A stretch of 51,363 nt of DNA from assembly GCA_000403035.1 (NCBI GenBank), contig AQSL01000164.1, positions 1 through 51,363 of the forward strand, in the 5' to 3' direction. The notes below the pieces were generated by a model. That model ran no database searches. It worked only from the letters and a program-made list of their open reading frames with translations, and had not been told where the DNA came from. Below, in pieces: positions 1-51,363 of the stretch (position 1 is its first letter; every line of letters starts with the position of its first letter). Made by a program: the position numbers and the translations under genes. The DNA is from Candidatus Latescibacter anaerobius SCGC AAA252-E07. GTDB lineage: Bacteria; Latescibacterota; Latescibacteria; Latescibacterales; Latescibacteraceae.

Positions 1-7
1 TGTATGC

Positions 8-949
8 ATGGGAATCGTATTCACCTTTATTGTAGGTGATATTAATTCATCACACTATTTACTTGAACTCATGACCCTGATGCTTATTGAAATACCGTTG
101 ATTGCACTCTATGCACTGCTTGTAAGAAAGTTCCACTGGCCGTTCGGGTTTTTGTTTATTTTTTTAGGTACTTCCGCTTCTTTTGCCATGTTTTTCCCGG
201 GAATATCTTTAACTCCGATCATTTTTCTGAAGATAGGTTTCATGGGAATGCTTTTAGGGGAAAAAAACTGGTTTCAAGGTTCATTTTTCAATAGAATCAT
301 TACTGTGTCTATTCCCGGTATTATTTTTGCGATTGTTTTTGGATTCCCGATAGTATTTCATGGTGTTTCTTCCGATATACTGGAGGAAATAAGAAAAGAT
401 TCACTGGAAATCTATCAGGCCTTTATGTCGGAAGATGATGCGTTGAATGCGGTTACCAACGCTATGATTTTTTTTAAGGGAATTTTCAGGATCGGATTTG
501 CCTTTTATTTTTTATTTGCGTTCATACTTTCATGGTTCTCCTTTTATTTCGCGGGATGGTTAATGGAGAGATTTCATGAAACTATCGAATATGTTCCGCC
601 GGTATATTCTTTTAAATTACCGTTCCATATTGTCTGGCTGTTGATCGCGGGGAGTGCATTCTGGTTGAGCGGTTATGAACTTGTTACCCCGGTTGCGTCG
701 AATATCCTCGCCATCATGGCAGGTTTGTACGGGATACAAGGATTAGCGATTGTTACCTATCATATAAACGGAATTTCAATGGGGCGCTTGCCCAAAATCC
801 TTTTTTGGGTTATATTCTTTTTAACGATTGGTTTTACCGGAGTATTTTTGATTTGTACCGGAATAATCGATAACTTTTTTAATTTAAGATCAATAAAGTA
901 TCATAAGGAGATCGAAGAAGAAGGAAGTAACGATGAAAGTGATTCTTAG
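8..949 (+). CDS. Polytopic membrane protein, DUF2232/YybS-like; may extend upstream of the window
   Basis: 313 aa and very hydrophobic with many TM segments. Its stop overlaps the rplI start by 17 nt. A YybS-type membrane protein upstream of rplI is a known arrangement in Firmicutes. Family assignment is by recollection, not a search. Confidence 0.55.
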   Translation: MGIVFTFIVGDINSSHYLLELMTLMLIEIPLIALYALLVRKFHWPFGFLFIFLGTSASFAMFFPGISLTPIIFLKIGFMGMLLGEKNWFQGSFFNRIITVSIPGIIFAIVFGFPIVFHGVSSDILEEIRKDSLEIYQAFMSEDDALNAVTNAMIFFKGIFRIGFAFYFLFAFILSWFSFYFAGWLMERFHETIEYVPPVYSFKLPFHIVWLLIAGSAFWLSGYELVTPVASNILAIMAGLYGIQGLAIVTYHINGISMGRLPKILFWVIFFLTIGFTGVFLICTGIIDNFFNLRSIKYHKEIEEEGSNDESDS

Positions 950-1376
950 AGAAGATGTGAAAAGCAAAGGTTCGGCAGGTGAAATAATTGATGTGAAAAC
1001 CGGTTATGGACGTAATTATCTCATTCCACAGGGCCTTGCATATATGGCTACAGAGTCCAATATTAAAATCTACGGCCGTGAAAAAATTCAGAAAGTGAAG
1101 AAACTCGAACAGATTAAGACCGAAGCGGAAAAAACAAAAGCCGAACTTGAAAAAATATCCCTGACCGCTGTTGTTAAGGTTGATGATGAAGGAAAATTAT
1201 ACGGTTCGGTAACCAGTCATACTATTTCCGAGCTTCTCAAAGAAAAGGGGTATGATTATAATCACCGTAAGATTATGATTGATGAAGCTATAAAAGAGCT
1301 CGGTGTTTACGAGGCCAGGGTTGAACTTGTTCATGGCGTTGAAGCGACTGTCAAGGTTTGGGTCGTTAAAGAATAA
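933..1376 (+). CDS. rplI: 50S ribosomal protein L9
   Basis: N-terminus MKVILREDVKSKGSAGEIIDVKTGYGRNYLIPQGLA is the canonical L9 signature. Length of 147 aa is typical. Confidence 0.95.
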   Translation: MKVILREDVKSKGSAGEIIDVKTGYGRNYLIPQGLAYMATESNIKIYGREKIQKVKKLEQIKTEAEKTKAELEKISLTAVVKVDDEGKLYGSVTSHTISELLKEKGYDYNHRKIMIDEAIKELGVYEARVELVHGVEATVKVWVVKE

Positions 1377-1526
1377 CAAAATATGGTTTTTTAATATTTT
1401 ATCTGAAACGAAAGTAAGAATACAAAGTTTAAATACATTGTTTACACGTTGAAATAATGTATATTCCATAATGTTATGGATTTTTTCGGAACATGAAGGT
1501 CTAATTATAAGAACGGATCAATTCTC

Positions 1527-2036
1527 ATGATTGAAGTTTTTGTTTCAGGGCTTGCGTTTGATACACTTTATAAACAACCGGTTGTTCTTTTAAAAGAAAT
1601 CGAGGGTCAACGGATTCTTCCTATATGGATAGGTCCGAATGAAGCTGCTGTAATTGCACTTGAGCTATCCGGAGTGTCTTATAAAAGGCCGTTGACTCAT
1701 GATCTTATGAAATCAGTACTAAACGGCTTCAATGCCCGGCTGCAAAAAATTGTCGTGAGTTCTTTGAAAGAAAATACCTATTATGCTAAGTTTTATATAC
1801 AGGCTGATAAAAGCTCAATCATTGAAATTGATGCGAGGCCTTCCGACTCTGTTGCAATGGCCCTGAAAATGCAGGCGCCTATTTTTATTTCCGAAGAACT
1901 TAATAATTCATTAATTGATCTTATACCAGCTTCCGATGATGAACCAGAAGATGATGATACTGATGTGGATCCAATGGATTTGAAAAGTCGTCTCAGAAAC
2001 ATCAAACCGGAAGATTTCGGGAATTACAATCTGTAA
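1527..2036 (+). CDS. Bifunctional nuclease family protein (DUF151/BFN)
   Basis: Motifs LPIWIGPNEAAVIALEL, RPLTHDLM and DARPSDSVAMALKMQAPIFISEEL match the BFN family, plus an acidic C-terminal tail. Confidence 0.8.
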   Translation: MIEVFVSGLAFDTLYKQPVVLLKEIEGQRILPIWIGPNEAAVIALELSGVSYKRPLTHDLMKSVLNGFNARLQKIVVSSLKENTYYAKFYIQADKSSIIEIDARPSDSVAMALKMQAPIFISEELNNSLIDLIPASDDEPEDDDTDVDPMDLKSRLRNIKPEDFGNYNL

Positions 2037-2048
2037 TTGTTATACGGC

Positions 2049-3926
2049 ATGCATACCTCCAATAAAACATATATTGTTTGTTTCTTTTTTATTTCATTCT
2101 TTTTTCTATCTGTTTATGCCGGTGAAGTATATGCCCAGGGTGGAGATGCTGAAGCTCTTTTCAGGAGGGGTTTGGTACTTTTTAAACAGGGTAAATATGT
2201 TTCGGCAGGTTTGGATTTTAAAGAGATTGTGAATAATCATGGTTCCACTTTATGGGCATATCCAGCACACATGATGATTGCAAAAACATATTTTAATCTC
2301 GGAGATTTCAAACTGGCGGAATCAACCGCTGTTGACCTCCGAAACCGACACCCCAAAGGCCTTTATGCGGAATGGAGTCATTATTTTACCGCAGCATGCA
2401 AATTCAAAACCGGCGAAGTGAATCAGGCAGCTTCTATCCTTGCCGAACTTGTTCAAGAGACGAAAGATAAAGAACTTAAATCGCGTTCTCTCAGTGCTCT
2501 TAAAGCATCTATTTCTCCTGTCATCGAACATGAAATATTTTTAAAAATACTTGAAGATCATGAAATAAAACAGTCCGAGCTCGATGAGGTAAAACCGTTT
2601 GATTCTTCCGTCTCTCATGCGAAAAGTGATGATTTATACCTCGATTCATCCCCGTTCAAGAGAACAAGAGTTTGGGAAACGGACTCACATTTCAAGATCG
2701 GGCTTTTGTCTCCTTTAACGGGAATAAATTCGGATCTTGGCATACAACTTCTCAAAGGAGTTCGGACTGCCTTAGAAAGCAATACACTTGCAAAAGAATT
2801 ACCTGTGGAACTGATCGTGGAAGATACCGAATCAGACCCTGTAACCGCTGTGTTGAAGACACGGAAATTGATAGAAGCGGGAGTAGTCGTTATTATCGGA
2901 CCGGTTTTAAGTGAGTCAACGATTGCGGCTGCTACAGAATCTCAGGTATACGGGATTCCTTTCCTTGCCCCGACGGCGACCAATAATGGTCTGACCCGTT
3001 TGGGGAAATATGTTTTTCAGTTGAACTTCAATCCTGGTATTCAAGCCAGGGCTTTGGCGGATTATGCCATTAATACTCTGGATTTTTCAAATTTTGCCGT
3101 TATTGCGAGTAACGATATATGGGGAATAACTGTTGCTGATACTTTTTCCAGAGAAATGGAAAAACAGGGTGCGGTGAGCATATGGACAGAAAGTTTAAAC
3201 CCGGATATCTCGATGACCAATCATGAAATTCTTATGAATATCAGGGAACACGCTCCTGAATCCGAGTCGAGCATGGACAGTTTAGTTGTAATTTATCATG
3301 GGAATGCTTTCCCGGATACACTTATTCTTGAAAAAAATCCCTTTCTGCGCGGGGAAAGAAAACTGGGACCTGTTGATTCTATTAACTGTATTCTCGTTTC
3401 GGCAACTTCGGAAGATGCCATTCAGATATCGAGCCAGATAATGGAATACAATATCAGTACGGTAATTCTGGGTGATTACGGCTGGTGGAGTAATGAAAAT
3501 GCATTTGAGGGCAGCGAGAGATATATTGAGGGAGCTTATGTCATTGCGCCTGCAGGCGAACTCTCAGGCGGATTGGGATTATCATATTTTAATGAAGTTT
3601 CAAGACCTCCCGAAACTCGTGACATACCTCTTATGAAAGGGGCCGATGCCCTGAATCTCATTCTGTACTGTATTGAAAGAGGAGCCAGTGATCCGGATGA
3701 GCTTGTCGGATTACTTGAGTCAGTAAAAGATTTTCAGGGAGTAGCTTCCCGAATTACTATTGACCCGGAAAATCATACAAATACTGCCGTTGAAATCATC
3801 CGTGTTGAGGATGGCAGGTATGTTCCTTCTGATACAGCAAGGAATGATTCGATGTACCGAAACAAAAATAGCTATGCCGAAGGTTCTCCTGAAATAATCG
3901 AAAACATTATTCCAACCGGCCCATGA
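2049..3926 (+). CDS. Secreted TPR plus type-1 periplasmic-binding-fold protein (Leu/Ile/Val-binding-like, LpoA-like architecture)
   Basis: Signal peptide, then an N-terminal TPR-like region. From about residue 215 (KIGLLSPLTGINSDLG...VVVIIGPVLSES) it resembles Peripla_BP_6. The ORF opens at TTG 2037; I prefer ATG 2049. Confidence 0.6.
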   Translation: MHTSNKTYIVCFFFISFFFLSVYAGEVYAQGGDAEALFRRGLVLFKQGKYVSAGLDFKEIVNNHGSTLWAYPAHMMIAKTYFNLGDFKLAESTAVDLRNRHPKGLYAEWSHYFTAACKFKTGEVNQAASILAELVQETKDKELKSRSLSALKASISPVIEHEIFLKILEDHEIKQSELDEVKPFDSSVSHAKSDDLYLDSSPFKRTRVWETDSHFKIGLLSPLTGINSDLGIQLLKGVRTALESNTLAKELPVELIVEDTESDPVTAVLKTRKLIEAGVVVIIGPVLSESTIAAATESQVYGIPFLAPTATNNGLTRLGKYVFQLNFNPGIQARALADYAINTLDFSNFAVIASNDIWGITVADTFSREMEKQGAVSIWTESLNPDISMTNHEILMNIREHAPESESSMDSLVVIYHGNAFPDTLILEKNPFLRGERKLGPVDSINCILVSATSEDAIQISSQIMEYNISTVILGDYGWWSNENAFEGSERYIEGAYVIAPAGELSGGLGLSYFNEVSRPPETRDIPLMKGADALNLILYCIERGASDPDELVGLLESVKDFQGVASRITIDPENHTNTAVEIIRVEDGRYVPSDTARNDSMYRNKNSYAEGSPEIIENIIPTGP

Positions 3927-4348
3927 AACGTACTTGCCTTTCCGTTCTCGCGGTAATTTTATACATCCTGCTTTTCTTGTTTCCTCACACAGTATTTTCC
4001 GATATTACTGATGGTTTTCTTGACAATGAAATCAATTTTGAAGAAATGTATTCCGATCTTCCACTCAATTTCAGCCTTGAAAAAGCAACCGTATCCGAGC
4101 TTGGCAATCTCCCGTATTTTACTCTTGAATCGGCACGTTCTGTTGTGAGTTTTCGCGATTTCCTCAGAATCGGCGATTCTCTGAGCGCCAATCTTGATAC
4201 TATTCCGGGTTTGTCCTCCGTTCAACGAGCAATTCTCGATCACATTTCACAGATGAACAAAGCGCATTTTTTTTCAGGTTTTTCAGGTTCTATGCGCACA
4301 GGTTATGCAGGCAAACCCGGAGAAGAGGAATTTTCAAATGGTATATGA
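3923..4348 (+). CDS. Small secreted protein with a possible helix-hairpin-helix (ComEA-like) segment
   Basis: ATGA start/stop overlap with the upstream gene and an N-terminal signal peptide. LGNLPYFTLESARSVVSFRD resembles an HhH motif. The 3' end overlaps the convergent rpsF by 15 nt. Confidence 0.4.
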   Translation: MKRTCLSVLAVILYILLFLFPHTVFSDITDGFLDNEINFEEMYSDLPLNFSLEKATVSELGNLPYFTLESARSVVSFRDFLRIGDSLSANLDTIPGLSSVQRAILDHISQMNKAHFFSGFSGSMRTGYAGKPGEEEFSNGI

Positions 4349-4681
4349 TGATGCTTCGCTTTTGATCCCCTGATCACGAATATAGTCTGGATGGATGCCG
4401 TCGAATACAACCGTCATATACCGTAAAACATTCTCGTTTAAACCCATTTCACGTTCAAACGTTTTTACACTAGAAGGATCGGAAGTATGATAGAATATTA
4501 CATAGTATCCCTGGGATTTCTTGTTAATTTCATAAGCAAGGGTTCTCAATCCCCACCGTACAATTTGATCGATTTTGCCGCCGAGTTTTTCAAGAGAATT
4601 ACTGAATTTCTCGATGATTGACTCACGTTCATCAACCCCAAGCGAACTGTCAATAATAAACGTAGTGTCGTATTTTTTCAT
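4334..4681 (-). CDS. rpsF: 30S ribosomal protein S6
   Basis: MKKYDTTFIID...RWGLRTLAYEINKKSQGYYVIFY is the S6 signature. A strong GGAGG RBS precedes ATG 4681. The ORF track extends 11 codons further upstream. Confidence 0.9.
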   Translation of the reverse strand: MKKYDTTFIIDSSLGVDERESIIEKFSNSLEKLGGKIDQIVRWGLRTLAYEINKKSQGYYVIFYHTSDPSSVKTFEREMGLNENVLRYMTVVFDGIHPDYIRDQGIKSEASSYTI

Positions 4682-4779
4682 TGATACCTCCCTCTGGACT
4701 CCGGCCCGGTGCATTTCCAGGATGGATTGTACCGGGCAGGGATAATTGTTGAAAGAATTATTGTTATTATAATTTGTTG

Positions 4780-6795
4780 CTACTTTCCAAGAGAAACGAG
4801 TAATGGAGCAATAACCAGGGCAACAACACTCATAAGCTTAATGAGAATATTCATGGAAGGTCCGCTCGTATCCTTGAAAGGATCACCGATGGTATCTCCC
4901 ACAACTGCTGCCTTGTGAGCATCCGAACCCTTTCCTCCAAGGGCTCCTGATTCAATATATTTTTTTGCATTGTCCCAGGCTCCGCCGGCATTTGCCATGA
5001 AAAGCGCCATAAGAATTCCTGTTAGAGTTGCACCGACAAGGACTCCGCCGAGCGCTTCGCTTCCAAGCGTAAGACCTACAATAATTGGCACCAGTACCGC
5101 TACAAGACCGGGAATAATCATCTCCTTAAGAGCCGCCGTATTCGATATTTGCACGCACCGTGCCGTATCAGGTTTGGTAGTGCCTTCCATAATTCCTGGA
5201 ATTTCACGGAATTGTCTCCGTACTTCCTCAACCATTTGGAATGCAGCTTTACCGACCGAGCTCATTGTACTTGCCGCTACAAAGAACGGTATACAGCCGC
5301 CGATTAAAATTCCGATAACAACGTTGCTGCTGATAAGATTTATCATGCCGATATTTGCTGCGGAAGCATAAGCGGAAAATAGTGCCAGAGCAGTGAGCGC
5401 CGCCGAACCGATAGCGAATCCTTTCCCGATAGCCGCAGTAGTGTTTCCGAGTGCATCGAGTTTGTCGGTTATAGCGCGTGTTTCGGGCCCAAGACCACTC
5501 ATTTCAGATATTCCTCCGGCATTATCGGCAATAGGACCATATGCATCAACAGTCATGGTAACACCAACAGTGGCAAGCATACCCACTGCAGCCATCCCGA
5601 TACCATACAGACCCGAGGATGAGTATGCCACATAAATTGCGACACAGATAACAAGTACCGGTGCTACCGTTGATTCCATACCGATAGCAAGGCCGGTTAT
5701 CACATTTGTTGCAGGGCCTGTTTTTGAGGCATCGGCAATCTTATAAATGGGTTTTGATCCTGTATAGTATTCGGTAATGAGACCGATAACAATACCCGAA
5801 ATAGTACCGGCAAGAACAGCCCAGAAAGGCCCGGTTACTCCGGTCATACTCGAAATAACAAAATAAGAGGCGACAAGAAACAAACCTGCCCCGATGAAAG
5901 TAGAATACCTGAGAGCACTGCCCGGATCGATACTTTTCAGTAATAGGATAGAGAGAACACCAACAAACGAAGCTACCAGTCCGATCATAACGATAACAAT
6001 CGGAAGCTGCATGAAAACAATTCGTGCATTTGAAATAATATCACCATAATACATCGAGGCTGTCGCAGTTGCCGCGATAGCAAGAGTTGCAATCATCGAG
6101 CCTACATAAGATTCGAATATGTCGGCACCGAGTCCCGCAATATCTCCGACATTATCACCGACATTATCGGCAATAGTTGCCGGATTTCTCGGATCGTCCT
6201 CAGGAATACCGGCTTCGACTTTCCCTACAAGATCTGCGCCAACATCAGCGGCCTTCGTGTAAATACCTCCGCCGATCCTTGCAAAAAGAGCAATCGAGGA
6301 AGCGCCCATTGCAAAGCCGGTGATGATTGAAGCTTCTCCCGGTAAGCTGAAAATATTCAAAAATATCGAAACTCCGAAAAGACCAAGGCTGGCAACCGCA
6401 AGCCCCATAACAGAACCGCCAAAATAGGCTATGGAAAGCGCCTTGCCCTGCCCGAACTGATTTGCTGCCCATGCTGTCCTGACATTTGCACGTGTTGCGG
6501 ACTTCATACCTGTAAAACCAGCTATAACCGAACAGAAGGCACCGGATGCAAATGCAATTGCCGTTTTCAAACCGTTTTCAGGCAGACCAAAGGTCAATGC
6601 AAGGAATATAATAATTATGAAAACGGCAAGGACAGAGTACTCCTGTCTCAAAAATGTCATCGCCCCTTCATGAATCTGGTCTGAGATGTTTTTCATCACA
6701 ACTGTTCCAAAGGGTTGTTTCTTAACCCATACGTACATACTGATTACAATTATAAAACCAATAAAACCCAGAATAGGAGCGAACTGAATAGTCAT
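4780..6795 (-). CDS. hppA: Membrane-bound ion-translocating pyrophosphatase (K+-dependent type)
   Basis: 671 aa polytopic protein with [26 protein letters not shown] and [18 protein letters not shown] motifs. GNTTAA (Ala rather than Lys) is the K+-dependent signature. Confidence 0.95.
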
Positions 6796-6840
6796 ATAGC
6801 ATCTCCCTGAAATGTTTTGTTTTTGTAAGTATTTATTTTT

Positions 6841-7461
6841 TTAAATTTTATTCTGAGCGCTTTCATAACCGCCAGTTATCCAATCCTCAACAACTTCAGA
6901 TGCCTGTAAAAGCGATTTATTGAGCAGTTCCAATTCTTCCACCTGAAATGAACTCAAAACATAATGCACTATTTCACTGCCCTCAGGTCTGGGGCCCACA
7001 CCGATCTTAAGTCTCGCAAACTCATTAGTTCCCAGATGAGTAATAACGCTCTTCAGACCGTTATGTCCGCCAGCGGATCCTTTCTTACGTAACCTTATTG
7101 AACCTACATCAAGATCAACATCATCAACAATGACCAGGAGCTCAGAATGCTTTTTAATAATTCCTCGTGTGATAAGGCTTGCAAAAGCTTTGCCTGATTC
7201 ATTCATGTATGTGGTGGGTTTAACAAGGAGAAAACGTTTCCCGGATAATTCACCTTCAATAGATGTAAAAGGACCGGATGTTTTTTTGAATGTGCTTCTG
7301 GAACCGAAAAAAGTTCTTATACTGTCCAAACCACTTTTCTTAAGTACTATTCCTTTTATATAGTTACCCTCAAAAATCCCATCAAGCAACATGAATCCTG
7401 CATTATGCCTTGTTTTACGGTAAGCAGGACCTGGATTACCCATCCCGACAATGGTGAGCAC
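6841..7461 (-). CDS. pth: Peptidyl-tRNA hydrolase
   Basis: GMGNPGPAYRKTRHNAGF and the GGHNGLKS motif. The ORF opens at 7536 but that would overlap L25 by 71 nt. GTG at 7461, 4 nt after the L25 stop codon, gives a typical N-terminus. Confidence 0.9.
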   Translation of the reverse strand: MLTIVGMGNPGPAYRKTRHNAGFMLLDGIFEGNYIKGIVLKKSGLDSIRTFFGSRSTFKKTSGPFTSIEGELSGKRFLLVKPTTYMNESGKAFASLITRGIIKKHSELLVIVDDVDLDVGSIRLRKKGSAGGHNGLKSVITHLGTNEFARLKIGVGPRPEGSEIVHYVLSSFQVEELELLNKSLLQASEVVEDWITGGYESAQNKI

Positions 7462-7465
7462 AAAC

Positions 7466-8122
7466 TCATTCCCCCTCTTCTTCTTTCTGGCCAATGACTT
7501 CGGGTTCTTCACCTTCTTCGGCTTCTTCTCCCTCAAGAACTTCTTCTAATTCCTCTTCAAGGACAATCTTAGGCGCAATTACATGTACAACGTTATTATC
7601 AGGATCCGAAATAAATTCAAAATTTTTCTTTTCGATGTCTCTCACATGAATTATATCGCCAATACATAAAGGACTGACATCAAGTTTGATATTTTCGGGA
7701 ATATCCGCTGGAAAACAAAGGATTTCGAGTGCATGCATGGCCTGATCGATCATACCGCCCTCGTTTTTTACTCCTTCCGGAATACCCTCCAGATAAATCG
7801 GCACCGTTACATGAATTTTTTCTTTCAGTGAAATGTGCTTAAAATCAATATGTATTATGTTACCTGAAAGGGGTTCACTTTGAATTTCATAAATAAATGC
7901 CTTTATTTTCTTTTTCCCGCCTTCAGGTACTATATTGACCACCGCGTTCCTGCCAAAAGAATGAAGAAGATTAAAAAGCTCTTTATAATCTATTGTCAAC
8001 AGGAACGGTTCCTTGCCAGGTCCATAGAGAACCCCGGGCACAAAACCTTCGTTTTGCATATGTTTTGCGGCCTGTTTCCCCTTCTTTTCCCTGATCTGAA
8101 CCTGTAAAGTTGCTTCTGCCAT
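7466..8122 (-). CDS. rplY: 50S ribosomal protein L25 / general stress protein Ctc
   Basis: REKKGKQAAKHMQNEGFVPGVLYG N-terminus, an acidic C-terminal tail, a GGAGG RBS and the canonical ctc-pth gene order. Confidence 0.9.
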   Translation of the reverse strand: MAEATLQVQIREKKGKQAAKHMQNEGFVPGVLYGPGKEPFLLTIDYKELFNLLHSFGRNAVVNIVPEGGKKKIKAFIYEIQSEPLSGNIIHIDFKHISLKEKIHVTVPIYLEGIPEGVKNEGGMIDQAMHALEILCFPADIPENIKLDVSPLCIGDIIHVRDIEKKNFEFISDPDNNVVHVIAPKIVLEEELEEVLEGEEAEEGEEPEVIGQKEEEGE

Positions 8123-8177
8123 TATGCCTCCAGTGTTCTGAGTATCTTTCCATACTTCAATTGCATTGCTTAACTAT

Positions 8178-8252
8178 TGGCTGGGGCGGGAGGATTCGAA
8201 CCTCCGAATGCGGGCACCAAAAACCCGTGACTTACCGCTTGTCGACGCCCCA
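8178..8252 (-). tRNA. tRNA-Gln (anticodon UUG), CCA encoded
   Basis: The reverse complement reads TGGGGCG-TC-GACAAGCGGTAAGTC-A-CGGGT-TTTTGGT-GCCCG-CATTC-GGAGG-TTCGAAT-CCTCC-CGCCCCA-G-CCA. It folds as a cloverleaf with anticodon loop UU-UUG-GU and closely resembles E. coli tRNA-Gln. Confidence 0.9.
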
Positions 8253-8349
8253 CCAGCCGGATTTGAAAAACAAACACTAAAAATACACTAAAAATAGTAC
8301 AAAGTCAAATGAAAATCTGATTACCTTAATTGTTCTTTTACGAGTCAAT

Positions 8350-8397
8350 AAAAAAAGCGGGCGCCCCATATGACCGGGATTCCCGCTTAATTTTTTT
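8350..8397 (-). terminator. Bidirectional intrinsic terminator after the T9SS-domain protein gene
   Basis: AGCGGG (8356-8361) pairs with CCCGCT (8382-8387). The stem is flanked by an A-run on one side and a T-run on the other, so it has a U-tract on both strands. Confidence 0.5.
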
Positions 8398-8410
8398 ACG
8401 GACGAACTGA

Positions 8411-9742
8411 TTACTTAACAAGAAGCATCTTGCCTTTCTTTTCAAATCCTTCCGCCGCGAACCGGTAGAAATACATCCCCGATGCAAGGTTCGAGCCTTC
8501 GAATGTCACCGAATGTGTACCGGCGCTCATGTGACCGTCAACAAGAGTGGCGACCTTCTGGCCGGTAATAGAATAGACAAATAACATTACTCTCGATGGC
8601 TCGACGATCCGATAGGTGATCGTCGTCACCGGATTGAACGGATTGGGATACGAGAAAATTCTTGTAGAAAATATTATCGGTTTATCTGACTCGACATTGG
8701 TAATGTCAAGTGAAGAAGAGCTTATTCTCAATAGACCTCCATTGGTTTCGCTCCCAACATTAAATCCTATCCATACCATTCCGTCAGGTGTGATAGCCAT
8801 AGTATTAGAAAATGGCCACTTAAGTTCTTCGAAAAGCACGGAAGATATCTCACTCATATTATATTCATACCATTGGTTGTTTTTTAATTTTGCGAGTCTG
8901 TTATGATTTAAAATACCTAAAAAACCTCGCCAAATATACCCGTCAGATCCATAACTCAGCATCCCAACGGACGAACCGGATAATAATAATGACCAAGAAT
9001 CATTTGAAAACTTATATAAATCATCATTACAATTGGCATACATATCTCCACTTTCAGGATCCTGTATTATCCATTGCACATCTGTCCACCCCAAATCTGA
9101 AATCGGCAAGCCATTCCAATCAGAATAATGATAAAAATTAACACCATCGAAGTAGGATATCCCTTTAGGGCAGTTGTCACCCGTATCTCCAACACAATCT
9201 ATTTGATCAAAAGAATTATTATATACAATCCATACCCCACCTTCCATAGTTGCTGTAATTCGACCAATATATTTTTGGAGCAATCCTTCTCGATACGTTA
9301 ATATTTCATTTCCATCAAATTTTGCAGGATAATAGTATCCCGTTTCATATAATACAAGCCATAAAGTGTTGTCCGGCCCCGCGGATATTTCTTGAATGCT
9401 ATTCGGAATTTCCATGTCCTTCGAATAATATGTCCATTCAATACCATTAAAACAGGAAATATTTCCTCCATCTGCAAACCACAAAAGACCATCAGGAGAT
9501 GCAGAAACCAATGACGCGCCACCAGAAATTTCGGTAAAATTTTCCCAGTTGGATCCGTTATAGCGGAAAACAAGACCGCCTGAGCACACCCAGAGAAAGC
9601 CGTCTTTATCGACAGCCAATGATTGACGACTGCTAAACAGTGGATGCCCCAAAATTTCTTTATACAATTCATATTCGGCGCAATCCGCAGAAAAAACGGG
9701 GAAAACTAGTAATAATACTATACAAAGTAAAACAACTCTCAT
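8411..9742 (-). CDS. Secreted beta-propeller-like protein with a T9SS type-A C-terminal sorting domain
   Basis: The C-terminus NPFNPVTTITYRI...ITGQKVATLVDG...SGMYFYRF...KKGKMLLVK is a typical T9SS/FlgD-Ig-like CTD. Repeated G(F/L)LW...G motifs resemble Reg_prop repeats. The start is taken at MRVVLLCIVLL (signal peptide) with a GGAGG RBS. Confidence 0.75.
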   Translation of the reverse strand: MRVVLLCIVLLLVFPVFSADCAEYELYKEILGHPLFSSRQSLAVDKDGFLWVCSGGLVFRYNGSNWENFTEISGGASLVSASPDGLLWFADGGNISCFNGIEWTYYSKDMEIPNSIQEISAGPDNTLWLVLYETGYYYPAKFDGNEILTYREGLLQKYIGRITATMEGGVWIVYNNSFDQIDCVGDTGDNCPKGISYFDGVNFYHYSDWNGLPISDLGWTDVQWIIQDPESGDMYANCNDDLYKFSNDSWSLLLSGSSVGMLSYGSDGYIWRGFLGILNHNRLAKLKNNQWYEYNMSEISSVLFEELKWPFSNTMAITPDGMVWIGFNVGSETNGGLLRISSSSLDITNVESDKPIIFSTRIFSYPNPFNPVTTITYRIVEPSRVMLFVYSITGQKVATLVDGHMSAGTHSVTFEGSNLASGMYFYRFAAEGFEKKGKMLLVK

Positions 9743-9826
9743 TAATGATATTCCTCCGGTTATAAACCATGTCCAACCTTTTCGATATATTATTATTTCA
9801 CGAAAGGTAGGCACAAATCAGTATCA

Positions 9827-9864
9827 CGTCAAATCATTTCTGGGCCCCCTTTCCATACAGTATG
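9827..9864 (-). promoter_or_regulatory. 38-nt conserved upstream motif, copy 1 (includes a TTGACG -35-like hexamer)
   Basis: 37 of 38 nt identical to 10760-10797. On the gene strand it reads CATACTGTATGGAAAGGGGGCCCAGAAATGATTTGACG, followed after 17 nt by TACCTT. It lies about 85 nt upstream of the start at 9742. Confidence 0.4.
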
Positions 9865-9955
9865 TGTCGATAATTATTTCATCTGAAAAGCTTTTTTCAT
9901 AACAAAAGAGTAAGCTTATTATTAATAAACAAATTGATCTGTACATGATAATCTC

Positions 9956-10684
9956 CTATAAATTATTTTTCCCAAAATCATTTACTGGTATTTCTTCAAA
10001 TAGACCCTGTTTATCTTTTTTTACACACAACAACGGCTCTATGCATCCTCGTTTCCGCAGTAAATACCACTTAAAAAGCGGTGGATACGCCATTCCTTCT
10101 ATTTTAATATCCCATGACTGGTTGATATATCGCCAGATTAATCCAAGGGTTTCGACATCCTCACAAAAGCAAAACCATGAATCATCTGTCTTAATACCAT
10201 ATTCAGGATGTGTTTCATCAAGCCACTGCACTATCTCTGCGGACAGTATTTTATTGAATCCTATATGACGAATAAATGGATCTGGGAGATCAGTAATGAT
10301 TATTTGAACTGTTTTTGTATCTATGATCCCCGCATGCTGGTATATAATGCTTATCCAATATTCGCCGGGGGTCGCAGTTGTGTTCGGATAAACTTCGATT
10401 TCTTCGACCATTTTATCCATTGAGAGTACTGATTTATCGGGAATGAGTGTAATATTTTCATCAGTTCCAAACAAGAGATCAACATCTCCGGCGAAATCCG
10501 TATTTGGTTCCAGCGAAATAAGTACCAGCCCACCACCGGCGGGGTAGCTTTTAAACTGAAGCGGCGAAATTGAAATCTCAAAAGAACCTTTATCCTCTAT
10601 CTTTTTTGAATCGTTACCAAGTACGCAACCTATTAAAAATATTACAATCAAGAAATAGCAGATGACAGAAAAAATACTTTTCAT
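9956..10684 (-). CDS. Hypothetical lipoprotein
   Basis: Signal peptide with a lipobox-like LIGC. No recognisable domain. Confidence 0.6.
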   Translation of the reverse strand: MKSIFSVICYFLIVIFLIGCVLGNDSKKIEDKGSFEISISPLQFKSYPAGGGLVLISLEPNTDFAGDVDLLFGTDENITLIPDKSVLSMDKMVEEIEVYPNTTATPGEYWISIIYQHAGIIDTKTVQIIITDLPDPFIRHIGFNKILSAEIVQWLDETHPEYGIKTDDSWFCFCEDVETLGLIWRYINQSWDIKIEGMAYPPLFKWYLLRKRGCIEPLLCVKKDKQGLFEEIPVNDFGKNNL

Positions 10685-10759
10685 TATTTTTTCTCCTTAA
10701 ATAACTTTCCCAACTTTCATACATCAATCTCTCAAGAAAGTTAAGCACAAAAAATATTT

Positions 10760-10797
10760 CGTCAAGTCATTTCTGGGCCCCCTTTCCATACAGTATG
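10760..10797 (-). promoter_or_regulatory. 38-nt conserved upstream motif, copy 2
   Basis: Same motif as 9827-9864, about 77 nt upstream of the lipoprotein start. On the gene strand it gives TTGACG-N16-TAACTT. Confidence 0.4.
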
Positions 10798-10953
10798 AAC
10801 ATGATTTCAATTAAGACAGTACAATATGTATATTAAAGGTTCTTTTGTATACATATATATGACAAATATACTGCTGCTTATTTGTCAAGTTTTTTTTTAA
10901 ATTTTTTCTTTTTTTATCTGCGACGATTGTATATTATTGTATTGACAGATGTT

Positions 10954-10983
10954 TTGACAAAACATAACAGGCCCTCATATAAA
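10954..10983 (+). promoter_or_regulatory. Candidate sigma70-type promoter for the lyase gene
   Basis: TTGACA (10954-10959), an 18-nt spacer, then TATAAA (10978-10983), 35 nt upstream of ATG 11018. A second TTGACA sits at 10943. Confidence 0.3.
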
Positions 10984-11017
10984 AACCGGCCAATCATAAT
11001 TTAAACATGGAAAAAAA

Positions 11018-14000
11018 ATGAAATCGCAAACAATTGTTCCTGTGGTACTATTTGCGTTAAAGTGTTTAACCGGAACACCCTCTGGTGCGGAAACCGTTCT
11101 CGAACCGTTCACGTACAGCCAGAATTTCGAAACCCGCGAGCTTTCGGCATGGGCATCCTACCCTATCTGGCAGGATGCCGCATACGATGAAAAGATGCGT
11201 GTTAACACCATTGTTCCGGGCGACCCGAATATTTCCCTGGAACAGATGGTTATTCCCTATTCGAATGTGGATAACTATGCGGGCGCACAGAAAAAACTGG
11301 ATATGTACCTTGTTCCCGGATCGACCATCTCTCTCAGATATTACCTGAAAACACAGTTGCACGTTGCATTTTTCAAGGTGCGCCTTGCAGCCGGACCTGA
11401 TGGAAAAGTTGATTATACCGTGCCGGGTCCCCCGACAAACAGATGGGTATGGCTTACGGTACAGTACACCGATTTCATCAGGGAAAATCCCCGTCTCAAG
11501 GGCAAAAACATAAAGGTGAACGCCCTTGCGGTACTGGCAAAATTCCCGGATGCCGATCCTTCCATGTGTCTCTACCTCGGTCTCGATGATATTGTTTTCG
11601 ATGGCGCACGGGCAATGCATTTCCAGTTTTACGAGCCGGAAATGTACAAGCTTTCAGAATGGAAACCCTATATTCCGAACATACATTATCAAAAGAATGA
11701 TTCGTTCACGCTCTCCGGGCAATGGCCTCTGAACGCCGACAACGTTTCCCTTGAAATCGCATATTTTACCGATCCATCGAAAACTGTTTTCAAAAGCAAC
11801 CTGAAGAAGAAAAATGACACCTGGTCTTTGAATAAACTCACACTTGCTTTCCCGGAAGGGCTTTACCATGGGACCCTCACCGCATATAAAAGCAAAAAGA
11901 AACTGTCGGATACCGGGTTTACCCTCTACATCGCCCCCAAACATATCGGAGGCAATCATCCCCGCCTCTGGTTCGACAGCAGCGGTGAAAAAAGAATTAA
12001 AAGCCGCCTCTCCGATGAACGGTTCAGGGAGGTAAAAGACCATATTCTGTCGAACGCAGAAAAATCAAGAAAAGACTATCCGGTTGAGGATATTGTGTAC
12101 GATATCGACCAGTTCCCGGAAGAGGAATGGATACCGACACTGACTCCATGGTTTAACCGTATCAGGGGTTGGGGCGGGAGTATCTACAACAATGCTCTCG
12201 CTTATAAGCTTTTGGATGATACAGAAGCAGGCATCTATGCGAAAGACATATTCCTGAAAATATGCACATTCCCGACATGGCTTCATCCCTGGATGCATAA
12301 ACGCGGCAGGCACATCTACTATCCGATAGGCGAATTGGGCATGGAACTCGCCATAGGATATGACCTGCTCTATAGTCTTTTCGATGAAAACGAGCATACT
12401 GTTCTACAAAACGCACTGATGAAACAGATTATTCAGGGTGCCCATAAAGGGTATGTCGAAGATGACCTTGTCACCTGCAACACATCGAACTGGGTTGCCC
12501 ATATCACCGGCGGCTCGCTTATGTGCCAGGGAGTACTGTACGGCGATAAACATGATTTCGGATGTATGGAGCCGTATTTTACCGGAATAATACTCAAGAA
12601 CTATGATTTGATTCAGAAGGTTATCGACAGTGACGGCGCATACGGGGAAGGATATGGCTACTATAATTTTTCGATGCTCTCCTGGTCAAAAAGTCTGCCG
12701 GCGGTCGAACATGTTTTTAACGTTGATTTATCCGGCAAAATTGATAAATCCTATCGTGAATTACTATGGGCTGGAGTAGTCAAAGAGAAAAATTACTTTT
12801 ATTTCGGCGACACAGGCGGAAATTTAGGACCGCTGACCAACTGGGCATGGCTGCTTGACAAATACAAAGACCCGCGCCTGGGATGGTTGTACAATCATCT
12901 CAAGAACGGAGAAACCTTCATGGATGTGCTCTATGAAACCAGAGATGTGCCGAAACAGGATCCTTTCGATGAAAAACCGGTCACGTTTTTCAGAAATATC
13001 GGTACAACCGTTTTCAAAAGCGGGTGGGACAGTGATGATTTCGTGTTCGTTATGCGGACAGGACCGTTCATAAATCACCAGCACCTTGACCAGGGTTCGT
13101 TCTGGTTGCGAGACAGGGGCAGCACATTCATCGAAGAGCGCCACGGCTCGACCTATTACATGCAGAAACTGTATCAGTCCCATTACATACAGCCGATAGC
13201 TCACTCGACTATCTTACTCGATAACAATTATCAGAGCCAGCGCACGGGTGACCCGCTTGTGTTTGCCCAAGGATTTGAGGATTATGCGTTTCTTGAACAG
13301 TTTCTCGATGGTGAAAACGCCGCATTCAGTTCCGGAAACATCGGAAGACTGTACTGGGGAAACGTAAAGGAAATGACGCGCAACGTGCTCTACCTGAAAC
13401 CGCGAACTCTCCTGATGGTGGATGTGATAATCCCGGCAGACCGTGATGTTGAAGCGAAGCTCCTCTATCAGACACACTATCTCAATGACATAACTGCATG
13501 TGACACTCTTTCAACCATTCAAAAGGACGGAAACATACTGCATATACTGCATGTTTATCCGGAACATATCGATGTAAAAGCCGAGGAAATGCCCCATTTT
13601 TATTATACACTCCTGAACGAAAAACAACTGAAGAAAGAAGGATTTTTAAGCGTTTCCGCAAAAACAACCGGCAATCCGCTTGTTATGGCGAATATCTTAA
13701 CGACCGTCACCGGTGAAAAGCCAGCTCTTTCCGCGGATACACATGACGGTTTTGTGAAGGGTGCTATCAACGGCAAACCGTATGTTTTTTCTACAAAACC
13801 CGGATTTGTGTACGATGCCGGTGATTGTATTACTGATGCACTTGCTGTTACATGGGATGGATCAAGGTTTTTTGCCGCAAAATGTACATCGTTTGAAAAA
13901 CCCGGCTCATTTTCTCTATATTCAAATAAAGCAATTACCTGCGAAATATCGAGGAATCAAATACATTACTATCATAGCGAAGAAGATGAAGTAGTATTCA

Positions 14001-14065
14001 TTGATGACAGAGGGAAAAAATATACCCGTACTTTACCAGCCGGTGAAGGAACGGAAACATTTTAA
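11018..14065 (+). CDS. Heparinase II/III-like polysaccharide lyase family protein (large, secreted)
   Basis: Signal peptide and an N-terminal region of about 300 aa with no assignable domain. HPRLWF, an alginate-lyase-like helical region and the INHQHLDQGSFWL motif are typical of the heparinase II/III C-terminal domain. Confidence 0.75.
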   Translation: MKSQTIVPVVLFALKCLTGTPSGAETVLEPFTYSQNFETRELSAWASYPIWQDAAYDEKMRVNTIVPGDPNISLEQMVIPYSNVDNYAGAQKKLDMYLVPGSTISLRYYLKTQLHVAFFKVRLAAGPDGKVDYTVPGPPTNRWVWLTVQYTDFIRENPRLKGKNIKVNALAVLAKFPDADPSMCLYLGLDDIVFDGARAMHFQFYEPEMYKLSEWKPYIPNIHYQKNDSFTLSGQWPLNADNVSLEIAYFTDPSKTVFKSNLKKKNDTWSLNKLTLAFPEGLYHGTLTAYKSKKKLSDTGFTLYIAPKHIGGNHPRLWFDSSGEKRIKSRLSDERFREVKDHILSNAEKSRKDYPVEDIVYDIDQFPEEEWIPTLTPWFNRIRGWGGSIYNNALAYKLLDDTEAGIYAKDIFLKICTFPTWLHPWMHKRGRHIYYPIGELGMELAIGYDLLYSLFDENEHTVLQNALMKQIIQGAHKGYVEDDLVTCNTSNWVAHITGGSLMCQGVLYGDKHDFGCMEPYFTGIILKNYDLIQKVIDSDGAYGEGYGYYNFSMLSWSKSLPAVEHVFNVDLSGKIDKSYRELLWAGVVKEKNYFYFGDTGGNLGPLTNWAWLLDKYKDPRLGWLYNHLKNGETFMDVLYETRDVPKQDPFDEKPVTFFRNIGTTVFKSGWDSDDFVFVMRTGPFINHQHLDQGSFWLRDRGSTFIEERHGSTYYMQKLYQSHYIQPIAHSTILLDNNYQSQRTGDPLVFAQGFEDYAFLEQFLDGENAAFSSGNIGRLYWGNVKEMTRNVLYLKPRTLLMVDVIIPADRDVEAKLLYQTHYLNDITACDTLSTIQKDGNILHILHVYPEHIDVKAEEMPHFYYTLLNEKQLKKEGFLSVSAKTTGNPLVMANILTTVTGEKPALSADTHDGFVKGAINGKPYVFSTKPGFVYDAGDCITDALAVTWDGSRFFAAKCTSFEKPGSFSLYSNKAITCEISRNQIHYYHSEEDEVVFIDDRGKKYTRTLPAGEGTETF

Positions 14066-14282
14066 GAGGGCGGTAAAAAAGTATTTTCACGCGCCCCGGC
14101 TTGTAATATATGACTGTGTTGCTGTCAAGGGCAAGACAAGCCGGCCATACATAAAAATTGTTATTTATTATTGACTTACCCCTTGTAATATATTCTCTTT
14201 ATTCATGCTAATTATACTTTATTGGCCGGCCCTTGACAGCTTAAATTCTGACCCTGATAGTTTTTCACAACGCTTTTAAAAG
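14062..14282 (+). repeat. Modular intergenic repeat, copy A (long subfamily)
   Basis: TTAAGAGGGCGGTAAAAAAG..TTTTCACGCGCCCC hairpin, then GCTGTCAAGGGC...GCCGGCC, a 77-nt AT-rich insert, then GGCCGGCCCTTGACAGC. Ends with N17-GATAGT-TTTTTCAC. Its first TTAA contains the lyase stop codon. Confidence 0.85.
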
Positions 14283-14366
14283 ATATAGAATGTATCAGGA
14301 ATCCTGAATAAGAATCTCTATTATCCGTAAGCATCCTTGATTCATACTATATGAACACGCACATGC

Positions 14367-15146
14367 ATGGAACAGCCGATGTTGAAAGAGCAATTCAGTC
14401 TCAAAGACAAGAAAGGGATTATTACCGGGGCTTCACGCGGTCTCGGCAGAGGCATGGCGGAAGGACTCGCAGAAATGGGCGCCGAGCTTGTGATAGCTGC
14501 ACGTGATATGAAACAACTAAAAAAAGCTGCCCGGGAACTGCAGGTTCATGGAGTCAAAGTTGTACCGGTAAAAACCGATGTCGGGAAAGTTGATGATTTA
14601 AAACGCCTTGTTGAAACAACATGCACTGAACTGGGCGATATTGATTTCGTCTTCTGTAATGCGGGTATCATTCGACGCGGCGTTTCCCATGAACATTCAG
14701 TTGAAGATTTTGATGAGATGTACCGTGTGAATGTGCGCGGTGTTTTTGTTCTTGCGCAGCTTGCCGCCCGGGTAATGATTGAACGCAGTCATGGCGGTTC
14801 AATTGTGATAACCGATTCGGTGGTATCCTCCCATGGAAGTCTTAACGTCCCCGGTTATGTGTCCTCAAAGGGCGCCCTTAACTCGCTCATCAGAGCGCTT
14901 GCGAACGACTGGGGACCTTATAACATACGTGTCAACGGTATTGCGCCCGGTTTTTGCGAAACCAAGATGACCGAGGGTATCCGTAATAATCCCGAACGTT
15001 ATAAGTATCTTACTGCCAGAATGGCGCTCAAACGATGGGGAAAACCTGAGGATTTTGCCGGTGCAGCAGTCTATCTTGCCAGCAATGCCTCAAACTATGT
15101 AACCGGAACCACACTTCATATCGATGGAGGTTTTCTATCGATGTAA
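14367..15146 (+). CDS. SDR family oxidoreductase (KduD / gluconate-5-dehydrogenase-like)
   Basis: TGASRGLGRGMA glycine-rich motif, NAG, the YVSSK catalytic motif and a C-terminal HIDGG. Length of 259 aa. Confidence 0.85.
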   Translation: MEQPMLKEQFSLKDKKGIITGASRGLGRGMAEGLAEMGAELVIAARDMKQLKKAARELQVHGVKVVPVKTDVGKVDDLKRLVETTCTELGDIDFVFCNAGIIRRGVSHEHSVEDFDEMYRVNVRGVFVLAQLAARVMIERSHGGSIVITDSVVSSHGSLNVPGYVSSKGALNSLIRALANDWGPYNIRVNGIAPGFCETKMTEGIRNNPERYKYLTARMALKRWGKPEDFAGAAVYLASNASNYVTGTTLHIDGGFLSM

Positions 15147-15185
15147 GTTTTTTTTAGAAATGTGATAAATACAAAAACCTGTATT

Positions 15186-15337
15186 CTTAAGAGGGCGGTG
15201 AAGAAATCCTTTTTCACGCACCCTGTAATGAAATATATATCGTTTGTAGCTGTCAAGGGCATGTAAATCAAGGCTTCGCTCTGACCCTTGACAGCTTGAA
15301 TCATGAAACTGATAGTTTTTCACCAGAATTTTAAATA
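15186..15337 (+). repeat. Modular intergenic repeat, copy B (short subfamily)
   Basis: About 90 percent identical to copy C over the first 75 nt. The 11-bp arms GCTGTCAAGGG (15249-15259) and CCCTTGACAGC (15285-15295) pair. Ends with TTGACA-N17-GATAGT-TTTTTCACC. Confidence 0.85.
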
Positions 15338-15342
15338 ACGTT

Positions 15343-15373
15343 AAAAAAAAAGGGTGATTGAATGAACTCACCA
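15343..15373 (-). terminator. Possible intrinsic terminator of the symporter gene
   Basis: On the minus strand, a short GGTGA/TCACC stem is followed by a 9-nt U-tract just after the stop at 15426. The stem is weak. Confidence 0.35.
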
Positions 15374-15425
15374 TCATTTTCTTAGCCATATCGTCCGGAC
15401 ATTTCCTCCAGACCCGTTTTCATTA

Positions 15426-17186
15426 TCACACACCACGGCGGACAGTTTTTATCCACAATATAAATCCGATAACAAACATAATTCCTCCGGCCAGAACATC
15501 GAGAACCAGGGCTTTCGTGTCCCCGGAGAATTTCATCACTATTCCCAGAAATGCGAGAATGAAACCCAGAATCATCACTGCAATACCGACTGCATAAAAC
15601 GGCGACTGTCGTCCTCCCAGTGTTTTTTCAACTTTCGGTTCGGTGGGAATATCCATCTGTTTGAAGAATTCCTTTACGCGTACCTTCTCTTTTTCCGGCG
15701 ATAAAAATAAGGAGGAACCGATCCACATTCCAAGAATGGTAACGATAACATTGACGCCTATTGATAAGGAATTATACCCCTGTTTCAGCCAGTATGCAAG
15801 CGTTGCATCAACCTCCACACGATCACTATAAACACCGAGGAGAATCATATTAATAATCACGAGGCCCACACCGGAAAGCGTACCGCACAGTACTCCGGTT
15901 ATTGCGCCGCGGGAATTAAGTTTTTTAATAATCAGCCCGCCGAGAAGCGGAAGCATTACAGCCGGACCGAGCGCTCCAGTGGCTTTATTCATGATGTCAT
16001 ACAGGTTCAATCCCCTGATATAGTTTATCCCGATGGCGCAGAAAATGGTTATCAAACCGATAATTGCGGTATTAATCCGTCCCCACTTTATGAACGTCTT
16101 TTCATCGGCATCCGGTCTGATAACTTTCCCGTAAAAGTCCTTGGTCAGAACACCTGACATAACATTGTAATCGCTTCCGAGCGTGGACAATGTGGCGCTG
16201 AACATGCCTGCAACCATGAGTCCCATAATTCCCGGAGGCAGTATCTTAAGGGACAGCGCAACATAGGCGTATTTACTGCCATCCTCGGTAGCGCCCAGTT
16301 CCGGCAGTAATATTCGTGCTGCCATGGCGGGCAGGAAAAATATCACGAAACCTACCGATGAAAGTCCCACCATGGTGAGCGCAACTTTTTTGGCATCCGA
16401 TTCGGTTGCCACACAATTGTATTTCTGTACGAGCGCCCATGTTGCGTTGTAACTTATGCCAATCAGCACTGCAAACATAACCCAGTCAAACGCGCCGTAC
16501 GGAGGGGAAAGAAGACGAAAAAAACCTTCCGGGGTTTTTGCGATAAGTCCTCCGAATCCGCCTACTGCATAAATTGAAAGCGGAAACAAAATAAGAACCG
16601 CAAGACTCAGGACGGTGAATTGTATGAAATCCGTTACCAGAACTGCCCACTGCCCGCCGAGCAATGTGTAAAGTATCATTATAATACCGACAAAAACGAT
16701 GCATACTTCAAGGGTGAACCAGCTCTGTCCGATCGCCATAACCAGGAAAATAGCAGTGGAATAAACTCTCAGGGCATTATCGATAAACCTGAGCGGAATT
16801 CCGGTCCAGACGAACAACTGGTGTACAAATCTGTTATAGCGCTGTCCTATGAATCCGAGAGGTGTCATTACTCGTGCGCGCCGCCACTTCGCAGAAAAAA
16901 AGAAGGCCGCTATGAGCATAGCCGGGACTACCACCCAGCATAAAGTTACCGAAACAAAGCCATACTTATACGCAAGCTGGGGATATATTACGAATGAAAG
17001 CGCACTAAACGATGCCATCCAGAGGGAAATACCCGCAAGCCACCAGGGAACCGCTGCTCCCGCAGCGAAATAGTCTTTCGATTTTTTAATAAAACGCTTG
17101 AAGAATATACCGATAAAAATTATTACGCAGAAATAAGCAATAATTAAAGCATAATCAACCACATGCAGCGATCCAAAGTCCTGCAT
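15426..17186 (-). CDS. Sodium:solute symporter (SSS) family transporter
   Basis: 586 aa with about 13-14 TM segments. The N-terminal pattern (DY..AG...PWW..G.SL.A) is typical of SSS transporters. Confidence 0.85.
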   Translation of the reverse strand: MQDFGSLHVVDYALIIAYFCVIIFIGIFFKRFIKKSKDYFAAGAAVPWWLAGISLWMASFSALSFVIYPQLAYKYGFVSVTLCWVVVPAMLIAAFFFSAKWRRARVMTPLGFIGQRYNRFVHQLFVWTGIPLRFIDNALRVYSTAIFLVMAIGQSWFTLEVCIVFVGIIMILYTLLGGQWAVLVTDFIQFTVLSLAVLILFPLSIYAVGGFGGLIAKTPEGFFRLLSPPYGAFDWVMFAVLIGISYNATWALVQKYNCVATESDAKKVALTMVGLSSVGFVIFFLPAMAARILLPELGATEDGSKYAYVALSLKILPPGIMGLMVAGMFSATLSTLGSDYNVMSGVLTKDFYGKVIRPDADEKTFIKWGRINTAIIGLITIFCAIGINYIRGLNLYDIMNKATGALGPAVMLPLLGGLIIKKLNSRGAITGVLCGTLSGVGLVIINMILLGVYSDRVEVDATLAYWLKQGYNSLSIGVNVIVTILGMWIGSSLFLSPEKEKVRVKEFFKQMDIPTEPKVEKTLGGRQSPFYAVGIAVMILGFILAFLGIVMKFSGDTKALVLDVLAGGIMFVIGFILWIKTVRRGV

Positions 17187-17220
17187 TCATCCCCCTCTTT
17201 TTATGCATCAATCATTTTTT

Positions 17221-18252
17221 TTATAAAGGCGGCTCTGAAACTTTTACCGTGTCTCCGCTTTCAACTGAACGGTGAATTGCATCCAGGACTGCTGTCGAAC
17301 GCCATCCGTGATATGCGGTCACCTGCGGTTCCCTGTCCTGGGCAATATCATCTATGAAGCTGTTGATACATGAAGGAAACGCTCCCACCCACTTATCAAA
17401 TACCTTATAGTTGAGGAGAGTACGAGGCCATTTGAAACTTTCAGGGCTTGACATTTCGATAGCTTCGGTCTTACGGTCGAGATGAATATGCCCGTGCTCG
17501 CCGACAACTTCCATAAACGAATCGGGCATAGCCGGATGGGTATTGGGGTATATCCATGTCGATTCGAAGGTTGCAAACCCGCCTTTCGAGAACTTCACCA
17601 GACCCTGCATGGCATCATAGGTATCCCAGCCATATTTTTCCTTGAGTACGCGTTTTATTCCGAAACCTTTCACCTCAACGGGATCATCATCGAACCACCA
17701 TGTCATCAGGTCGATATCATGACCGGACAAAAACCACATCGGGGAACTGTCTTTTGCCCATGGGAGCATCTCGGTCGGGACATAAATCGGATTGTTCTTC
17801 CGTGCATAACCCATGATACAGTTCCCGATTTTTCCCTCACGTATCATATTATATGTTGCATTATAGGGTGCAAGCCAGCGGTGATTATAGGAAACCTGGA
17901 ATTTCAGTCCGGTCTCACGGACTTTTCGTACTATGTCCGCGGCTTCTTTCTCATCGGTTGTCAGAGGTTTTTCGCAATGGACATGGATACCCGCATCCAG
18001 GCAGGCCATGACCGGTTTGTAATGGAACCAGTCCGGAGTTGCGATAAACACTGCATCCGGCTTCTCGGCATCGATCATCTTTTCATAATCGGTATATGTC
18101 CTTTCAAAACCGTATTCTGCTTTCCCCTCGGCAAGTCTTTTTTCATCAAGGTCTGCAGCGGCGGTAACCTTGACCAAAGGATTTCTCGTAAGAACATTCG
18201 CAAGGTTCTTGCCCATGATTCCAAGCGCAATAATGTTAACTTTGAATTCCAT
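17221..18252 (-). CDS. Gfo/Idh/MocA family oxidoreductase
   Basis: The N-terminal Rossmann segment is IIALGIMGKN, and there is an EKPL motif. The start is taken at MEFKVNII with an AAAGGAGAAG RBS. The ORF track extends 32 codons upstream. Confidence 0.85.
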   Translation of the reverse strand: MEFKVNIIALGIMGKNLANVLTRNPLVKVTAAADLDEKRLAEGKAEYGFERTYTDYEKMIDAEKPDAVFIATPDWFHYKPVMACLDAGIHVHCEKPLTTDEKEAADIVRKVRETGLKFQVSYNHRWLAPYNATYNMIREGKIGNCIMGYARKNNPIYVPTEMLPWAKDSSPMWFLSGHDIDLMTWWFDDDPVEVKGFGIKRVLKEKYGWDTYDAMQGLVKFSKGGFATFESTWIYPNTHPAMPDSFMEVVGEHGHIHLDRKTEAIEMSSPESFKWPRTLLNYKVFDKWVGAFPSCINSFIDDIAQDREPQVTAYHGWRSTAVLDAIHRSVESGDTVKVSEPPL

Positions 18253-18398
18253 GACTTCTCCTTTACAGGTTAACTGTGTCGTGCGAAATTTTACGTAAAA
18301 TATGTAACCTGTGTTATTATTACACAACCAAAATATATTACAGATCAATTAAAATTCATGCAACATTCTTATCCTTCCGGAAAAGAATTGAATCATCA

Positions 18399-20726
18399 TT
18401 ATTTACTCCGAAGGTTAATCGCCGGTATTTCCTGCTTTTCTAATCCCGGACCCTCGATGTACACTTCAAAAATTGTGCCGCCGGTTTCGGAAAAAAAAGT
18501 CACCTCGATGGGATGTTCGCCCGATTTGAGCGCTATGAATCCGTTGCGTTCACGTACCGGGTCACGGCCGCCATTTATGACCACCCGGTTTCTACCTATC
18601 GAAAGAGCCGAATAACCGTCCGAACGTGTATAAAAAGTATATACACCGTCCTCTTGTACCTTCAGATAACCCTTGAAAGTAAAACCGAATGTTTCACTGT
18701 TACCCTCAAACGGCAGTGTAAGGCATTCAACCGTACCGGTTTTTCGGGGTTTTATGCTGTTGAACCGCGGAAGTTTTGTCCATTCACCCTCAAAGTAACG
18801 GTAAACCAGTCCCGGTGAAGTTTGCTTCGTTTTTAACGGGTTTACCGGCTCGAGTGTCCGGGCGTGTATCGATTTTTCAATGTCGGCACGGAACTCATCC
18901 ACGGTAAAATTGTATTCCCTGAGTCTTGTTACACCGGCTTTACCGGCAATATCGCAAAAACGTTCTACCCTCCGGGTAAATGACGGATTGACATCCAGCC
19001 GGAATTTCTCATGGTCAATGAGGTACGCATCACCCCGTGTTCTGTCCCGGGCGATGATTGCATAATCAACACTGAGACGTGCTATACGGACATGTTCCAG
19101 CACCGCAGGCATGTCTTTTACCGCAGTCTCGGCTTCTGTCCAGAGGGAATCGGCATGTACCAGAATCTCGTCAGACAGGTATTCTGCATCGGGCCCCTGC
19201 CAGACACCCATATGTATGGTATCCTTCTCGACTTTATCGTGAATCATGTCTATGTATTCTCTGATAGAACCGGCTGCAGCGCCGTAGACACCCTCGAGGA
19301 ATTCATTTATGGCAGTATCCTCATCATAGCCGGGATTCCAGAGCAGCTTGGCGTTCAAATATCCGCTCAGTTCAGAAAGCTCTCCCCGGGGACTTGTATA
19401 CACATCCTGCTGGAATACACCCTTTACCTTGTTCTGTACAAAAAATCTGATATTGTCATCACGAACCCTGAGATTGGGGAAAGGAACGAAATAATGACTG
19501 AACGAAGTTACATAATTCCATATCCAGAGCCGATCGGCTACTTTCGACCATTTTCTGAGATCATCGGCAAATTCGATGTTCTCCGGGCTGTCACAGCTTT
19601 CCAGAGGGTGAGAAAAGCAGCACTCGATAGTGCTGAGCCTGATTACCACATTATGACGTGGACGAATGGTTTTCGGCGCTTTCCGTGACCACTGGTATGC
19701 AAGGGTTTCGATCACCCTGTCAGGGAACTCCTTTTCAACTTCCTCGGCGACACGGTTTACCATCCGGAGAACCGGAGCGATCTGCGTTCCTTCTTTTTCA
19801 GCAAGAGCCTGGCATTTCGGACACTCGCAGTAATTATCCCAATCATTCTGGGAAACGGAAATAACATAGGCATGGGGGTTTTTGCGAAATGCATCCAGAA
19901 CACCCTCGGTCATAATCCGAACCACATCTTCATTCGTACAGCAAAGCTGGCTTCTATTCCGGAGCCTTCGCCCATTGACCAGAGAAAAATATTCCGGGTG
20001 CTTTTTGAAATATTTTTCGGGCGGGACAAGTTTCTCAAATGTATGGACAAACATATCGGGAACCCATTCGATCTTGCCGCCGTGTTGAATTTCAAGACCG
20101 CCGTCCTTGCTGTTCCTGTTCATGCGGTTACGTGCAGCCCAGTCACCGTCAAATGCTTCCCAGACATATGGTTCACGGTATTCCAGGATTGGAATTGAGG
20201 TATCTTCCAGCGGGGACAGTTCCAGATGTCCATAGCGCGGGATACTGCTCACATCCGGTGTAAACCATCGACAGCCGAAATGATCCTCCAGAAGACCGTA
20301 GACACCATACATAGTGCCCCTGAGTTCACCGCCGGCGATGACCAGATGTCTGCCGACCGTTTTCAGCACATAACCTTCATCTCCCAGTTTTTCGAAATCA
20401 ATATTCACGCCGATCTGCTCGAGGTGAGCGTTATTCCCCAGTATAATTTCCCGTTTCCCTACCGGCAAGTGGTCCGAGACAATGGGCACTTCGGCGCCTG
20501 TCATCTTGTAGAGGAACATTTGTAGTTCTATCGCACCATGCATGGTAGAAGGTGAAGCATCATCGGCAACCACAATCCTGTATCTTGAACGGCCGTTACG
20601 GGCAATTTCGAGAGCCGGCTGTTTCCGCATCTGCACACAACCCTCGGTAAACAAGAGTACTGTTACCAAGCAGATTATTATACGATAATTCGAGTTTTTT
20701 TTCACTCCTGAATAAAACCTTTTCAA
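18399..20726 (-). CDS. DUF4838-like glycoside-hydrolase-related protein with a C-terminal PA14 domain
   Basis: Signal peptide. The N-terminus (RYRIVVADDASPSTMHGAIELQMFLYKMTG) and size resemble DUF4838 proteins. The C-terminus (GLVYRYFEGEW...GYLKVQEDGVYTFYTRSDGYSALSIG) is PA14-like. Confidence 0.65.
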   Translation of the reverse strand: MKRFYSGVKKNSNYRIIICLVTVLLFTEGCVQMRKQPALEIARNGRSRYRIVVADDASPSTMHGAIELQMFLYKMTGAEVPIVSDHLPVGKREIILGNNAHLEQIGVNIDFEKLGDEGYVLKTVGRHLVIAGGELRGTMYGVYGLLEDHFGCRWFTPDVSSIPRYGHLELSPLEDTSIPILEYREPYVWEAFDGDWAARNRMNRNSKDGGLEIQHGGKIEWVPDMFVHTFEKLVPPEKYFKKHPEYFSLVNGRRLRNRSQLCCTNEDVVRIMTEGVLDAFRKNPHAYVISVSQNDWDNYCECPKCQALAEKEGTQIAPVLRMVNRVAEEVEKEFPDRVIETLAYQWSRKAPKTIRPRHNVVIRLSTIECCFSHPLESCDSPENIEFADDLRKWSKVADRLWIWNYVTSFSHYFVPFPNLRVRDDNIRFFVQNKVKGVFQQDVYTSPRGELSELSGYLNAKLLWNPGYDEDTAINEFLEGVYGAAAGSIREYIDMIHDKVEKDTIHMGVWQGPDAEYLSDEILVHADSLWTEAETAVKDMPAVLEHVRIARLSVDYAIIARDRTRGDAYLIDHEKFRLDVNPSFTRRVERFCDIAGKAGVTRLREYNFTVDEFRADIEKSIHARTLEPVNPLKTKQTSPGLVYRYFEGEWTKLPRFNSIKPRKTGTVECLTLPFEGNSETFGFTFKGYLKVQEDGVYTFYTRSDGYSALSIGRNRVVINGGRDPVRERNGFIALKSGEHPIEVTFFSETGGTIFEVYIEGPGLEKQEIPAINLRSK

Positions 20727-20926
20727 GCAATCTCCATAAATTTAAGAGTAAAATAATAACTCATTGTGAATAGTTACGTTCTATAATTTCTTCTGTGCGC
20801 CGAAAGTGCTCAGCGCCCTGCGAGAAGAAATAAAGTAATGACTATTCGCTAAACGCTGACTGCTGAAAATAGTTTACAATATGACATATGAATAGTACTG
20901 TATTTTGAAACAGTTTTTATCATCAT

Positions 20927-22198
20927 TCATTTCAATTTCAAAGGTCTGGAGCGCTCTTCTTCGATTTTCTTTTGATATCCGCTTTCACGGTATGCTTCAA
21001 GAGGCACAGGATGCAATCCACGGCGGAAGTATGATTCCATGACAATCGGTCCGGTATCCGCATGCAGGAGCGCTTTTTCATATTCTACATTTGAAGCGAT
21101 AATATCCAGATTCTCCTGGCACATTTTTTGTTCCGCAGTATTCAAAAGAACCGCTTTCGCTATCGACCGCTTTATCGCATCGAGAGATTTCAATATCGAG
21201 GGGATAAGCTGTTCAGCCCGTGCCATCTGATCAAAAGCATACGACCAGTTTTTCGAAGGGTCATCATTGAATATCACATTCCCTCTCAACAGTTCATAAA
21301 ATAACCTGGCCATTTCATAATCCGCCTGTACGGAATGGTCATCATCCGCAGCATACCGTGTATTAAAGTGGAACCCGCCGCGAACTCCGAACATAAGCAG
21401 GGTAGCGACAATCTGTTCAATATTCGTGCCATGGTGATGATGTCCCAGATCAATGAGCACAGCGCCCTTTTCTCCGAGGAGCCGCGACAGTTCTCTGGCG
21501 GTACCCCAATCCGGCACTGTAGTACTGTAAGTCCCCGGCTCGAAAACTTTGTATTCAAACAATACTCTGTCAAGCTTTCTTTTCATGTCCTGAGGCACCT
21601 CATTCCAGAATTCTATTACACACTCTTTCATGAGACCGATTTTGTCCTGCAGTTCACGCTGTCCCGGATAATTGGTTCCATCGGGAAACCACAGACTCAG
21701 AATACCGTTACCGAGTTCAACCGCAATGCGTGCTCCGAGCACTGTCTGTTCAATATACCGTTTTCTTATCGCGGGATTTTGCGAAGCAAAACTACCGTCT
21801 TCCGATCCTGCAAGAAAATAGGTTGGGCTTATCGAACCCATTTTTACTCCCCGGGCTTCAAGCTCCTCTTGTACCCGCTGTGCCTTCCTGTAATCAGCGG
21901 TTATACCATCTTCGGAAAAAAACCACAACATATGCTGTCCGACCATTGGAGTTGATTCGGTGAGCCGGTGTATCAACCCGGCATCTTCGGCAATTTCTTC
22001 CGTTGTATGTGCGGCACCGCCTGTCCCTGCACCCTCGAATCTTCCCCCACCTCCGAATCCATCCCAGAGCTGCCAGGCGGGAACTTCGATAGTAAAATGC
22101 ATTGTATACTCAATCGCACGTTCAACAGTTTCCTCGCCAAAAACAGCTTTTAGAAAGTCCAAACCCTTATTCTTAGAATTTTCAAGTTGCTGTGCCAT
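20927..22198 (-). CDS. Xylose-isomerase-like TIM-barrel sugar isomerase (L-rhamnose isomerase, Pseudomonas stutzeri type, likely)
   Basis: 423 aa. The VPAWQLWDGFGGGGRF segment and LIDLGHHHHGTN metal-site-like motif resemble the short L-RhI family. Assigned from memory of the family. Confidence 0.55.
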   Translation of the reverse strand: MAQQLENSKNKGLDFLKAVFGEETVERAIEYTMHFTIEVPAWQLWDGFGGGGRFEGAGTGGAAHTTEEIAEDAGLIHRLTESTPMVGQHMLWFFSEDGITADYRKAQRVQEELEARGVKMGSISPTYFLAGSEDGSFASQNPAIRKRYIEQTVLGARIAVELGNGILSLWFPDGTNYPGQRELQDKIGLMKECVIEFWNEVPQDMKRKLDRVLFEYKVFEPGTYSTTVPDWGTARELSRLLGEKGAVLIDLGHHHHGTNIEQIVATLLMFGVRGGFHFNTRYAADDDHSVQADYEMARLFYELLRGNVIFNDDPSKNWSYAFDQMARAEQLIPSILKSLDAIKRSIAKAVLLNTAEQKMCQENLDIIASNVEYEKALLHADTGPIVMESYFRRGLHPVPLEAYRESGYQKKIEEERSRPLKLK

Positions 22199-22345
22199 CT
22201 TTATACCCCTTTATTTGAGTTATAATCAGTTTCTTAAAGAGTCTTACCTGAAACATATTAATTTTGATGTATTATAATTCTATAATAATCCAGGTTTACT
22301 TTTGAAACCGATGATGGGAAAAATAGTGTAGTATTGAGTTATTGT

Positions 22346-22496
22346 CTTAAGAGGGCGGTGAAAAGGCCCTTTTTCACGCACCCTGTAATGAAATATATAT
22401 CGTTTGTTGCTGTCAAGGGCTTGTAAATCAACGCTTTGCGTTGACCTTTGACAGCTTAAGTCCAGAAACTTATAATTTTTCACAAGGCTTTTTAAT
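22346..22496 (+). repeat. Modular intergenic repeat, copy C (short subfamily)
   Basis: All modules are present. The inner hairpin TCAACGC-TTT-GCGTTGA is perfect. The right arm carries a G-to-U-compatible change (CCTTTGACAGC). Confidence 0.85.
22448..22476 (+). promoter_or_regulatory. Perfect consensus sigma70-type promoter inside repeat copy C
   Basis: TTGACA (22448-22453), a 17-nt spacer, then TATAAT (22471-22476). It points towards the 3' end of the convergent HD gene. Confidence 0.4.
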
Positions 22497-22593
22497 TATT
22501 ACAATATATTTTATTATTATCCTCTCCGGCAATGGCTTCACCTCAATCGAGATACTTGTATATCATTACTATAATTATTTTATTTTTAAATAG

Positions 22594-23160
22594 TTACAAA
22601 CCTATCTCTTCTGCAACTTCTCTCATACCCATAATCACATCGGTACATAATTCGTTCAACTCCATTCCGAGCATTTCAGCGCCTTTTCGAACAATGTCCC
22701 TGTTGACTCCTCCGGCAAAACTCGGCTGCTTCCATTTTTTCATAACCGATTTTGCTTTCATATCCATAACGCTTTTCGATGGCCGTACGAGGGCACAGGC
22801 AGTCACAAGGCCGGTTAGTTCATCAATTGTATACAGTGTCTTCTCAAGCGTACTTTCGGGCTTAACATCGCTACATATACCCCAACCGTGGGATACAATT
22901 GCACGAACATAATCATCCGGCCAGCCGTTTTCTTCAAGTATTTCTTTTACTTTCGTGCAGTGCTCTTCCGGAAACTGTTCGTAGTCCAGATCATGAACGA
23001 GCCCAACGACACCCCACTTTTCCTCTTCCTCACCATGCTTACGCGCCATATACCGCATGACTCCCTCGACGGCTTTTGCATGATTAATAAGCGCCTCGTT
23101 GGTATTGAACCGTTTTAAAAGTGCGAATGCTTCTTCTCGATCGGGTATATGTTTTTCCAT
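22594..23160 (-). CDS. HD domain phosphohydrolase
   Basis: 188 aa. HAKAVEGVMRYMA...GLVHDLDYE supplies the H...HD motif of small HD-superfamily hydrolases. Confidence 0.8.
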   Translation of the reverse strand: MEKHIPDREEAFALLKRFNTNEALINHAKAVEGVMRYMARKHGEEEEKWGVVGLVHDLDYEQFPEEHCTKVKEILEENGWPDDYVRAIVSHGWGICSDVKPESTLEKTLYTIDELTGLVTACALVRPSKSVMDMKAKSVMKKWKQPSFAGGVNRDIVRKGAEMLGMELNELCTDVIMGMREVAEEIGL

Positions 23161-23686
23161 GGCATCCTCGATACATTAATAGTAACGTTCAAGTTTCAAA
23201 ACAGAGAAAATTAATTCATAATATAACCTATTTTATTCCAGTAGCATACATTAATTTTCCATTTTACATTATTTTATTCGCACTTCAATATTATTACATT
23301 TCCATGTAAACAGATTAAAAGAGATAACATACTTTCTCTGCCAAGAGCGTTCAATAATGTGAGTGTAAAAAAAAATACAAATGACCTATATAAAAAATAC
23401 TTATTAACCAATTTGTTGATTATTTTTTACCAATAAAGAGCATCCGGTTACCAACAAATGGCTAAGCAATTACTCCTTCCGATAGCATATTACTTTACAT
23501 CTATACCATATATCCCTATAAATGAAAAATTTGGGAACCATTATACTTTTTCAGCGTTAAAATTGTTGAATTTCAATAACCGTAATTTTTTAATATTGCC
23601 GTTTTTATTCTGTTATTCTTATCGTAAAAATTACAAAGCTTAAAGATAACTTGAAGTAAAATAGAGAAAAACGGTAGTATATTCAT

Positions 23687-23868
23687 TGTGAGGGTAAAAT
23701 AACGGAATATTTACGGTATTCCGATTCATTATTCCTGTCACTTGGGAATGATGGATTCGGAAATCAAGTAAGCCGTATTCAACTGCGCGGGGGACAAGCA
23801 ATTACGGCTTATGCGAGAAACCGGATTCGGAGATAGAACCTTGCCTTAGTATCTTCGGATCCGGTTTT
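23687..23868 (+). ncRNA. Candidate structured small RNA or leader (unassigned family)
   Basis: Promoter-like TTGAAG (23651)-N18-TAGTAT (23675). Three hairpins follow: CGGAATA/TATTCCG, CATTATTCC/GGAATGATG and TAAGCCGTA/TACGGCTTA. A strong terminator closes the region. There is no credible CDS. Confidence 0.3.
23818..23868 (+). terminator. Intrinsic terminator
   Basis: A 15-bp stem pairs CCGGATTCGGAGATA with TATCTTCGGATCCGG (two G-U pairs), with a 14-nt loop, followed by TTTT. Confidence 0.55.
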
Positions 23869-23998
23869 AATATTTAAAAAAACTTGTATGAATAAAGCTT
23901 TCAAAGTTACAAAGTAAAAAAATATTGCCTTTTTTAAAGATATGTTATATATTGTTATATGTGTTATTGTGTATATTTCCTTCTTTAGAGGTGATCTC

Positions 23999-24352
23999 AT
24001 GAATATTCGAGACATTGGAAATACCGCAAATTCTCCCGAGTCCTCACGGTTTGACGCTGAAAATGTTAATATCGACCATCCAATCGAACGCGGTGCTCAT
24101 GAGGTTATACCTGAAAGACAGGACCATACTGATGAACATCATGATGAATATGTCCGTTCTTTAACGAACAATGTCAAGAGTACATTATATGAAGTTAATA
24201 ATGTCAGAATGTCGAGGATTCGACAGATCAGAAGCCAGATTCGGGAAGAAAAGTATGATCCGAGCGGAGAGAAAATTGCAGAAAAAGTTGTTGATATTCT
24301 TTTACCTTTAGGGATGAAAACCCTTTCTGTATATAAATACAAGAAATTATAA
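23999..24352 (+). CDS. flgM: Anti-sigma-28 factor FlgM-like protein
   Basis: 117 aa. The C-terminus VRMSRIRQIRSQIREEKYDPSGEKIAEKVVDILL fits the FlgM pattern (I..G.Y.vd...iA.k). AGAGGTGA RBS. Confidence 0.55.
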   Translation: MNIRDIGNTANSPESSRFDAENVNIDHPIERGAHEVIPERQDHTDEHHDEYVRSLTNNVKSTLYEVNNVRMSRIRQIRSQIREEKYDPSGEKIAEKVVDILLPLGMKTLSVYKYKKL

Positions 24353-24521
24353 TAGAGCCTGTGAAAGAGAAAAAGCTGAGTGTCATTAAACAGAGTACAG
24401 ATTAATAACATCCAGGAGTGTTTTCACCATTGAAAGTTAAAAAATTCATGAACAAACTGGTAAGACTGGCAAATTAGTTTTTTAGATATATATTTCCATC
24501 CGTTTGAGGAGCAATTACATT

Positions 24522-25055
24522 ATGAATATTCCAAATATAAACAACAACGCCAATAATCCCTACCAGACTGAAGCGAGAAATACTCTTCAGGATCAGCAGA
24601 ACAATCCCCAGAACCAACCCATTGAGGAGACAGAAACGCAACAAAACCGTGATGAATACATTCGCACTCCTCAGAATGAAACACAGCAAGGAGTTGCAGC
24701 GCATAATGTTAACATGGAACCGGGGATGGCTGGTGGTAATCCACAGCCTGAGGTTGAAGTAAATAATATCAGGCAGGCTGCTCCGGCGAATGAATATCAA
24801 GCTCCTGCTGCAATACATGAAAATCCAGTACCTGAGCCTGAAAATATAAATCCAGTACCTGAGCCTGAAAATATAAATCCTGCTCCGGGGCCTGAGAACG
24901 AAAATCCCACCCCGGAACAAAATCCAAATACTGTTAACCGAACTGAAGCTAACAGGGAAAATCAAATACAACAGGAAAGGATCAAGCAGCAGTTAGAAGC
25001 TGCTCAAAATACAGCACGGGATAACCGCAGCCGTATCCTTGACCTTCTTGTGTGA
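24522..25055 (+). CDS. Low-complexity N/Q/P/E-rich protein with NPVPEPENI repeats
   Basis: A GAGGAG RBS precedes ATG 24522. The composition is strongly biased and predicted disordered, with a short helical C-terminus (RIKQQLEAAQ...RILDLLV). Confidence 0.5.
   Translation: MNIPNINNNANNPYQTEARNTLQDQQNNPQNQPIEETETQQNRDEYIRTPQNETQQGVAAHNVNMEPGMAGGNPQPEVEVNNIRQAAPANEYQAPAAIHENPVPEPENINPVPEPENINPAPGPENENPTPEQNPNTVNRTEANRENQIQQERIKQQLEAAQNTARDNRSRILDLLV
24822..24902 (+). repeat. 27-bp in-frame tandem repeat
   Basis: AATCCAGTACCTGAGCCTGAAAATATA occurs twice identically (24822-24848 and 24849-24875), followed by a diverged third unit. Confidence 0.85.
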
Positions 25056-25462
25056 TCTTTTAAAGAATCCTATCATATTAGGAATTTGGTAATATACTGA
25101 GGCAGGGAGTTTAAAGATTACAACTTATTGAGAATTGCAACTCCCATATATCATACTATAACCAAAAATACTCTTTAAACTTCCAAAGACACTATTCCTA
25201 AAATGAATAATAATTATCATGGACATTTTTCAAAAAATGGTTATCCACATAATGAGAATGTTGATATCTGGCGTAACAGAAGCATAAAGCTTTCATAGAA
25301 TGGAGTAAAAAAGTAACAACTAATAAAAATACCAATATCTTATTGTAATCATTGAATATAAAAATAGTACCGTTTTAATACTTGACAATTTTATGTTATA
25401 TGAATATACTTAACTAGTCAATTTTTTTATTAAAAAATTGATTTCTTTGAAGGATTATACTC

Positions 25463-26755
25463 ATGAGCAAATTTGACATTTTTTCGATAGAACACGATTC
25501 CATTGATCTGGATGGAATTGAAGCAATTATGGAATTTTCCCGCTATAATCCAAAGAAACCGGACCTTTTCCTGGATGGTCTTTTATTATCCGAAGACCTC
25601 GCAACCAATTCCGGAACTCTTTATACACAAGGAACTGAGATCACCCCGGAGCGGATTGAACGTCTATTAAAACTCCGGGAATCTAATCCCAATCTGGAAT
25701 TACTATTCAAAATCAAGCGAAGTGCCAAACTTATTCAAAAATTCCGCAACGATATTAAAAAGCAAATAACCGAATTACTCGCTCATCGGCAGGATACAAA
25801 TGTTTATCGCGATTTATTATCTCACATTAGTGAAAATATTGAAAGTTTCATTGATGATATCCTTTCTGATGAAAATATTACCCTGGCAATCTATAAAATG
25901 AGGTTTATTTGCGAATCCACAAAAACAAAAAAATCGTTATCGTTTTTTAATCATTCTCTTAACGTAGCACTTATTTCTTTAGCTATTGCCACATCAAAAC
26001 AATTTGAAAAAACAGTAGGTCAGGATAAGGAAAAACTGGCTGAAATTTGCAAAGTTGGCTTGTTTCATAATTATGGAGCTTTAATCAGCATTGAAAAAAT
26101 TCTGAAAACTTCCGAAGACAAATGGTATGAGCACTATTTAAATGCAAATCAAAATGGATTATCATCCATGAATAATCTTCAATTCGGTTTTGACATTACT
26201 GAACCAACCCGTTTAATATGCGAATATTATATGGGGAAAACAGATTTTATCAGCAGCGATAAATGGCCAGCCACAATCGCAAATATTATTCTGGTTGCAG
26301 ACTTTTTTCTCCGGAAAGAAAGCGGCCTGTTCGGTGCTGCTCAGCAAGTAAAAAACATCGTAGACCAGTTAAATATCAAAGCTGTAGAAAAAAAGCTTAA
26401 CCATGCGGCAGTTCAGGCACTGACTCTGGGTTTAAATCTGCAAGATATTTTCAACTTCTATCAGGCGTTAAATGAACTTGCCAAATTGTGTCCCTACAAT
26501 TTTTCCGGAGTTCCCTATCCCCTCACGGGGTTTAAAAGTCCGACCCTTTTTGTCTGTAAAAACGAGGTTACTCAATGTAAGTTCATAGAGAGGTCTCTCT
26601 ATTCCGTGAAACTTATTAAAGCCATTGGTGAATTGGAGCCGGGAAAATACCGCCGCTGTTTTCTTTTAACTCTCAAGTTAACCAACTTTTATAAAAATCA
26701 TTATAAAACCATCAAAGAAAACACCTCTCACAAAGAAAATATCCTTGAAAATTGA
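25463..26755 (+). CDS. Hypothetical protein with a degenerate HD/HD-GYP-like domain
   Basis: FFNHSLNVALISLAIA...VGLFHNYGA aligns by eye to the HS..VA....LLHDIGK pattern of HD-GYP domains. However, HD is replaced by HN and GK by GA. Confidence 0.45.
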   Translation: MSKFDIFSIEHDSIDLDGIEAIMEFSRYNPKKPDLFLDGLLLSEDLATNSGTLYTQGTEITPERIERLLKLRESNPNLELLFKIKRSAKLIQKFRNDIKKQITELLAHRQDTNVYRDLLSHISENIESFIDDILSDENITLAIYKMRFICESTKTKKSLSFFNHSLNVALISLAIATSKQFEKTVGQDKEKLAEICKVGLFHNYGALISIEKILKTSEDKWYEHYLNANQNGLSSMNNLQFGFDITEPTRLICEYYMGKTDFISSDKWPATIANIILVADFFLRKESGLFGAAQQVKNIVDQLNIKAVEKKLNHAAVQALTLGLNLQDIFNFYQALNELAKLCPYNFSGVPYPLTGFKSPTLFVCKNEVTQCKFIERSLYSVKLIKAIGELEPGKYRRCFLLTLKLTNFYKNHYKTIKENTSHKENILEN

Positions 26756-27136
26756 AAATTTTTCATTCCTCCTGACGCAACGAAGAAAACTATTCCGGTT
26801 TGAATTATTTACATTATAATCAATTTCAATAAAAAACCTGACTGATGTTCTCTTTCGAGCTGCGCTCATCACTTTGTTACCTCGGATATGCTCTTCAGCC
26901 ACATGTTCATTGATGCCGGATTTTATTTTGTTGAAGAGGAACAGATTTCAAAAATATGATTGTCAAAAAATCTCATGTATCTTTCTGTCTATTGAAAATC
27001 TAACTATCTGTATTACCATCTATTATTTTTGAATATTGATATCGCTTTCCCTTTACACAGCAGAACAAATTCATTACATTTCAAAAAAATTCGCTTTTTT
27101 CAGCAATTTTCCACATCAAAGAGAGGCTATGAGTTA

Positions 27137-28147
27137 ATGTTAAAACGGTTATCCTGTTTGTTGTTTGTTGTTGAATTGATGATGTTTTTTGGCAGCCGGG
27201 CTCTATCACAAAACACTCCTGAGGGAACTGCCTGGATTACGAGTCACGGTTATGCCAACTGTGTTCAGCTTTCAAATAACACAACCCGTGTTATCCTGGA
27301 ACCGAACTGCGGTGGACGTGTACTGGAATACTTCATCAACGGGCAGAACTCGCTCTATGTCGATCCTCAGCAGGATGGATGGACATATACACCCGGTGAA
27401 AAGACAATAAATCCGTGCGCCGGACGTTTCGATATCGGCCCGGAGATGTCTGTTCCAAGACGTCCTGATCTCTGGGTAGGAAGGTGGAAAGCAGACATCA
27501 TCGGACCGCGTGCTGCCCGGTTGACAAGTGTCGAGGACACATCAACCGGTGTACAGCTCATCAGGGAGTTCAGACTCGACCGAGATTCTTCACATCTCAG
27601 CTGTATGCAGACCATCAAAAATATCAGCGATTCAACCAAGCAATACTTTCACTGGAGCCGCACTCTTGCAAAGGGCGGCGGCATCTGCCTCGTTCCGCTT
27701 ACTCCCGACAGCCGTTTCCCCCTTGGTTACATTTTCTATGGTCCCGGCCCGGTTTTAAATTACCGTCATGATGACCATCCTCATATTAAAGTCAGAGACA
27801 ATATCCTTGAACTGACATGCGCACCTCCCCAGCCGAAATTCGGTATCGATTCGTATGCCGGGTGGCTCGGATATATTACTCCGGACAATCTTCTGTTTGT
27901 AAAGAAATTCCCCGTCTACCCGGATCGTGTGTACGGTGAAGTCGCGGCATTTACCATTTCAATCTGGTATTATAAGGATGAAATGTGTGAACTGGAACCC
28001 ATCGGTCCACGAGAAACCCTTGCGCCGGGTGAAAGCGCCTCTTTTACAGAGGACTGGTGGCTGCTGTCGTATGATTTTCCCCGGGAAGGGGATACAATTG
28101 ATCTTGAGACATATAAGAGGTTTGTAAAGGAAAATACCCGTTTTTAA
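27137..28147 (+). CDS. Secreted protein, possibly with a galactose-mutarotase-like fold (DUF4380-like)
   Basis: Signal peptide after ATG 27137 (AGAGAGG RBS). The sequence looks like an all-beta pattern with a GGRVLEY motif. The domain assignment is tentative. Confidence 0.45.
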   Translation: MLKRLSCLLFVVELMMFFGSRALSQNTPEGTAWITSHGYANCVQLSNNTTRVILEPNCGGRVLEYFINGQNSLYVDPQQDGWTYTPGEKTINPCAGRFDIGPEMSVPRRPDLWVGRWKADIIGPRAARLTSVEDTSTGVQLIREFRLDRDSSHLSCMQTIKNISDSTKQYFHWSRTLAKGGGICLVPLTPDSRFPLGYIFYGPGPVLNYRHDDHPHIKVRDNILELTCAPPQPKFGIDSYAGWLGYITPDNLLFVKKFPVYPDRVYGEVAAFTISIWYYKDEMCELEPIGPRETLAPGESASFTEDWWLLSYDFPREGDTIDLETYKRFVKENTRF

Positions 28148-28174
28148 ATATTCATTATCATAGGTGGATTTAAG

Positions 28175-29047
28175 ATGAAAAAGAAAAGAATTTTTATTGT
28201 TATACCATTTTTATTTCTTTTATGTGCAACGTATTCTTTTGCACAGCAGCGAGAGGTACAGCCTGTTCAATTAAAGAAGATATCCAACCGCCTCTACGAA
28301 GTTTTAGGAGGACAGGGCGCAAGGGGCGGAGTATATATCGGCGATAAAGAAGTCCTGTTGATTGATGCAAAAATGGATAAAAAGTCAGTTGACCGGGTAA
28401 TTGAGGAAATAAAAAATATTACCGATAATCCGATAAAATATCTTGTTAGTACCCATAGTGATGCTGATCATATCAGGGGAAATCAGTATTTTCCCGATAC
28501 GGTAACCTTTATTGCTCATGAAAACTGCAGGAAAGAATTATTTCATCCTGACAGTAATGGCTATCCATCGGAATGGAACAATCCCGAATTAGCTCCTTTT
28601 ATGCCATCAGTAACATTTCGAGAAAAAATGGATATGTATATTGATTCACATAAAATTGAATTGTGGTATTTTGGTATCGGTCATACCACCGGAGACATTG
28701 TTATTTATTTTCCCGAAGAAAAAACAGCTTTTATCGGAGACCAGATAAGGTTAACAGGAATACCGTACATTCATTCTTTTAAGGGCGGAAATTCTTTTGA
28801 GAATGTTAAGAATCTTACAAGAATGCTTGAAACACTCGATGTAGATTCATTCTACAGCGGTCATGATGAAATGGTAGGTCGTGAGGAAATAATCGGTCAA
28901 ATTAACCTGATGAAAAAACGGCAGGAAAAGGTGAAAGAATTATGTGCACAAGAAAAAACCATAGAAGAAATAAAAAATGAGTTTCGTGAAAATGAAGCCA
29001 GATTGGTCGAGATTATTTATAATGAAATAATGAGCTCTTCCAAATAA
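28175..29047 (+). CDS. Secreted MBL-fold metallo-hydrolase
   Basis: Signal peptide. The STHSDADHIRGN metal motif is a variant HxDxDH, and GHTTGD lies downstream. Confidence 0.75.
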   Translation: MKKKRIFIVIPFLFLLCATYSFAQQREVQPVQLKKISNRLYEVLGGQGARGGVYIGDKEVLLIDAKMDKKSVDRVIEEIKNITDNPIKYLVSTHSDADHIRGNQYFPDTVTFIAHENCRKELFHPDSNGYPSEWNNPELAPFMPSVTFREKMDMYIDSHKIELWYFGIGHTTGDIVIYFPEEKTAFIGDQIRLTGIPYIHSFKGGNSFENVKNLTRMLETLDVDSFYSGHDEMVGREEIIGQINLMKKRQEKVKELCAQEKTIEEIKNEFRENEARLVEIIYNEIMSSSK

Positions 29048-29061
29048 TTTCTCCATAATTC

Positions 29062-29925
29062 ATGAGGATTATAGTGAGTATACATGCACTAAAACGATTA
29101 ATTCTTTTCGGTAATCTTATTCTTCTCTGGAACCCTTTTTGTGCAATCTGCTCATCATCAAATAACCAAAAAATGACGGACAATACAACTGTTTCATATA
29201 AAAATCACACTGCCGTTCAATCTAAAATGTATCCGGATTCTTTCAGGAATTTAAAAAATAATGAGTTGGTAATACTCCTTCATGGATTTAATAGAACAAA
29301 ACGTGACATGTCAACCTTAGAAAAGTTTTTCAGGTCACAGGGATACCATGTCGTAACACCAGATATCCCTATCTTGTTTTCCTCTCTGGAAGGTTGCACA
29401 AAAAAATTCGAGGATGAATTTAACAGTATCCGCAATAAGTATGACCGTGTTCATTTTGTCGGGCACAGTTTCGGAGGATTGATTATCCGGCTCTTTTTAT
29501 CCAGAAACCATGTCCCCAACCTCGGACGATGCGTGCTTATAGCTACTCCGAATAATGGAACCGAACTCGCAGCCATTATGGCTCGTTATTGTAAGCCCTT
29601 TACTTTCATATTTAAACCCTATCAATCAATACAACCAGGCAGCATAGAAATTCCTCCGCCAGCAAACAATCCGGCGCCGGAAATGGGAGCAATTGCAGGC
29701 AATAAGAATACACTCTTTCTCGGTCGGTTTATGAAAGGTGAAAATGACAGCCGTGTGCCTGTCGATTCTGTGTCTTTCGAAGGAATGAAGGAACTTATTG
29801 TCCTCCCCTATCATCACGAAGAAATCCATCACTGTCGTGAAACTGCTGAATTGGTTTTGAGGTTTATTCAGGAGGGCACTTTCGGATTATCACAAAAAAA
29901 TATGGAAAACAACAAAAACAAATAA
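29062..29925 (+). CDS. Alpha/beta hydrolase (lipase/esterase-like)
   Basis: GHSFGG nucleophile elbow, LLHGF oxyanion region and an N-terminal hydrophobic segment. Confidence 0.75.
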   Translation: MRIIVSIHALKRLILFGNLILLWNPFCAICSSSNNQKMTDNTTVSYKNHTAVQSKMYPDSFRNLKNNELVILLHGFNRTKRDMSTLEKFFRSQGYHVVTPDIPILFSSLEGCTKKFEDEFNSIRNKYDRVHFVGHSFGGLIIRLFLSRNHVPNLGRCVLIATPNNGTELAAIMARYCKPFTFIFKPYQSIQPGSIEIPPPANNPAPEMGAIAGNKNTLFLGRFMKGENDSRVPVDSVSFEGMKELIVLPYHHEEIHHCRETAELVLRFIQEGTFGLSQKNMENNKNK

Positions 29926-30213
29926 TGAACTATCCTTTTGATTATTTTTTAAGAATTTCCCCTTTGTAGTTTGAATTATTTTCTTTTTAGTATTCAACGC
30001 TTGAATGAGTATGGGATTCATATATTCCAGTGCCGAAAAGTACCTTCTGTGTATCAGCCGTCATTCCCCAAAAACCGAATCTGTTTCTGTGGCAAATAAT
30101 AAGAACGCAAGCATGATTATGTGCAAAGCATCAAACTTCACTAAGCCCGTAGTATCATCAAGGATTACGATGAGGCAGAAGGTATAGCTGTGCCGGAATT
30201 ACGACCTGCACTG

Positions 30214-31251
30214 TTATTTAACGACAGGTCTGGTGTTCATATATTCGATAATATATTCTTCTTTTTGCATGGCACCTGTGCTTGTGAAACTGCCGAGACT
30301 TACAGCAGCGGCAGCGGCAGCATATTTCAAAGCCTTCGCTTCACCCCAGTCCTGGTGAATACCATGAAGAAAACCGGATGTGAATGCATCCCCTGCTCCG
30401 ACATTACCGGCATATTCATCGGATGGAACCTTGAAATTCGGCTGAATTATCAAACCTGTAGATGCGCTGTACAGATAATTGAATCCTTTATCTCCACAAT
30501 GGACTACAGCAGTTTTCGCCCCGTAATCTTCAACGAGAGATTTCGCCGCTGTTTTCTCATCCGATATACCGGTTATGCACTCGGCCTGGTCCTCTCCTAT
30601 CGAAAGGATGTCAACCCATTTGAGCGTTTTTCGAAACCGCTTGTATTTCCATGCCTTATCACTTTTCAGCGAAACAAAGTCGGTGCAGGTTTGTATTCCC
30701 ATGCTGCGGACTTTCTTGAGAACACCGCCGATAACTGCACCATATTCGGGATCGACAGTGTCGAAAATCGGCATGAGCAGGCAATATCCCACTATAACAA
30801 TTTTCATATCCTCGAGCATAGAGTAATCAATATCTTCAGGACAAAAACTGCCCATGGCCCCGAAATAATACCTGAATGCACGGTTAATAATACCAGAAGA
30901 GTCATTTATGTACAGCACATGCGTTGTGGATGTGGGATGTTCGGTGGTTTCAATCAGGAATTCATCGGAAATTCCGTTTTTCCTGAGCGTAGATCTGATA
31001 CGTTTCCCGTTTTCATCAGCTCCAATCTTTCCCATAACCCTTATGGGATATGGAACACCCATTTTTGCAAGATTTAAGCTGTTATTTGTACAAAGTCCGC
31101 CAACAGTATATTCAATCTTTTCCGATTCATAATCATCACCTTTAAGATACCTGTCACCATCGGAATATACCAGGTTGCCCGGTTCTAAAATTTCATACAC
31201 AACATCAACAATTACACTGCCGACAAGACCGATCCCGCTCCTTTCTTTCAT
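30214..31251 (-). CDS. PfkB family carbohydrate kinase
   Basis: C-terminal GAGDAF motif and ribokinase-like layout. Start at MKERSGIG with an AGGTGA RBS. Confidence 0.85.
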   Translation of the reverse strand: MKERSGIGLVGSVIVDVVYEILEPGNLVYSDGDRYLKGDDYESEKIEYTVGGLCTNNSLNLAKMGVPYPIRVMGKIGADENGKRIRSTLRKNGISDEFLIETTEHPTSTTHVLYINDSSGIINRAFRYYFGAMGSFCPEDIDYSMLEDMKIVIVGYCLLMPIFDTVDPEYGAVIGGVLKKVRSMGIQTCTDFVSLKSDKAWKYKRFRKTLKWVDILSIGEDQAECITGISDEKTAAKSLVEDYGAKTAVVHCGDKGFNYLYSASTGLIIQPNFKVPSDEYAGNVGAGDAFTSGFLHGIHQDWGEAKALKYAAAAAAVSLGSFTSTGAMQKEEYIIEYMNTRPVVK

Positions 31252-31349
31252 AGTTTCACCTGTGTTAAAAAATCTTATCCCAAAAAGAATTATTGTCAAG
31301 CCACAAAGTCACATAGTCATAAAGGTGAAATAGTTACTATCCCTCTTAT

Positions 31350-32387
31350 CTATTCATTATCCGATTTGTTCAGTATATTTTGAACTGTCCTGGTAACAAT
31401 TTCAACAATTTCAGCCTCACATATAGCAGTCGGTGAACATTCTTCCTGCGATGAAGATTTATGCCCATCAAAAAATTCACTCTCCGCAAGACCGGTGTGA
31501 GTACCGCCGACAGGACAAATATTACCGGGCAGTGCGCATGCTTTTGCACTTCCGAAAACCGTAATGCGGTCCATAACAACTTCTTTTATCTTGGCTTTTG
31601 CTTCTTTGAGCAAATCCTGGATGAAAATATCCTCTGAGGCGCTGATGAGTTTCCGTACATGGTCTGTTGCAAGCTTGCTCATCTCGGTAAAGAAATTGAT
31701 TTTTCTGATACCCAACTGTACCGCTCTTCTGAAATCATCATCGGAAATACCTGAACCGCCGTGCAAAACAAGCGGAATTCCCGTCCGGTTTTTCAACTCT
31801 TTAATAAGATCGAAATCAAGTTCCGGTTCTCCTTCGTAAAAACCGTGAACATTTCCCACAGATACCGCGAGTGCATCTATACCGGTCTCCTTTACGAAAC
31901 GTTCTGCCTGTTCAGGATCGGTGAAATATTCACGTTTTGCTTTTGCCGTCTTCTTACCTCCCTCGGCACCTCCAACCTGCCCCAGTTCGCCTTCAACACT
32001 CACCCCAACCGCATGAGCCATTTCAACGACATGCCGTGTTTCCTCGATATTTTGTTCGTAAGGCTTTTTTGATGCATCGTACATGACTGCAGAAAAACCA
32101 CATCGCAGAGCACGTACAATTGCCTTAATTGATACGCCATGATCAAGATTCAAAACCACCGGCACAGAGGCCCTTTCAGCCATGTACCTGATAGCAGGGG
32201 TTATCTGCTCAATGTTGATATATGGGAAATGTACCTCGGCAATATTAATGATAATCGGCGATTTCATCGACTCGGCAGCTTCGAGTATGCCGTTGAGAAA
32301 ATCGAGGTTTATTACATTAAACGCACCAACCGCATAAGAATACTTTTCTGCATGATCAAGCATTTCAACAGTATTTACGAGTCCCAT
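31350..32387 (-). CDS. Class II ketose-bisphosphate aldolase (FbaA/GatY/KbaY family) with a C-terminal extension of about 62 aa
   Basis: AFNV, LNLDHG, LVLHGGSG and KINF motifs. The last 62 aa carry four Cys and lie beyond the usual family end. Confidence 0.85.
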   Translation of the reverse strand: MGLVNTVEMLDHAEKYSYAVGAFNVINLDFLNGILEAAESMKSPIIINIAEVHFPYINIEQITPAIRYMAERASVPVVLNLDHGVSIKAIVRALRCGFSAVMYDASKKPYEQNIEETRHVVEMAHAVGVSVEGELGQVGGAEGGKKTAKAKREYFTDPEQAERFVKETGIDALAVSVGNVHGFYEGEPELDFDLIKELKNRTGIPLVLHGGSGISDDDFRRAVQLGIRKINFFTEMSKLATDHVRKLISASEDIFIQDLLKEAKAKIKEVVMDRITVFGSAKACALPGNICPVGGTHTGLAESEFFDGHKSSSQEECSPTAICEAEIVEIVTRTVQNILNKSDNE

Positions 32388-32565
32388 GGTTTACTCCCGA
32401 TACTGTACTACACTTTTTTTAACTCCCTTTATATAAGCTAAATAGTATTCTATGATAATACAAAAAAATCATATTTTAAACAACATAATTTCCTGAAAAT
32501 ATTCATAAAAAATCCTGAAAACGAAGATAATAACCTTGATAATAGCAGTGTATAACATTATTCTT

Positions 32566-32738
32566 TATAAAACGTGGTGAAAAACCACCTTAGGAGAGGA
32601 ACATGCTGTCAAGGGTCAGCGCGAAGCACTGCTTTACTTGCCCTTGACAGCGTATGTAGGGGTAGGGCTTGACTCTACCCTAAATATAGATTTCATACAT
32701 GGGTGCGTGAAAAAGGTCTTTTTCACCGCCCTCTTAAG
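32566..32738 (-). repeat. Modular intergenic repeat, copy D (inverted orientation)
   Basis: The reverse complement carries all modules, plus an extra small hairpin insert (GGGTAG..CTACCC) in module 2. The -10-like hexamer is degenerate (GGTGGT). Confidence 0.8.
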
Positions 32739-32803
32739 ACAGTATACATGCCATAACTTATTGTATAAACTAAGGGATACATTCGGAAGGGAATAAAGTA
32801 AAC

Positions 32804-35632
32804 GTGCAAATAAAGACTGCCTGTGTATTATTTTATCTTCTGATAATCCTTATCTGTGCTCCTGAAGTCCATGCACGATATAATCCGGAAATTACATGGC
32901 GTACAGTTCGCAATGAAAATTTCACTCTCTACTATCCCGAGGGTCATGAAGCCTATGCTCGTCGTGTTCTTTCCCTTTCAGGTGAAGTTTACCGGGATGT
33001 AACAGGATATCTCGGTGAAAAACCCCGGCATTTGCCGGTGGTTCTCGATTCAGAAACCGACATGTTCAATGGATTTTATGCGCCGTTCCCGAACCGTATT
33101 TCACTGTTTGAAACTCCCCCCTACAAACTTACCGGGTTCGGAAGCGCTCTGAGTGATATTACCGATCTCGTGTTTACCCATGAATATACCCACTTTGTTC
33201 ATATAACTGCTTCGAGCGGGCTCTACGGTATCGTTCCGCGGATTTTCGGAAGCGACCTTGGCATCCTGAACGGTCTTTCTCCCGGATGGTTGATCGAGGG
33301 CATTACGACAAATACCGAGACGATATTTACCGATGGCGGACGTGGAAGGAGCGCCCTTTTCAGCGCTGAAATCCGCTCATTTACCGGGAACGGCATTCTC
33401 TGGAGCCGTTCCGCAGCAGGATCCATGTCGCCATACAGACCTCCCGGTAACAGAAGAATATATCTCAGCGGTTATTACATGGTGGAGTACCTGAACAGAG
33501 TTTACGGCAATGATGCTGTCGCACGTCTCAGCAATTACCAGAGTAAATATCCGATATTGGGGACCGGCCGTGCACTCAGGCATGTTACCAGGAAATCCTC
33601 AAAGACATTTTACCGGGAATTTCTCGATGATTTTATTTCAAGATGCGACAGTATAAAAGCTGTGGCAGAATCAAAAGGTTTCCCGGCGGGAAGAACATTG
33701 ATCAACCATGAACTCGATGAATACTGCACACATTTCTGGACTGACCAAGGCACGATAAAAGCTCTCCGTTCCGGATTTGAAAAGCAGAATGCGCTCGTGG
33801 AAATCGACCCGGATAACGGAGCAGTTGTACGGGAAATAAAGACCGGGATGATGCTGAATACCGAACCGGTCAGGCAGTTTTCCGATGGGCGGCTCTATTT
33901 TGGAGAAATCTTCTTCCATCCTCTCGGTGAAGGAGAAATTAATACTGCCGATCTGGTTGTGTTCGATCCGGAAAGGAAAACCCATACCCGTCTTACCCAT
34001 AACGCCCGATTGTTTTCCGCAGATTTGTCCCCGGACGAAAGAACATTCGTTGCAGCGCGCCGGGACGGTATGTGGATAGAGCTTGTTCTACTCGATACCG
34101 ATGGCACAAACATGCGCACACTGGTTTCGAAACAGGGACTGTACTTTCAATCACCATGCTGGTCTCCTGACGGCAAATCCATTGCGGTCGCTGCGAAATC
34201 AGGCGGGAAACTGGATATAGCTCTTGTCGATCCCCATACCGGAGATATCCGAACGCTCTTTGCTCCGGATAGTTACGGCGACAGTGACCCTTCGTTTTCT
34301 CCGGACGGGCGCTGGATAGTATTTACATCATCCCGTGACGGCATCTGGAACATCTATGCCTGGGACAGGAAATATGCCCGGCTTTCCCAACTGACATCAG
34401 TGACTACCGGGGCATATGAACCGCTGGTTTCTCCCGATGGGACAACGCTCTCATTTCTTGTGATATCCGAGGGTACGAAAGAGATTCGTGTTATGCCTTT
34501 CAATCCGGAAGCCGGCAGACAGTTAACTGTGGTGTCCGGAACTCCGCTCGATGAACCCGATTACTCCCGTGTTCAGCCTTCCGATCCCTTTAAAAGCAGC
34601 GGTATACCGTTTTGGGAGGCATATAAACCTTTCATCCATGCTCCCTTTATTGGTATGGACCAAGAGGGATCCACCTACGGGATCATGCTTATGGGACAGG
34701 ATCCTGTCGGGTTGAACGGATATACAGCAGGTGTGTGGCACGGCATTGAATCGGATCGCACAGGTTATATGCTTTCCTTTATGAACAGATCATTCTGGCC
34801 TGTAGTGAACGGAAGTATTTATGATAGCGCTCATAAAAACGCATTCTATAAACATGATGATGTCGTTGTACGTGAACGAGGCGCTGAATTATACCTTCAT
34901 CTTGATTTTATTCACCGGGCATTTCCAAGTATTCTCACTTCAGATTATAAAGCGGGGATACTTTTCAGGAGGTTTGACTCTCTCGATACATCCGAGATTG
35001 ACAGTTCACGGAACGAAGCGCTTTCGGTTTTTGGTGAAACGGTGTATACGCATATCCACGATAAAGCATCTCGTTCGATGGTACCCTCATGGGGTCAAAT
35101 AGTGGTGTTACGGGGTGAAAAATACATTACCGGCTCAGGCGGCGAAATTCCGGGACATAATCTTCAAATCAAGGCAAAACAGTTTTTTCCCTCCCCGTTA
35201 AAACATCATGGTTTTGAGCTGTCTGTCGCTCACCAGAATCAAAAAGGGACAGTTTACTTCGATAAGAAAGGATATATTCCGCGCGGTTTTGAGGTTGATG
35301 ACAACGAAGGTGGATTCAATCTGAGAAAAACGTTGAACATGTCTCTTGAATACCGTTACCCCATCTGGTTTCCTGACAGAGGTATCGGGCTGTATTTGGC
35401 GCATACTCATCTTCTGCGTGGTTCACTGTTCGTGGATTACGGCGCCGGATGGTCCGGTTCATTCAATGCCGATGAATGGGCAACAACTGCACAAACATCT
35501 CTCGGAGTAACAGTAACCGCACAAACAAGCTTTTTCTCACTGATCGGTCTGGAGTTCGGCATTGCCGCGGGTTATAAACCCCATGGGAAAGAAGGATTTA
35601 CAGAATTTATTCTGCAGGTAATGGGTATGTAG
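32804..35632 (+). CDS. Large secreted multidomain protein: HExxH metallopeptidase-like N-terminus, TolB-type PD40 beta-propeller repeats and a beta-rich C-terminal region
   Basis: GTG start with a signal peptide. FTHEYTHFVH is an HExxH motif. Repeats include SPDGKSIAVAA, FSPDGRWIVFTSSRDGIWNIYAW and SPDGTTLSF. The C-terminal third has alternating, outer-membrane-barrel-like patterns. Confidence 0.6.
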   Translation: MQIKTACVLFYLLIILICAPEVHARYNPEITWRTVRNENFTLYYPEGHEAYARRVLSLSGEVYRDVTGYLGEKPRHLPVVLDSETDMFNGFYAPFPNRISLFETPPYKLTGFGSALSDITDLVFTHEYTHFVHITASSGLYGIVPRIFGSDLGILNGLSPGWLIEGITTNTETIFTDGGRGRSALFSAEIRSFTGNGILWSRSAAGSMSPYRPPGNRRIYLSGYYMVEYLNRVYGNDAVARLSNYQSKYPILGTGRALRHVTRKSSKTFYREFLDDFISRCDSIKAVAESKGFPAGRTLINHELDEYCTHFWTDQGTIKALRSGFEKQNALVEIDPDNGAVVREIKTGMMLNTEPVRQFSDGRLYFGEIFFHPLGEGEINTADLVVFDPERKTHTRLTHNARLFSADLSPDERTFVAARRDGMWIELVLLDTDGTNMRTLVSKQGLYFQSPCWSPDGKSIAVAAKSGGKLDIALVDPHTGDIRTLFAPDSYGDSDPSFSPDGRWIVFTSSRDGIWNIYAWDRKYARLSQLTSVTTGAYEPLVSPDGTTLSFLVISEGTKEIRVMPFNPEAGRQLTVVSGTPLDEPDYSRVQPSDPFKSSGIPFWEAYKPFIHAPFIGMDQEGSTYGIMLMGQDPVGLNGYTAGVWHGIESDRTGYMLSFMNRSFWPVVNGSIYDSAHKNAFYKHDDVVVRERGAELYLHLDFIHRAFPSILTSDYKAGILFRRFDSLDTSEIDSSRNEALSVFGETVYTHIHDKASRSMVPSWGQIVVLRGEKYITGSGGEIPGHNLQIKAKQFFPSPLKHHGFELSVAHQNQKGTVYFDKKGYIPRGFEVDDNEGGFNLRKTLNMSLEYRYPIWFPDRGIGLYLAHTHLLRGSLFVDYGAGWSGSFNADEWATTAQTSLGVTVTAQTSFFSLIGLEFGIAAGYKPHGKEGFTEFILQVMGM

Positions 35633-35748
35633 ATGAACCGAAATTGCTACGTACAAATGGAAAGATTACGGAAAGATGAGAGCACACAGGATACACGACG
35701 TTCGGATACCTGGTATTGAAACAGATTATACGTTGTTCTTTCTATTCA

Positions 35749-36696
35749 TTATTCCCGGGATTCTATATATTCCATTAAATCTTTTCCGGGTACAGGTAAT
35801 TCGTCAATGTTCTCTTTCAACCAACCGGTAAATTGTCGTTCAATTTCATCAGACCATTTTGCATGTATCTGATTCAGCCCGTACCTTTTTTCAATAATCA
35901 TTTGAATTCCAAATCGGTCTCGCAAACCACCAATTTCAGCCGCTTTGACAACTTTCTCGGCGAGATGCGGCGGAATAAAAACAATACCCTCACGTTTGGC
36001 AAGAACAATATCTCCGGGCATGACCGTTACCTCGCCAATAATGACCGGTACATTGACGCCCATCATCATAACTTCACTCACCGATGCCGGGTGCCAGCTC
36101 CGAACAAACGCATTGAAACCGGGGATGTCTGCTATACCCTCGAGATCACGCACTGAACTGTTAATAATAGCACCTTTTCCGGTTTGTGCAAAAATTTCCG
36201 CGGCATAATTATCACCTATGAGTGCACCTTTTTCATGCTTTCCGAACCCATCAGCGACATATACATCACCCTCCTGCAGTAGTTCTACACCCCGGGAGTA
36301 CAGGTTACCGGTATTGCCGGCATCTTTATTTTTCTCTTCGTTGACTTCATTAACTTGCGGTCGGTACGGCATATACTGTACTGTCAGGGCCCTGCCGACA
36401 AGTACCTGACCGGGATGAACGCATTCCCACTTGCTGCCATCATACTGGTTTCTGTATCCTTCTCCATTCAGCACTCCATACGCAAGAGTAACCGGTACTT
36501 TTTTTATTCTTTCCAGGATATCATCCGAAACTCTTGGACGACCATCAAAAAAGCGCTCACCTGTCCATTCTTTCGTGTATTCAATGAGGTCTTCTTTTGT
36601 AAAATTGTGTACCTGGGCATCGATGGTTAAAGGTATCACACCGCATGTGAAAATAATACCTGCATACAGTACCGGTACGAATGCTTTGAGTTTCAT
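35749..36696 (-). CDS. RraA-family (aldolase/decarboxylase-like) protein with an N-terminal signal peptide
   Basis: EGDVYVADGFGKHEKGALIGDNYAAEIFAQTGKGAIINSSVRD matches the RraA/DlpA fold motif. The N-terminus is MKLKAFVPVLYAGIIFTCGVIPLTIDAQ. Confidence 0.6.
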   Translation of the reverse strand: MKLKAFVPVLYAGIIFTCGVIPLTIDAQVHNFTKEDLIEYTKEWTGERFFDGRPRVSDDILERIKKVPVTLAYGVLNGEGYRNQYDGSKWECVHPGQVLVGRALTVQYMPYRPQVNEVNEEKNKDAGNTGNLYSRGVELLQEGDVYVADGFGKHEKGALIGDNYAAEIFAQTGKGAIINSSVRDLEGIADIPGFNAFVRSWHPASVSEVMMMGVNVPVIIGEVTVMPGDIVLAKREGIVFIPPHLAEKVVKAAEIGGLRDRFGIQMIIEKRYGLNQIHAKWSDEIERQFTGWLKENIDELPVPGKDLMEYIESRE

Positions 36697-36979
36697 CGTG
36701 ATATCTCTCCCCTATTTCGTTTCATGGTGTCAATATATTTCACATAGTATACTATGTTTTAACCTGACAAATTCATACATTATTTTAATCACGAAGAACG
36801 TATCTATCGATACCATGATTAAAAAAAATCTTACCATGATTCATTGTCTGAACCATGCTAAGGAAATTATGTATTGGAACATTTAAAAAATTGAGGAAAC
36901 AATCGTGGAAACCTTACAAATAGAATTCTGGTTATGTTTCTGTGAAAACAACCTGATTTATCGAAACAATCGTTCAAAC

Positions 36980-37055
36980 TGGAGCCAACGGTCGGATTCG
37001 AACCGACTACCTATTCATTACGAGTGAATTGCTCTACCAACTGAGCTACGTTGGC
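36980..37055 (-). tRNA. tRNA-Thr (anticodon CGU), CCA encoded
   Basis: The reverse complement reads GCCAACG-TA-GCTCAGTTGGTAGAGC-A-ATTCA-CTCGTAA-TGAAT-AGGTA-GTCGG-TTCGAAT-CCGAC-CGTTGGC-T-CCA. Confidence 0.9.
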
Positions 37056-37174
37056 TCCCAACCGGAATAATTTACATAAATACTACGATAAAGTCAATCC
37101 AAAGAATCAACGGTGATCATAACCCATTCTTCCCATCCGATAACATCAAATTCAAGGTTCGAAGCTTTCTTGTA

Positions 37175-38347
37175 TCAATACCAGGCGTTCTCAATTCCTG
37201 TCCGGATAAAAGCTTCAAGATTTTCAAGCGGTGTTCCATACTCGATGAAATCAGCATCCTGGAGAATGAACTTCCCGCCGGGTTTGCCGATTTTCATGGT
37301 TTCTTCGGTTACCTTTTTTATCTGGTCAATGGTGCCGTCCTTGATGATATTTACATGGTCGACGCTTCCAAGTATTACATATTCGCCGTTAACCATTTCT
37401 TTTGCTTTCGCAAGATCGGCGTCGCCAAGCGGAGGAGGTGAAAAGGGTTCAACAACTCTGACACCCAGATCCTTATATGATTCTACGAGGTTCATGATTT
37501 CTCCGCAATTATGATACATGCCGGGCGTACCGTTTTCCTGGACAATATCGATATATTTTTTTTCATACGAGAGAATATATTCGTCATAAAATTTCTTTCC
37601 GAGAAAACCGCCGGGGACATTCCCTCCGACACAATGCACATCAACACCGGCAGCATCAATTGCCCTGGTATAATCGATAATTCTGTCCATTGCGAAATTC
37701 ATGAGCTTATCGTAATATGGCTGATCGATGAGAAACAACTGATACAGCTCATCGAGCCGGATAAGTGAAGAGGCATTATTAAATGGGCCATGGGGAGACC
37801 ATGAACCAAGAATTCCGTCATCGCCGAGTGCATCTTTTACTTTTTTAACTCTCTGTTTCACCTGTTCCGGCCAGAATTCAGGCATTCGTGGTTCATACTT
37901 TATAAGAATATCAAGGTCGGATTCTTTTTCGACAGGTTTTTTCGTACATGCAAACATGAATGTACCCGGGCGAATCTCATTGATCGAGAAATCCTGAGTG
38001 AGCGTTCCATCCGGTGTTTTTATTGAAGAACGCTTTATTACTGTGTCCCCATGCTGGATATCCTCGGTATGGACTTCCCAATTTTCGGTCTGCTGGGAAA
38101 CATCCACTCCACCCATGTGAATATGAAGCGGATCGTTAATATCATACAGCATTCTGATAAAAACATCACAACCTAACTGTTTTTGAATCTCGATTACTTT
38201 CAATTGGAGTTGCGTTAAATCCCAGGGATCAATATCTGGATACACCTGGCTAATGAAATGTCCCTGTTCCACAATGAATAAAGTCACCGGGACTCTGTCC
38301 GGCATTTCGCCGTTAAGCACTTTCAAAAATCTTTCGCGTGATGTCAT
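37175..38347 (-). CDS. Uroporphyrinogen decarboxylase (URO-D/MtaA-like) family protein
   Basis: 390 aa. The overall pattern (N-terminal RERFLKVLNGEMPDRVP and a late HNCG motif) is typical of URO-D-family methyltransferase/decarboxylase homologs. Confidence 0.7.
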   Translation of the reverse strand: MTSRERFLKVLNGEMPDRVPVTLFIVEQGHFISQVYPDIDPWDLTQLQLKVIEIQKQLGCDVFIRMLYDINDPLHIHMGGVDVSQQTENWEVHTEDIQHGDTVIKRSSIKTPDGTLTQDFSINEIRPGTFMFACTKKPVEKESDLDILIKYEPRMPEFWPEQVKQRVKKVKDALGDDGILGSWSPHGPFNNASSLIRLDELYQLFLIDQPYYDKLMNFAMDRIIDYTRAIDAAGVDVHCVGGNVPGGFLGKKFYDEYILSYEKKYIDIVQENGTPGMYHNCGEIMNLVESYKDLGVRVVEPFSPPPLGDADLAKAKEMVNGEYVILGSVDHVNIIKDGTIDQIKKVTEETMKIGKPGGKFILQDADFIEYGTPLENLEAFIRTGIENAWY

Positions 38348-38519
38348 TTTGATATCCCCTGCTCAGATTCGGTAACGTTTGACAAACTTCATGTAATATG
38401 AAACTATCGAATTATATCTTTGAAATCAAGTAAATAAACAATTGTAATCAGTTTGAAAAGAACCGATACGCTTTTCTGTCATTCAATCAGTAAAATTGCG
38501 ACTCTTTGCTACCGGATTT

Positions 38520-39488
38520 TTATTTGCTCATACCAAGGGAACTGAGTGACCGTTCCAGAATTGCCAAAATGAGCGATTTGAATGATATTCCCGAAGCTGC
38601 CGCCTGCCTGACAAATATCCCCGAAACGGTCGAAAGTCCCGGGAGCGCATTCACCTCGAGAAGGTAAGGAAGCCCGTTTTTGCCTGTCCTGAAATCAAAT
38701 CGTGCATAATCACGGCATTCGAGAACATTCCAAACCGTTAATGCCATGTTTTCCATTTCAGTGATTCGACTCCTGTCAATTGCAGGAGTCATATCGAGGC
38801 GGTCGGTATTGTGACGTTTGTATTCGTAACTGAAAAATGGAATATCATCCTCATGACCGAGCAGAACCTCACATGTTGTTAATGTATAAGGTGGATTATT
38901 CCCAAGTATTCCAATACAGAAATCGCGTCCTTCCATATAATTCTCAACTAACGCCGGCTGGTTATAATCATTTAGTATTATCGCGATTCTTTCAACAAAG
39001 TCTTCCATGTTCTTAACCAGGGAACAATTATAGATGCCGCGGCTTGAACCATCACAGTTCGGTTTTACAAATGCCGGAAATCCGAACGAAGGCGGTGCAT
39101 CCGGGATTTTATAATAAAGTTCAAATTCTGATGTTCGGATACCGACATCTCTTGCGATACGTTTTGTCAGCGCTTTGTCCATCGTTATACCCAATGTAAC
39201 GGCATCAGAACCGGTACAGGGTATTCCGAGCATACTGCAGATAACGGGAACAAACGATTCCCGGTCACGGTTTCCCCAGCCCTCGGCAATATTGAATAGT
39301 ATATCGGGCCGTTCTTCTGTGATTCGGGTAATGAAGCTCTCGTCGCATGGTAAAGGCACAACCCCGCCTTTCAATGAAAGCACGTCGGATAGAGCATCTA
39401 TCGTATCCGTTGTTTCATACTCTGCATGAGTATCCGTACCTTTCGTGGAAGGATCTTTCAGATTATATGCGAACCCTATCCTGAGCAT
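38520..39488 (-). CDS. ATP-grasp enzyme, D-alanine--D-alanine ligase-like
   Basis: The N-terminal pre-ATP-grasp region is IAEGWGNRDRESFVPVICSMLGIPCTG. KALTKRIA, FVKPNCDGSSRGI and LLEVNALPGL are Ddl-family motifs. Confidence 0.75.
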   Translation of the reverse strand: MLRIGFAYNLKDPSTKGTDTHAEYETTDTIDALSDVLSLKGGVVPLPCDESFITRITEERPDILFNIAEGWGNRDRESFVPVICSMLGIPCTGSDAVTLGITMDKALTKRIARDVGIRTSEFELYYKIPDAPPSFGFPAFVKPNCDGSSRGIYNCSLVKNMEDFVERIAIILNDYNQPALVENYMEGRDFCIGILGNNPPYTLTTCEVLLGHEDDIPFFSYEYKRHNTDRLDMTPAIDRSRITEMENMALTVWNVLECRDYARFDFRTGKNGLPYLLEVNALPGLSTVSGIFVRQAAASGISFKSLILAILERSLSSLGMSK

Positions 39489-40606
39489 TTATTCTCCAGA
39501 GATAAACAGAAATCGTGAATATGCGTTAATGCCTTTTGAAATAAAGCAGGCGGCTGCCCGATATTTAATCTGAAATGGTTTTCAACCTCGAAAGTATTTC
39601 CGGGGAGCACAAAAACACCATGTTTTTGTATCAGTCCCCGTGTAAAATCTTCGCTGAGGAGTTGATAATCATATCGCGGAAAAGCGACTGCCCCACCTTG
39701 AGGAGGAATAAGAGAAAGACCATAAGTATTCTGAACCATCTCTTCCAGCGAGGAGCGATTACTCCGTAGAACAGAACAGTTATTTTCAAGGAAAGCAGGC
39801 GCATTTTCCAGAGCCACCGCGGCGAGAAAATCGCTCACAGGCGACAGAGTATGAGTTATGTAATCCCTGAAATCACGTATCCTGTAAATAAGCGATTGAG
39901 GAGCAACAATCCAGCCCATCCTGAGTCCTACCAGTCCAAAACATTTTGTTATCGACCCGGTGGCGATAACATTTTCATCCGGACGGGCAAACGATGTAAT
40001 CGGCGGATTCCCTCCAACCGGCAGAAATCTGTAATGTTCATCTACAATTACCATGGCACCATGGAATGCGGCTTTTTTCAGAATTTTTCCGGCTACATCA
40101 TCGGGCAGCATACTACCTGATGGATTATGAGGTGTATTTATTACAACCACACCGGTCGTGTCATCAATAAGATTGCATACTTCATCAGGTTCCGGAATAA
40201 ATCTTCTTTTCGAATCAAGATGGTAAAATTTTAATTGAGCGCCCAGGGCCCGCGGGACTTCATACAGCGCCTGGAACGAGGGAAACGGTACAACGACCGA
40301 GGTTCGTTGTTCCAGGCTTATGCAAAAAAGAATAAACAGGGCTTCGCTCGTTCCGGTGGTAACCGTAATGTTTTCAGGATTTATATCATTCCCGTAGGTT
40401 GCGGAAATTGCGCTTCTCAAACGTTCCGTACCACGGGTATCGTTATCTTTCAGAATGAGTTCGGAGATTGATTCGGTGGTTTCGCCACACCTGCTCAGCA
40501 ATTCTCCGACGGTAACATCAGGCATACCGCTTTCGCCAAGATTAAAAGGACAAAAATCCTTGTATTCGGCAAGCCAGTTCTCCATTAAAAAACGACGTAA
40601 TCTCAC
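39476..40606 (-). CDS. Class I/II PLP-dependent aminotransferase
   Basis: NTPHNPSG and SITKCFGLVGLRMGW (PLP lysine) motifs. The start is either GTG 40606 (GTGA overlap with the upstream stop) or ATG 40585. Confidence 0.85.
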   Translation of the reverse strand: MRLRRFLMENWLAEYKDFCPFNLGESGMPDVTVGELLSRCGETTESISELILKDNDTRGTERLRSAISATYGNDINPENITVTTGTSEALFILFCISLEQRTSVVVPFPSFQALYEVPRALGAQLKFYHLDSKRRFIPEPDEVCNLIDDTTGVVVINTPHNPSGSMLPDDVAGKILKKAAFHGAMVIVDEHYRFLPVGGNPPITSFARPDENVIATGSITKCFGLVGLRMGWIVAPQSLIYRIRDFRDYITHTLSPVSDFLAAVALENAPAFLENNCSVLRSNRSSLEEMVQNTYGLSLIPPQGGAVAFPRYDYQLLSEDFTRGLIQKHGVFVLPGNTFEVENHFRLNIGQPPALFQKALTHIHDFCLSLENKCSG

Positions 40607-41715
40607 CGGTTCACTCCGCAGGATAGTGCCGATATAGATTCTACAACCCTCTGTGAGAGGGGTCTCGCATCGGTTTCTTCAAGATATTTGTACCATTCGT
40701 TTATACACTCACAGTATTCATATTCAAGCGATTCAGAATCACGGAATATATTGTACCTATTCAATAAACCATGAATCAATCTCTCCGTACAGGAAGGACA
40801 ACCCACAGGAATTCTGTCAGGCAGAGGCATGTGCACGAAAGGACTGACATAGGGTTTTATGTCCGGAACAACCTGCTTCAATACTTTGTAAATTGAATAA
40901 AGAGAAGGAAGTCTGATACTATTGTGCTTTAATAATAATTCAACAAGTGTATGGCTTTGAAGAGTTATCGGTTCTATATGAATTTCATCTGCGCCCATAT
41001 CACGAGCAGATCGAATTGAAATTACCGCATCCTCAATGGCTTCCGATTCGGTTAAAAACGGTAGTCCTAAAAGTACATATATCTGTGCTTCGGCGATTCC
41101 ATTCAGTGTTTCAACAGCTCTATCAATTTCCAGGAACGTACTTCCCTTGTTGACACAGAGTTCTCTTTTCGTATCATCCGATGTTTCTAAGCCGATTGCA
41201 ATTGATAAAATTTTATTGGGCCCGAGAATTTCCCGCAATAATGCAATGATGTCAGCGTGGACAAATTCAGCGCGGCTTTCCAGAACGACTTTTTTAATCG
41301 AATGAAACTTCCCTATTTCTGCCAGAATGTCTTTCAGTGCCTCGAAGTTCAATTCGGAAGGGTTCAATACCGACCCGGAATTATAGAGCGAAATGATGGA
41401 TATATGTTTCATGTCATATTTTGCAATTTCGCTGCGAAATTGTACCACCGTCTCATCGACTGTCGGAACACCGCCCTGAAGGGTGCCGGCATAATGCCCG
41501 CACATTACGCAACCGCCACCACGCTTCACCCAGGTACATCCCGGCCCTCGTAACGTAATAACAAGACGATTTACCGGCTGACCGTTTAGATAGCCGGTAC
41601 GAATATCCGATGAGGCTGCCCTGTCGTGGGGAAAAGAGGTGATTGGCGTGGCTGCCCGAATGGAGCGCATTACACTCCGGAGAGCTTCAACTGACGTTTT
41701 ACATACCGTTTTCAT
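40603..41715 (-). CDS. Radical SAM enzyme with atypical Cx8Cx2C spacing (possibly TIGR01210/RaSEA-like group)
   Basis: The only cluster-like motif is GPGCTWVKRGGGCVMCGH. An Elp3-type TIM-barrel-like middle region follows (SIISLYNSGS, GLETSD). The C-terminus has CPSC...CEC cysteines. Confidence 0.65.
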   Translation of the reverse strand: MKTVCKTSVEALRSVMRSIRAATPITSFPHDRAASSDIRTGYLNGQPVNRLVITLRGPGCTWVKRGGGCVMCGHYAGTLQGGVPTVDETVVQFRSEIAKYDMKHISIISLYNSGSVLNPSELNFEALKDILAEIGKFHSIKKVVLESRAEFVHADIIALLREILGPNKILSIAIGLETSDDTKRELCVNKGSTFLEIDRAVETLNGIAEAQIYVLLGLPFLTESEAIEDAVISIRSARDMGADEIHIEPITLQSHTLVELLLKHNSIRLPSLYSIYKVLKQVVPDIKPYVSPFVHMPLPDRIPVGCPSCTERLIHGLLNRYNIFRDSESLEYEYCECINEWYKYLEETDARPLSQRVVESISALSCGVNR

Positions 41716-42353
41716 TCGAAAAAATATATACGTTTTTCACTTTTTTTACAAATGATTTCAATTTCTTTTGTTGTTACAAAGTTCATAATCATTACTGTTA
41801 TTCATCATGATGCTCTTTTAATAAATGTATTGAGTTACACTGATACTATTCGAATTATATATGATTATATATTGATAATTTTTAAGTTCTGTAAAAAAAA
41901 CAATCAAGTTTCATGTTTAATCTGTCGAGGGTCACCGTGAAGTTTTCATTTACATGCACTTGTCAGTAACACATGATTATACTATTTACTAATTACAAAA
42001 CAATTATTTAATTCTTATCATTGATACTGATTTCCCGTTTTCGTAATCTATTGTAAAAATAATCTATATAAAGAGCACAACACAATTTTATTCATTCATA
42101 CATGGATTTTCAAGGATTATCTGTAATCCTCTGCAAATCCGATTTTCAAACATATCATCTTAATACAAAATTGTTTATCTTGACCATACATGCTAAATAC
42201 TATATTATTAGACATCCGTGAAAAATATTTTTCATTTAAAAAAGTGTAAATTGTGCAGTTACTAAAAAAACATACTATTTGTTTTTTTCGATTACATCAA
42301 GATTAAAAAGTCAAGTATTTTAATGTACAAATACCTTTAGTATAAGGCAAAAT

Positions 42354-44051
42354 ATGGCATTTTCAATACCCGATAAAATTTTTAAATTTCTCTACTTTTT
42401 GCTTTCGATTCTTTCAATTGTAGGTGTAATTGAAATTTTACTTGTGAAAGGTTTTTTCTTCGAAAAACCTGATTATTTACTGATAATTACTCTCATTACA
42501 CATATTTCAATAATTACGCTTTATTTATTCTGGATAGCAGGGAGTATCTTAAAAACCGGTTGGAATCCAAGAACAATAATGCCTGACCTCATTCTTACAG
42601 GTCTTCTTGTGGTCATGAAATTTCCCGTTCAACTGGGAGGAAGTCTCGTTTCATTCAGAATTATCTTTTCGCTTGCCGCCGTTTTTTTTAAAAGAACCCA
42701 AATATCTACATTTTTTGCACAGATACGTCTTAATCCCTCAAGGCTTCTTATTCTATCGTTTATAGCGGCAATACTGGTTGGAGTTATGCTTTTGATGTTT
42801 CCTGCAGCAACAGTAGATCATAGAGGGGCGAGCTTTGTAGATGCTGTTTTTACATCAACTTCCGCAGTATGTGTAACCGGGCTCATCGTACAGGACACCG
42901 GTTCCTTTTTTTCAGTTTTCGGGCAGATAATAATTGCAATACTTATACAACTCGGCGGACTCGGGATTATGACATTTTCCAGCCTGTTTGCAATGATTGT
43001 TGGCAGACATTTGGGTTTAATGCATGAAGAACACATGCGTGGGATACTGGACCAGGGCAACAGAGTTGATATATACAAGCTCATTTCACATATTATCATT
43101 ATAACTGTAGTCTTCGAATCATTTGGCGCTTTTCTCCTTTTTTTCAAATGGCTGCCGGGTATGAGTATTCAGAATGCCGCATTTGATGCGGTTTTCCATT
43201 CCATTTCCGCATTTTGCAACGCTGGATTCAGTCTCTATTCCGACAGTCTCTCACGGTATGTCGATGATGTCTATGTAAATGTGGTTTTTATGACACTTAT
43301 AATTTTTGGCGGACTCGGATTTTTTGTAATCAATGATCTACGACAAAATTCCCGTCATTTTAATCCGCTTTCAATACGATGGCACCGGATTTCAGCTCAC
43401 ACGAAAATTGTAATAATAACCACTATGTTCCTTTTGTTTACAGGCACATTGTTTGTTTTCTTTTTTGAATTTGACAACACCATGCTGAAACTTTCAACAT
43501 CGGGTAAACTTTTAGCCGCTGCGTTTCAATCCGTCACTTTACGTACCGCGGGTTTTAATACTTTAGAAATCAGCGGTTTAAAAGATACGACTCTTTTCCT
43601 GTGTATTGTGCTGATGTTTATTGGTGCTTCACCTTCTTCTACCGGTGGAGGGATTAAAACGACAACGTTTGCCGTTCTGATTCTGTCGGTGCGTTCATTA
43701 TTATTATCAAGGAATAAAGTTGAGGTGTTCAACAGAACAATTTCCTCCCAGACAGTCTATAAATCTGTTGCAATTTTACTTTTTTCATCTTCATTTCTTA
43801 TTTTATTCTGTGTATTGTTACTCGAAACACAGGAGGGCTCTTTTTTGGATATTCTATTTGAGGCTACTTCAGCAATTGGTACAGTCGGACTTTCCACCGG
43901 TGTAACCAACCATCTCAACGGAATCGGGAAAATTCTCGTATCATTACTGATGTTTATCGGCAGAGTTGGACCTCTGACCGTTGCTCTTGCGCTCGGAGAG
44001 GTGAGAAAAGTAAATGTAGAGTTTCCTTCAACAAACATATCTGTCGGATAA
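42354..44051 (+). CDS. trkH: TrkH/KtrB family potassium transporter subunit
   Basis: 565 aa polytopic protein with repeated selectivity-filter-like motifs (TGL, GLG, NAGF, STGGGIKT, TVGLSTG). Confidence 0.9.
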   Translation: MAFSIPDKIFKFLYFLLSILSIVGVIEILLVKGFFFEKPDYLLIITLITHISIITLYLFWIAGSILKTGWNPRTIMPDLILTGLLVVMKFPVQLGGSLVSFRIIFSLAAVFFKRTQISTFFAQIRLNPSRLLILSFIAAILVGVMLLMFPAATVDHRGASFVDAVFTSTSAVCVTGLIVQDTGSFFSVFGQIIIAILIQLGGLGIMTFSSLFAMIVGRHLGLMHEEHMRGILDQGNRVDIYKLISHIIIITVVFESFGAFLLFFKWLPGMSIQNAAFDAVFHSISAFCNAGFSLYSDSLSRYVDDVYVNVVFMTLIIFGGLGFFVINDLRQNSRHFNPLSIRWHRISAHTKIVIITTMFLLFTGTLFVFFFEFDNTMLKLSTSGKLLAAAFQSVTLRTAGFNTLEISGLKDTTLFLCIVLMFIGASPSSTGGGIKTTTFAVLILSVRSLLLSRNKVEVFNRTISSQTVYKSVAILLFSSSFLILFCVLLLETQEGSFLDILFEATSAIGTVGLSTGVTNHLNGIGKILVSLLMFIGRVGPLTVALALGEVRKVNVEFPSTNISVG

Positions 44052-44165
44052 AACACATGGAAAGAACATCGGAATATCACATTATCATCGGGGAAATATA
44101 ATAATTCTTCAATCATAACAGAATATGAAACCACGTGCAAAAAGAGCGAGGTTGTAAAAGAATGT

Positions 44166-44386
44166 GAGGAGGGCGGTGAAAAAGTCTTTTCACACGCCCC
44201 TGTTTGAAATATATGTCTGTGGTGCTGTCAAGGGCAAGACAAGCTGGCCTTTATGTAATTACATTGTATTTCAATATATTACTGCAAACAGAAATTTGTC
44301 GGTTCTTTAAAAACCGTGCTGCAAGGGCCAGCTCTTGACAGCGCATTACCCGGAGATTATGAGTTTTTCACCAGACTTTTAGAAGC
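44166..44386 (+). repeat. Modular intergenic repeat, copy E (long subfamily)
   Basis: Same architecture as copy A. The inner stem is GCTGGCC/GGCCAGC, a compensated change versus GCCGGCC/GGCCGGC in A. It has a 76-nt AT-rich insert and ends with TTGACA-N17-TATGAG-TTTTTCACC. Confidence 0.85.
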
Positions 44387-44589
44387 ATTAGGAAAAAATA
44401 ACATTTGTATTTTTTATGTTGTTTTGTGAATACTGTATAAATCTTTTTTGCATGTAATGATTTTAATTAAACCGGATATACTTTATATACGATATATGAA
44501 TGTGCTGGCTCCGGAATATAGGTACTTTGCAGGCATAGATTTGTAGCTGCATGATCCGTACTAATACTTATTGCATAAAGGTAAAAAAA

Positions 44590-45279
44590 ATGAAGCGATT
44601 TCTTGTTATCGGCCTGGGACAGTTCGGTTCCGAACTTGCTAAGATTCTTCATAGTAAGGGTGCCGAGGTTATTGCTGTTGACAGCAATATGGACCTTGTC
44701 GAAGATTTTAAGGATTTGGTTACCAAAGCAGCATGCATTGACTCTACGGACAAAGAAGCTCTTGCTACCTTACAACTTGAACAAATCGACGCAGCCATTG
44801 TAGCAATCGCAGAAAACCGTGAGGTGAGTATTCTCACAACTGCAATTTTAAACGAGCTCGGAGTGGAAACGATAATTGCCCGGAAATCTGAAAATTTACA
44901 CGGTAAAATACTGGAAAAAGTCGGGGCATCACGAGTCATATCACCGGAACTCAATGTTGCCGAACAACTTGCCCGTAGTCTTATTTCACCAGGGCTTTTG
45001 GAACACATCGCGCTTCCCGACGGACATACGATTTCCCAGGTAGAAGCGCGTGAAGATTTCTACGATAAAACACTTATCGAACTCGATTTACGGCATAATT
45101 ACGGTCTTCTTGTCGTTGGCATACAAAGGAAAAAACCCAGGGTTAACGAATCCGGAGAGATTTTTTTTGAAACCGAGAACATCAGTCTTCCCTCTGCTAA
45201 AGAAATAATAAAGAAAGACGATATTTTAATTCTTGTCGGCATGAAAGAGGATATTGAATCTTTCTTGATGAGGAGATAA
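44590..45279 (+). CDS. trkA: TrkA/KtrA potassium uptake regulatory subunit (RCK_N plus RCK_C)
   Basis: MKRFLVIGLGQFGSELA Rossmann motif and a C-terminal TrkA-C-like segment. The start is taken at ATG 44590. Confidence 0.85.
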   Translation: MKRFLVIGLGQFGSELAKILHSKGAEVIAVDSNMDLVEDFKDLVTKAACIDSTDKEALATLQLEQIDAAIVAIAENREVSILTTAILNELGVETIIARKSENLHGKILEKVGASRVISPELNVAEQLARSLISPGLLEHIALPDGHTISQVEAREDFYDKTLIELDLRHNYGLLVVGIQRKKPRVNESGEIFFETENISLPSAKEIIKKDDILILVGMKEDIESFLMRR

Positions 45280-45285
45280 TCTCCG

Positions 45286-46662
45286 ATGAAACATCAACGA
45301 AAACCAATACTTAAAAAAATAACTGCCTTTTTTATACATTTATCCATACAGCGAAGGATAACTGCAGCTATATTTTTAGCATTTATACTTATTCTTCCCT
45401 CGGTATTCATGTCGTTGTTCTATTTTTCCAGTCTTTTAGAGGAAATTACGATAATCATCGAAACAGATGTAAAACTGGGAAAAATGGCGAATGATCTTTC
45501 ATTGACAATGCTCGATATAAGGCGTTATGAGAGAAACTACCTGGTATTCGGCAGTGCGGCAGAACGTGAGAAGGTTGAAAAATTAATTGTACATGCCGAT
45601 TCAGCACTCAAAATTGCCTATGAAATCGCGCCTGAATCCGAGCGGAAATCGGTACAAGAGCTTTCCCGGCAATTTACCGTGTATTCCAACAGTTTCAGTA
45701 TGCTTGTTGAACACACTTTGCAAAACCCTCCGGAAGACAGGATTAACACCATTAAAAACCGTTTTTCAAAAAGCTTCAATGAATTCCAGTCAAATTACAG
45801 ACATATTCTCACCATGCTCAATCAGGCCTCGGAGGCAGAAAGGGATTCGATCATCGCCATAGCTAGCGAGCATCTGGATGCCTCATCATTTGACAGGCTT
45901 ATCAACATTGAAACTTCTTCGGATCAATCCGTACTGCCGTCCTACATCCAGGAAAATCTTGACAATTCCCGGCAGTCTTTTCTGCTACTGGCGCATGATC
46001 TTGCAGAAAAAAGCTGGAAAAATGTGTTAACCCGAAAAAACGAAAGCCAGCGTATAGAAGCACGGGCAATACGTAATATTTTATCCGTCCTTATACTGAC
46101 CGGCATTATCTGTATTTTTTTAGTCACACTGCTGCCCAAAAGAATTGTCAGACCTATTAAAGTATTAAACCGGATTTTAAAACATGCCGGGAAGGGAGAT
46201 TTCAGTACACAGGCGCCTATTTACACCAATGACGAAATTGGCGAGCTTGCAGGTAACTATAATGATGTGCTGGATCAATTGCGGCTTTATGATAACCTCA
46301 AAACAGGTAAAATTGCTTCCCAGAAACGTATCCTGGACCGTCTGCTGGAAAATCTTCCCATGCCGGTATGTATCGTGACCGTTAATTTCATTGCTCCTTT
46401 TTATAACACATCGTTTGCACAAATTTTTGGTTCATCCGTGCCTGTTAAACCTCCTGATGGAGGTCTGGAAATTGAAAATATTGAAGTGATGAATAATTTT
46501 GCAGATGAACTCAAGAAAAAAATGTCGGGTACAAAAAATAACATTTTTCTTGATATACATGACCGTGACGGTGAGGTTGTCAAGTTAAAAGGACGTCTTA
46601 TCCGAAATTCCGTTATGGAACTTGAATCTGTTGTTATCGTCGGTGTTTCCGAAAAAACTTAA
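45286..46662 (+). CDS. Membrane sensor protein: helical periplasmic domain, HAMP, PAS-like C-terminus and no recognisable output domain
   Basis: Two TM segments. The HAMP segment is PIKVLNRILKHAGKGDFSTQAPIYTNDEIGELAGNYNDVLDQL. No H-box, GGDEF or MCP signalling motifs are seen. Confidence 0.65.
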   Translation: MKHQRKPILKKITAFFIHLSIQRRITAAIFLAFILILPSVFMSLFYFSSLLEEITIIIETDVKLGKMANDLSLTMLDIRRYERNYLVFGSAAEREKVEKLIVHADSALKIAYEIAPESERKSVQELSRQFTVYSNSFSMLVEHTLQNPPEDRINTIKNRFSKSFNEFQSNYRHILTMLNQASEAERDSIIAIASEHLDASSFDRLINIETSSDQSVLPSYIQENLDNSRQSFLLLAHDLAEKSWKNVLTRKNESQRIEARAIRNILSVLILTGIICIFLVTLLPKRIVRPIKVLNRILKHAGKGDFSTQAPIYTNDEIGELAGNYNDVLDQLRLYDNLKTGKIASQKRILDRLLENLPMPVCIVTVNFIAPFYNTSFAQIFGSSVPVKPPDGGLEIENIEVMNNFADELKKKMSGTKNNIFLDIHDRDGEVVKLKGRLIRNSVMELESVVIVGVSEKT

Positions 46663-46665
46663 AAA

Positions 46666-47664
46666 ATGGGGATAATTATTTTGGAGCGTATAGGAATAAC
46701 TACCACTATCCCTTCCGAAGTTGTATGGGCTGCAGGCGCAGTCCCGGTTGACCTTAACAATTTGTTCATAACCTCGGAACGCCGGAAAGAGTATATAAAA
46801 ACGGCCGAACGCGATGGATATCCCCGTAATATATGTGCATGGATAAAAGGTATGTACGGCGCTTTGCAGTACCATTCTGACATTAAGACTGTTATTGCGG
46901 TAATCCAGGGAGACTGTTCAAATACCCATGCGCTCATGGAAACGCTGCAACTCAAGGGTATCACCACAATCCCATTCGCTTATCCCTACAATCATAATGC
47001 ACAGACGATTGCATATGAAATATCACATCTTGCCGAAAAACTCGGTACGGATATGGACTCTGCCGAAAAAATGCTAAAAAAACTCAACCCAGTCCGCTTG
47101 CTGCTTGACCGGCTCGATAACATGACATGGAGGGATAACCGGGTAACCGGTTACGAAAACCATTTATGGCTCGTGACATCAAGCGATTTCAACGGTGATA
47201 TTGAGAAGTATTCACGGGAGCTTTCCATTTTTCTCGATACGGCGCAGAAACGAACTCCATGCAAAGATTCCGTTCGTCTCGGATACATCGGCGTTCCACC
47301 CATACTCGATGATATTTATTCCTTTGTCGAAGAGTATGGCGCACGGTTTGTGTTTAACGAGGTACAGCGTCAGTTTTCACTGCCAAAACGTACGGGCGGG
47401 CTTGTAGAACACTATCTCGCCTATACCTATCCCTACGATATTTTTCACCGGCTTGATTATATAATTCCCGAACTTAAGCGCCGTAGAATTCAGGGTGTCG
47501 TTCATTATGTACAGAGTTTCTGCCACCGTCACATCGAGGACCTGATTATTCGTAAAATAATTGCACAGCCAGTGCTGACCATCGAGGGCGAATCCCCGGG
47601 GTACGTTGACGAGCGTACAAAAATACGCCTGCAGGCATTTATTGAAATGCTTGAAGCACAATAA
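46666..47664 (+). CDS. 2-hydroxyacyl-CoA dehydratase family protein (HgdB/BcrC-like)
   Basis: 332 aa with conserved Cys contexts (IQGDCSNTHALMETL, YVQSFCHRH). The N-terminus TTTIPSEVVWAAGAVPVDL is typical of the family. Confidence 0.7.
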   Translation: MGIIILERIGITTTIPSEVVWAAGAVPVDLNNLFITSERRKEYIKTAERDGYPRNICAWIKGMYGALQYHSDIKTVIAVIQGDCSNTHALMETLQLKGITTIPFAYPYNHNAQTIAYEISHLAEKLGTDMDSAEKMLKKLNPVRLLLDRLDNMTWRDNRVTGYENHLWLVTSSDFNGDIEKYSRELSIFLDTAQKRTPCKDSVRLGYIGVPPILDDIYSFVEEYGARFVFNEVQRQFSLPKRTGGLVEHYLAYTYPYDIFHRLDYIIPELKRRRIQGVVHYVQSFCHRHIEDLIIRKIIAQPVLTIEGESPGYVDERTKIRLQAFIEMLEAQ

Positions 47665-47954
47665 AATGTATTCTTTTCGTAAGAGTCATAGGGCAAAAGC
47701 ATAGAATTGAAAAAAATCGACAGTAGTCGCTGATTGCTCAAATCCATGCGATTACATAGATGCCTGCCCCCCGAAATCCAATTTAGTGATAAACGAAAGC
47801 AGAGTAAGTTATACAGTTTAAAATAAGAAAACGTGATTATCTCCAATTGAATTTGAACTTACGATGCATGTAAAAAATGGGGGATCGCCAGGATAATTAA
47901 CAGCACTTGATTTTCTTTCACTCAGAATCTATATTATTTGCTTAATTTCATTAT

Positions 47955-48150
47955 GAAGGTGACGGAGAAAAAGATTATTTTTTTACGTACCCTCGAATGA
48001 AATGCATGACTTCTGTTGCTGTCATCGGTCTATTCGACCCGACAAGCCAGTCTCGTCGACCAGGCAGAAGAGCAAGTAAATCAACGTTTCTTGCTTACCC
48101 TCGACAGTTTAAATCCTGATCCTGATAGTATTTCTCAGGACTTTAATATA
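47955..48150 (+). repeat. Modular intergenic repeat, copy F (degenerate)
   Basis: Recognisable remnants of every module: GGAGAAAAAG..TTTTTTACGTACCC, GAATGAAATGCATGACTTCTGTTGCTGTCA, CAAGTAAATCAACG and CCCTCGACAG-N17-GATAGT. It ends 24 nt before parA. Confidence 0.55.
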
Positions 48151-48173
48151 GCATCTTTACTATGTGAGATATA

Positions 48174-48932
48174 ATGGCACGAATAATAGCCATAGCGAAT
48201 CAAAAAGGAGGGGTGGGTAAAACCACTACTGCTGTCAATCTCGCCGCCAGTCTTGCGGCATTGGAACGAAAAACCCTTCTTATTGATATGGACCCGCAGG
48301 GTAATTCTACATCCGGTTTAGGAATAGATACCAATCTATTGGAAAATACTGTGTACGAAACAATCATTGAGAAAATTCCCGCTCAAGATGTAATTGTGGA
48401 AACTGAAATTGATTTTCTCAAGATTCTGCCTTCGGATATTCGTCTTTCAGGGGCGGAGGTTGAGCTTGTAAGTCTGATTGCAAGGGAACGAAAGCTTCTC
48501 AATGCTCTGTATAGTCTCGAAAATGACTATGATTACATATTGATAGACTGTCCGCCTTCTCTCGGAATACTGACCTTGAACGCCTTTGCCGCCGCAAAAT
48601 CCGTGATGATTCCCATACAGTGCGAGTATTATGCTCTCGAGGGTGTAGGCCAGCTTTTAAATTCTATCAGGCTTGTTCAGAAAAATCTCAATCCGAACCT
48701 TATTATTGAAGGAATTCTCCTTACGATGTATGACTCACGGTTGAATCTATCCAACCAGGTGCTTGATGAAGTACGGTCCTACTTCGATAACAAAGTGTAT
48801 GAAACTGTCATTGTACGTAATGTAAAACTCAGCGAAGCCCCGTCTTTTGGTAAGCCGATCATACTTTACGATATTCTTTCATCAGGTGCCAAAGCCTATA
48901 TCCAGCTTGCGAAAGAGGTTGACAATGCATAG
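48174..48932 (+). CDS. parA: Chromosome partitioning ATPase ParA/Soj
   Basis: The deviant Walker A is [20 protein letters not shown]. Length of 252 aa, immediately followed by parB. Confidence 0.92.
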
Positions 48933-49803
48933 AAAAGCCCTCGGAAAAGGACTTGATGCCCTCTTCAATTCAAATCTTACAAGAGAAGCATTGGGAGAAG
49001 AAAAAATCGCCACCCGGAGAATCATTACCGTTCCGATCAACGATATTATCCCGAACCGTGAACAGCCCCGTGAGCGTTTCTCCGAAGAGGCAATGGAAGA
49101 ACTGAAGAAATCGATAGCCGAAAACGGCATTCTCGAACCTCCCATAGTCCGTCGAACAGATGATTTTTTTGAATTGGTTGCAGGAGAGCGTCGTTTCAGG
49201 GCTGCGAAGGAACTCAATTTTGAGACCATTGAAGTCATATTGATGGATGTCGAATCAGATGAGAAGATGATTCTTTTATCCCTGATAGAAAATATTCAGA
49301 GAGAAGACCTCAATGCGATAGAAGAGGGCAAAGCTTACCAGCAGATAATGAACACCATGAACCTGACTCAGGAAGCGCTCGCATCGTTGGTTGGAAAGAG
49401 CCGGAGCGGGGTTGCAAATACGATGCGCCTTCTTAATCTTTCAGAGCAGGTGCAGTCGCTTGTCAGTGATAGTTCTCTTGCGCCCGGCAGCGCCCGCGCT
49501 CTCGTTCCAATTGATGATGAAAAGCTCCAGTACAAGCTTGCCCGCAAGATAGCATCCGGGAATCTCTCCTCCAGGCAGGCTGAATCGCTTGTGAAACGCG
49601 CACTTTCACATATACCGCCCACAGCCCTTAAAAAACATCTTTCGCCTTTCATGGAAAACACACGTGTTGATATTCAGCGTATCATGGGAACAGAAGTCAG
49701 AATAAAGGGAGATGACGATAAAGGAAAAATTGAGATTGACTATTACTCCAGTGAGGATTTTGAACGAATCATCGAAGCCATAAAAGGCGGTTCGCTGGAA
49801 TGA
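48925..49803 (+). CDS. parB: Chromosome partitioning protein ParB/Spo0J
   Basis: [11 protein letters not shown]-terminus, the GERRFRAA box and an HTH ([24 protein letters not shown]). ATG 48925 overlaps the parA stop. Confidence 0.92.
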
Positions 49804-49982
49804 ATTATATGAAAGAAAGCACCAATTTCCCCAAAAAATAATAGCTGCACACATTACCTGCGTCCTTGAAGGCAGCATTACCATGAACATGATGAGTTTA
49901 TGCAAGAAGTCACATCCACACGGCGGTGCCGGAATCGGCCCGACAGTGAGTTCGAATATAAGGTGCGAACAATCGGACACTG

Positions 49983-50873
49983 ATGGTGTTGGTTATGAAA
50001 CACATACTCTATGGAATTAACTACATAATTCATTATCGGATCTTTAAAAAACACATACCTCTCATCTGCGGATTAGTCGTTACGAACAAATGTAATCTCC
50101 AGTGCCGTCACTGCAGATTAGCCAATCGTGGGACAAACGATCTCTGTTTTGAAGAAATAACAACTGTGGTTCATTCATTTTATAAAGAGGGTGGCCGTAA
50201 TCTCTATTTGGAAGGCGGGGAACCATTTATATGGCATGACAGACAGTATAATCTTGAAGATATTGTTGAATATTCTCATACAATTGGATTTCTCACGGTT
50301 ATTATTTATACAAACGGCACAATCCCGTTACAAACATCAGCCGACACAGTATTTATCAGTTTAGACGGACTTCAGAAAACTCATGATTTTTTGCGTGGAA
50401 AATCATTTAACAAAATAATGAATAACATTCACGAATCACCCCATCCCTCGCTTTACATAAATTATACCATAAACAATTATAACAAAGATGAAATTGGAGC
50501 GTTTTGTGAATATATAACAACAATACCTCAAATACGTGGCATATTCTTTTACTTTCACACGCCATATTATGGATATGATGATTTATATATAGATTCTGAG
50601 GAAAGAAAAGAAATTTTACGCACGTTATTACATTATAAAAAGAACTATAAAATTTTGAATTCACGGGCAGGTTTAAAGTCAGCATTGAGAAATGATTGGA
50701 AGCGGCCTTTAGACGTCTGTTATGTCTACGAAAAAGGAAATACCTATACATGTTGCAGGTTTCCCGGAGATTCTGAATTATGCCGGAATTGTGGGTATTT
50801 AAGTTATGCAGAAATACATGCGACATTACAATTAAAACCGTCGGCTATTTATAATGCATTAAAGTATTTCTAA
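49983..50873 (+). CDS. Radical SAM protein with a Cys-rich (SPASM/twitch-like) C-terminus
   Basis: The canonical CxxxCxxC is CNLQCRHC. The GGEPF SAM-binding motif is present. The C-terminus is CYVYEKGNTYTCCRFPGDSELCRNCGY. The start may be ATG 49998. Confidence 0.8.
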   Translation: MVLVMKHILYGINYIIHYRIFKKHIPLICGLVVTNKCNLQCRHCRLANRGTNDLCFEEITTVVHSFYKEGGRNLYLEGGEPFIWHDRQYNLEDIVEYSHTIGFLTVIIYTNGTIPLQTSADTVFISLDGLQKTHDFLRGKSFNKIMNNIHESPHPSLYINYTINNYNKDEIGAFCEYITTIPQIRGIFFYFHTPYYGYDDLYIDSEERKEILRTLLHYKKNYKILNSRAGLKSALRNDWKRPLDVCYVYEKGNTYTCCRFPGDSELCRNCGYLSYAEIHATLQLKPSAIYNALKYF

Positions 50874-50945
50874 TCCGATCTGATTGTGTTGTCTTATGTG
50901 GTCTAAAAAGAATACATGCCACATGTAATGGTTTGATGAATTTCA

Positions 50946-51363
50946 ATGAAAACAGTATGCAAAGTAATAGTGATAGCAATAGTAAGTTTCTCTGTCATAG
51001 TCTATGGTAATAAAAAGAATGAAATCGAATATGAATTCATACAAGATGCCACCTCCTATTCATTTCGGGGAAGTTTTCTTGTGAAAGCTGATCTTGATTG
51101 TCTCATTGACATTGCATATAAATTTGAACATATATCAAAGTATGCCTCAGATGCCCGATCCGTTGAATTAGTTCAGCAAGGAGAAAATTGGTATGAGGTA
51201 ACCTATACGTATCGAAGATTAATAATCTTTGAAAATAAGTCTACCTGGCGCAGGACTCTGAAACGGGACAGACAAAAAGTTGTTTTTGAAATGGTATCAA
51301 GCAAGAACAACATAAACATCATGCCGAACGTGCTGTCTTCCACCGGATACTATCAGATTAACC
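50946..51363 (+). CDS. Partial ORF (3' end outside the window): secreted or membrane-anchored hypothetical protein, possibly SRPBCC/START-like
   Basis: Open frame from ATG 50946 to the window end (139 codons, no stop) with an N-terminal hydrophobic segment. It is absent from the ORF track because it has no stop. The fold guess is weak. Confidence 0.45.
   Translation, partial: MKTVCKVIVIAIVSFSVIVYGNKKNEIEYEFIQDATSYSFRGSFLVKADLDCLIDIAYKFEHISKYASDARSVELVQQGENWYEVTYTYRRLIIFENKSTWRRTLKRDRQKVVFEMVSSKNNINIMPNVLSSTGYYQIN

Follow-up and report, generated by a model that had tools for sequence, protein, structure and literature searches.

REP, BIME, REPIN and ERIC sequences of enterobacteria and pseudomonads are abundant intergenic palindromes that form hairpins, as do the repeats described here. 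REP and REPIN sequences depend on RAYT Y1 transposases, and elements moved by Y1 enzymes have neither target duplications nor terminal inverted repeats. Correia elements (NEMIS) of Neisseria are, like the present repeats, short (~100-155 bp), high in copy number and intergenic, with terminal inverted repeats. They have a TA duplication, near-perfect repeats of 26 bp and an IHF site, and we know of no established parent insertion sequence (IS) for them. MITEs derived from IS5/IS1182 elements (BrickBuilt, MITEPgRS and MITE464; ATR/ISNme1) are likewise short, non-coding and intergenic. IS5 duplicates a 4-bp Py-T-A-Pu target (PMC5493358).

The repeat family was analysed in a window of 51,363 nt (the whole stretch of DNA) from Candidatus Latescibacter anaerobius SCGC AAA252-E07. 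The host is an uncultured sediment lineage of Candidatus Latescibacterota, to our knowledge a candidate phylum without cultured members, and no published reports of MITEs in Latescibacterota were found. Judged from sequence comparisons, the family is very probably a MITE mobilised in trans, with the DDE transposase supplied by an IS1182/IS5-type IS of ~1505 bp.

The original prediction was of six modular repeats. On alignment all six were present where predicted and shared a common module order, and the family proved to be strictly intergenic, dispersed and rich in hairpins as described. A search with a family HMM (nhmmer) raised the total in the window to seven, with E-values of 1e-40 to 1e-8 that exclude a chance resemblance; the copy at 41884-41972 on the minus strand had been overlooked. 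The copies, with their modules (M1 to M4), are as follows:

14066-14275, plus strand: c1, long-form subfamily, 210 nt (nhmmer, alignment)
15191-15330, plus strand: c2, short form, subfamily A (nhmmer, alignment)
22351-22490, plus strand: c3, short form, subfamily A
32571-32733, minus strand: c4, subfamily A, with an extra hairpin of ~25 nt between M2 and M3 (nhmmer, alignment)
41884-41972, minus strand: seventh copy, 5'-truncated and degenerate, M3 and M4 only (HMM, E = 1e-9)
44169-44378, plus strand: c5, long-form subfamily, 210 nt, in the trkH/trkA spacer (nhmmer, alignment)
47956-48148, plus strand: c6, degenerate, upstream of parA (nhmmer, alignment)

The element spans GAGGGCGGTGAAAAAG to TTTTTCACCAGGCTT. 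Its terminal inverted repeats are imperfect and share the core GGTGAAAAA. The left terminal repeat is GAGGGCGGTGAAAAA and the right, as its reverse complement, is AAGCCTGGTGAAAAA. These match at 11 of 15 positions, and the 9-nt core hardly varies among copies. In M1 the left terminal repeat pairs with an inverted copy of itself that lies next to it. M3, a subterminal palindrome, contains an 8-nt bulge that is conserved (CATGTAAA) and an inner hairpin that co-varies, and M4 is a spacer followed by the right terminal repeat. The left arm of M3 in c6 carries an insertion of ~44 nt. The short form is ~146 nt (140-152) with an inner hairpin of 7 bp, while a conserved long form of 210-211 nt was found as c1, c5 and at five other loci. 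Neither form contains an ORF, so the element has no coding capacity. The core of 25-105 nt had been called variable, but it falls into discrete subfamilies with no continuous variation. M2, M3 and the M3 bulge are strongly conserved across these subfamilies, a degree of conservation that exceeds the need of a minimal MITE.

A leading TTAA had been taken as part of the element. A 4-bp target-site duplication abuts GAGGG..., and therefore this TTAA is target DNA and the element itself has GAGGG... and ...GGCTT as its termini. TTAA flanks both c1 (14062-14065 and 14276-14279) and c2 (15187-15190 and 15331-15334). Further flanks are TTAA on the left and TTTA on the right for c3, TTAA (32734-32737) and TTAT (32567-32570) for c4, and TGAG and TTAG for c5. 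An exact 4-nt direct repeat abutted the termini in 51 of 120 copies (43%), compared to a chance expectation of 13.0 on average and 20 at most in 500 shuffles. There was no enrichment of 5-mer direct repeats among the 120 copies. The duplicated site was mostly TTAA or TTAG (Py-T-A-Pu), and CTGA, CGGA, CCGG, GGAG, GAAG, TGAA, CTAA and ATAA also occurred. Duplications at the long form were TTAA, CTAG and CTAA.

Orthologous spacers were informative about insertion. Locus L211 has no element in the spacer orthologous to that of c4 and contains a single TTAA, compared to TTAA-c4-TTAT in the window; the FBA proteins of the two cluster together at 90% identity. In locus L025 and in the window a copy occupies the corresponding spacer, but the target sites differ, being TTCG 15 nt past the stop codon in L025 and TTAA overlapping the stop codon in the window (c1). 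With flanking genes of 69-74% amino-acid identity, these copies are independent insertions in two species. The stop codon in question (TAA, overlapped by the left TTAA of c1) ends ORF 11018-14065 and had been attributed to the element. It is native, as the L025 orthologue ends at the same codon, and c1 was inserted into a TTAA overlapping this pre-existing stop. Downstream of the URO-D gene the synteny between locus L081 and the window breaks and there is no clean empty site.

Confinement to the window had been named as a refuting outcome, and the family is not so confined. Copies that keep the order of modules are plentiful outside the window, with more than 119 distinct sites across 12 or more sediment metagenome projects. 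The strict three-module pattern was matched by at least 120 metagenome stretches, and 125 full-length nhmmer matches (140-152 nt) were found in 777 kb of metagenome loci. The flanks of 119 extracted copies were all unique and similarity stopped sharply at the element ends. The strict pattern had no matches in 185,579 GTDB species genomes, the consensus had no blastn match to plasmids and the left-end pattern had none in viral contigs. H+-PPase was uninformative on relatives in GTDB, with a best match of only 67% identity and mixed taxonomy, and the assignment of the host rests instead on named matches to Ddl. Among copies in metagenome Ga0315284 the nearest-neighbour identity had a median of 94.6% and a maximum of 99.3% between different loci. 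Short-read contigs of the window strain end inside copies of the element. The high identity and the contig breaks would point to recent activity.

An IS with matching ends was located by inspecting solo perfect right ends. It occupies positions 82-1586 of locus L068 (1505 bp). Its 15-bp inverted repeats (AAGCCTGGTGAAAAA) are perfect and agree at every position with the right terminus of the MITE. The outermost 6 nt of the left terminus of the MITE are GAGGGC as against AAGCCT in the IS repeat. MITEs of types D and C have right ends that align with the left end of the IS over 28-39 nt, starting at nucleotide 0. The 462-aa ORF of the IS contains the Pfam domains DUF772, DDE_Tnp_1 and DDE_Tnp_1_6. 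The transposase scored 275.9 bits against the NCBIfam model for IS1182 (NF033551, cut-off 270) and 142.4 bits against that for IS5_4 (NF033581, cut-off 140). As both models were passed, the first narrowly, placement is ambiguous and the IS sits between the two families. Four relatives of 1502-1506 bp have similar inverted repeats, and more than 1300 homologous transposases were found. All ten flanks of the five IS copies are Py-T-A-Pu (TTAG, CTAG, CTAA or TTAA). The IS of L215/L217 has a perfect TTAG/TTAG pair, while in three or four of the five copies the flanks, though Py-T-A-Pu, are non-identical. IS copies are present in Ga0315284 and Ga0272441, metagenomes that also hold MITEs. There was no IS copy in the window, and L068 was the only one in the 777 kb around MITEs. 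A search for autonomous copies among pairs of loose GGTGAAAAA motifs separated by 0.6-3.5 kb yielded nothing but noise, and no multi-copy ORFs were found among the MITE loci. The perfect right end at L054 was rejected as a partner; it adjoins an unrelated IS4-family transposase and a matching second end is absent. In L068, L217 and L212 exactly 4 nt separate the IS from the end of a MITE (IS-YTAR-MITE).

These results bear on the origin first suggested for the family, a REPIN/REP-like or IS200/IS605-derived element dependent on a Y1 (RAYT/TnpA) transposase. Hairpins near both ends, the frequency of TTAA 5' of the element and the high density of intergenic copies would suit such an element. However, the copies are flanked by 4-bp duplications of many different sequences and their ends are inverted repeats common to ISs with DDE transposases, both of which set the family apart from REP and REPIN sequences. 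No Y1/RAYT gene was found in the window, and the transposase whose element has matching ends is of the IS1182/IS5 DDE type. The Y1 origin was rejected on the terminal inverted repeats, the varied 4-bp duplications and the DDE-encoding IS, and its likelihood is vanishingly small.

The two hairpins are conserved and co-vary. RNAalifold recovered almost no structure from the 120-copy alignment owing to alignment gaps, and covariation was measured instead by explicit pair counting. By this count 94.7% of cells were paired compared to 38-47% in slid controls, double changes occurred at six of the seven inner-stem pairs and none of 500 shuffles reached the observed covariation. The RNA fold of c3 was -42.4 kcal/mol (z = -3.9), and both hairpins were recovered in the DNA fold of c1 (z = -2.6). 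Such pairing and folding would be expected of a structured non-coding RNA gene family with a functional ~150-nt transcript of two hairpins and a bulge. G-T pairs (66) and A-C pairs (106) showed no strand-specific wobble signature, however, and the pairs therefore behave like a DNA palindrome. There were few independent events because the double changes largely separate subfamilies. The unit has no conserved promoter upstream and no terminator downstream, and its orientation and genomic context are random. At the gathering score Rfam gave only two tRNAs in the window, in keeping with the predicted absence of the family from that database. At E up to 10 across 14000-22600 (c1 to c3) one match overlapped a copy, namely the microRNA family MIR169_2 on c1, at a chance-level 18.4 bits where the gathering score is 50. 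An RNA gene is also at odds with the terminal inverted repeats, the target duplications and the transposase of the matching IS, and is thus highly improbable.

A -10-like hexamer had been predicted in all copies. An outward TTGACA-16/18-"-10" motif (at least four of six positions of the hexamer) was found in 83 of 120 copies. Subfamily A has GATAGT at 17 nt and subfamily B has GATATT at 18 nt, while subfamilies C and D lack the hexamer. In the window, c2 has TTGACA-17-GATAGT at 15288-15316 and c3 has a perfect TTGACA-17-TATAAT (12/12) at 22448-22476, directed outward from its right end and the best promoter-like match of the region around it. Subfamilies A and B differ in sequence and yet both keep the hexamer in one position, which hints at selection beyond transposition.

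The motif raises the question of an exapted regulatory cassette, in which a portable terminator-like hairpin and outward promoter are used by the host to insulate adjacent genes and drive their expression, M3 is an operator for a regulator and transposition is a mere route of arrival. As a perfect palindrome, M3 resembles the sites to which dimeric regulators bind, and the median distance between copies and gene ends is 44-64 nt. MITEs with documented promoter activity include Correia and BrickBuilt (PMC10969869, PMC4596501). The orientations with respect to flanking genes were >> 42, << 28, <> 16 and >< 12 (p = 0.12 and 0.085). The weak excess of copies directed at the 5' end of the gene that follows (58 compared to 40, p = 0.085) favours a cassette but falls short of significance, and transcription from 40 of 98 copies would be antisense. 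Orientation is near random, indicating no strong orientation-dependent function. No T-run follows either hairpin and no terminator was called at M1 or M3 by the scan. The TTGACA lies within the palindrome and is fixed for that reason alone, and the promoter consensus used may not be that of Latescibacterota. With two subfamilies lacking the -10 as well, host use of this kind is unlikely.

A bolder proposal would make the M3 palindrome, its bulge and the outward promoter of the two commonest subfamilies genome-wide cis-regulatory cassettes and the IS-YTAR-MITE abutment a new form of targeting or co-mobilisation. We give this little credence. If true, the cassettes, bound for example by a transposase-derived or host regulator, would wire hundreds of Latescibacterota genes and the abutment mechanism would be one hitherto undescribed for IS5/IS1182 elements.

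The preferred explanation remains a MITE mobilised in trans. The analysis showed that the element is dispersed, has defined ends and duplicates its target, that one orthologous spacer is empty and two species have independent insertions, and that an IS with a transposase has matching ends. Several observations weigh against the explanation, namely the mismatch in the outermost 6 nt of the left terminus, the restriction of exact duplications to 43% of copies, the non-identical flanks of most IS copies, the absence of an IS copy from the window, the strong conservation of M2, M3 and the bulge, and the hexamer kept in two subfamilies. The copies are non-coding and within the 50-1000 bp expected of a MITE, with terminal inverted repeats and target-site duplications of fixed length; they occupy many unrelated sites, are polymorphic for presence and absence and have an autonomous element with matching ends. 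Non-coding copies would be moved by an L068-type DDE transposase acting in trans. The hairpins may be kept for transposition, through binding of the transposase or a host factor, or alternatively through palindrome-templated repair. The outward TTGACA/-10 motif may drive transcription of neighbouring genes as a side effect. The host genome would be expected to contain hundreds of MITE copies and one or more ISs of ~1.5 kb with AAGCCTGGTGAAAAA-type ends.

The family is a new example of a familiar type of selfish DNA, an undescribed MITE family of very high copy number, with intergenic copies in the hundreds, and its likely parent IS. Novelty thus holds for the family and not for the kind of element, and the general understanding of MITEs is unchanged. 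The copies break short-read assemblies of the host organisms, and automated screens can misread them as structured RNAs or regulatory motifs. With promoter-like sequences and stable hairpins beside trkA, parA and fructose-bisphosphate aldolase, they may cause strain-level differences in expression.

The likeness to promoter-bearing MITEs such as Correia elements, part of the original prediction, was upheld. Correia elements have a stable transcribed hairpin and subfamilies defined by internal segments and, again as here, outward sigma-70-like promoters (PMC10969869). The likeness is functional only, since the duplication is 4 bp and the 15-bp repeats are imperfect and of another sequence here as opposed to TA and 26 bp in Correia elements. 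An IHF site was looked for in M2/M3 by eye with no match to WATCARNNNNTTR. In Porphyromonas gingivalis and Neisseria the terminal repeats of MITEs match a resident IS5-type IS, as was found here, and the host and Porphyromonas are both members of the FCB group superphylum. The left terminus begins with GAG as in ISPg1, ISPg4 and ISNme1 (PMC4596501), and outward promoter-like sequences are shared with BrickBuilt-type MITEs. The family has no sequence similarity to BrickBuilt, MITEPgRS, MITE464 or ATR. Its density is seven copies in 51 kb compared to 10-20 copies per genome for P. gingivalis MITEs (PMC4596501), and its duplication is a clean 4-bp Py-T-A-Pu whereas that of BrickBuilt is irregular. 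The two-hairpin layout, with the left repeat paired with its own inverted copy, is unlike BrickBuilt-type MITEs. The L068 IS has a single ORF for a DUF772-bearing DDE transposase and short inverted repeats, as do IS5 of Escherichia coli and IS1182, although its repeats are unlike those of IS5. Through this IS a likely parent was identified for the present family, unlike Correia elements.

The six predicted repeats were read and aligned, and the predicted module order, M1 to M4, was present. The copies were also recovered independently by a repeat finder. In the window copies M1 is a hairpin, GAGGGCGGTGAAAAAG-loop-CTTTTTCACGCNCCC. M2 is an A/T-rich segment containing ATGAAATAT, M3 is a palindrome, GCTGTCAAGGG...CCCTTGACAGC, and M4 is a spacer and then TTTTTCAC. 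A profile made from these sequences added a seventh, raising the predicted count of six:

14066-14275: c1, long form
15191-15330: c2
22351-22490: c3
32571-32733, minus strand: c4, with a small private insertion
41884-41972, minus strand: seventh copy, 5'-truncated
44169-44378: c5, long form
47956-48148: c6, with a small private insertion

The genes between the copies are ordinary chromosomal genes, encoding ribosomal proteins L9, S6 and L25, pth, H+-PPase, a heparinase-like protein, an SDR, an SSF transporter, fructose-bisphosphate aldolase, ddl, trkH/trkA and parA/parB. No transposase was found among them. The repeats are a new high-copy MITE family of uncultured Latescibacterota with an identified parent of IS1182/IS5 type. 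The sequence family, host and abundance are new, while elements of this kind, and the mechanism behind them, are well known. The original prediction was accurate in outline but its REPIN/RAYT lead and its exceptional novelty were not borne out.

A strict pattern of M1 plus the left arm of M3 had no matches in 185,579 GTDB species genomes. The same pattern was found in at least 120 stretches of metagenome contigs. These came from at least 12 sediment projects including Ga0315284, SDBV/SDBU, ORXD/OSEO, Ga0114918 and Ga0265594. Searching the window and 777 kb of matched loci with nhmmer gave 164 hits. Of these 125 were full-length, most commonly 145-150 nt long. The 119 copies taken out together with 40 nt on each side all differed in their flanks and the information content fell to zero exactly at the MITE ends. 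The family is therefore a dispersed repeat; a duplicated regulatory region was ruled out, as each copy has its own flanks and the similarity stops at the ends. The 51-kb window holds seven copies. The compared loci were each seeded on a MITE copy, and in their flanks further copies occur about once per 26 kb.

Host contigs form at least two G+C groups, approximately 42% (window, SDBV) and 50% (Ga0315284), with orthologous proteins 67-74% identical between them. The best named relatives of the window Ddl were all from Candidatus Latescibacterota (65-68% identity). This placement is consistent with the T9SS sorting domain in the product of ORF 8411-9814. A FlgM-like anti-sigma-28 ORF was also present (23942-24352; Pfam PF04316, E = 5.6e-7), and because the genome encodes it alongside the T9SS sorting-domain protein the host is probably flagellated. 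A 43-nt direct repeat, TAT..CGTCAA.TCATTTCTGGGCCCCCTTTCCATACAGTATG, occurs at 9822-9864 and 10755-10797 (93% identical), just upstream of the adjacent minus-strand genes 8411-9814 and 9956-10684, and may be a common 5' leader or promoter.

Short-read (Logan) contigs from the same strain as the window (L204, L205, L206-L209 and L123) end inside MITE copies. One of them, 1025 nt long, is made up of the SDR gene between two half MITEs. Assemblies of this lineage are therefore broken up by the MITEs, and this may account for the absence of the strict pattern from GTDB species genomes.

The MITEs were divided into subfamilies A to D. Variant forms, and copies of a second, unrelated MITE family with terminal repeats CCCCGGATTATTCATA / TATGAATAATCCGGG and a TA duplication, were as follows:

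c1, c5 and five loci: long form of 210-211 nt, inner hairpin replaced by GCCGGCC...GGCCGGC around an A/T-rich core of ~95 nt
L071: copy without M3
L025 and L015: right half of M3 replaced by a different hairpin
L037: B-type copy whose M3 bulge holds a nested MITE of the second family
L037:~2155-2325, L210:~2500-2830 and L071:~8420 onward: second MITE family

Across the 120-copy alignment the MITE extends from GAGGGCGGTGAAAAAG to TTTTTCACCAGGCTT. Its termini are imperfect inverted repeats (11 of 15 positions matching) with the core GGTGAAAAA. The four flanking bases were identical on both sides in 51 of the 120 copies, compared to a mean of 13.0 and a maximum of 20 when right flanks were reshuffled among copies. 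Repeats of 5-mers were not enriched at these flanks. TTAA (21) and TTAG (7), both Py-T-A-Pu, were most frequent. The other duplicated sites included CTGA, CGGA, CCGG, GGAG, GAAG, TGAA, CTAA and ATAA, and this variety rules out a sequence preference alone as the explanation of the match. The leading TTAA, originally assigned to the element, is thus target DNA, a 4-bp duplication abutting the termini. Since Py-T-A-Pu includes TAA and TAG, duplications often fall on a neighbor's stop codon, as in 10 of the 120 copies and in c1 (14062-14065). The duplication regenerates the codon and so leaves the gene intact. The repeat had been thought to supply one stop codon, but the L025 orthologue of ORF 11018-14065 ends at the same codon and this stop is therefore native.

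Comparison of loci indicated movement. In L211 the aldolase gene is preceded by a spacer with no MITE and a single TTAA (TGTTTTAAAGGATAAT), where the window has TTAA, c4 and TTAT. The two aldolases fall in one 90%-identity cluster, and the empty-site match is good rather than perfect as the left side has diverged. In L210 this spacer holds a second-family MITE. Between the heparinase-like and SDR genes both the window and L025 carry a copy. The two copies differ in subfamily and in target (TTAA on the stop codon in the window; TTCG, 15 nt past the stop, in L025) and are independent insertions. Among Ga0315284 copies the identity to the nearest other copy had a median of 94.6% and a maximum of 99.3%.

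The parent IS was reached via solo perfect right ends outside recognised MITE copies. It and the IS copies lying exactly 4 nt from another family member are:

L068:82-1586: IS of 1505 bp with perfect 15-bp inverted repeats, AAGCCTGGTGAAAAA
L068:1-1590: C-type MITE, CTAG, IS, TTAA
L217:~347-2000: TTAG, IS, TTAG, B-type MITE, TTAG
L212:1570-1611: IS, CTAG, AAGCC... at the end of L212

The L068 inverted repeat is the exact reverse complement of the MITE right terminus. D- and C-type right ends align with the IS left end from the first nucleotide for 28-39 nt. The single ORF encodes 462 aa with DUF772, DDE_Tnp_1 and DDE_Tnp_1_6 domains and scored above the NCBIfam cut-offs for IS1182 (275.9 vs 270) and IS5_4 (142.4 vs 140). 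A protein search gave >1300 relatives. Where NCBI names them, the name is 'IS5 family transposase', and one so named is from Candidatus Latescibacterota. Four relatives fetched with their DNA were 1502-1506 bp with similar inverted repeats and TTAG, CTAG, CTAA or TTAA at all flanks. Two were from Ga0315284 and Ga0272441, projects which also contain MITEs. The copy in L215/L217 has a perfect TTAG/TTAG pair. Abutment was seen in two to three of five IS copies, far above expectation from MITE density, and could be due to end-adjacent targeting or to a composite unit. In L054 (~5300-6900) an IS4-family transposase (NCBIfam NF033592, 126.7 bits) lies 372 nt from a solo perfect right end, AAGCCTGGTGAAAAA. 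No second matching end was found beside it and the first is probably a truncated MITE next to an unrelated IS.

The IS left end (L068:100-182) contains a hairpin, GAGCAC-loop-GTGCTT, and the 10-mer ATGTAAATCA, which recurs as the conserved bulge region of M3 in the MITE. Also present there is an inverted repeat, CTTATCTT...AAGATAAGGAG, which could occlude the ribosome-binding site of the transposase gene. L212-L217 have equivalent left ends.

Both MITE hairpins are real. In c3 they fold at -42.4 kcal/mol (z = -3.9) and c1 folded as DNA gave the same two. Standard pairs fill 94.7% of cells in the 120-copy alignment compared to 38-47% with slid partners. Six of seven pairs in the M3 inner stem changed on both sides, the covariation was not reached by any shuffle, and subfamily D has a compensated M1 (GGGGGCTGTG...CACAGGCCCC). 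Such pairing could be read as RNA structure, but three points argue instead for a DNA palindrome: mismatches have no plus-strand wobble bias (G-T 66 vs A-C 106), double changes mostly divide subfamilies and so represent few events, and no Rfam family matched. As DNA, M1 would be the left terminal repeat plus its own inverted copy and M3 a subterminal palindrome. Each plausibly binds protein for transposition, or is a palindrome maintained by template-switch repair.

No T-run follows M1 or M3 and neither was called a terminator. TTGACA lies within the right arm of M3. In 83 of 120 copies a hexamer matching TATAAT at four or more of six positions, including A2 and T6, follows 16-18 nt downstream (GATATT at 18 nt in B, GATAGT at 17 nt in A). 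It is absent from subfamilies C and D in this set. In the window c3 has the perfect consensus, c1 and c2 match at 10/12 and c6 at 9/12, with no promoter-like motif in c4 or c5. Relative to flanking ORFs 42 copies were co-directional, 28 anti-directional, 16 divergent and 12 convergent (p = 0.12 and p = 0.085), and an orientation-dependent host function of the whole family is therefore not supported.

E. coli IS5 duplicates a Py-T-A-Pu target of 4 bp (PMC5493358). In Porphyromonas and Neisseria the ends of IS5-family elements start with GAG (PMC4596501), as does the MITE left end. Correia and BrickBuilt elements give outward transcription (PMC10969869, PMC4596501), and by analogy the promoter-like motifs make it plausible that individual copies here do the same.

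Follow-up and report, generated by a model that had tools for sequence, protein, structure and literature searches.

Positions 14121-14240 of the window, the 51,363-nt stretch of Candidatus Latescibacter anaerobius DNA that was analysed here, fold into a nested hairpin that recurs elsewhere in the same stretch with differing but still pairing stems. This raises the question of what the hairpin is, and whether its structure is under selection at the RNA level. We conclude that these positions are probably M2, the central hairpin of one copy of a MITE (a non-autonomous DNA transposon). The element measures 145-222 bp overall, with a short form of 145-148 bp and a long form of 218 bp (~220 bp).

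The window is a piece of ordinary chromosome. It carries genes for the ribosomal proteins L9, S6 and L25, peptidyl-tRNA hydrolase, H+-pyrophosphatase, class II fructose-bisphosphate aldolase, TrkH/TrkA and ParA/ParB, genes for sugar-acid and polysaccharide degradation, and two tRNAs. The SDR protein adjoining copy A had its nearest named relatives, at 70-76% identity, in metagenome-assembled genomes of Candidatus Latescibacteria/Latescibacterota. Seven copies, covering ~2.3% of the window, came to light in the 51 kb when repeat finding was combined with motif and profile searches (Table 1). Five of these had been recognised in the original prediction; the insert-bearing copy F and the decayed copy G were added here. 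All window copies are intergenic, copy D being placed upstream of the class II fructose-bisphosphate aldolase gene, and no Pfam-recognisable gene lies inside the element. The annotated genes of the window included no transposase gene.

Table 1 Features of copy A and location of all copies of the element in the window.
Feature	Positions	Strand	Remarks
Left TSD, TTAA	14062-14065	.	Overlaps TAA stop of upstream heparinase-like gene (11018-14065)
Left terminal inverted repeat, GAGGGCGGTAAAAAAG	14066-14081	+	Core GGTGAAAAA plus AG matches the right-end reverse complement
M1 hairpin, variable loop	14068-14096	+	Left TIR pairs with adjacent inverted self-copy (TTTTCACGCGCCC)
M2 outer stem, left arm, GCTGTCAAGGG	14121-14131	+	98.3% of cells paired
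Conserved unpaired 8-nt bulge	14132-14139	+	CAAGACAA in long copies, CATGTAAA in short copies
Inner stem, left arm, GCCGGCC	14140-14146	+	
AT-rich loop insert, 77 nt	14147-14223	+	Defines the long variant
Inner stem, right arm, GGCCGGC	14224-14230	+	
M2 outer stem, right arm, CCCTTGACAGC	14230-14240	+	Contains TTGACA, -35-like (14233-14238)
GATAGT, -10-like	14256-14261	+	17 nt past TTGACA, faces outward right
Right terminal inverted repeat, TTTTTCACAACGCTT	14261-14275	+	
Right TSD, TTAA	14276-14279	.	
Copy A	14062-14279 (including TSDs)	+	Long form
Copy B	15187-15334	+	Short form; TSD TTAA/TTAA; between convergent SDR and sodium:solute symporter genes
Copy C	22347-22494	+	Short form; flanks TTAA/TTTA; inner stem CAACGC/GCGTTG; TTGACA-17-TATAAT
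Copy D	32566-32737	-	Short form; ~25-nt hairpin insertion in left spacer
Copy E	44165-44382	+	Long form; between trkH and trkA; inner stem GCTGGCC/GGCCAGC
Copy F	47954-48147	+	Degenerate; ~43-nt insertion in M2 left arm; upstream of parA
Copy G	41880-41967	-	Partial and decayed; retains only M2 and the right end

The outer stem of M2 is 11 bp long and, in copy A, encloses the bulge, the 7-bp inner stem and the 77-nt loop. As drawn, C14230 belongs to both the 7-bp inner and the 11-bp outer stem, so that these two pairs exclude each other. Copies A and E have loop inserts of 77 and 76 nt, respectively, in an identical stem frame, with no detectable homology between the inserts. In the family consensus, M1 (GAGGGCGGTGAAAAAG, loop, TTTTTCACGCGCCC) is followed by an AT-rich left spacer of ~24 nt with the conserved motif GAAAT. 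Then come M2 (GCTGTCAAGGG, CATGTAAA, TCAGCRC, TTY, GYGCTGA, CCCTTGACAGC), a spacer of ~22 nt and the right terminal inverted repeat (TIR) TTTTTCACCAGGCTT. The left TIR GAGGGCGGTGAAAAA matches the right-end reverse complement AAGCCTGGTGAAAAA at 11 of 15 positions, and at 12 of 15 in one subfamily. The sequences of M1 and M2 are unrelated to each other. The 8-nt bulge, though unpaired, is more than 90% conserved across subfamilies.

The family extends well beyond the window. An exact pattern spanning the M1 right arm to the M2 left arm collected at least 120 metagenome loci, mostly from sediment, and nearly all of the loci listed were true copies. A profile search of ~0.8 Mb of related metagenome contigs gave at least 148 matches, at least 112 of them full length. 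In the window itself, the motif GCTGTCAAGGGC had 13 occurrences at up to two mismatches, against 1.85 expected. From the collected loci, 92 distinct canonical short copies (two from the window and 90 from metagenomes) were aligned (alignment A1), and their subfamilies follow the source sample. The exact pattern biases the conservation estimates of the M1 right arm and the M2 left arm. The same pattern gave only six chance hits, in unrelated taxa, in a genome collection that did not hold the host genome. In viral contigs, there was one hit of the pattern and 86 hits of the TIR 15-mer; the family profile recognised none of them, so they are chance matches. A BLAST search of copy C against plasmids gave no match.

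The element inserts at TTAA-like sites with a 4-bp duplication. In 42 of the 92 aligned copies, the 4 nt before GAGGG were the same as the 4 nt after GGCTT, whereas 2000 permutations gave 13.6 such copies on average and never more than 23. Exact target-site duplications (TSDs) were also present in 20 of the 54 copies with a left flank other than TTAA (3.2 expected). Flank pairs that are not palindromic, such as CTGA/CTGA, TTCA/TTCA, AGAA/AGAA and TTAC/TTAC, and also ATAA/ATAA, identify the flanks as direct duplications and not as extended TIRs. The targets were preferred in the order TTAA, then TTAG, ATAA, TTCA and CTAA.

Orthologous loci bear on mobility as well. One metagenome locus (L042) has the same heparinase-like/SDR gene pair as the window, and its copy has the TSD TTCG and lies 11 nt beyond the site of window copy A. 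Since both the site and the TSD differ (TTCG there, TTAA on the stop codon for window copy A), the two insertions are independent. Filled and empty versions of orthologous intergenic regions were found in two pairs of loci (L046 vs L098, L053 vs L069), the empty sites being too diverged for a base-exact alignment. Two further loci (L130, L131) have the orthologous SDR gene in another synteny and hold no copy, so they offer no unoccupied counterpart to the sites of copies A and B. Derivatives of the element include a copy lacking M2, a solo M1 mini-element and tandem copies with a common 4-nt junction, and some copies hold other small palindromes nested inside. By crude ORF calls, 35 copies of the family stand in tandem gene pairs in sense and 23 in antisense, with 12 between divergent genes and another 12 between convergent ones.

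Prokaryotic MITEs are defined as elements of less than ~500 bp that have no transposase gene and have TIRs of ~4-30 bp, flanking direct repeats, AT-richness, an intergenic location, multiple copies and stem-loop potential (PMC10969869). The element described here agrees with this definition in its length, the lack of a transposase, its TIRs and TSDs, its intergenic multi-copy stem-loops and its mobility. The kind of element is already known; the family is previously undescribed. A literature search found no published description of a MITE for Latescibacteria, and the motif sequences matched only unrelated primer sequences in full-text literature. Autonomous insertion sequences with the same TIRs were searched for by TIR pairs 0.6-3.5 kb apart, solo TIRs and multi-copy proteins, and none was convincing in the window, the ~0.8 Mb of loci or the viral contigs.

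Insertion sequences of the IS5 family (IS5/IS427 group) make a 4-bp duplication at a YTAR/TTAA-like target. The TTAA-like 4-bp TSD, the ~16-bp TIR, the GAG/GGA start and the GAAAAAG-like end of the element are reminiscent of IS5-family MITEs and offer a lead, but neither the window nor the loci contained an IS5-family transposase or a matching full-length insertion sequence. Integron attC sites stand in arrays of one orientation, each after a cassette, and have RYYYAAC/GTTRRRY cores. They were rejected as a candidate, because housekeeping genes surround the copies, which occur on both strands and have no such cores at their ends.

REPINs, which have no TSD, bear a 5' GTAG motif and depend on association with a RAYT gene. 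The presence of two hairpins, the abundance of intergenic palindromes and the compensatory variation of the stems are shared with REP/REPIN sequences. We nevertheless find it scarcely credible that a RAYT (Y1) transposase moves the element as a REP/REPIN palindrome, or that the element is a fragment from the end of an IS200/IS605 element. The 4-bp TSD and the TIRs are absent from REP/REPIN and IS200/IS605 elements, the arms have no 5' GTAG, the window has no RAYT gene, and M1 and M2 are not related in sequence.

The closest comparison in architecture is offered by small repeats of other bacteria. Correia (NEMIS) elements of Neisseria occur in forms of ~107 and ~155 bp, with TIRs of 24-26 bp and a TA duplication (PMC2229807); their cleavage by RNase III and binding of IHF have been demonstrated (PMC2229807, PMC10969869). 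Like them, the Latescibacter element is small, AT-rich, non-coding and mostly intergenic, with TIRs, TSD and strong hairpin potential. It likewise comes in two lengths (145 and ~220 bp here), set apart by an internal segment, and has outward sigma-70-like promoter sequences. There is no sequence similarity between the two, however, and here the TSD is 4 bp and TTAA-like, the TIRs are imperfect and ~15 bp long, and the main hairpin is the internal palindrome M2, whereas that of Correia is the TIR-TIR duplex. ERIC/IRU and RUP elements are imperfect palindromes of 100-150 bp with TIRs and TSD that are co-transcribed with their neighbours, and RUP is thought to be mobilised in trans by an insertion sequence with the same TIRs (PMC2229807). 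The imperfect palindrome, the TIRs and the TSD are likenesses; host phylum, sequence, TSD type and internal architecture differ.

We then turn to the pairing itself. The original prediction described inner stems that change sequence and still pair, and, small corrections aside, its sequence details hold. The inner stem of copy A is GCCGGCC/GGCCGGC, and that of copy E is GCTGGCC/GGCCAGC (44243-44249 / 44326-44332), with one C-G replaced by T-A. The hairpins TCAACGC-TTT-GCGTTGA of copy C and CAGTGC-TTC-GCGCTG of copy D (minus strand) were confirmed, the latter with one T.G wobble, as were the M1 loops GTA, AATCC, GGCC, GACC and GTC. That the inner stems of the short copies differ yet pair is true in general; in copy B the pairing is imperfect (CAAGGC/GCTCTG, with one A.C and one G.T).

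Covariation, which had been proposed as the check, was counted on the 92 aligned copies. RNAalifold predicted only the outer M2 stem from this alignment; the inner stem and M1 were named by hand and counted. With this named structure, 94.5% of the stem cells were standard pairs, compared with 38-49% when the partner columns were slid. Cells with double changes numbered 79, against 29.9 ± 9.8 in shuffled alignments, and none of 500 shuffles reached this value; the copies are paralogues made in bursts, so that these cell counts are not event counts and independent events amount to about one per variant. Nine pairs had changed on both sides (5.2 ± 1.3 in shuffles), a number reached in 4 of the 500 shuffles. 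The base-pairing of the nested hairpin is kept through compensatory changes.

The covariation signal concentrates in the inner stem, where five of the seven pairs had double changes. Column pair 106-114 was CG in 54 copies and UA in 20, pair 107-113 GC in 45 and AU in 39, and pair 104-116 AU in 82 and GC in 4; double changes were also present at 105-115 and 102-119. The short stem occurs in five distinct 6-bp versions with perfect pairing (CAGCAC/GTGCTG, CAGTGC/GCACTG, CAGCGC/GCGCTG, CGGCGC/GCGCCG and CAACGC/GCGTTG), to which the long copies add two perfectly paired versions, GCCGGCC and GCTGGCC. In M1, the alignment pair 23-51 was CG in 56 copies, UA in 7, CA in 21 and UG in 3. The left and right TIRs covary too (columns 24-164, GC 46 and TA 11), as one would expect of a site recognised as DNA, which means that the same pattern can arise at DNA recognition sites without any RNA. 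Fold z-scores were between -2.6 and -5.4. Subfamilies agree in the outer arms of M2, the bulge and the inner-stem pairing and diverge in their spacers. The right TIR is less conserved between them than M2 and the bulge are.

The kept pairing had been read as selection on structure, possibly of RNA, with the plus strand as the folded molecule. The first part stands as far as compensatory change is concerned; the RNA level and the strand specificity do not. The right arms of copies C (CCTTTGACAGC) and E (CTCTTGACAGC) each do set a T opposite a left-arm G, as had been pointed out, but the substitutions have no strand preference, the outcome that the original prediction had itself named as counting against its RNA reading. 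Over all three helices, 40 cells were G.T and 80 were C.A, the latter being G.U on the minus strand only, which does not fit a tolerance of G-U on the plus strand. Standard pairs made up 94.5% of the cells when read on the plus strand and ~95.9% when read on the minus strand. Among private substitutions relative to the subfamily consensus, counted in columns outside the search pattern, 19 were G.T and 25 were A.C. When the copies were sorted by the sense of the flanking genes, 25 cells would be G.U in the RNA and 36 would be A.C. Folding strength is equal on both strands.

Mutation alone predicts the wobble pairs of copies C and E. The commonest substitution at unpaired positions was C-to-T, so that G.T pairs are expected in the C-rich right arm CCCTTGACAGC. 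The G.T of copy E is a private, recent C-to-T change, since its orthologue in a metagenome (L036) still reads CCCTTGACAGC. The two loci have a common left flank and the same inner stem; past the right end of the element they are no longer homologous, owing either to a rearrangement or to an assembly chimera. In the two large subfamilies, singleton substitutions, taken as a proxy for changes after insertion, came to 1.79% in the inner stem and 1.89% in the spacers, which is the same frequency (ratio 0.95). At the level of single loci, then, there is no trace of selection on structure. A first estimate with a lower substitution rate in the stems was set aside, as the search pattern and subfamily structure had produced part of the effect; non-ascertained columns and singletons were used in its place.

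These results weigh on the idea that the element acts as RNA, being co-transcribed so that M1 and M2 stabilise the mRNA, terminate it or direct its cleavage, e.g. by RNase III. The predicted folds are strong, the changes are compensatory, and many copies lie in same-strand gene pairs, 7-45 nt from start codons, where they are probably transcribed. There are also precedents in Correia and ERIC elements (PMC10969869, PMC2229807). We consider such a role improbable all the same, as there is no G.U preference on either the plus or the transcribed strand, gene orientation is unconstrained, the inner stem takes singletons at the rate of the spacers, and the decayed copies F and G are tolerated. Nor is there an Rfam family or a run of T behind the hairpins. 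An Rfam search of the window at gathering thresholds gave the two tRNAs only, and at E-values up to 1 the only addition was a chance hit to a plant miRNA precursor (18 bits, threshold 50). An intrinsic terminator was rejected as a candidate, because no T run follows M1 or M2. M1 as a parS site was rejected as well, since its half-sites are arranged the opposite way to those of the parS consensus.

We propose instead that a DDE-type transposase encoded elsewhere in the genome moves the element in trans. The pairing of the inner stem would persist because only lineages that keep the palindrome yield new copies. The hairpin or inverted repeat may serve mobilisation, for instance by offering the transposase or a host factor a binding site or by folding up in single-stranded DNA, and self-correction of the palindrome from arm to arm may contribute. 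Once inserted, copies would decay neutrally, and the G.T pairs of copies C and E would be ordinary C-to-T decay. The constraint would then lie on the propagating lineages and not on each inserted locus.

A purely mutational origin of the compensation needs to be weighed against this proposal. Quasi-palindrome mutagenesis is an established mechanism, and template switching or gene conversion between the arms could regenerate the stems with no selection involved. The variable pairs are all confined to a short, near-perfect palindrome, and one-sided intermediates exist, e.g. CAGCGC/GCACTG in seven copies. No purifying selection is apparent in inserted copies, and the copy lacking M2 and the nested palindrome insertions testify to palindrome instability. 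But the strong conservation of the unpaired bulge would be left unexplained, and the 11-bp outer arms are near-invariant across subfamilies whose spacers differ by at least a quarter. In the long variant, moreover, the whole inner stem has been swapped for a different complementary sequence, which goes beyond arm-to-arm correction. On balance, a solely mutational origin seems unlikely to us.

The conservation of M2 and the bulge above that of the right TIR is not predicted by a purely TIR-driven model of transposition. Conceivably, the element may owe its success chiefly to M2, with the invariant 8-nt bulge, and not to the TIRs. M2 would serve either as a module that the transposase or a host factor recognises by its structure, or as a co-opted, orientation-independent intergenic RNA/DNA hairpin. 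This is a speculative reading, and we hold it to be quite unlikely. If true, the long variants may use the stem as a scaffold for interchangeable, unrelated loops of ~77 nt.

Most copies also carry a promoter-like sequence. A right-facing TTGACA with GATAGT or GATATT 16-18 nt further on was present in 66 of the 92 aligned copies. The promoter-like match is perfect in copy C and reaches 10 of 12 positions in copies A and B. A left-facing promoter starting from the M2 left arm was rejected, as that arrangement was present in only 3 of the 92 copies. Judged by these motifs, an outward sigma-70-like promoter, as in Correia elements, is plausible.

A stronger version would make the element a portable promoter/operator, in which TTGACA and GATAKT drive transcription, the palindrome binds a dimeric regulator, and copies are kept for the control of downstream genes. 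The asymmetry between right-facing (66 of 92) and left-facing (3 of 92) arrangements speaks for it, as does the position of five of the six full window copies, which aim at the start of a downstream gene; Correia elements are known to carry promoters (PMC10969869). In the family as a whole, though, orientation toward a gene start prevails by just 55 to 40, twelve copies lie between convergent genes (window copy B among them), and one subfamily is without any -10 match. This AT-rich genome also gives many such consensus matches, and a match is not evidence of function. We consider it improbable that gene control is what maintains the copies, and favour the reading of the element as a MITE whose palindrome is kept in propagating lineages.

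Compensatory changes in a repeat family alone do not prove selection at the RNA level, which is a general caution for analyses of this kind. Here the covariation lies between subfamilies, and inserted copies decay neutrally without strand-specific wobble. Such elements will break metagenome assemblies and can mimic structured RNAs in covariation screens. They may also supply promoters to the adjoining genes. If the density in the window is genome-wide, it would correspond to hundreds of copies per genome in this uncultured sediment lineage.

The two long copies of the MITE, A and E, carry a loop insert within the inner stem of M2, the central palindrome hairpin. These inserts are nearly equal in length and have a common stem frame (GACAAGCYGGCC ... 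GGCCRGC). When aligned with each other, they scored no higher than shuffled sequence. Both types were also found in metagenome contigs, the A-type in L044, L050 and L111 and the E-type in L036. The latter contig, an orthologue of copy E, was compared with window positions 44003-44395: the left flank and the element are held in common at 93% identity, homology ends at the right end of copy E, and within the element divergence is far greater in the right third than in the left. This pattern suggests that copies have recombined with each other, or that the assembly is chimeric where the repeat lies.

The insertion site of copy A coincides exactly with the stop codon of the 1015-aa heparinase-like gene upstream of it, the TAA stop being provided by the TTAA duplication (window 14062-14065). 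A separate direct repeat is also present in the window, each copy directly upstream of one of two neighbouring minus-strand genes. It may be a common leader or promoter of paralogous genes.

Nested insertions are apparently attracted by the MITE, as seen from the extra hairpin in copy D and the insertion in copy F (Table). A palindrome unlike M2, (C)TGTAGGGGCACGTTGCAACGTGCCCCTACAG, is nested in the MITE copies of L021, L031 and L042, where it takes the place of the M2 right half (three copies, one sediment metagenome). Its GTAG start is common to REP elements, and it may be a member of a second repeat family in the L021/L031/L042 genome. Another palindrome, whose arms are the same as those of M2 (GGCTGTCAAGGGCGCCCGCGG ... 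CCCTTGACTGCC, adjoining TTTTCACCCCCCC), lies at 2310-2540 of L081, a GC-rich contig from another environment. It could be a distant relative of M2, or a coincidence.

Table. Location of loop inserts, repeats, nested insertions and derivative elements.
Feature	Location	Strand	Remarks
Loop insert, copy A	window 14147-14223		77 nt
Loop insert, copy E	window 44250-44325		76 nt
Direct repeat (TATYWCGTCAARTCATTTCTGGGCCCCCTTTCCATACAGTATG)	window 9822-9864 and 10755-10797		43 nt, copies 93% identical
Gene with Por secretion tail	window 8411-9814	minus	beside 43-nt repeat
Gene without Pfam match	window 9956-10684	minus	beside 43-nt repeat
Extra small hairpin GGGTAGAGTCAAGCCCTACCC	window 32655-32690	minus	left spacer of copy D
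Insertion	window, about 48025-48067		~43 nt, M2 left arm of copy F
Abutting elements	L008, about 733-775; L101, about 2598-2640		right end to next left end, 4 nt between
MITE copy, M2 precisely absent	L105, about offset 588 in minus-strand reading	minus	both TIRs kept
Solo M1-like mini-element	L038, about offset 1459 in minus-strand reading	minus	~30 nt, TTAA-GGGGCTGTGAAAATACTTTTTCACCACCC

Derivatives of the element were found in metagenome contigs. The junctions of the abutting elements are TTAA and CTAG, and the upstream partner of both pairs is without M2; a second element type may thus share the same terminal inverted repeats (TIRs). The M2-less copy in L105 and the mini-element in L038 suggest that M1 alone, the hairpin of the left TIR and its adjacent inverted copy, constitutes a minimal TIR pair.

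Follow-up and report, generated by a model that had tools for sequence, protein, structure and literature searches.

The 51,363-nucleotide contig AQSL01000164.1 of Candidatus Latescibacter anaerobius SCGC AAA252-E07, which will be called the window, carries a cassette of three closely packed minus-strand genes. Their order and extents were taken from the open reading frame list. The first encodes a 370-residue radical SAM protein of the RaSEA family (TIGR01210-like; positions 40603-41715), the second a 376-residue PLP enzyme of the GntC/VioD/OrfR branch with a GTG start (39476-40606), and the third a 322-residue ATP-grasp enzyme of the D-Ala-D-Ala-ligase fold (38520-39488). Direct reading of the sequence confirms the two overlaps given in the first-pass annotation. 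The radical SAM stop codon TGA and the PLP gene GTG share the four nucleotides GTGA at 40603-40606, and the 3' end of the PLP gene overlaps the start of the ATP-grasp gene by 13 nt at 39476-39488, with the ligase ATG at 39488-39486 and the PLP gene TAG at 39478-39476. A GGAG lies 6 nt 5' of the ligase ATG. The GTG start is supported by GntC and the homologues, which begin at the same N-terminal helix carrying the conserved Glu9. Between the cassette and the divergent trkH gene is an intergenic region (41716-42353, no strand assigned) that is presumed to hold the promoter. The promoter scan of this region gave no more consensus-like matches than in shuffled sequence, a terminator scan likewise did no better than with shuffled sequence, and no riboswitch or other Rfam family was found upstream of the cassette.

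The triad is found in the same order in Latescibacterota (loci L002, L004, L005, L006 and L029-L038), in Nitrospirota (L007), and in an unclassified bacterium (L008). A Thermodesulfobacteriota locus (L010) shows the radical SAM/PLP pair on a contig that stops behind the PLP gene. At loci whose PLP gene shows 55% identity or more and whose flanks are long enough, a radical SAM gene lies immediately upstream in 9 of 10 cases and a ligase gene immediately downstream in all 10. Among PLP homologues with less than 35% identity, the corresponding counts are 1 of 38 and 0 of 32. The arrangement is far beyond chance, and the gene-neighbourhood comparison thereby bears out the first-pass proposal that the three genes form a real unit. 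In L030, a close locus, the radical SAM gene is not upstream, and some Myxococcota carry both genes unlinked (L009, L011, L028, L041). These genome scans used a narrow alignment, a 14-sequence alignment being too diverse.

The genes around the triad are less constant. The URO-D/MtaA-like gene reported earlier does lie 172 bp downstream of the cassette on the same strand. It was considered as a pathway member together with an RraA-like gene, and both were rejected because no other triad locus has them. A tRNA-Thr gene is located ~1.5 kb downstream of the cassette. The upstream apt gene and the downstream DsbD-like gene have housekeeping functions and recur only within Latescibacterota, and the flanking genes of the Nitrospirota and unclassified-bacterium loci are unrelated. 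In the window and in the other Latescibacterota, the cassette is embedded among such housekeeping functions (apt, DsbD-like, trkH/trkA), neither a transporter nor a regulator is seen beside it, and it resembles a core, vertically inherited gene set of the phylum.

The PLP protein is a fold-type-I enzyme with the generic annotation of a class I/II aminotransferase. This earlier assignment holds at the superfamily level, but the protein is not an ordinary transaminase, since it falls in the GntC/VioD/OrfR arginine-cyclase branch. It scores 311.4 bits with the GntC profile NF041364 (cut-off 415), 238 bits with PRK07324, and 234.6 bits with the VioD profile TIGR03947 (cut-off 390.9), and thus reaches neither the GntC nor the VioD equivalog cut-off. 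Its best PDB match is GntC (8FFT, 266 bits), followed by 3OP7 and then OrfR (4M2J), and a profile built from the PLP family of the window scores 454 bits on GntC. Judged by sequence, the closest characterised relatives of the enzyme are the arginine cyclases GntC, VioD, and OrfR rather than ordinary transaminases, and this placement is the most informative clue offered by the cassette.

The active site of GntC allows a closer comparison. In GntC, residues at positions 84, 108, and 250 serve in the guanidinium pocket or in stacking, Asn52 recognises the gamma-hydroxyl, and the N52D mutation reduces activity (PMC10367076). The PLP protein keeps the GntC residues E9, S25, F108, N158, D186, Y189, K219, R227, H250, and R346, while T84 is replaced with Ser, N52 with Asp, and S26 with Gly. 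The catalytic and substrate residue set (E9, S25, T84, F108, K219, H250, R346) is therefore retained, with Thr84 conservatively changed to Ser. The pattern used to collect the metagenome loci included the S25-G26 segment, so the segment is invariant there by construction. S84, F108, and H250 are present in all 24 PLP enzymes linked to a radical SAM gene. Among the 46 unlinked homologues, positions 52 and 250 are Tyr and Ile in 33, position 84 is Ala in 20, and position 108 is Tyr in 28. The substrate is most likely arginine-like, given that the linked enzymes keep guanidinium-pocket residues which their unlinked relatives mostly lack. Position 52 is Asp in the enzyme of the window and in 18 of the 24 linked enzymes, and Asn in the other 6, including the NRPS-linked enzyme of Sorangium. 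As the same exchange lowers the activity of GntC, the substrate or the leaving group probably differs here, and ring closure is not assured.

The radical SAM protein has TIGR01210 as its only NCBIfam match, in agreement with the RaSEA-type grouping considered in the first-pass annotation, although its score of 197.6 bits does not reach the equivalog cut-off of 212.15. The match to PF04055 amounts to 21 bits. The family motif C-x8-C-x2-C is formed by C60, C69, and C72, and four further conserved cysteines are found toward the C-terminus (C306, C309, C335, C337). All seven are kept in every aligned member of the family, including the archaeal protein from L012. The AlphaFold model (pLDDT 94) is placed by Foldseek with generic radical SAM barrels, the nearest being Elp3, TsrM, and HydE at TM 0.4-0.5, and a PDB sequence search with the protein detected no relative. 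With TIGR01210, the archaeal L012 protein scores 252 bits, an NRPS-linked homologue (L052) 226 bits, and other bacterial and archaeal homologues 177-205 bits. The window enzyme groups with the L012 protein, which passes the RaSEA cut-off. Passing this cut-off does not guarantee the function, because the NRPS-embedded L052 homologue passes it as well. Two homologues of 406-407 residues (P0086, P0108) were considered as true archaeal RaSEA and rejected, their TIGR01210 scores also being under the cut-off.

To our knowledge, RaSEA is the sole characterised member of this family, which is known only for archaeal tRNA modification. A bacterial archaeosine-like pathway acting on tRNA or other RNA would agree with the single NCBIfam match, with the JGI annotation of several homologues as "archaeosine synthase beta-subunit", and with the proximity of the tRNA-Thr gene. 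On the other hand, the score falls short of the equivalog cut-off, and tblastn and Pfam searches identified no ArcS, TGT, or 7-deazaguanine-synthesis gene adjoining the cassette in the loci examined. The constant partners are instead a PLP enzyme for free amino acids and a small-molecule ligase or an NRPS, and the RaSEA cut-off is passed even from within an NRPS cluster. A role in tRNA modification is consequently unlikely, and we regard such a pathway as extremely improbable. Full-text searches found no publication that deals with RaSEA homologues of bacteria or with this gene set, which agrees with the earlier statement that no characterised pathway contains it.

The radical SAM/PLP pair also occurs within NRPS or NRPS/PKS clusters, in Sorangium sp. 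So ce295 (L026) and in L043, L044, L046, L051, L052, and L092. NRPS lines consume free amino acids. In at least eight NRPS-type loci the pair is not accompanied by any ATP-grasp enzyme, and it is also found as single fused proteins of ~760 residues (P0364, P0368). These observations identify the pair as the conserved core and suggest that the ligase is an accessory part. The fused proteins carry L250 and Y108 in their PLP part and may for that reason use another substrate. Arginine is pointed to independently by PRMT5-type arginine N-methyltransferase genes or domains that adjoin the pair in L052 and in the NRPS cluster of Sorangium, by a paralogue (P0394) fused to a DDAH-type guanidino-modifying domain, and by the amidine substrate of RaSEA. 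Adenylation codes could be read by motif regex from three NRPS modules only, one Gly-like, one Leu-like, and one unclear, and none is assignable to an unusual amino acid. No arginine hydroxylase of the GntB, VioC, or OrfP type was found as a partner, and the gene upstream encodes the radical SAM enzyme instead. Near the pair, Pfam identified no oxygenase other than a CmlA-like gene, which lies downstream of it in L026 and L049.

The occurrence of the pair without the ligase also bears on the order of the reactions. The RaSEA substrate preQ0-Lys is an N-alkyl amidine of lysine, from which RaSEA removes the lysine skeleton (PMC11298593). By analogy, the ATP-grasp enzyme could first couple an amino acid through its side-chain amine to a carboxylate or a similar acceptor, the radical SAM enzyme could cut the N-C bond so that the acceptor keeps a primary amide or amidine, and the PLP enzyme could recycle or supply the amino-acid handle. 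The membership of the radical SAM enzyme in the RaSEA family and its grouping with the archaeal L012 protein speak for such a nitrogen donor. However, NRPS-type loci and fused proteins have the pair with no ATP-grasp enzyme, the pocket of the PLP enzyme remains of the GntC type, suited to a free guanidino amino acid, and no acceptor-making gene is conserved nearby. We give this scheme a small chance of being correct. The analogy with archaeosine synthesis drawn in the first-pass annotation, in which an amino acid is ligated before the radical enzyme acts, stands as far as family membership is concerned, while its ligate-first order is not favoured on account of the same NRPS clusters and fusions.

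The ATP-grasp enzyme was described earlier as Ddl-like, and it matches PF07478 at 110.8 bits. It reaches the cut-off of no Ddl model, the best being PRK01372 with 146.7 bits (cut-off 243). The predicted structure (pLDDT 93.7) shows the full Ddl fold, with a Foldseek TM of ~0.8 to DdlB. In an alignment with a DdlB reference sequence, the equivalents of K144, S150, K215, R255, D257, E270, and N272 are kept, Y216 is replaced with Arg, and the N-terminal 39 residues are unaligned, so that the D-Ala1 site (E15 in GGxSxE) is not matched. By its sequence and model, the protein is an ATP-grasp enzyme of the D-Ala-D-Ala-ligase fold and not a genuine Ddl. The fold and the kept catalytic residues would be compatible with a cell-wall variant, in which the ligase makes D-Ala-D-X or X-D-Ala for peptidoglycan and the other two enzymes supply an unusual (D-)amino acid. 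The core, vertically inherited character of the cassette in Latescibacterota and its housekeeping flanks would also suit this role. Against it stand the low Ddl scores, the unmatched D-Ala1 segment and the exchanged Y216, a PLP enzyme that is neither a racemase nor a class IV D-amino-acid transaminase, and the absence of mur genes nearby. A peptidoglycan role is thus unlikely, with a low probability in our estimate, and the small-molecule or amino-acid-conjugate role suggested in the first-pass annotation fits better. All three cassette proteins score below the curated cut-offs of their named families in the profile searches.

In the Nitrospirota-type loci (L007, L008, L039, L040), the ligase carries a fused KamA-type 2,3-aminomutase, whose domain scores 260-266 bits with TIGR00238 (cut-off 199). 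No KamA gene was found in the window by tblastn. Models for 2,3-aminomutases acting on Lys, Glu, and Arg give the fused domain similar scores, all below their cut-offs, and thus assign no substrate class. The position of D293 in LAM is Gln and D330 is kept, a combination that does not agree with the Lys pattern (D, D). The domain also differs from the Glu 2,3-aminomutase pattern at these positions (K, N). The fusion suggests that one ligation partner in these loci is a beta-amino acid. A further alternative is modelled on the pyrrolysine enzymes PylB, PylC, and PylD. A radical SAM mutase would rearrange an amino acid, a Ddl-like ligase would couple it with another one, and the PLP enzyme would turn a terminal amine into a cyclising aldehyde. 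The enzyme classes match (radical SAM, Ddl-family ATP-grasp, amine-processing), some lineages have a KamA-type mutase fused to the ligase, and the window has the MtaA-like methyltransferase gene downstream. Yet PylB is a distant Foldseek match (rank 34, TM 0.47), PylC is not among the PDB sequence matches of the ligase at E <= 1e-5, the PLP enzyme is GntC-like and not an omega-transaminase, and the MtaA-like gene does not accompany the triad at other loci. We consider pyrrolysine-like logic very unlikely.

The best explanation, for which the chances appear about even, is that an oxygen-independent radical SAM/PLP module converts arginine into a non-proteinogenic amino acid, which the ATP-grasp enzyme then couples to form a dipeptide-like product. 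In this reading, the three genes constitute one translationally coupled operon for a small-molecule pathway built around the two-enzyme module. The gene layout, the family assignments, the conserved triad, the recurring pair in NRPS clusters and fusions, and the kept GntC pocket residues are observations. We infer the identity of the substrate, the chemistry and order of the steps, the product, and its physiological role as follows. In step 1, the 5'-deoxyadenosyl radical of the RaSEA-family enzyme would, without O2, make the side chain of a free guanidino amino acid (most likely L-arginine) reactive, in the place held by an oxygenase (GntB, VioC, OrfP) in the known cyclic-arginine pathways. 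One option is a two-electron oxidation adjacent to the guanidine nitrogen to a dehydro-arginine, redox-equivalent to hydroxylation followed by dehydration. We know of no radical SAM arginine desaturase or oxidase. In step 2, the PLP enzyme would, by homology to GntC, take the resulting amino acid through its alpha-amine, and with PLP as the electron sink the guanidine would attack the side chain, yielding a ring-closed guanidino amino acid like enduracididine or capreomycidine. The least to be expected is a beta- or gamma-replacement or an elimination on an arginine-like substrate. In step 3, the Ddl-fold enzyme would convert a carboxylate into an acyl phosphate and join the product with a second amino acid to a dipeptide-like compound.

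This proposed arginine pathway can be compared with several known systems. The closest is GntB/GntC of guanitoxin biosynthesis, which makes L-enduracididine from L-arginine. The PLP enzyme of the window is most similar to GntC, and its gene has a partner directly upstream, where an arginine-activating partner is expected. The systems differ in that GntB is a transmembrane hydroxylase rather than a radical SAM enzyme, in the Asp that replaces the hydroxyl-recognising Asn52 along with the sub-threshold GntC score, and in the ligase gene that follows the PLP gene. VioC/VioD of viomycin and OrfP/OrfR of streptothricin likewise combine a side-chain activator with a fold-type-I PLP cyclase that feeds capreomycidine-type cyclic arginines into peptide assembly, and relatives of the cassette pair also occur in NRPS clusters. 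Viomycin and streptothricin contain beta-lysine made by a KamA-type mutase, which is echoed by the KamA fusion of the Nitrospirota-type ligases. In contrast to the proposed radical SAM activator, VioC and OrfP are O2-dependent Fe/2-oxoglutarate oxygenases. The PLP protein remains below the VioD cut-off (235 against 391 bits), OrfR lacks an equivalent of the H250 found in the cassette enzyme, and the joining step in the window is assigned to an ATP-grasp enzyme instead of an NRPS.

The ArcS-RaSEA system of archaeosine synthesis in Euryarchaeota shares the radical SAM family with its C-x8-C-x2-C motif and four C-terminal cysteines, and the RaSEA substrate, whose amidine is attached through nitrogen to the side chain of an amino acid, is similar to a guanidino amino acid. 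The cassette differs in that tblastn and Pfam identified no ArcS- or TGT-like neighbour and in that no tRNA link is apparent. A homologue of PLP cyclases is found as the partner, together with a ligase or an NRPS. With Ddl and the Ddl-fold small-molecule ligases PylC and MysD, the cassette ligase shares the three-domain fold and the ATP/Mg and acyl-phosphate residues, but it departs from Ddl in its scores, in the D-Ala1 site, and in the Arg at Y216. Some of the cassette-ligase orthologues carry a fused KamA aminomutase, an arrangement not known to us for any Ddl.

Cyclic arginines serve as key pharmacophores in teixobactin, mannopeptimycin, viomycin, and streptothricin. Making them is difficult, and every route to them that we know of needs O2-dependent enzymes or a PLP oxidase. 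A broader and more tentative proposal is that bacterial RaSEA-family enzymes acting on free arginine are O2-independent substitutes for the hydroxylase. Together with a GntC-like cyclase, they might provide an anaerobic route to enduracididine- or capreomycidine-type amino acids, used in NRPS products in Sorangium and others and, via the ATP-grasp enzyme with or without a fused 2,3-aminomutase in Latescibacterota and Nitrospirota, in a (beta-)dipeptide that would be near-universal in Latescibacterota. The arginine-module hypothesis is directly testable with two or three recombinant proteins. If it is true, two genes would suffice for a new, oxygen-independent biocatalytic route to cyclic arginines, RaSEA-type enzymes would gain their first small-molecule function, and the labels "archaeosine synthase beta-subunit", "aminotransferase", and "D-alanine-D-alanine ligase" now given to the bacterial genes would have to be revised. 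The radical SAM/PLP pair offers a genome-mining handle for the myxobacterial NRPS clusters that carry it, and the cassette points to a widely conserved, so far undescribed metabolite in the uncultured Latescibacterota.

The three minus-strand genes of the cassette encode a radical SAM enzyme (40603-41715, 370 aa, ATG start), a PLP enzyme (39476-40606, 376 aa, GTG start), and an ATP-grasp ligase (38520-39488, 322 aa, ATG start) in the ORF list. Read directly on the minus strand, the radical SAM gene ends in ...GGA GTG AAC CGG TGA and overlaps the PLP gene by 4 nt, the GTG of GTGA (40606-40603) being the PLP-gene start. The PLP gene ends in AAA TGC TCA GGA TAG, with its stop at 39478-39476, and overlaps by 13 nt the ligase gene, whose ATG (39488-39486) has a GGAG 6 nt upstream. 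The overlapping arrangement described in the first-pass annotation is borne out as written. The GTG start is credible since GntC and almost all PLP homologues begin at the same N-terminal helix (MKI..FLMExWL), whose Glu9 is catalytically important. The closest database matches to the cassette proteins are metagenome proteins with 95-96% identity, followed by Latescibacterota MAG proteins at ~60-65%.

The co-occurrence of the three genes is supported by a radical-SAM-anchored scan (one genome per species, 23 loci), in which tblastn places them in the same order in four Latescibacterota, one Nitrospirota, and one unclassified bacterium. A Thermodesulfobacteriota contig carries the radical-SAM/PLP pair and ends after the PLP gene, while more distant radical SAM homologues from archaea, Clostridia, and Gammaproteobacteria have other neighbors. 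A PLP-anchored metagenome scan provided 80 further loci, and over the combined set, linkage on a given side was counted where that side had a flank of 900 nt or more. At a PLP-enzyme identity of at least 55%, the radical SAM gene is directly upstream in 9 of 10 loci and the ligase directly downstream in 10 of 10. Between 35 and 55% identity the counts are 15/24 and 5/21, with NRPS genes in 8 loci, and below 35% they are 1/38 and 0/32.

The Latescibacterota triads are flanked by apt and a DsbD-like gene, and flanks in other lineages are unrelated. The window flanks include trkH/trkA, a PD40 beta-propeller protein, and FBP aldolase and PfkB genes; no riboswitch was found at the cassette. The Latescibacterota cassette looks vertically inherited and lies outside any recognizable biosynthetic cluster. 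The URO-D/MtaA-like gene behind the cassette, like the RraA-like gene, is never beside the triad in the other loci examined, which argues against its membership in the unit. Its 390-aa product (37175-38347, minus strand; URO-D/MtaA-CmuA-like) scores under every curated cut-off (TIGR01463, 93.7 vs 235), with the match limited to the C-terminal ~220 residues. The RraA/aldolase-like protein (35749-36696, minus strand, 315 aa) is about twice the usual length and has a hydrophobic N-terminus resembling a signal peptide or membrane anchor, unusual for a normally cytoplasmic family. Between these two genes, on the cassette strand, lies a tRNA-Thr(CGT) (36980-37055); the second tRNA of the window is tRNA-Gln(TTG) (8178-8252, minus strand). 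At 45286-47664 (plus strand), a HAMP-domain membrane protein is directly followed by a homologue of the 2-hydroxyglutaryl-CoA dehydratase D-component, for which no activator or partner subunit was found among the neighbors scanned.

The conserved core of the system is the radical-SAM/PLP pair. The gene order in Sorangium sp. So ce295, with the pair at about 4.670-4.673 Mb of CP150324.1, is NRPS, radical SAM, PLP enzyme, CmlA-like beta-hydroxylase, NRPS, and PKS; the radical SAM protein (395 aa) is 30% identical to that of the window, and the PLP enzyme is 46% identical, with a 4-nt gene overlap. Six metagenome loci (L043, L044, L046, L051, L052, and L092) also have an NRPS-flanked pair, and in the ~760-aa proteins P0364 and P0368 an N-terminal radical SAM and a C-terminal PLP domain form one polypeptide. 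Since NRPS adenylation domains accept free amino acids, the simplest reading of the pair in these clusters is that it supplies a non-proteinogenic amino acid in free form. For the case of a RaSEA-type enzyme, the first-pass annotation drew an analogy to archaeosine synthesis, in which an amino acid is ligated first and the radical enzyme then processes it. Such an order, with ligation before cleavage, is disfavored, since the pair also occurs in loci that lack the ligase. The P0364 fusion is found in a radical-SAM-rich cluster (L109, 6592-14651), in a row with four more radical SAM genes, one MiaB-like and one B12-binding, and a GATase gene.

The sole NCBIfam match of the window radical SAM enzyme is TIGR01210 (archaeosine biosynthesis radical SAM protein RaSEA), at 197.6 bits just under its cut-off of 212.15, which favors the RaSEA-type identity considered in the first-pass annotation. 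The Pfam Radical_SAM match is weak (21 bits). The unusual cluster motif, C-x8-C-x2-C (C60, C69, C72), is typical of the TIGR01210-like family, and four further cysteines are conserved (C306, C309, C335, C337). All seven are kept in every aligned sequence, including an archaeal protein (L012) above the RaSEA cut-off at 252 bits. The AlphaFold model has a pLDDT of 94, and its nearest solved structures by Foldseek, Elp3, TsrM, and HydE (TM 0.4-0.5), share the generic barrel only; a sequence search of the PDB found no relative. The family is small, with 154 representatives at E <= 1e-30 among 1.84 billion cluster representatives. In a rough neighbor-joining tree the triad-type enzymes adjoin the archaeal above-cut-off protein, and the NRPS-linked ones form two other groups. 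Residue 74 (MCGH, after CxxC) is His in triad-type and archaeal members and Phe in all NRPS-linked members covering the position and in the pair-only loci L056 and L086, and may be a subfamily marker.

Several observations hint at guanidino chemistry. In L052 the PLP gene is followed by one for a PRMT5-type arginine N-methyltransferase, a PRMT5 domain lies within the Sorangium NRPS, the radical SAM paralogue P0394 carries a DDAH-type domain, and the RaSEA substrate is an amidine N-linked to a lysine side chain (PMC11298593). In P0394 (L111, 8001-10037) the RaSEA-like domain is fused to this guanidino-modifying domain and followed by a B3_4-domain gene. Other RaSEA-like domains are fused to a TIR domain (P0444) and an ABC-ATPase/NMT1-like region (P0463), and the family probably has several further functions in bacteria. 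Another RaSEA-family/PLP-enzyme pairing occurs in an archaeal locus (L016, 1556-6650), with a B12-binding radical SAM, a PaaK-like adenylating ligase, a RaSEA-like radical SAM, and a threonine-synthase-like PLP enzyme in a row.

The PLP protein is a fold-type-I enzyme (PF00155, 149 bits). By profile comparison, the specific models that score best are those of arginine cyclases, GntC (NF041364, 311.4 bits, cut-off 415) and VioD (TIGR03947, 234.6 bits, cut-off 391); the uncharacterized PRK07324 gives 238 bits. The top PDB match is GntC (8FFT, 266 bits), followed by an uncharacterized Streptococcus suis enzyme (3OP7) and OrfR (4M2J), and a profile of the PLP family scores these at 454, 272, and 237 bits. 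In GntC, K219 is the PLP attachment site and base, F108 makes a stacking contact with PLP, R346 is the carboxylate-binding residue, the guanidinium pocket takes its shape from T84 and H250, and N52 recognizes the gamma-OH leaving group; E9 and S25/S26 are common to the three known arginine cyclases (PMC10367076). The window enzyme keeps E9, S25, F108, N158, D186, Y189, K219, R227, H250, and R346, and has Ser for T84, Gly for S26, and Asp for N52; in its own numbering, the equivalents of N52 and H250 are Asp54 and His252. S84, F108, H250, and D/N52 are present in all 24 PLP enzymes with an upstream radical SAM gene, a predicted pocket signature that is GntC-like. Among 46 homologues without such a gene, 33 have Tyr at position 52 and Ile at 250, 20 have Ala at 84, and 28 have Tyr at 108. 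In this alignment, the signature tracks linkage to the radical SAM gene. E9 is invariant in all homologues compared; the invariance of the S25-G26 segment carries no weight, as it belonged to the search pattern.

The ligase matches PF07478 at 111 bits, and every Ddl model is far under its own cut-off (best 146.7 vs 243). Its model (pLDDT 93.7) superposes on DdlB with a TM of ~0.8. In an alignment with E. coli DdlB, the residues for ATP/Mg and the acyl phosphate (K144, S150, K215, R255, D257, E270, and N272) are kept, Y216 is replaced with Arg, and the D-Ala1-binding N-terminal segment fails to align. These features together indicate a Ddl-fold small-molecule ligase with a predicted substrate other than that of Ddl. 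The Ddl-like label thus holds for fold and catalytic residues but not for a genuine Ddl, and a peptidoglycan role is contradicted by the scores and the altered substrate site, in agreement with the small-molecule role first proposed.

In the Nitrospirota-type loci L007, L008, L039, and L040, the ligase is ~700 aa long and its C-terminal half is a KamA-family 2,3-aminomutase. This half is above the TIGR00238 cut-off and under those of the Lys, Glu, and Arg equivalogs. Compared with lysine 2,3-aminomutase (2A5H), the lysine-binding D293 is replaced with Gln and D330 is kept; plain lysine is an unlikely substrate. In L025, a ligase 38% identical to that of the window adjoins a separate KamA gene, so the ligase family repeatedly partners with beta-amino-acid formation. 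The L025 cluster (4101-8002) has four genes, for an ATP-grasp protein (384 aa), a GNAT acetyltransferase, a KamA-type aminomutase (477 aa), and a Ddl-like ATP-grasp protein, and its product may be an acetylated beta-amino-acid peptide. By tblastn, no KamA gene was found in the window.

The pair holds the same genetic position as the hydroxylase-plus-cyclase pairs GntB/GntC, VioC/VioD, and OrfP/OrfR, and from this position we infer a three-step scheme. In the first step, the radical SAM enzyme would activate the side chain of arginine in an O2-independent manner. The N-CH2 group on which RaSEA acts adjoins an amidine, and such chemistry on arginine would oxidize C-delta to give an imine or 4,5-dehydro-arginine, formally gamma-hydroxy-arginine minus water. 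In the second step, deprotonation of C-alpha and C-beta on PLP and reprotonation of C-delta would lead to the beta,gamma-unsaturated ketimine formed by GntC through dehydration, after which ring closure by the guanidine could follow. The replacement of the hydroxyl-recognizing Asn52 with Asp fits a substrate without a hydroxyl group. In the third step, the ligase would couple this product with another amino acid, which in the KamA-fused versions would be a beta-amino acid. A PylBCD-like scheme has no more than the enzyme classes in common with the cassette.

A literature search outside subscription journals found neither this combination of genes nor bacterial homologues of RaSEA described, in line with the initial view that no characterized pathway has this gene set. 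The system would be a variant of the pathways for cyclic or modified arginine building blocks, with a radical SAM enzyme replacing the oxygenase and an ATP-grasp ligase replacing the NRPS. A role in tRNA modification, as the TIGR01210 name would imply, has no support from context, and the RaSEA cut-off fails to separate even the radical SAM gene embedded among NRPS genes in L052 (82-1074), which scores above it (226 vs 212 bits). Automatic pipelines would label this gene an archaeosine enzyme, and the JGI name for the Latescibacterota homologues is already "archaeosine synthase beta-subunit".
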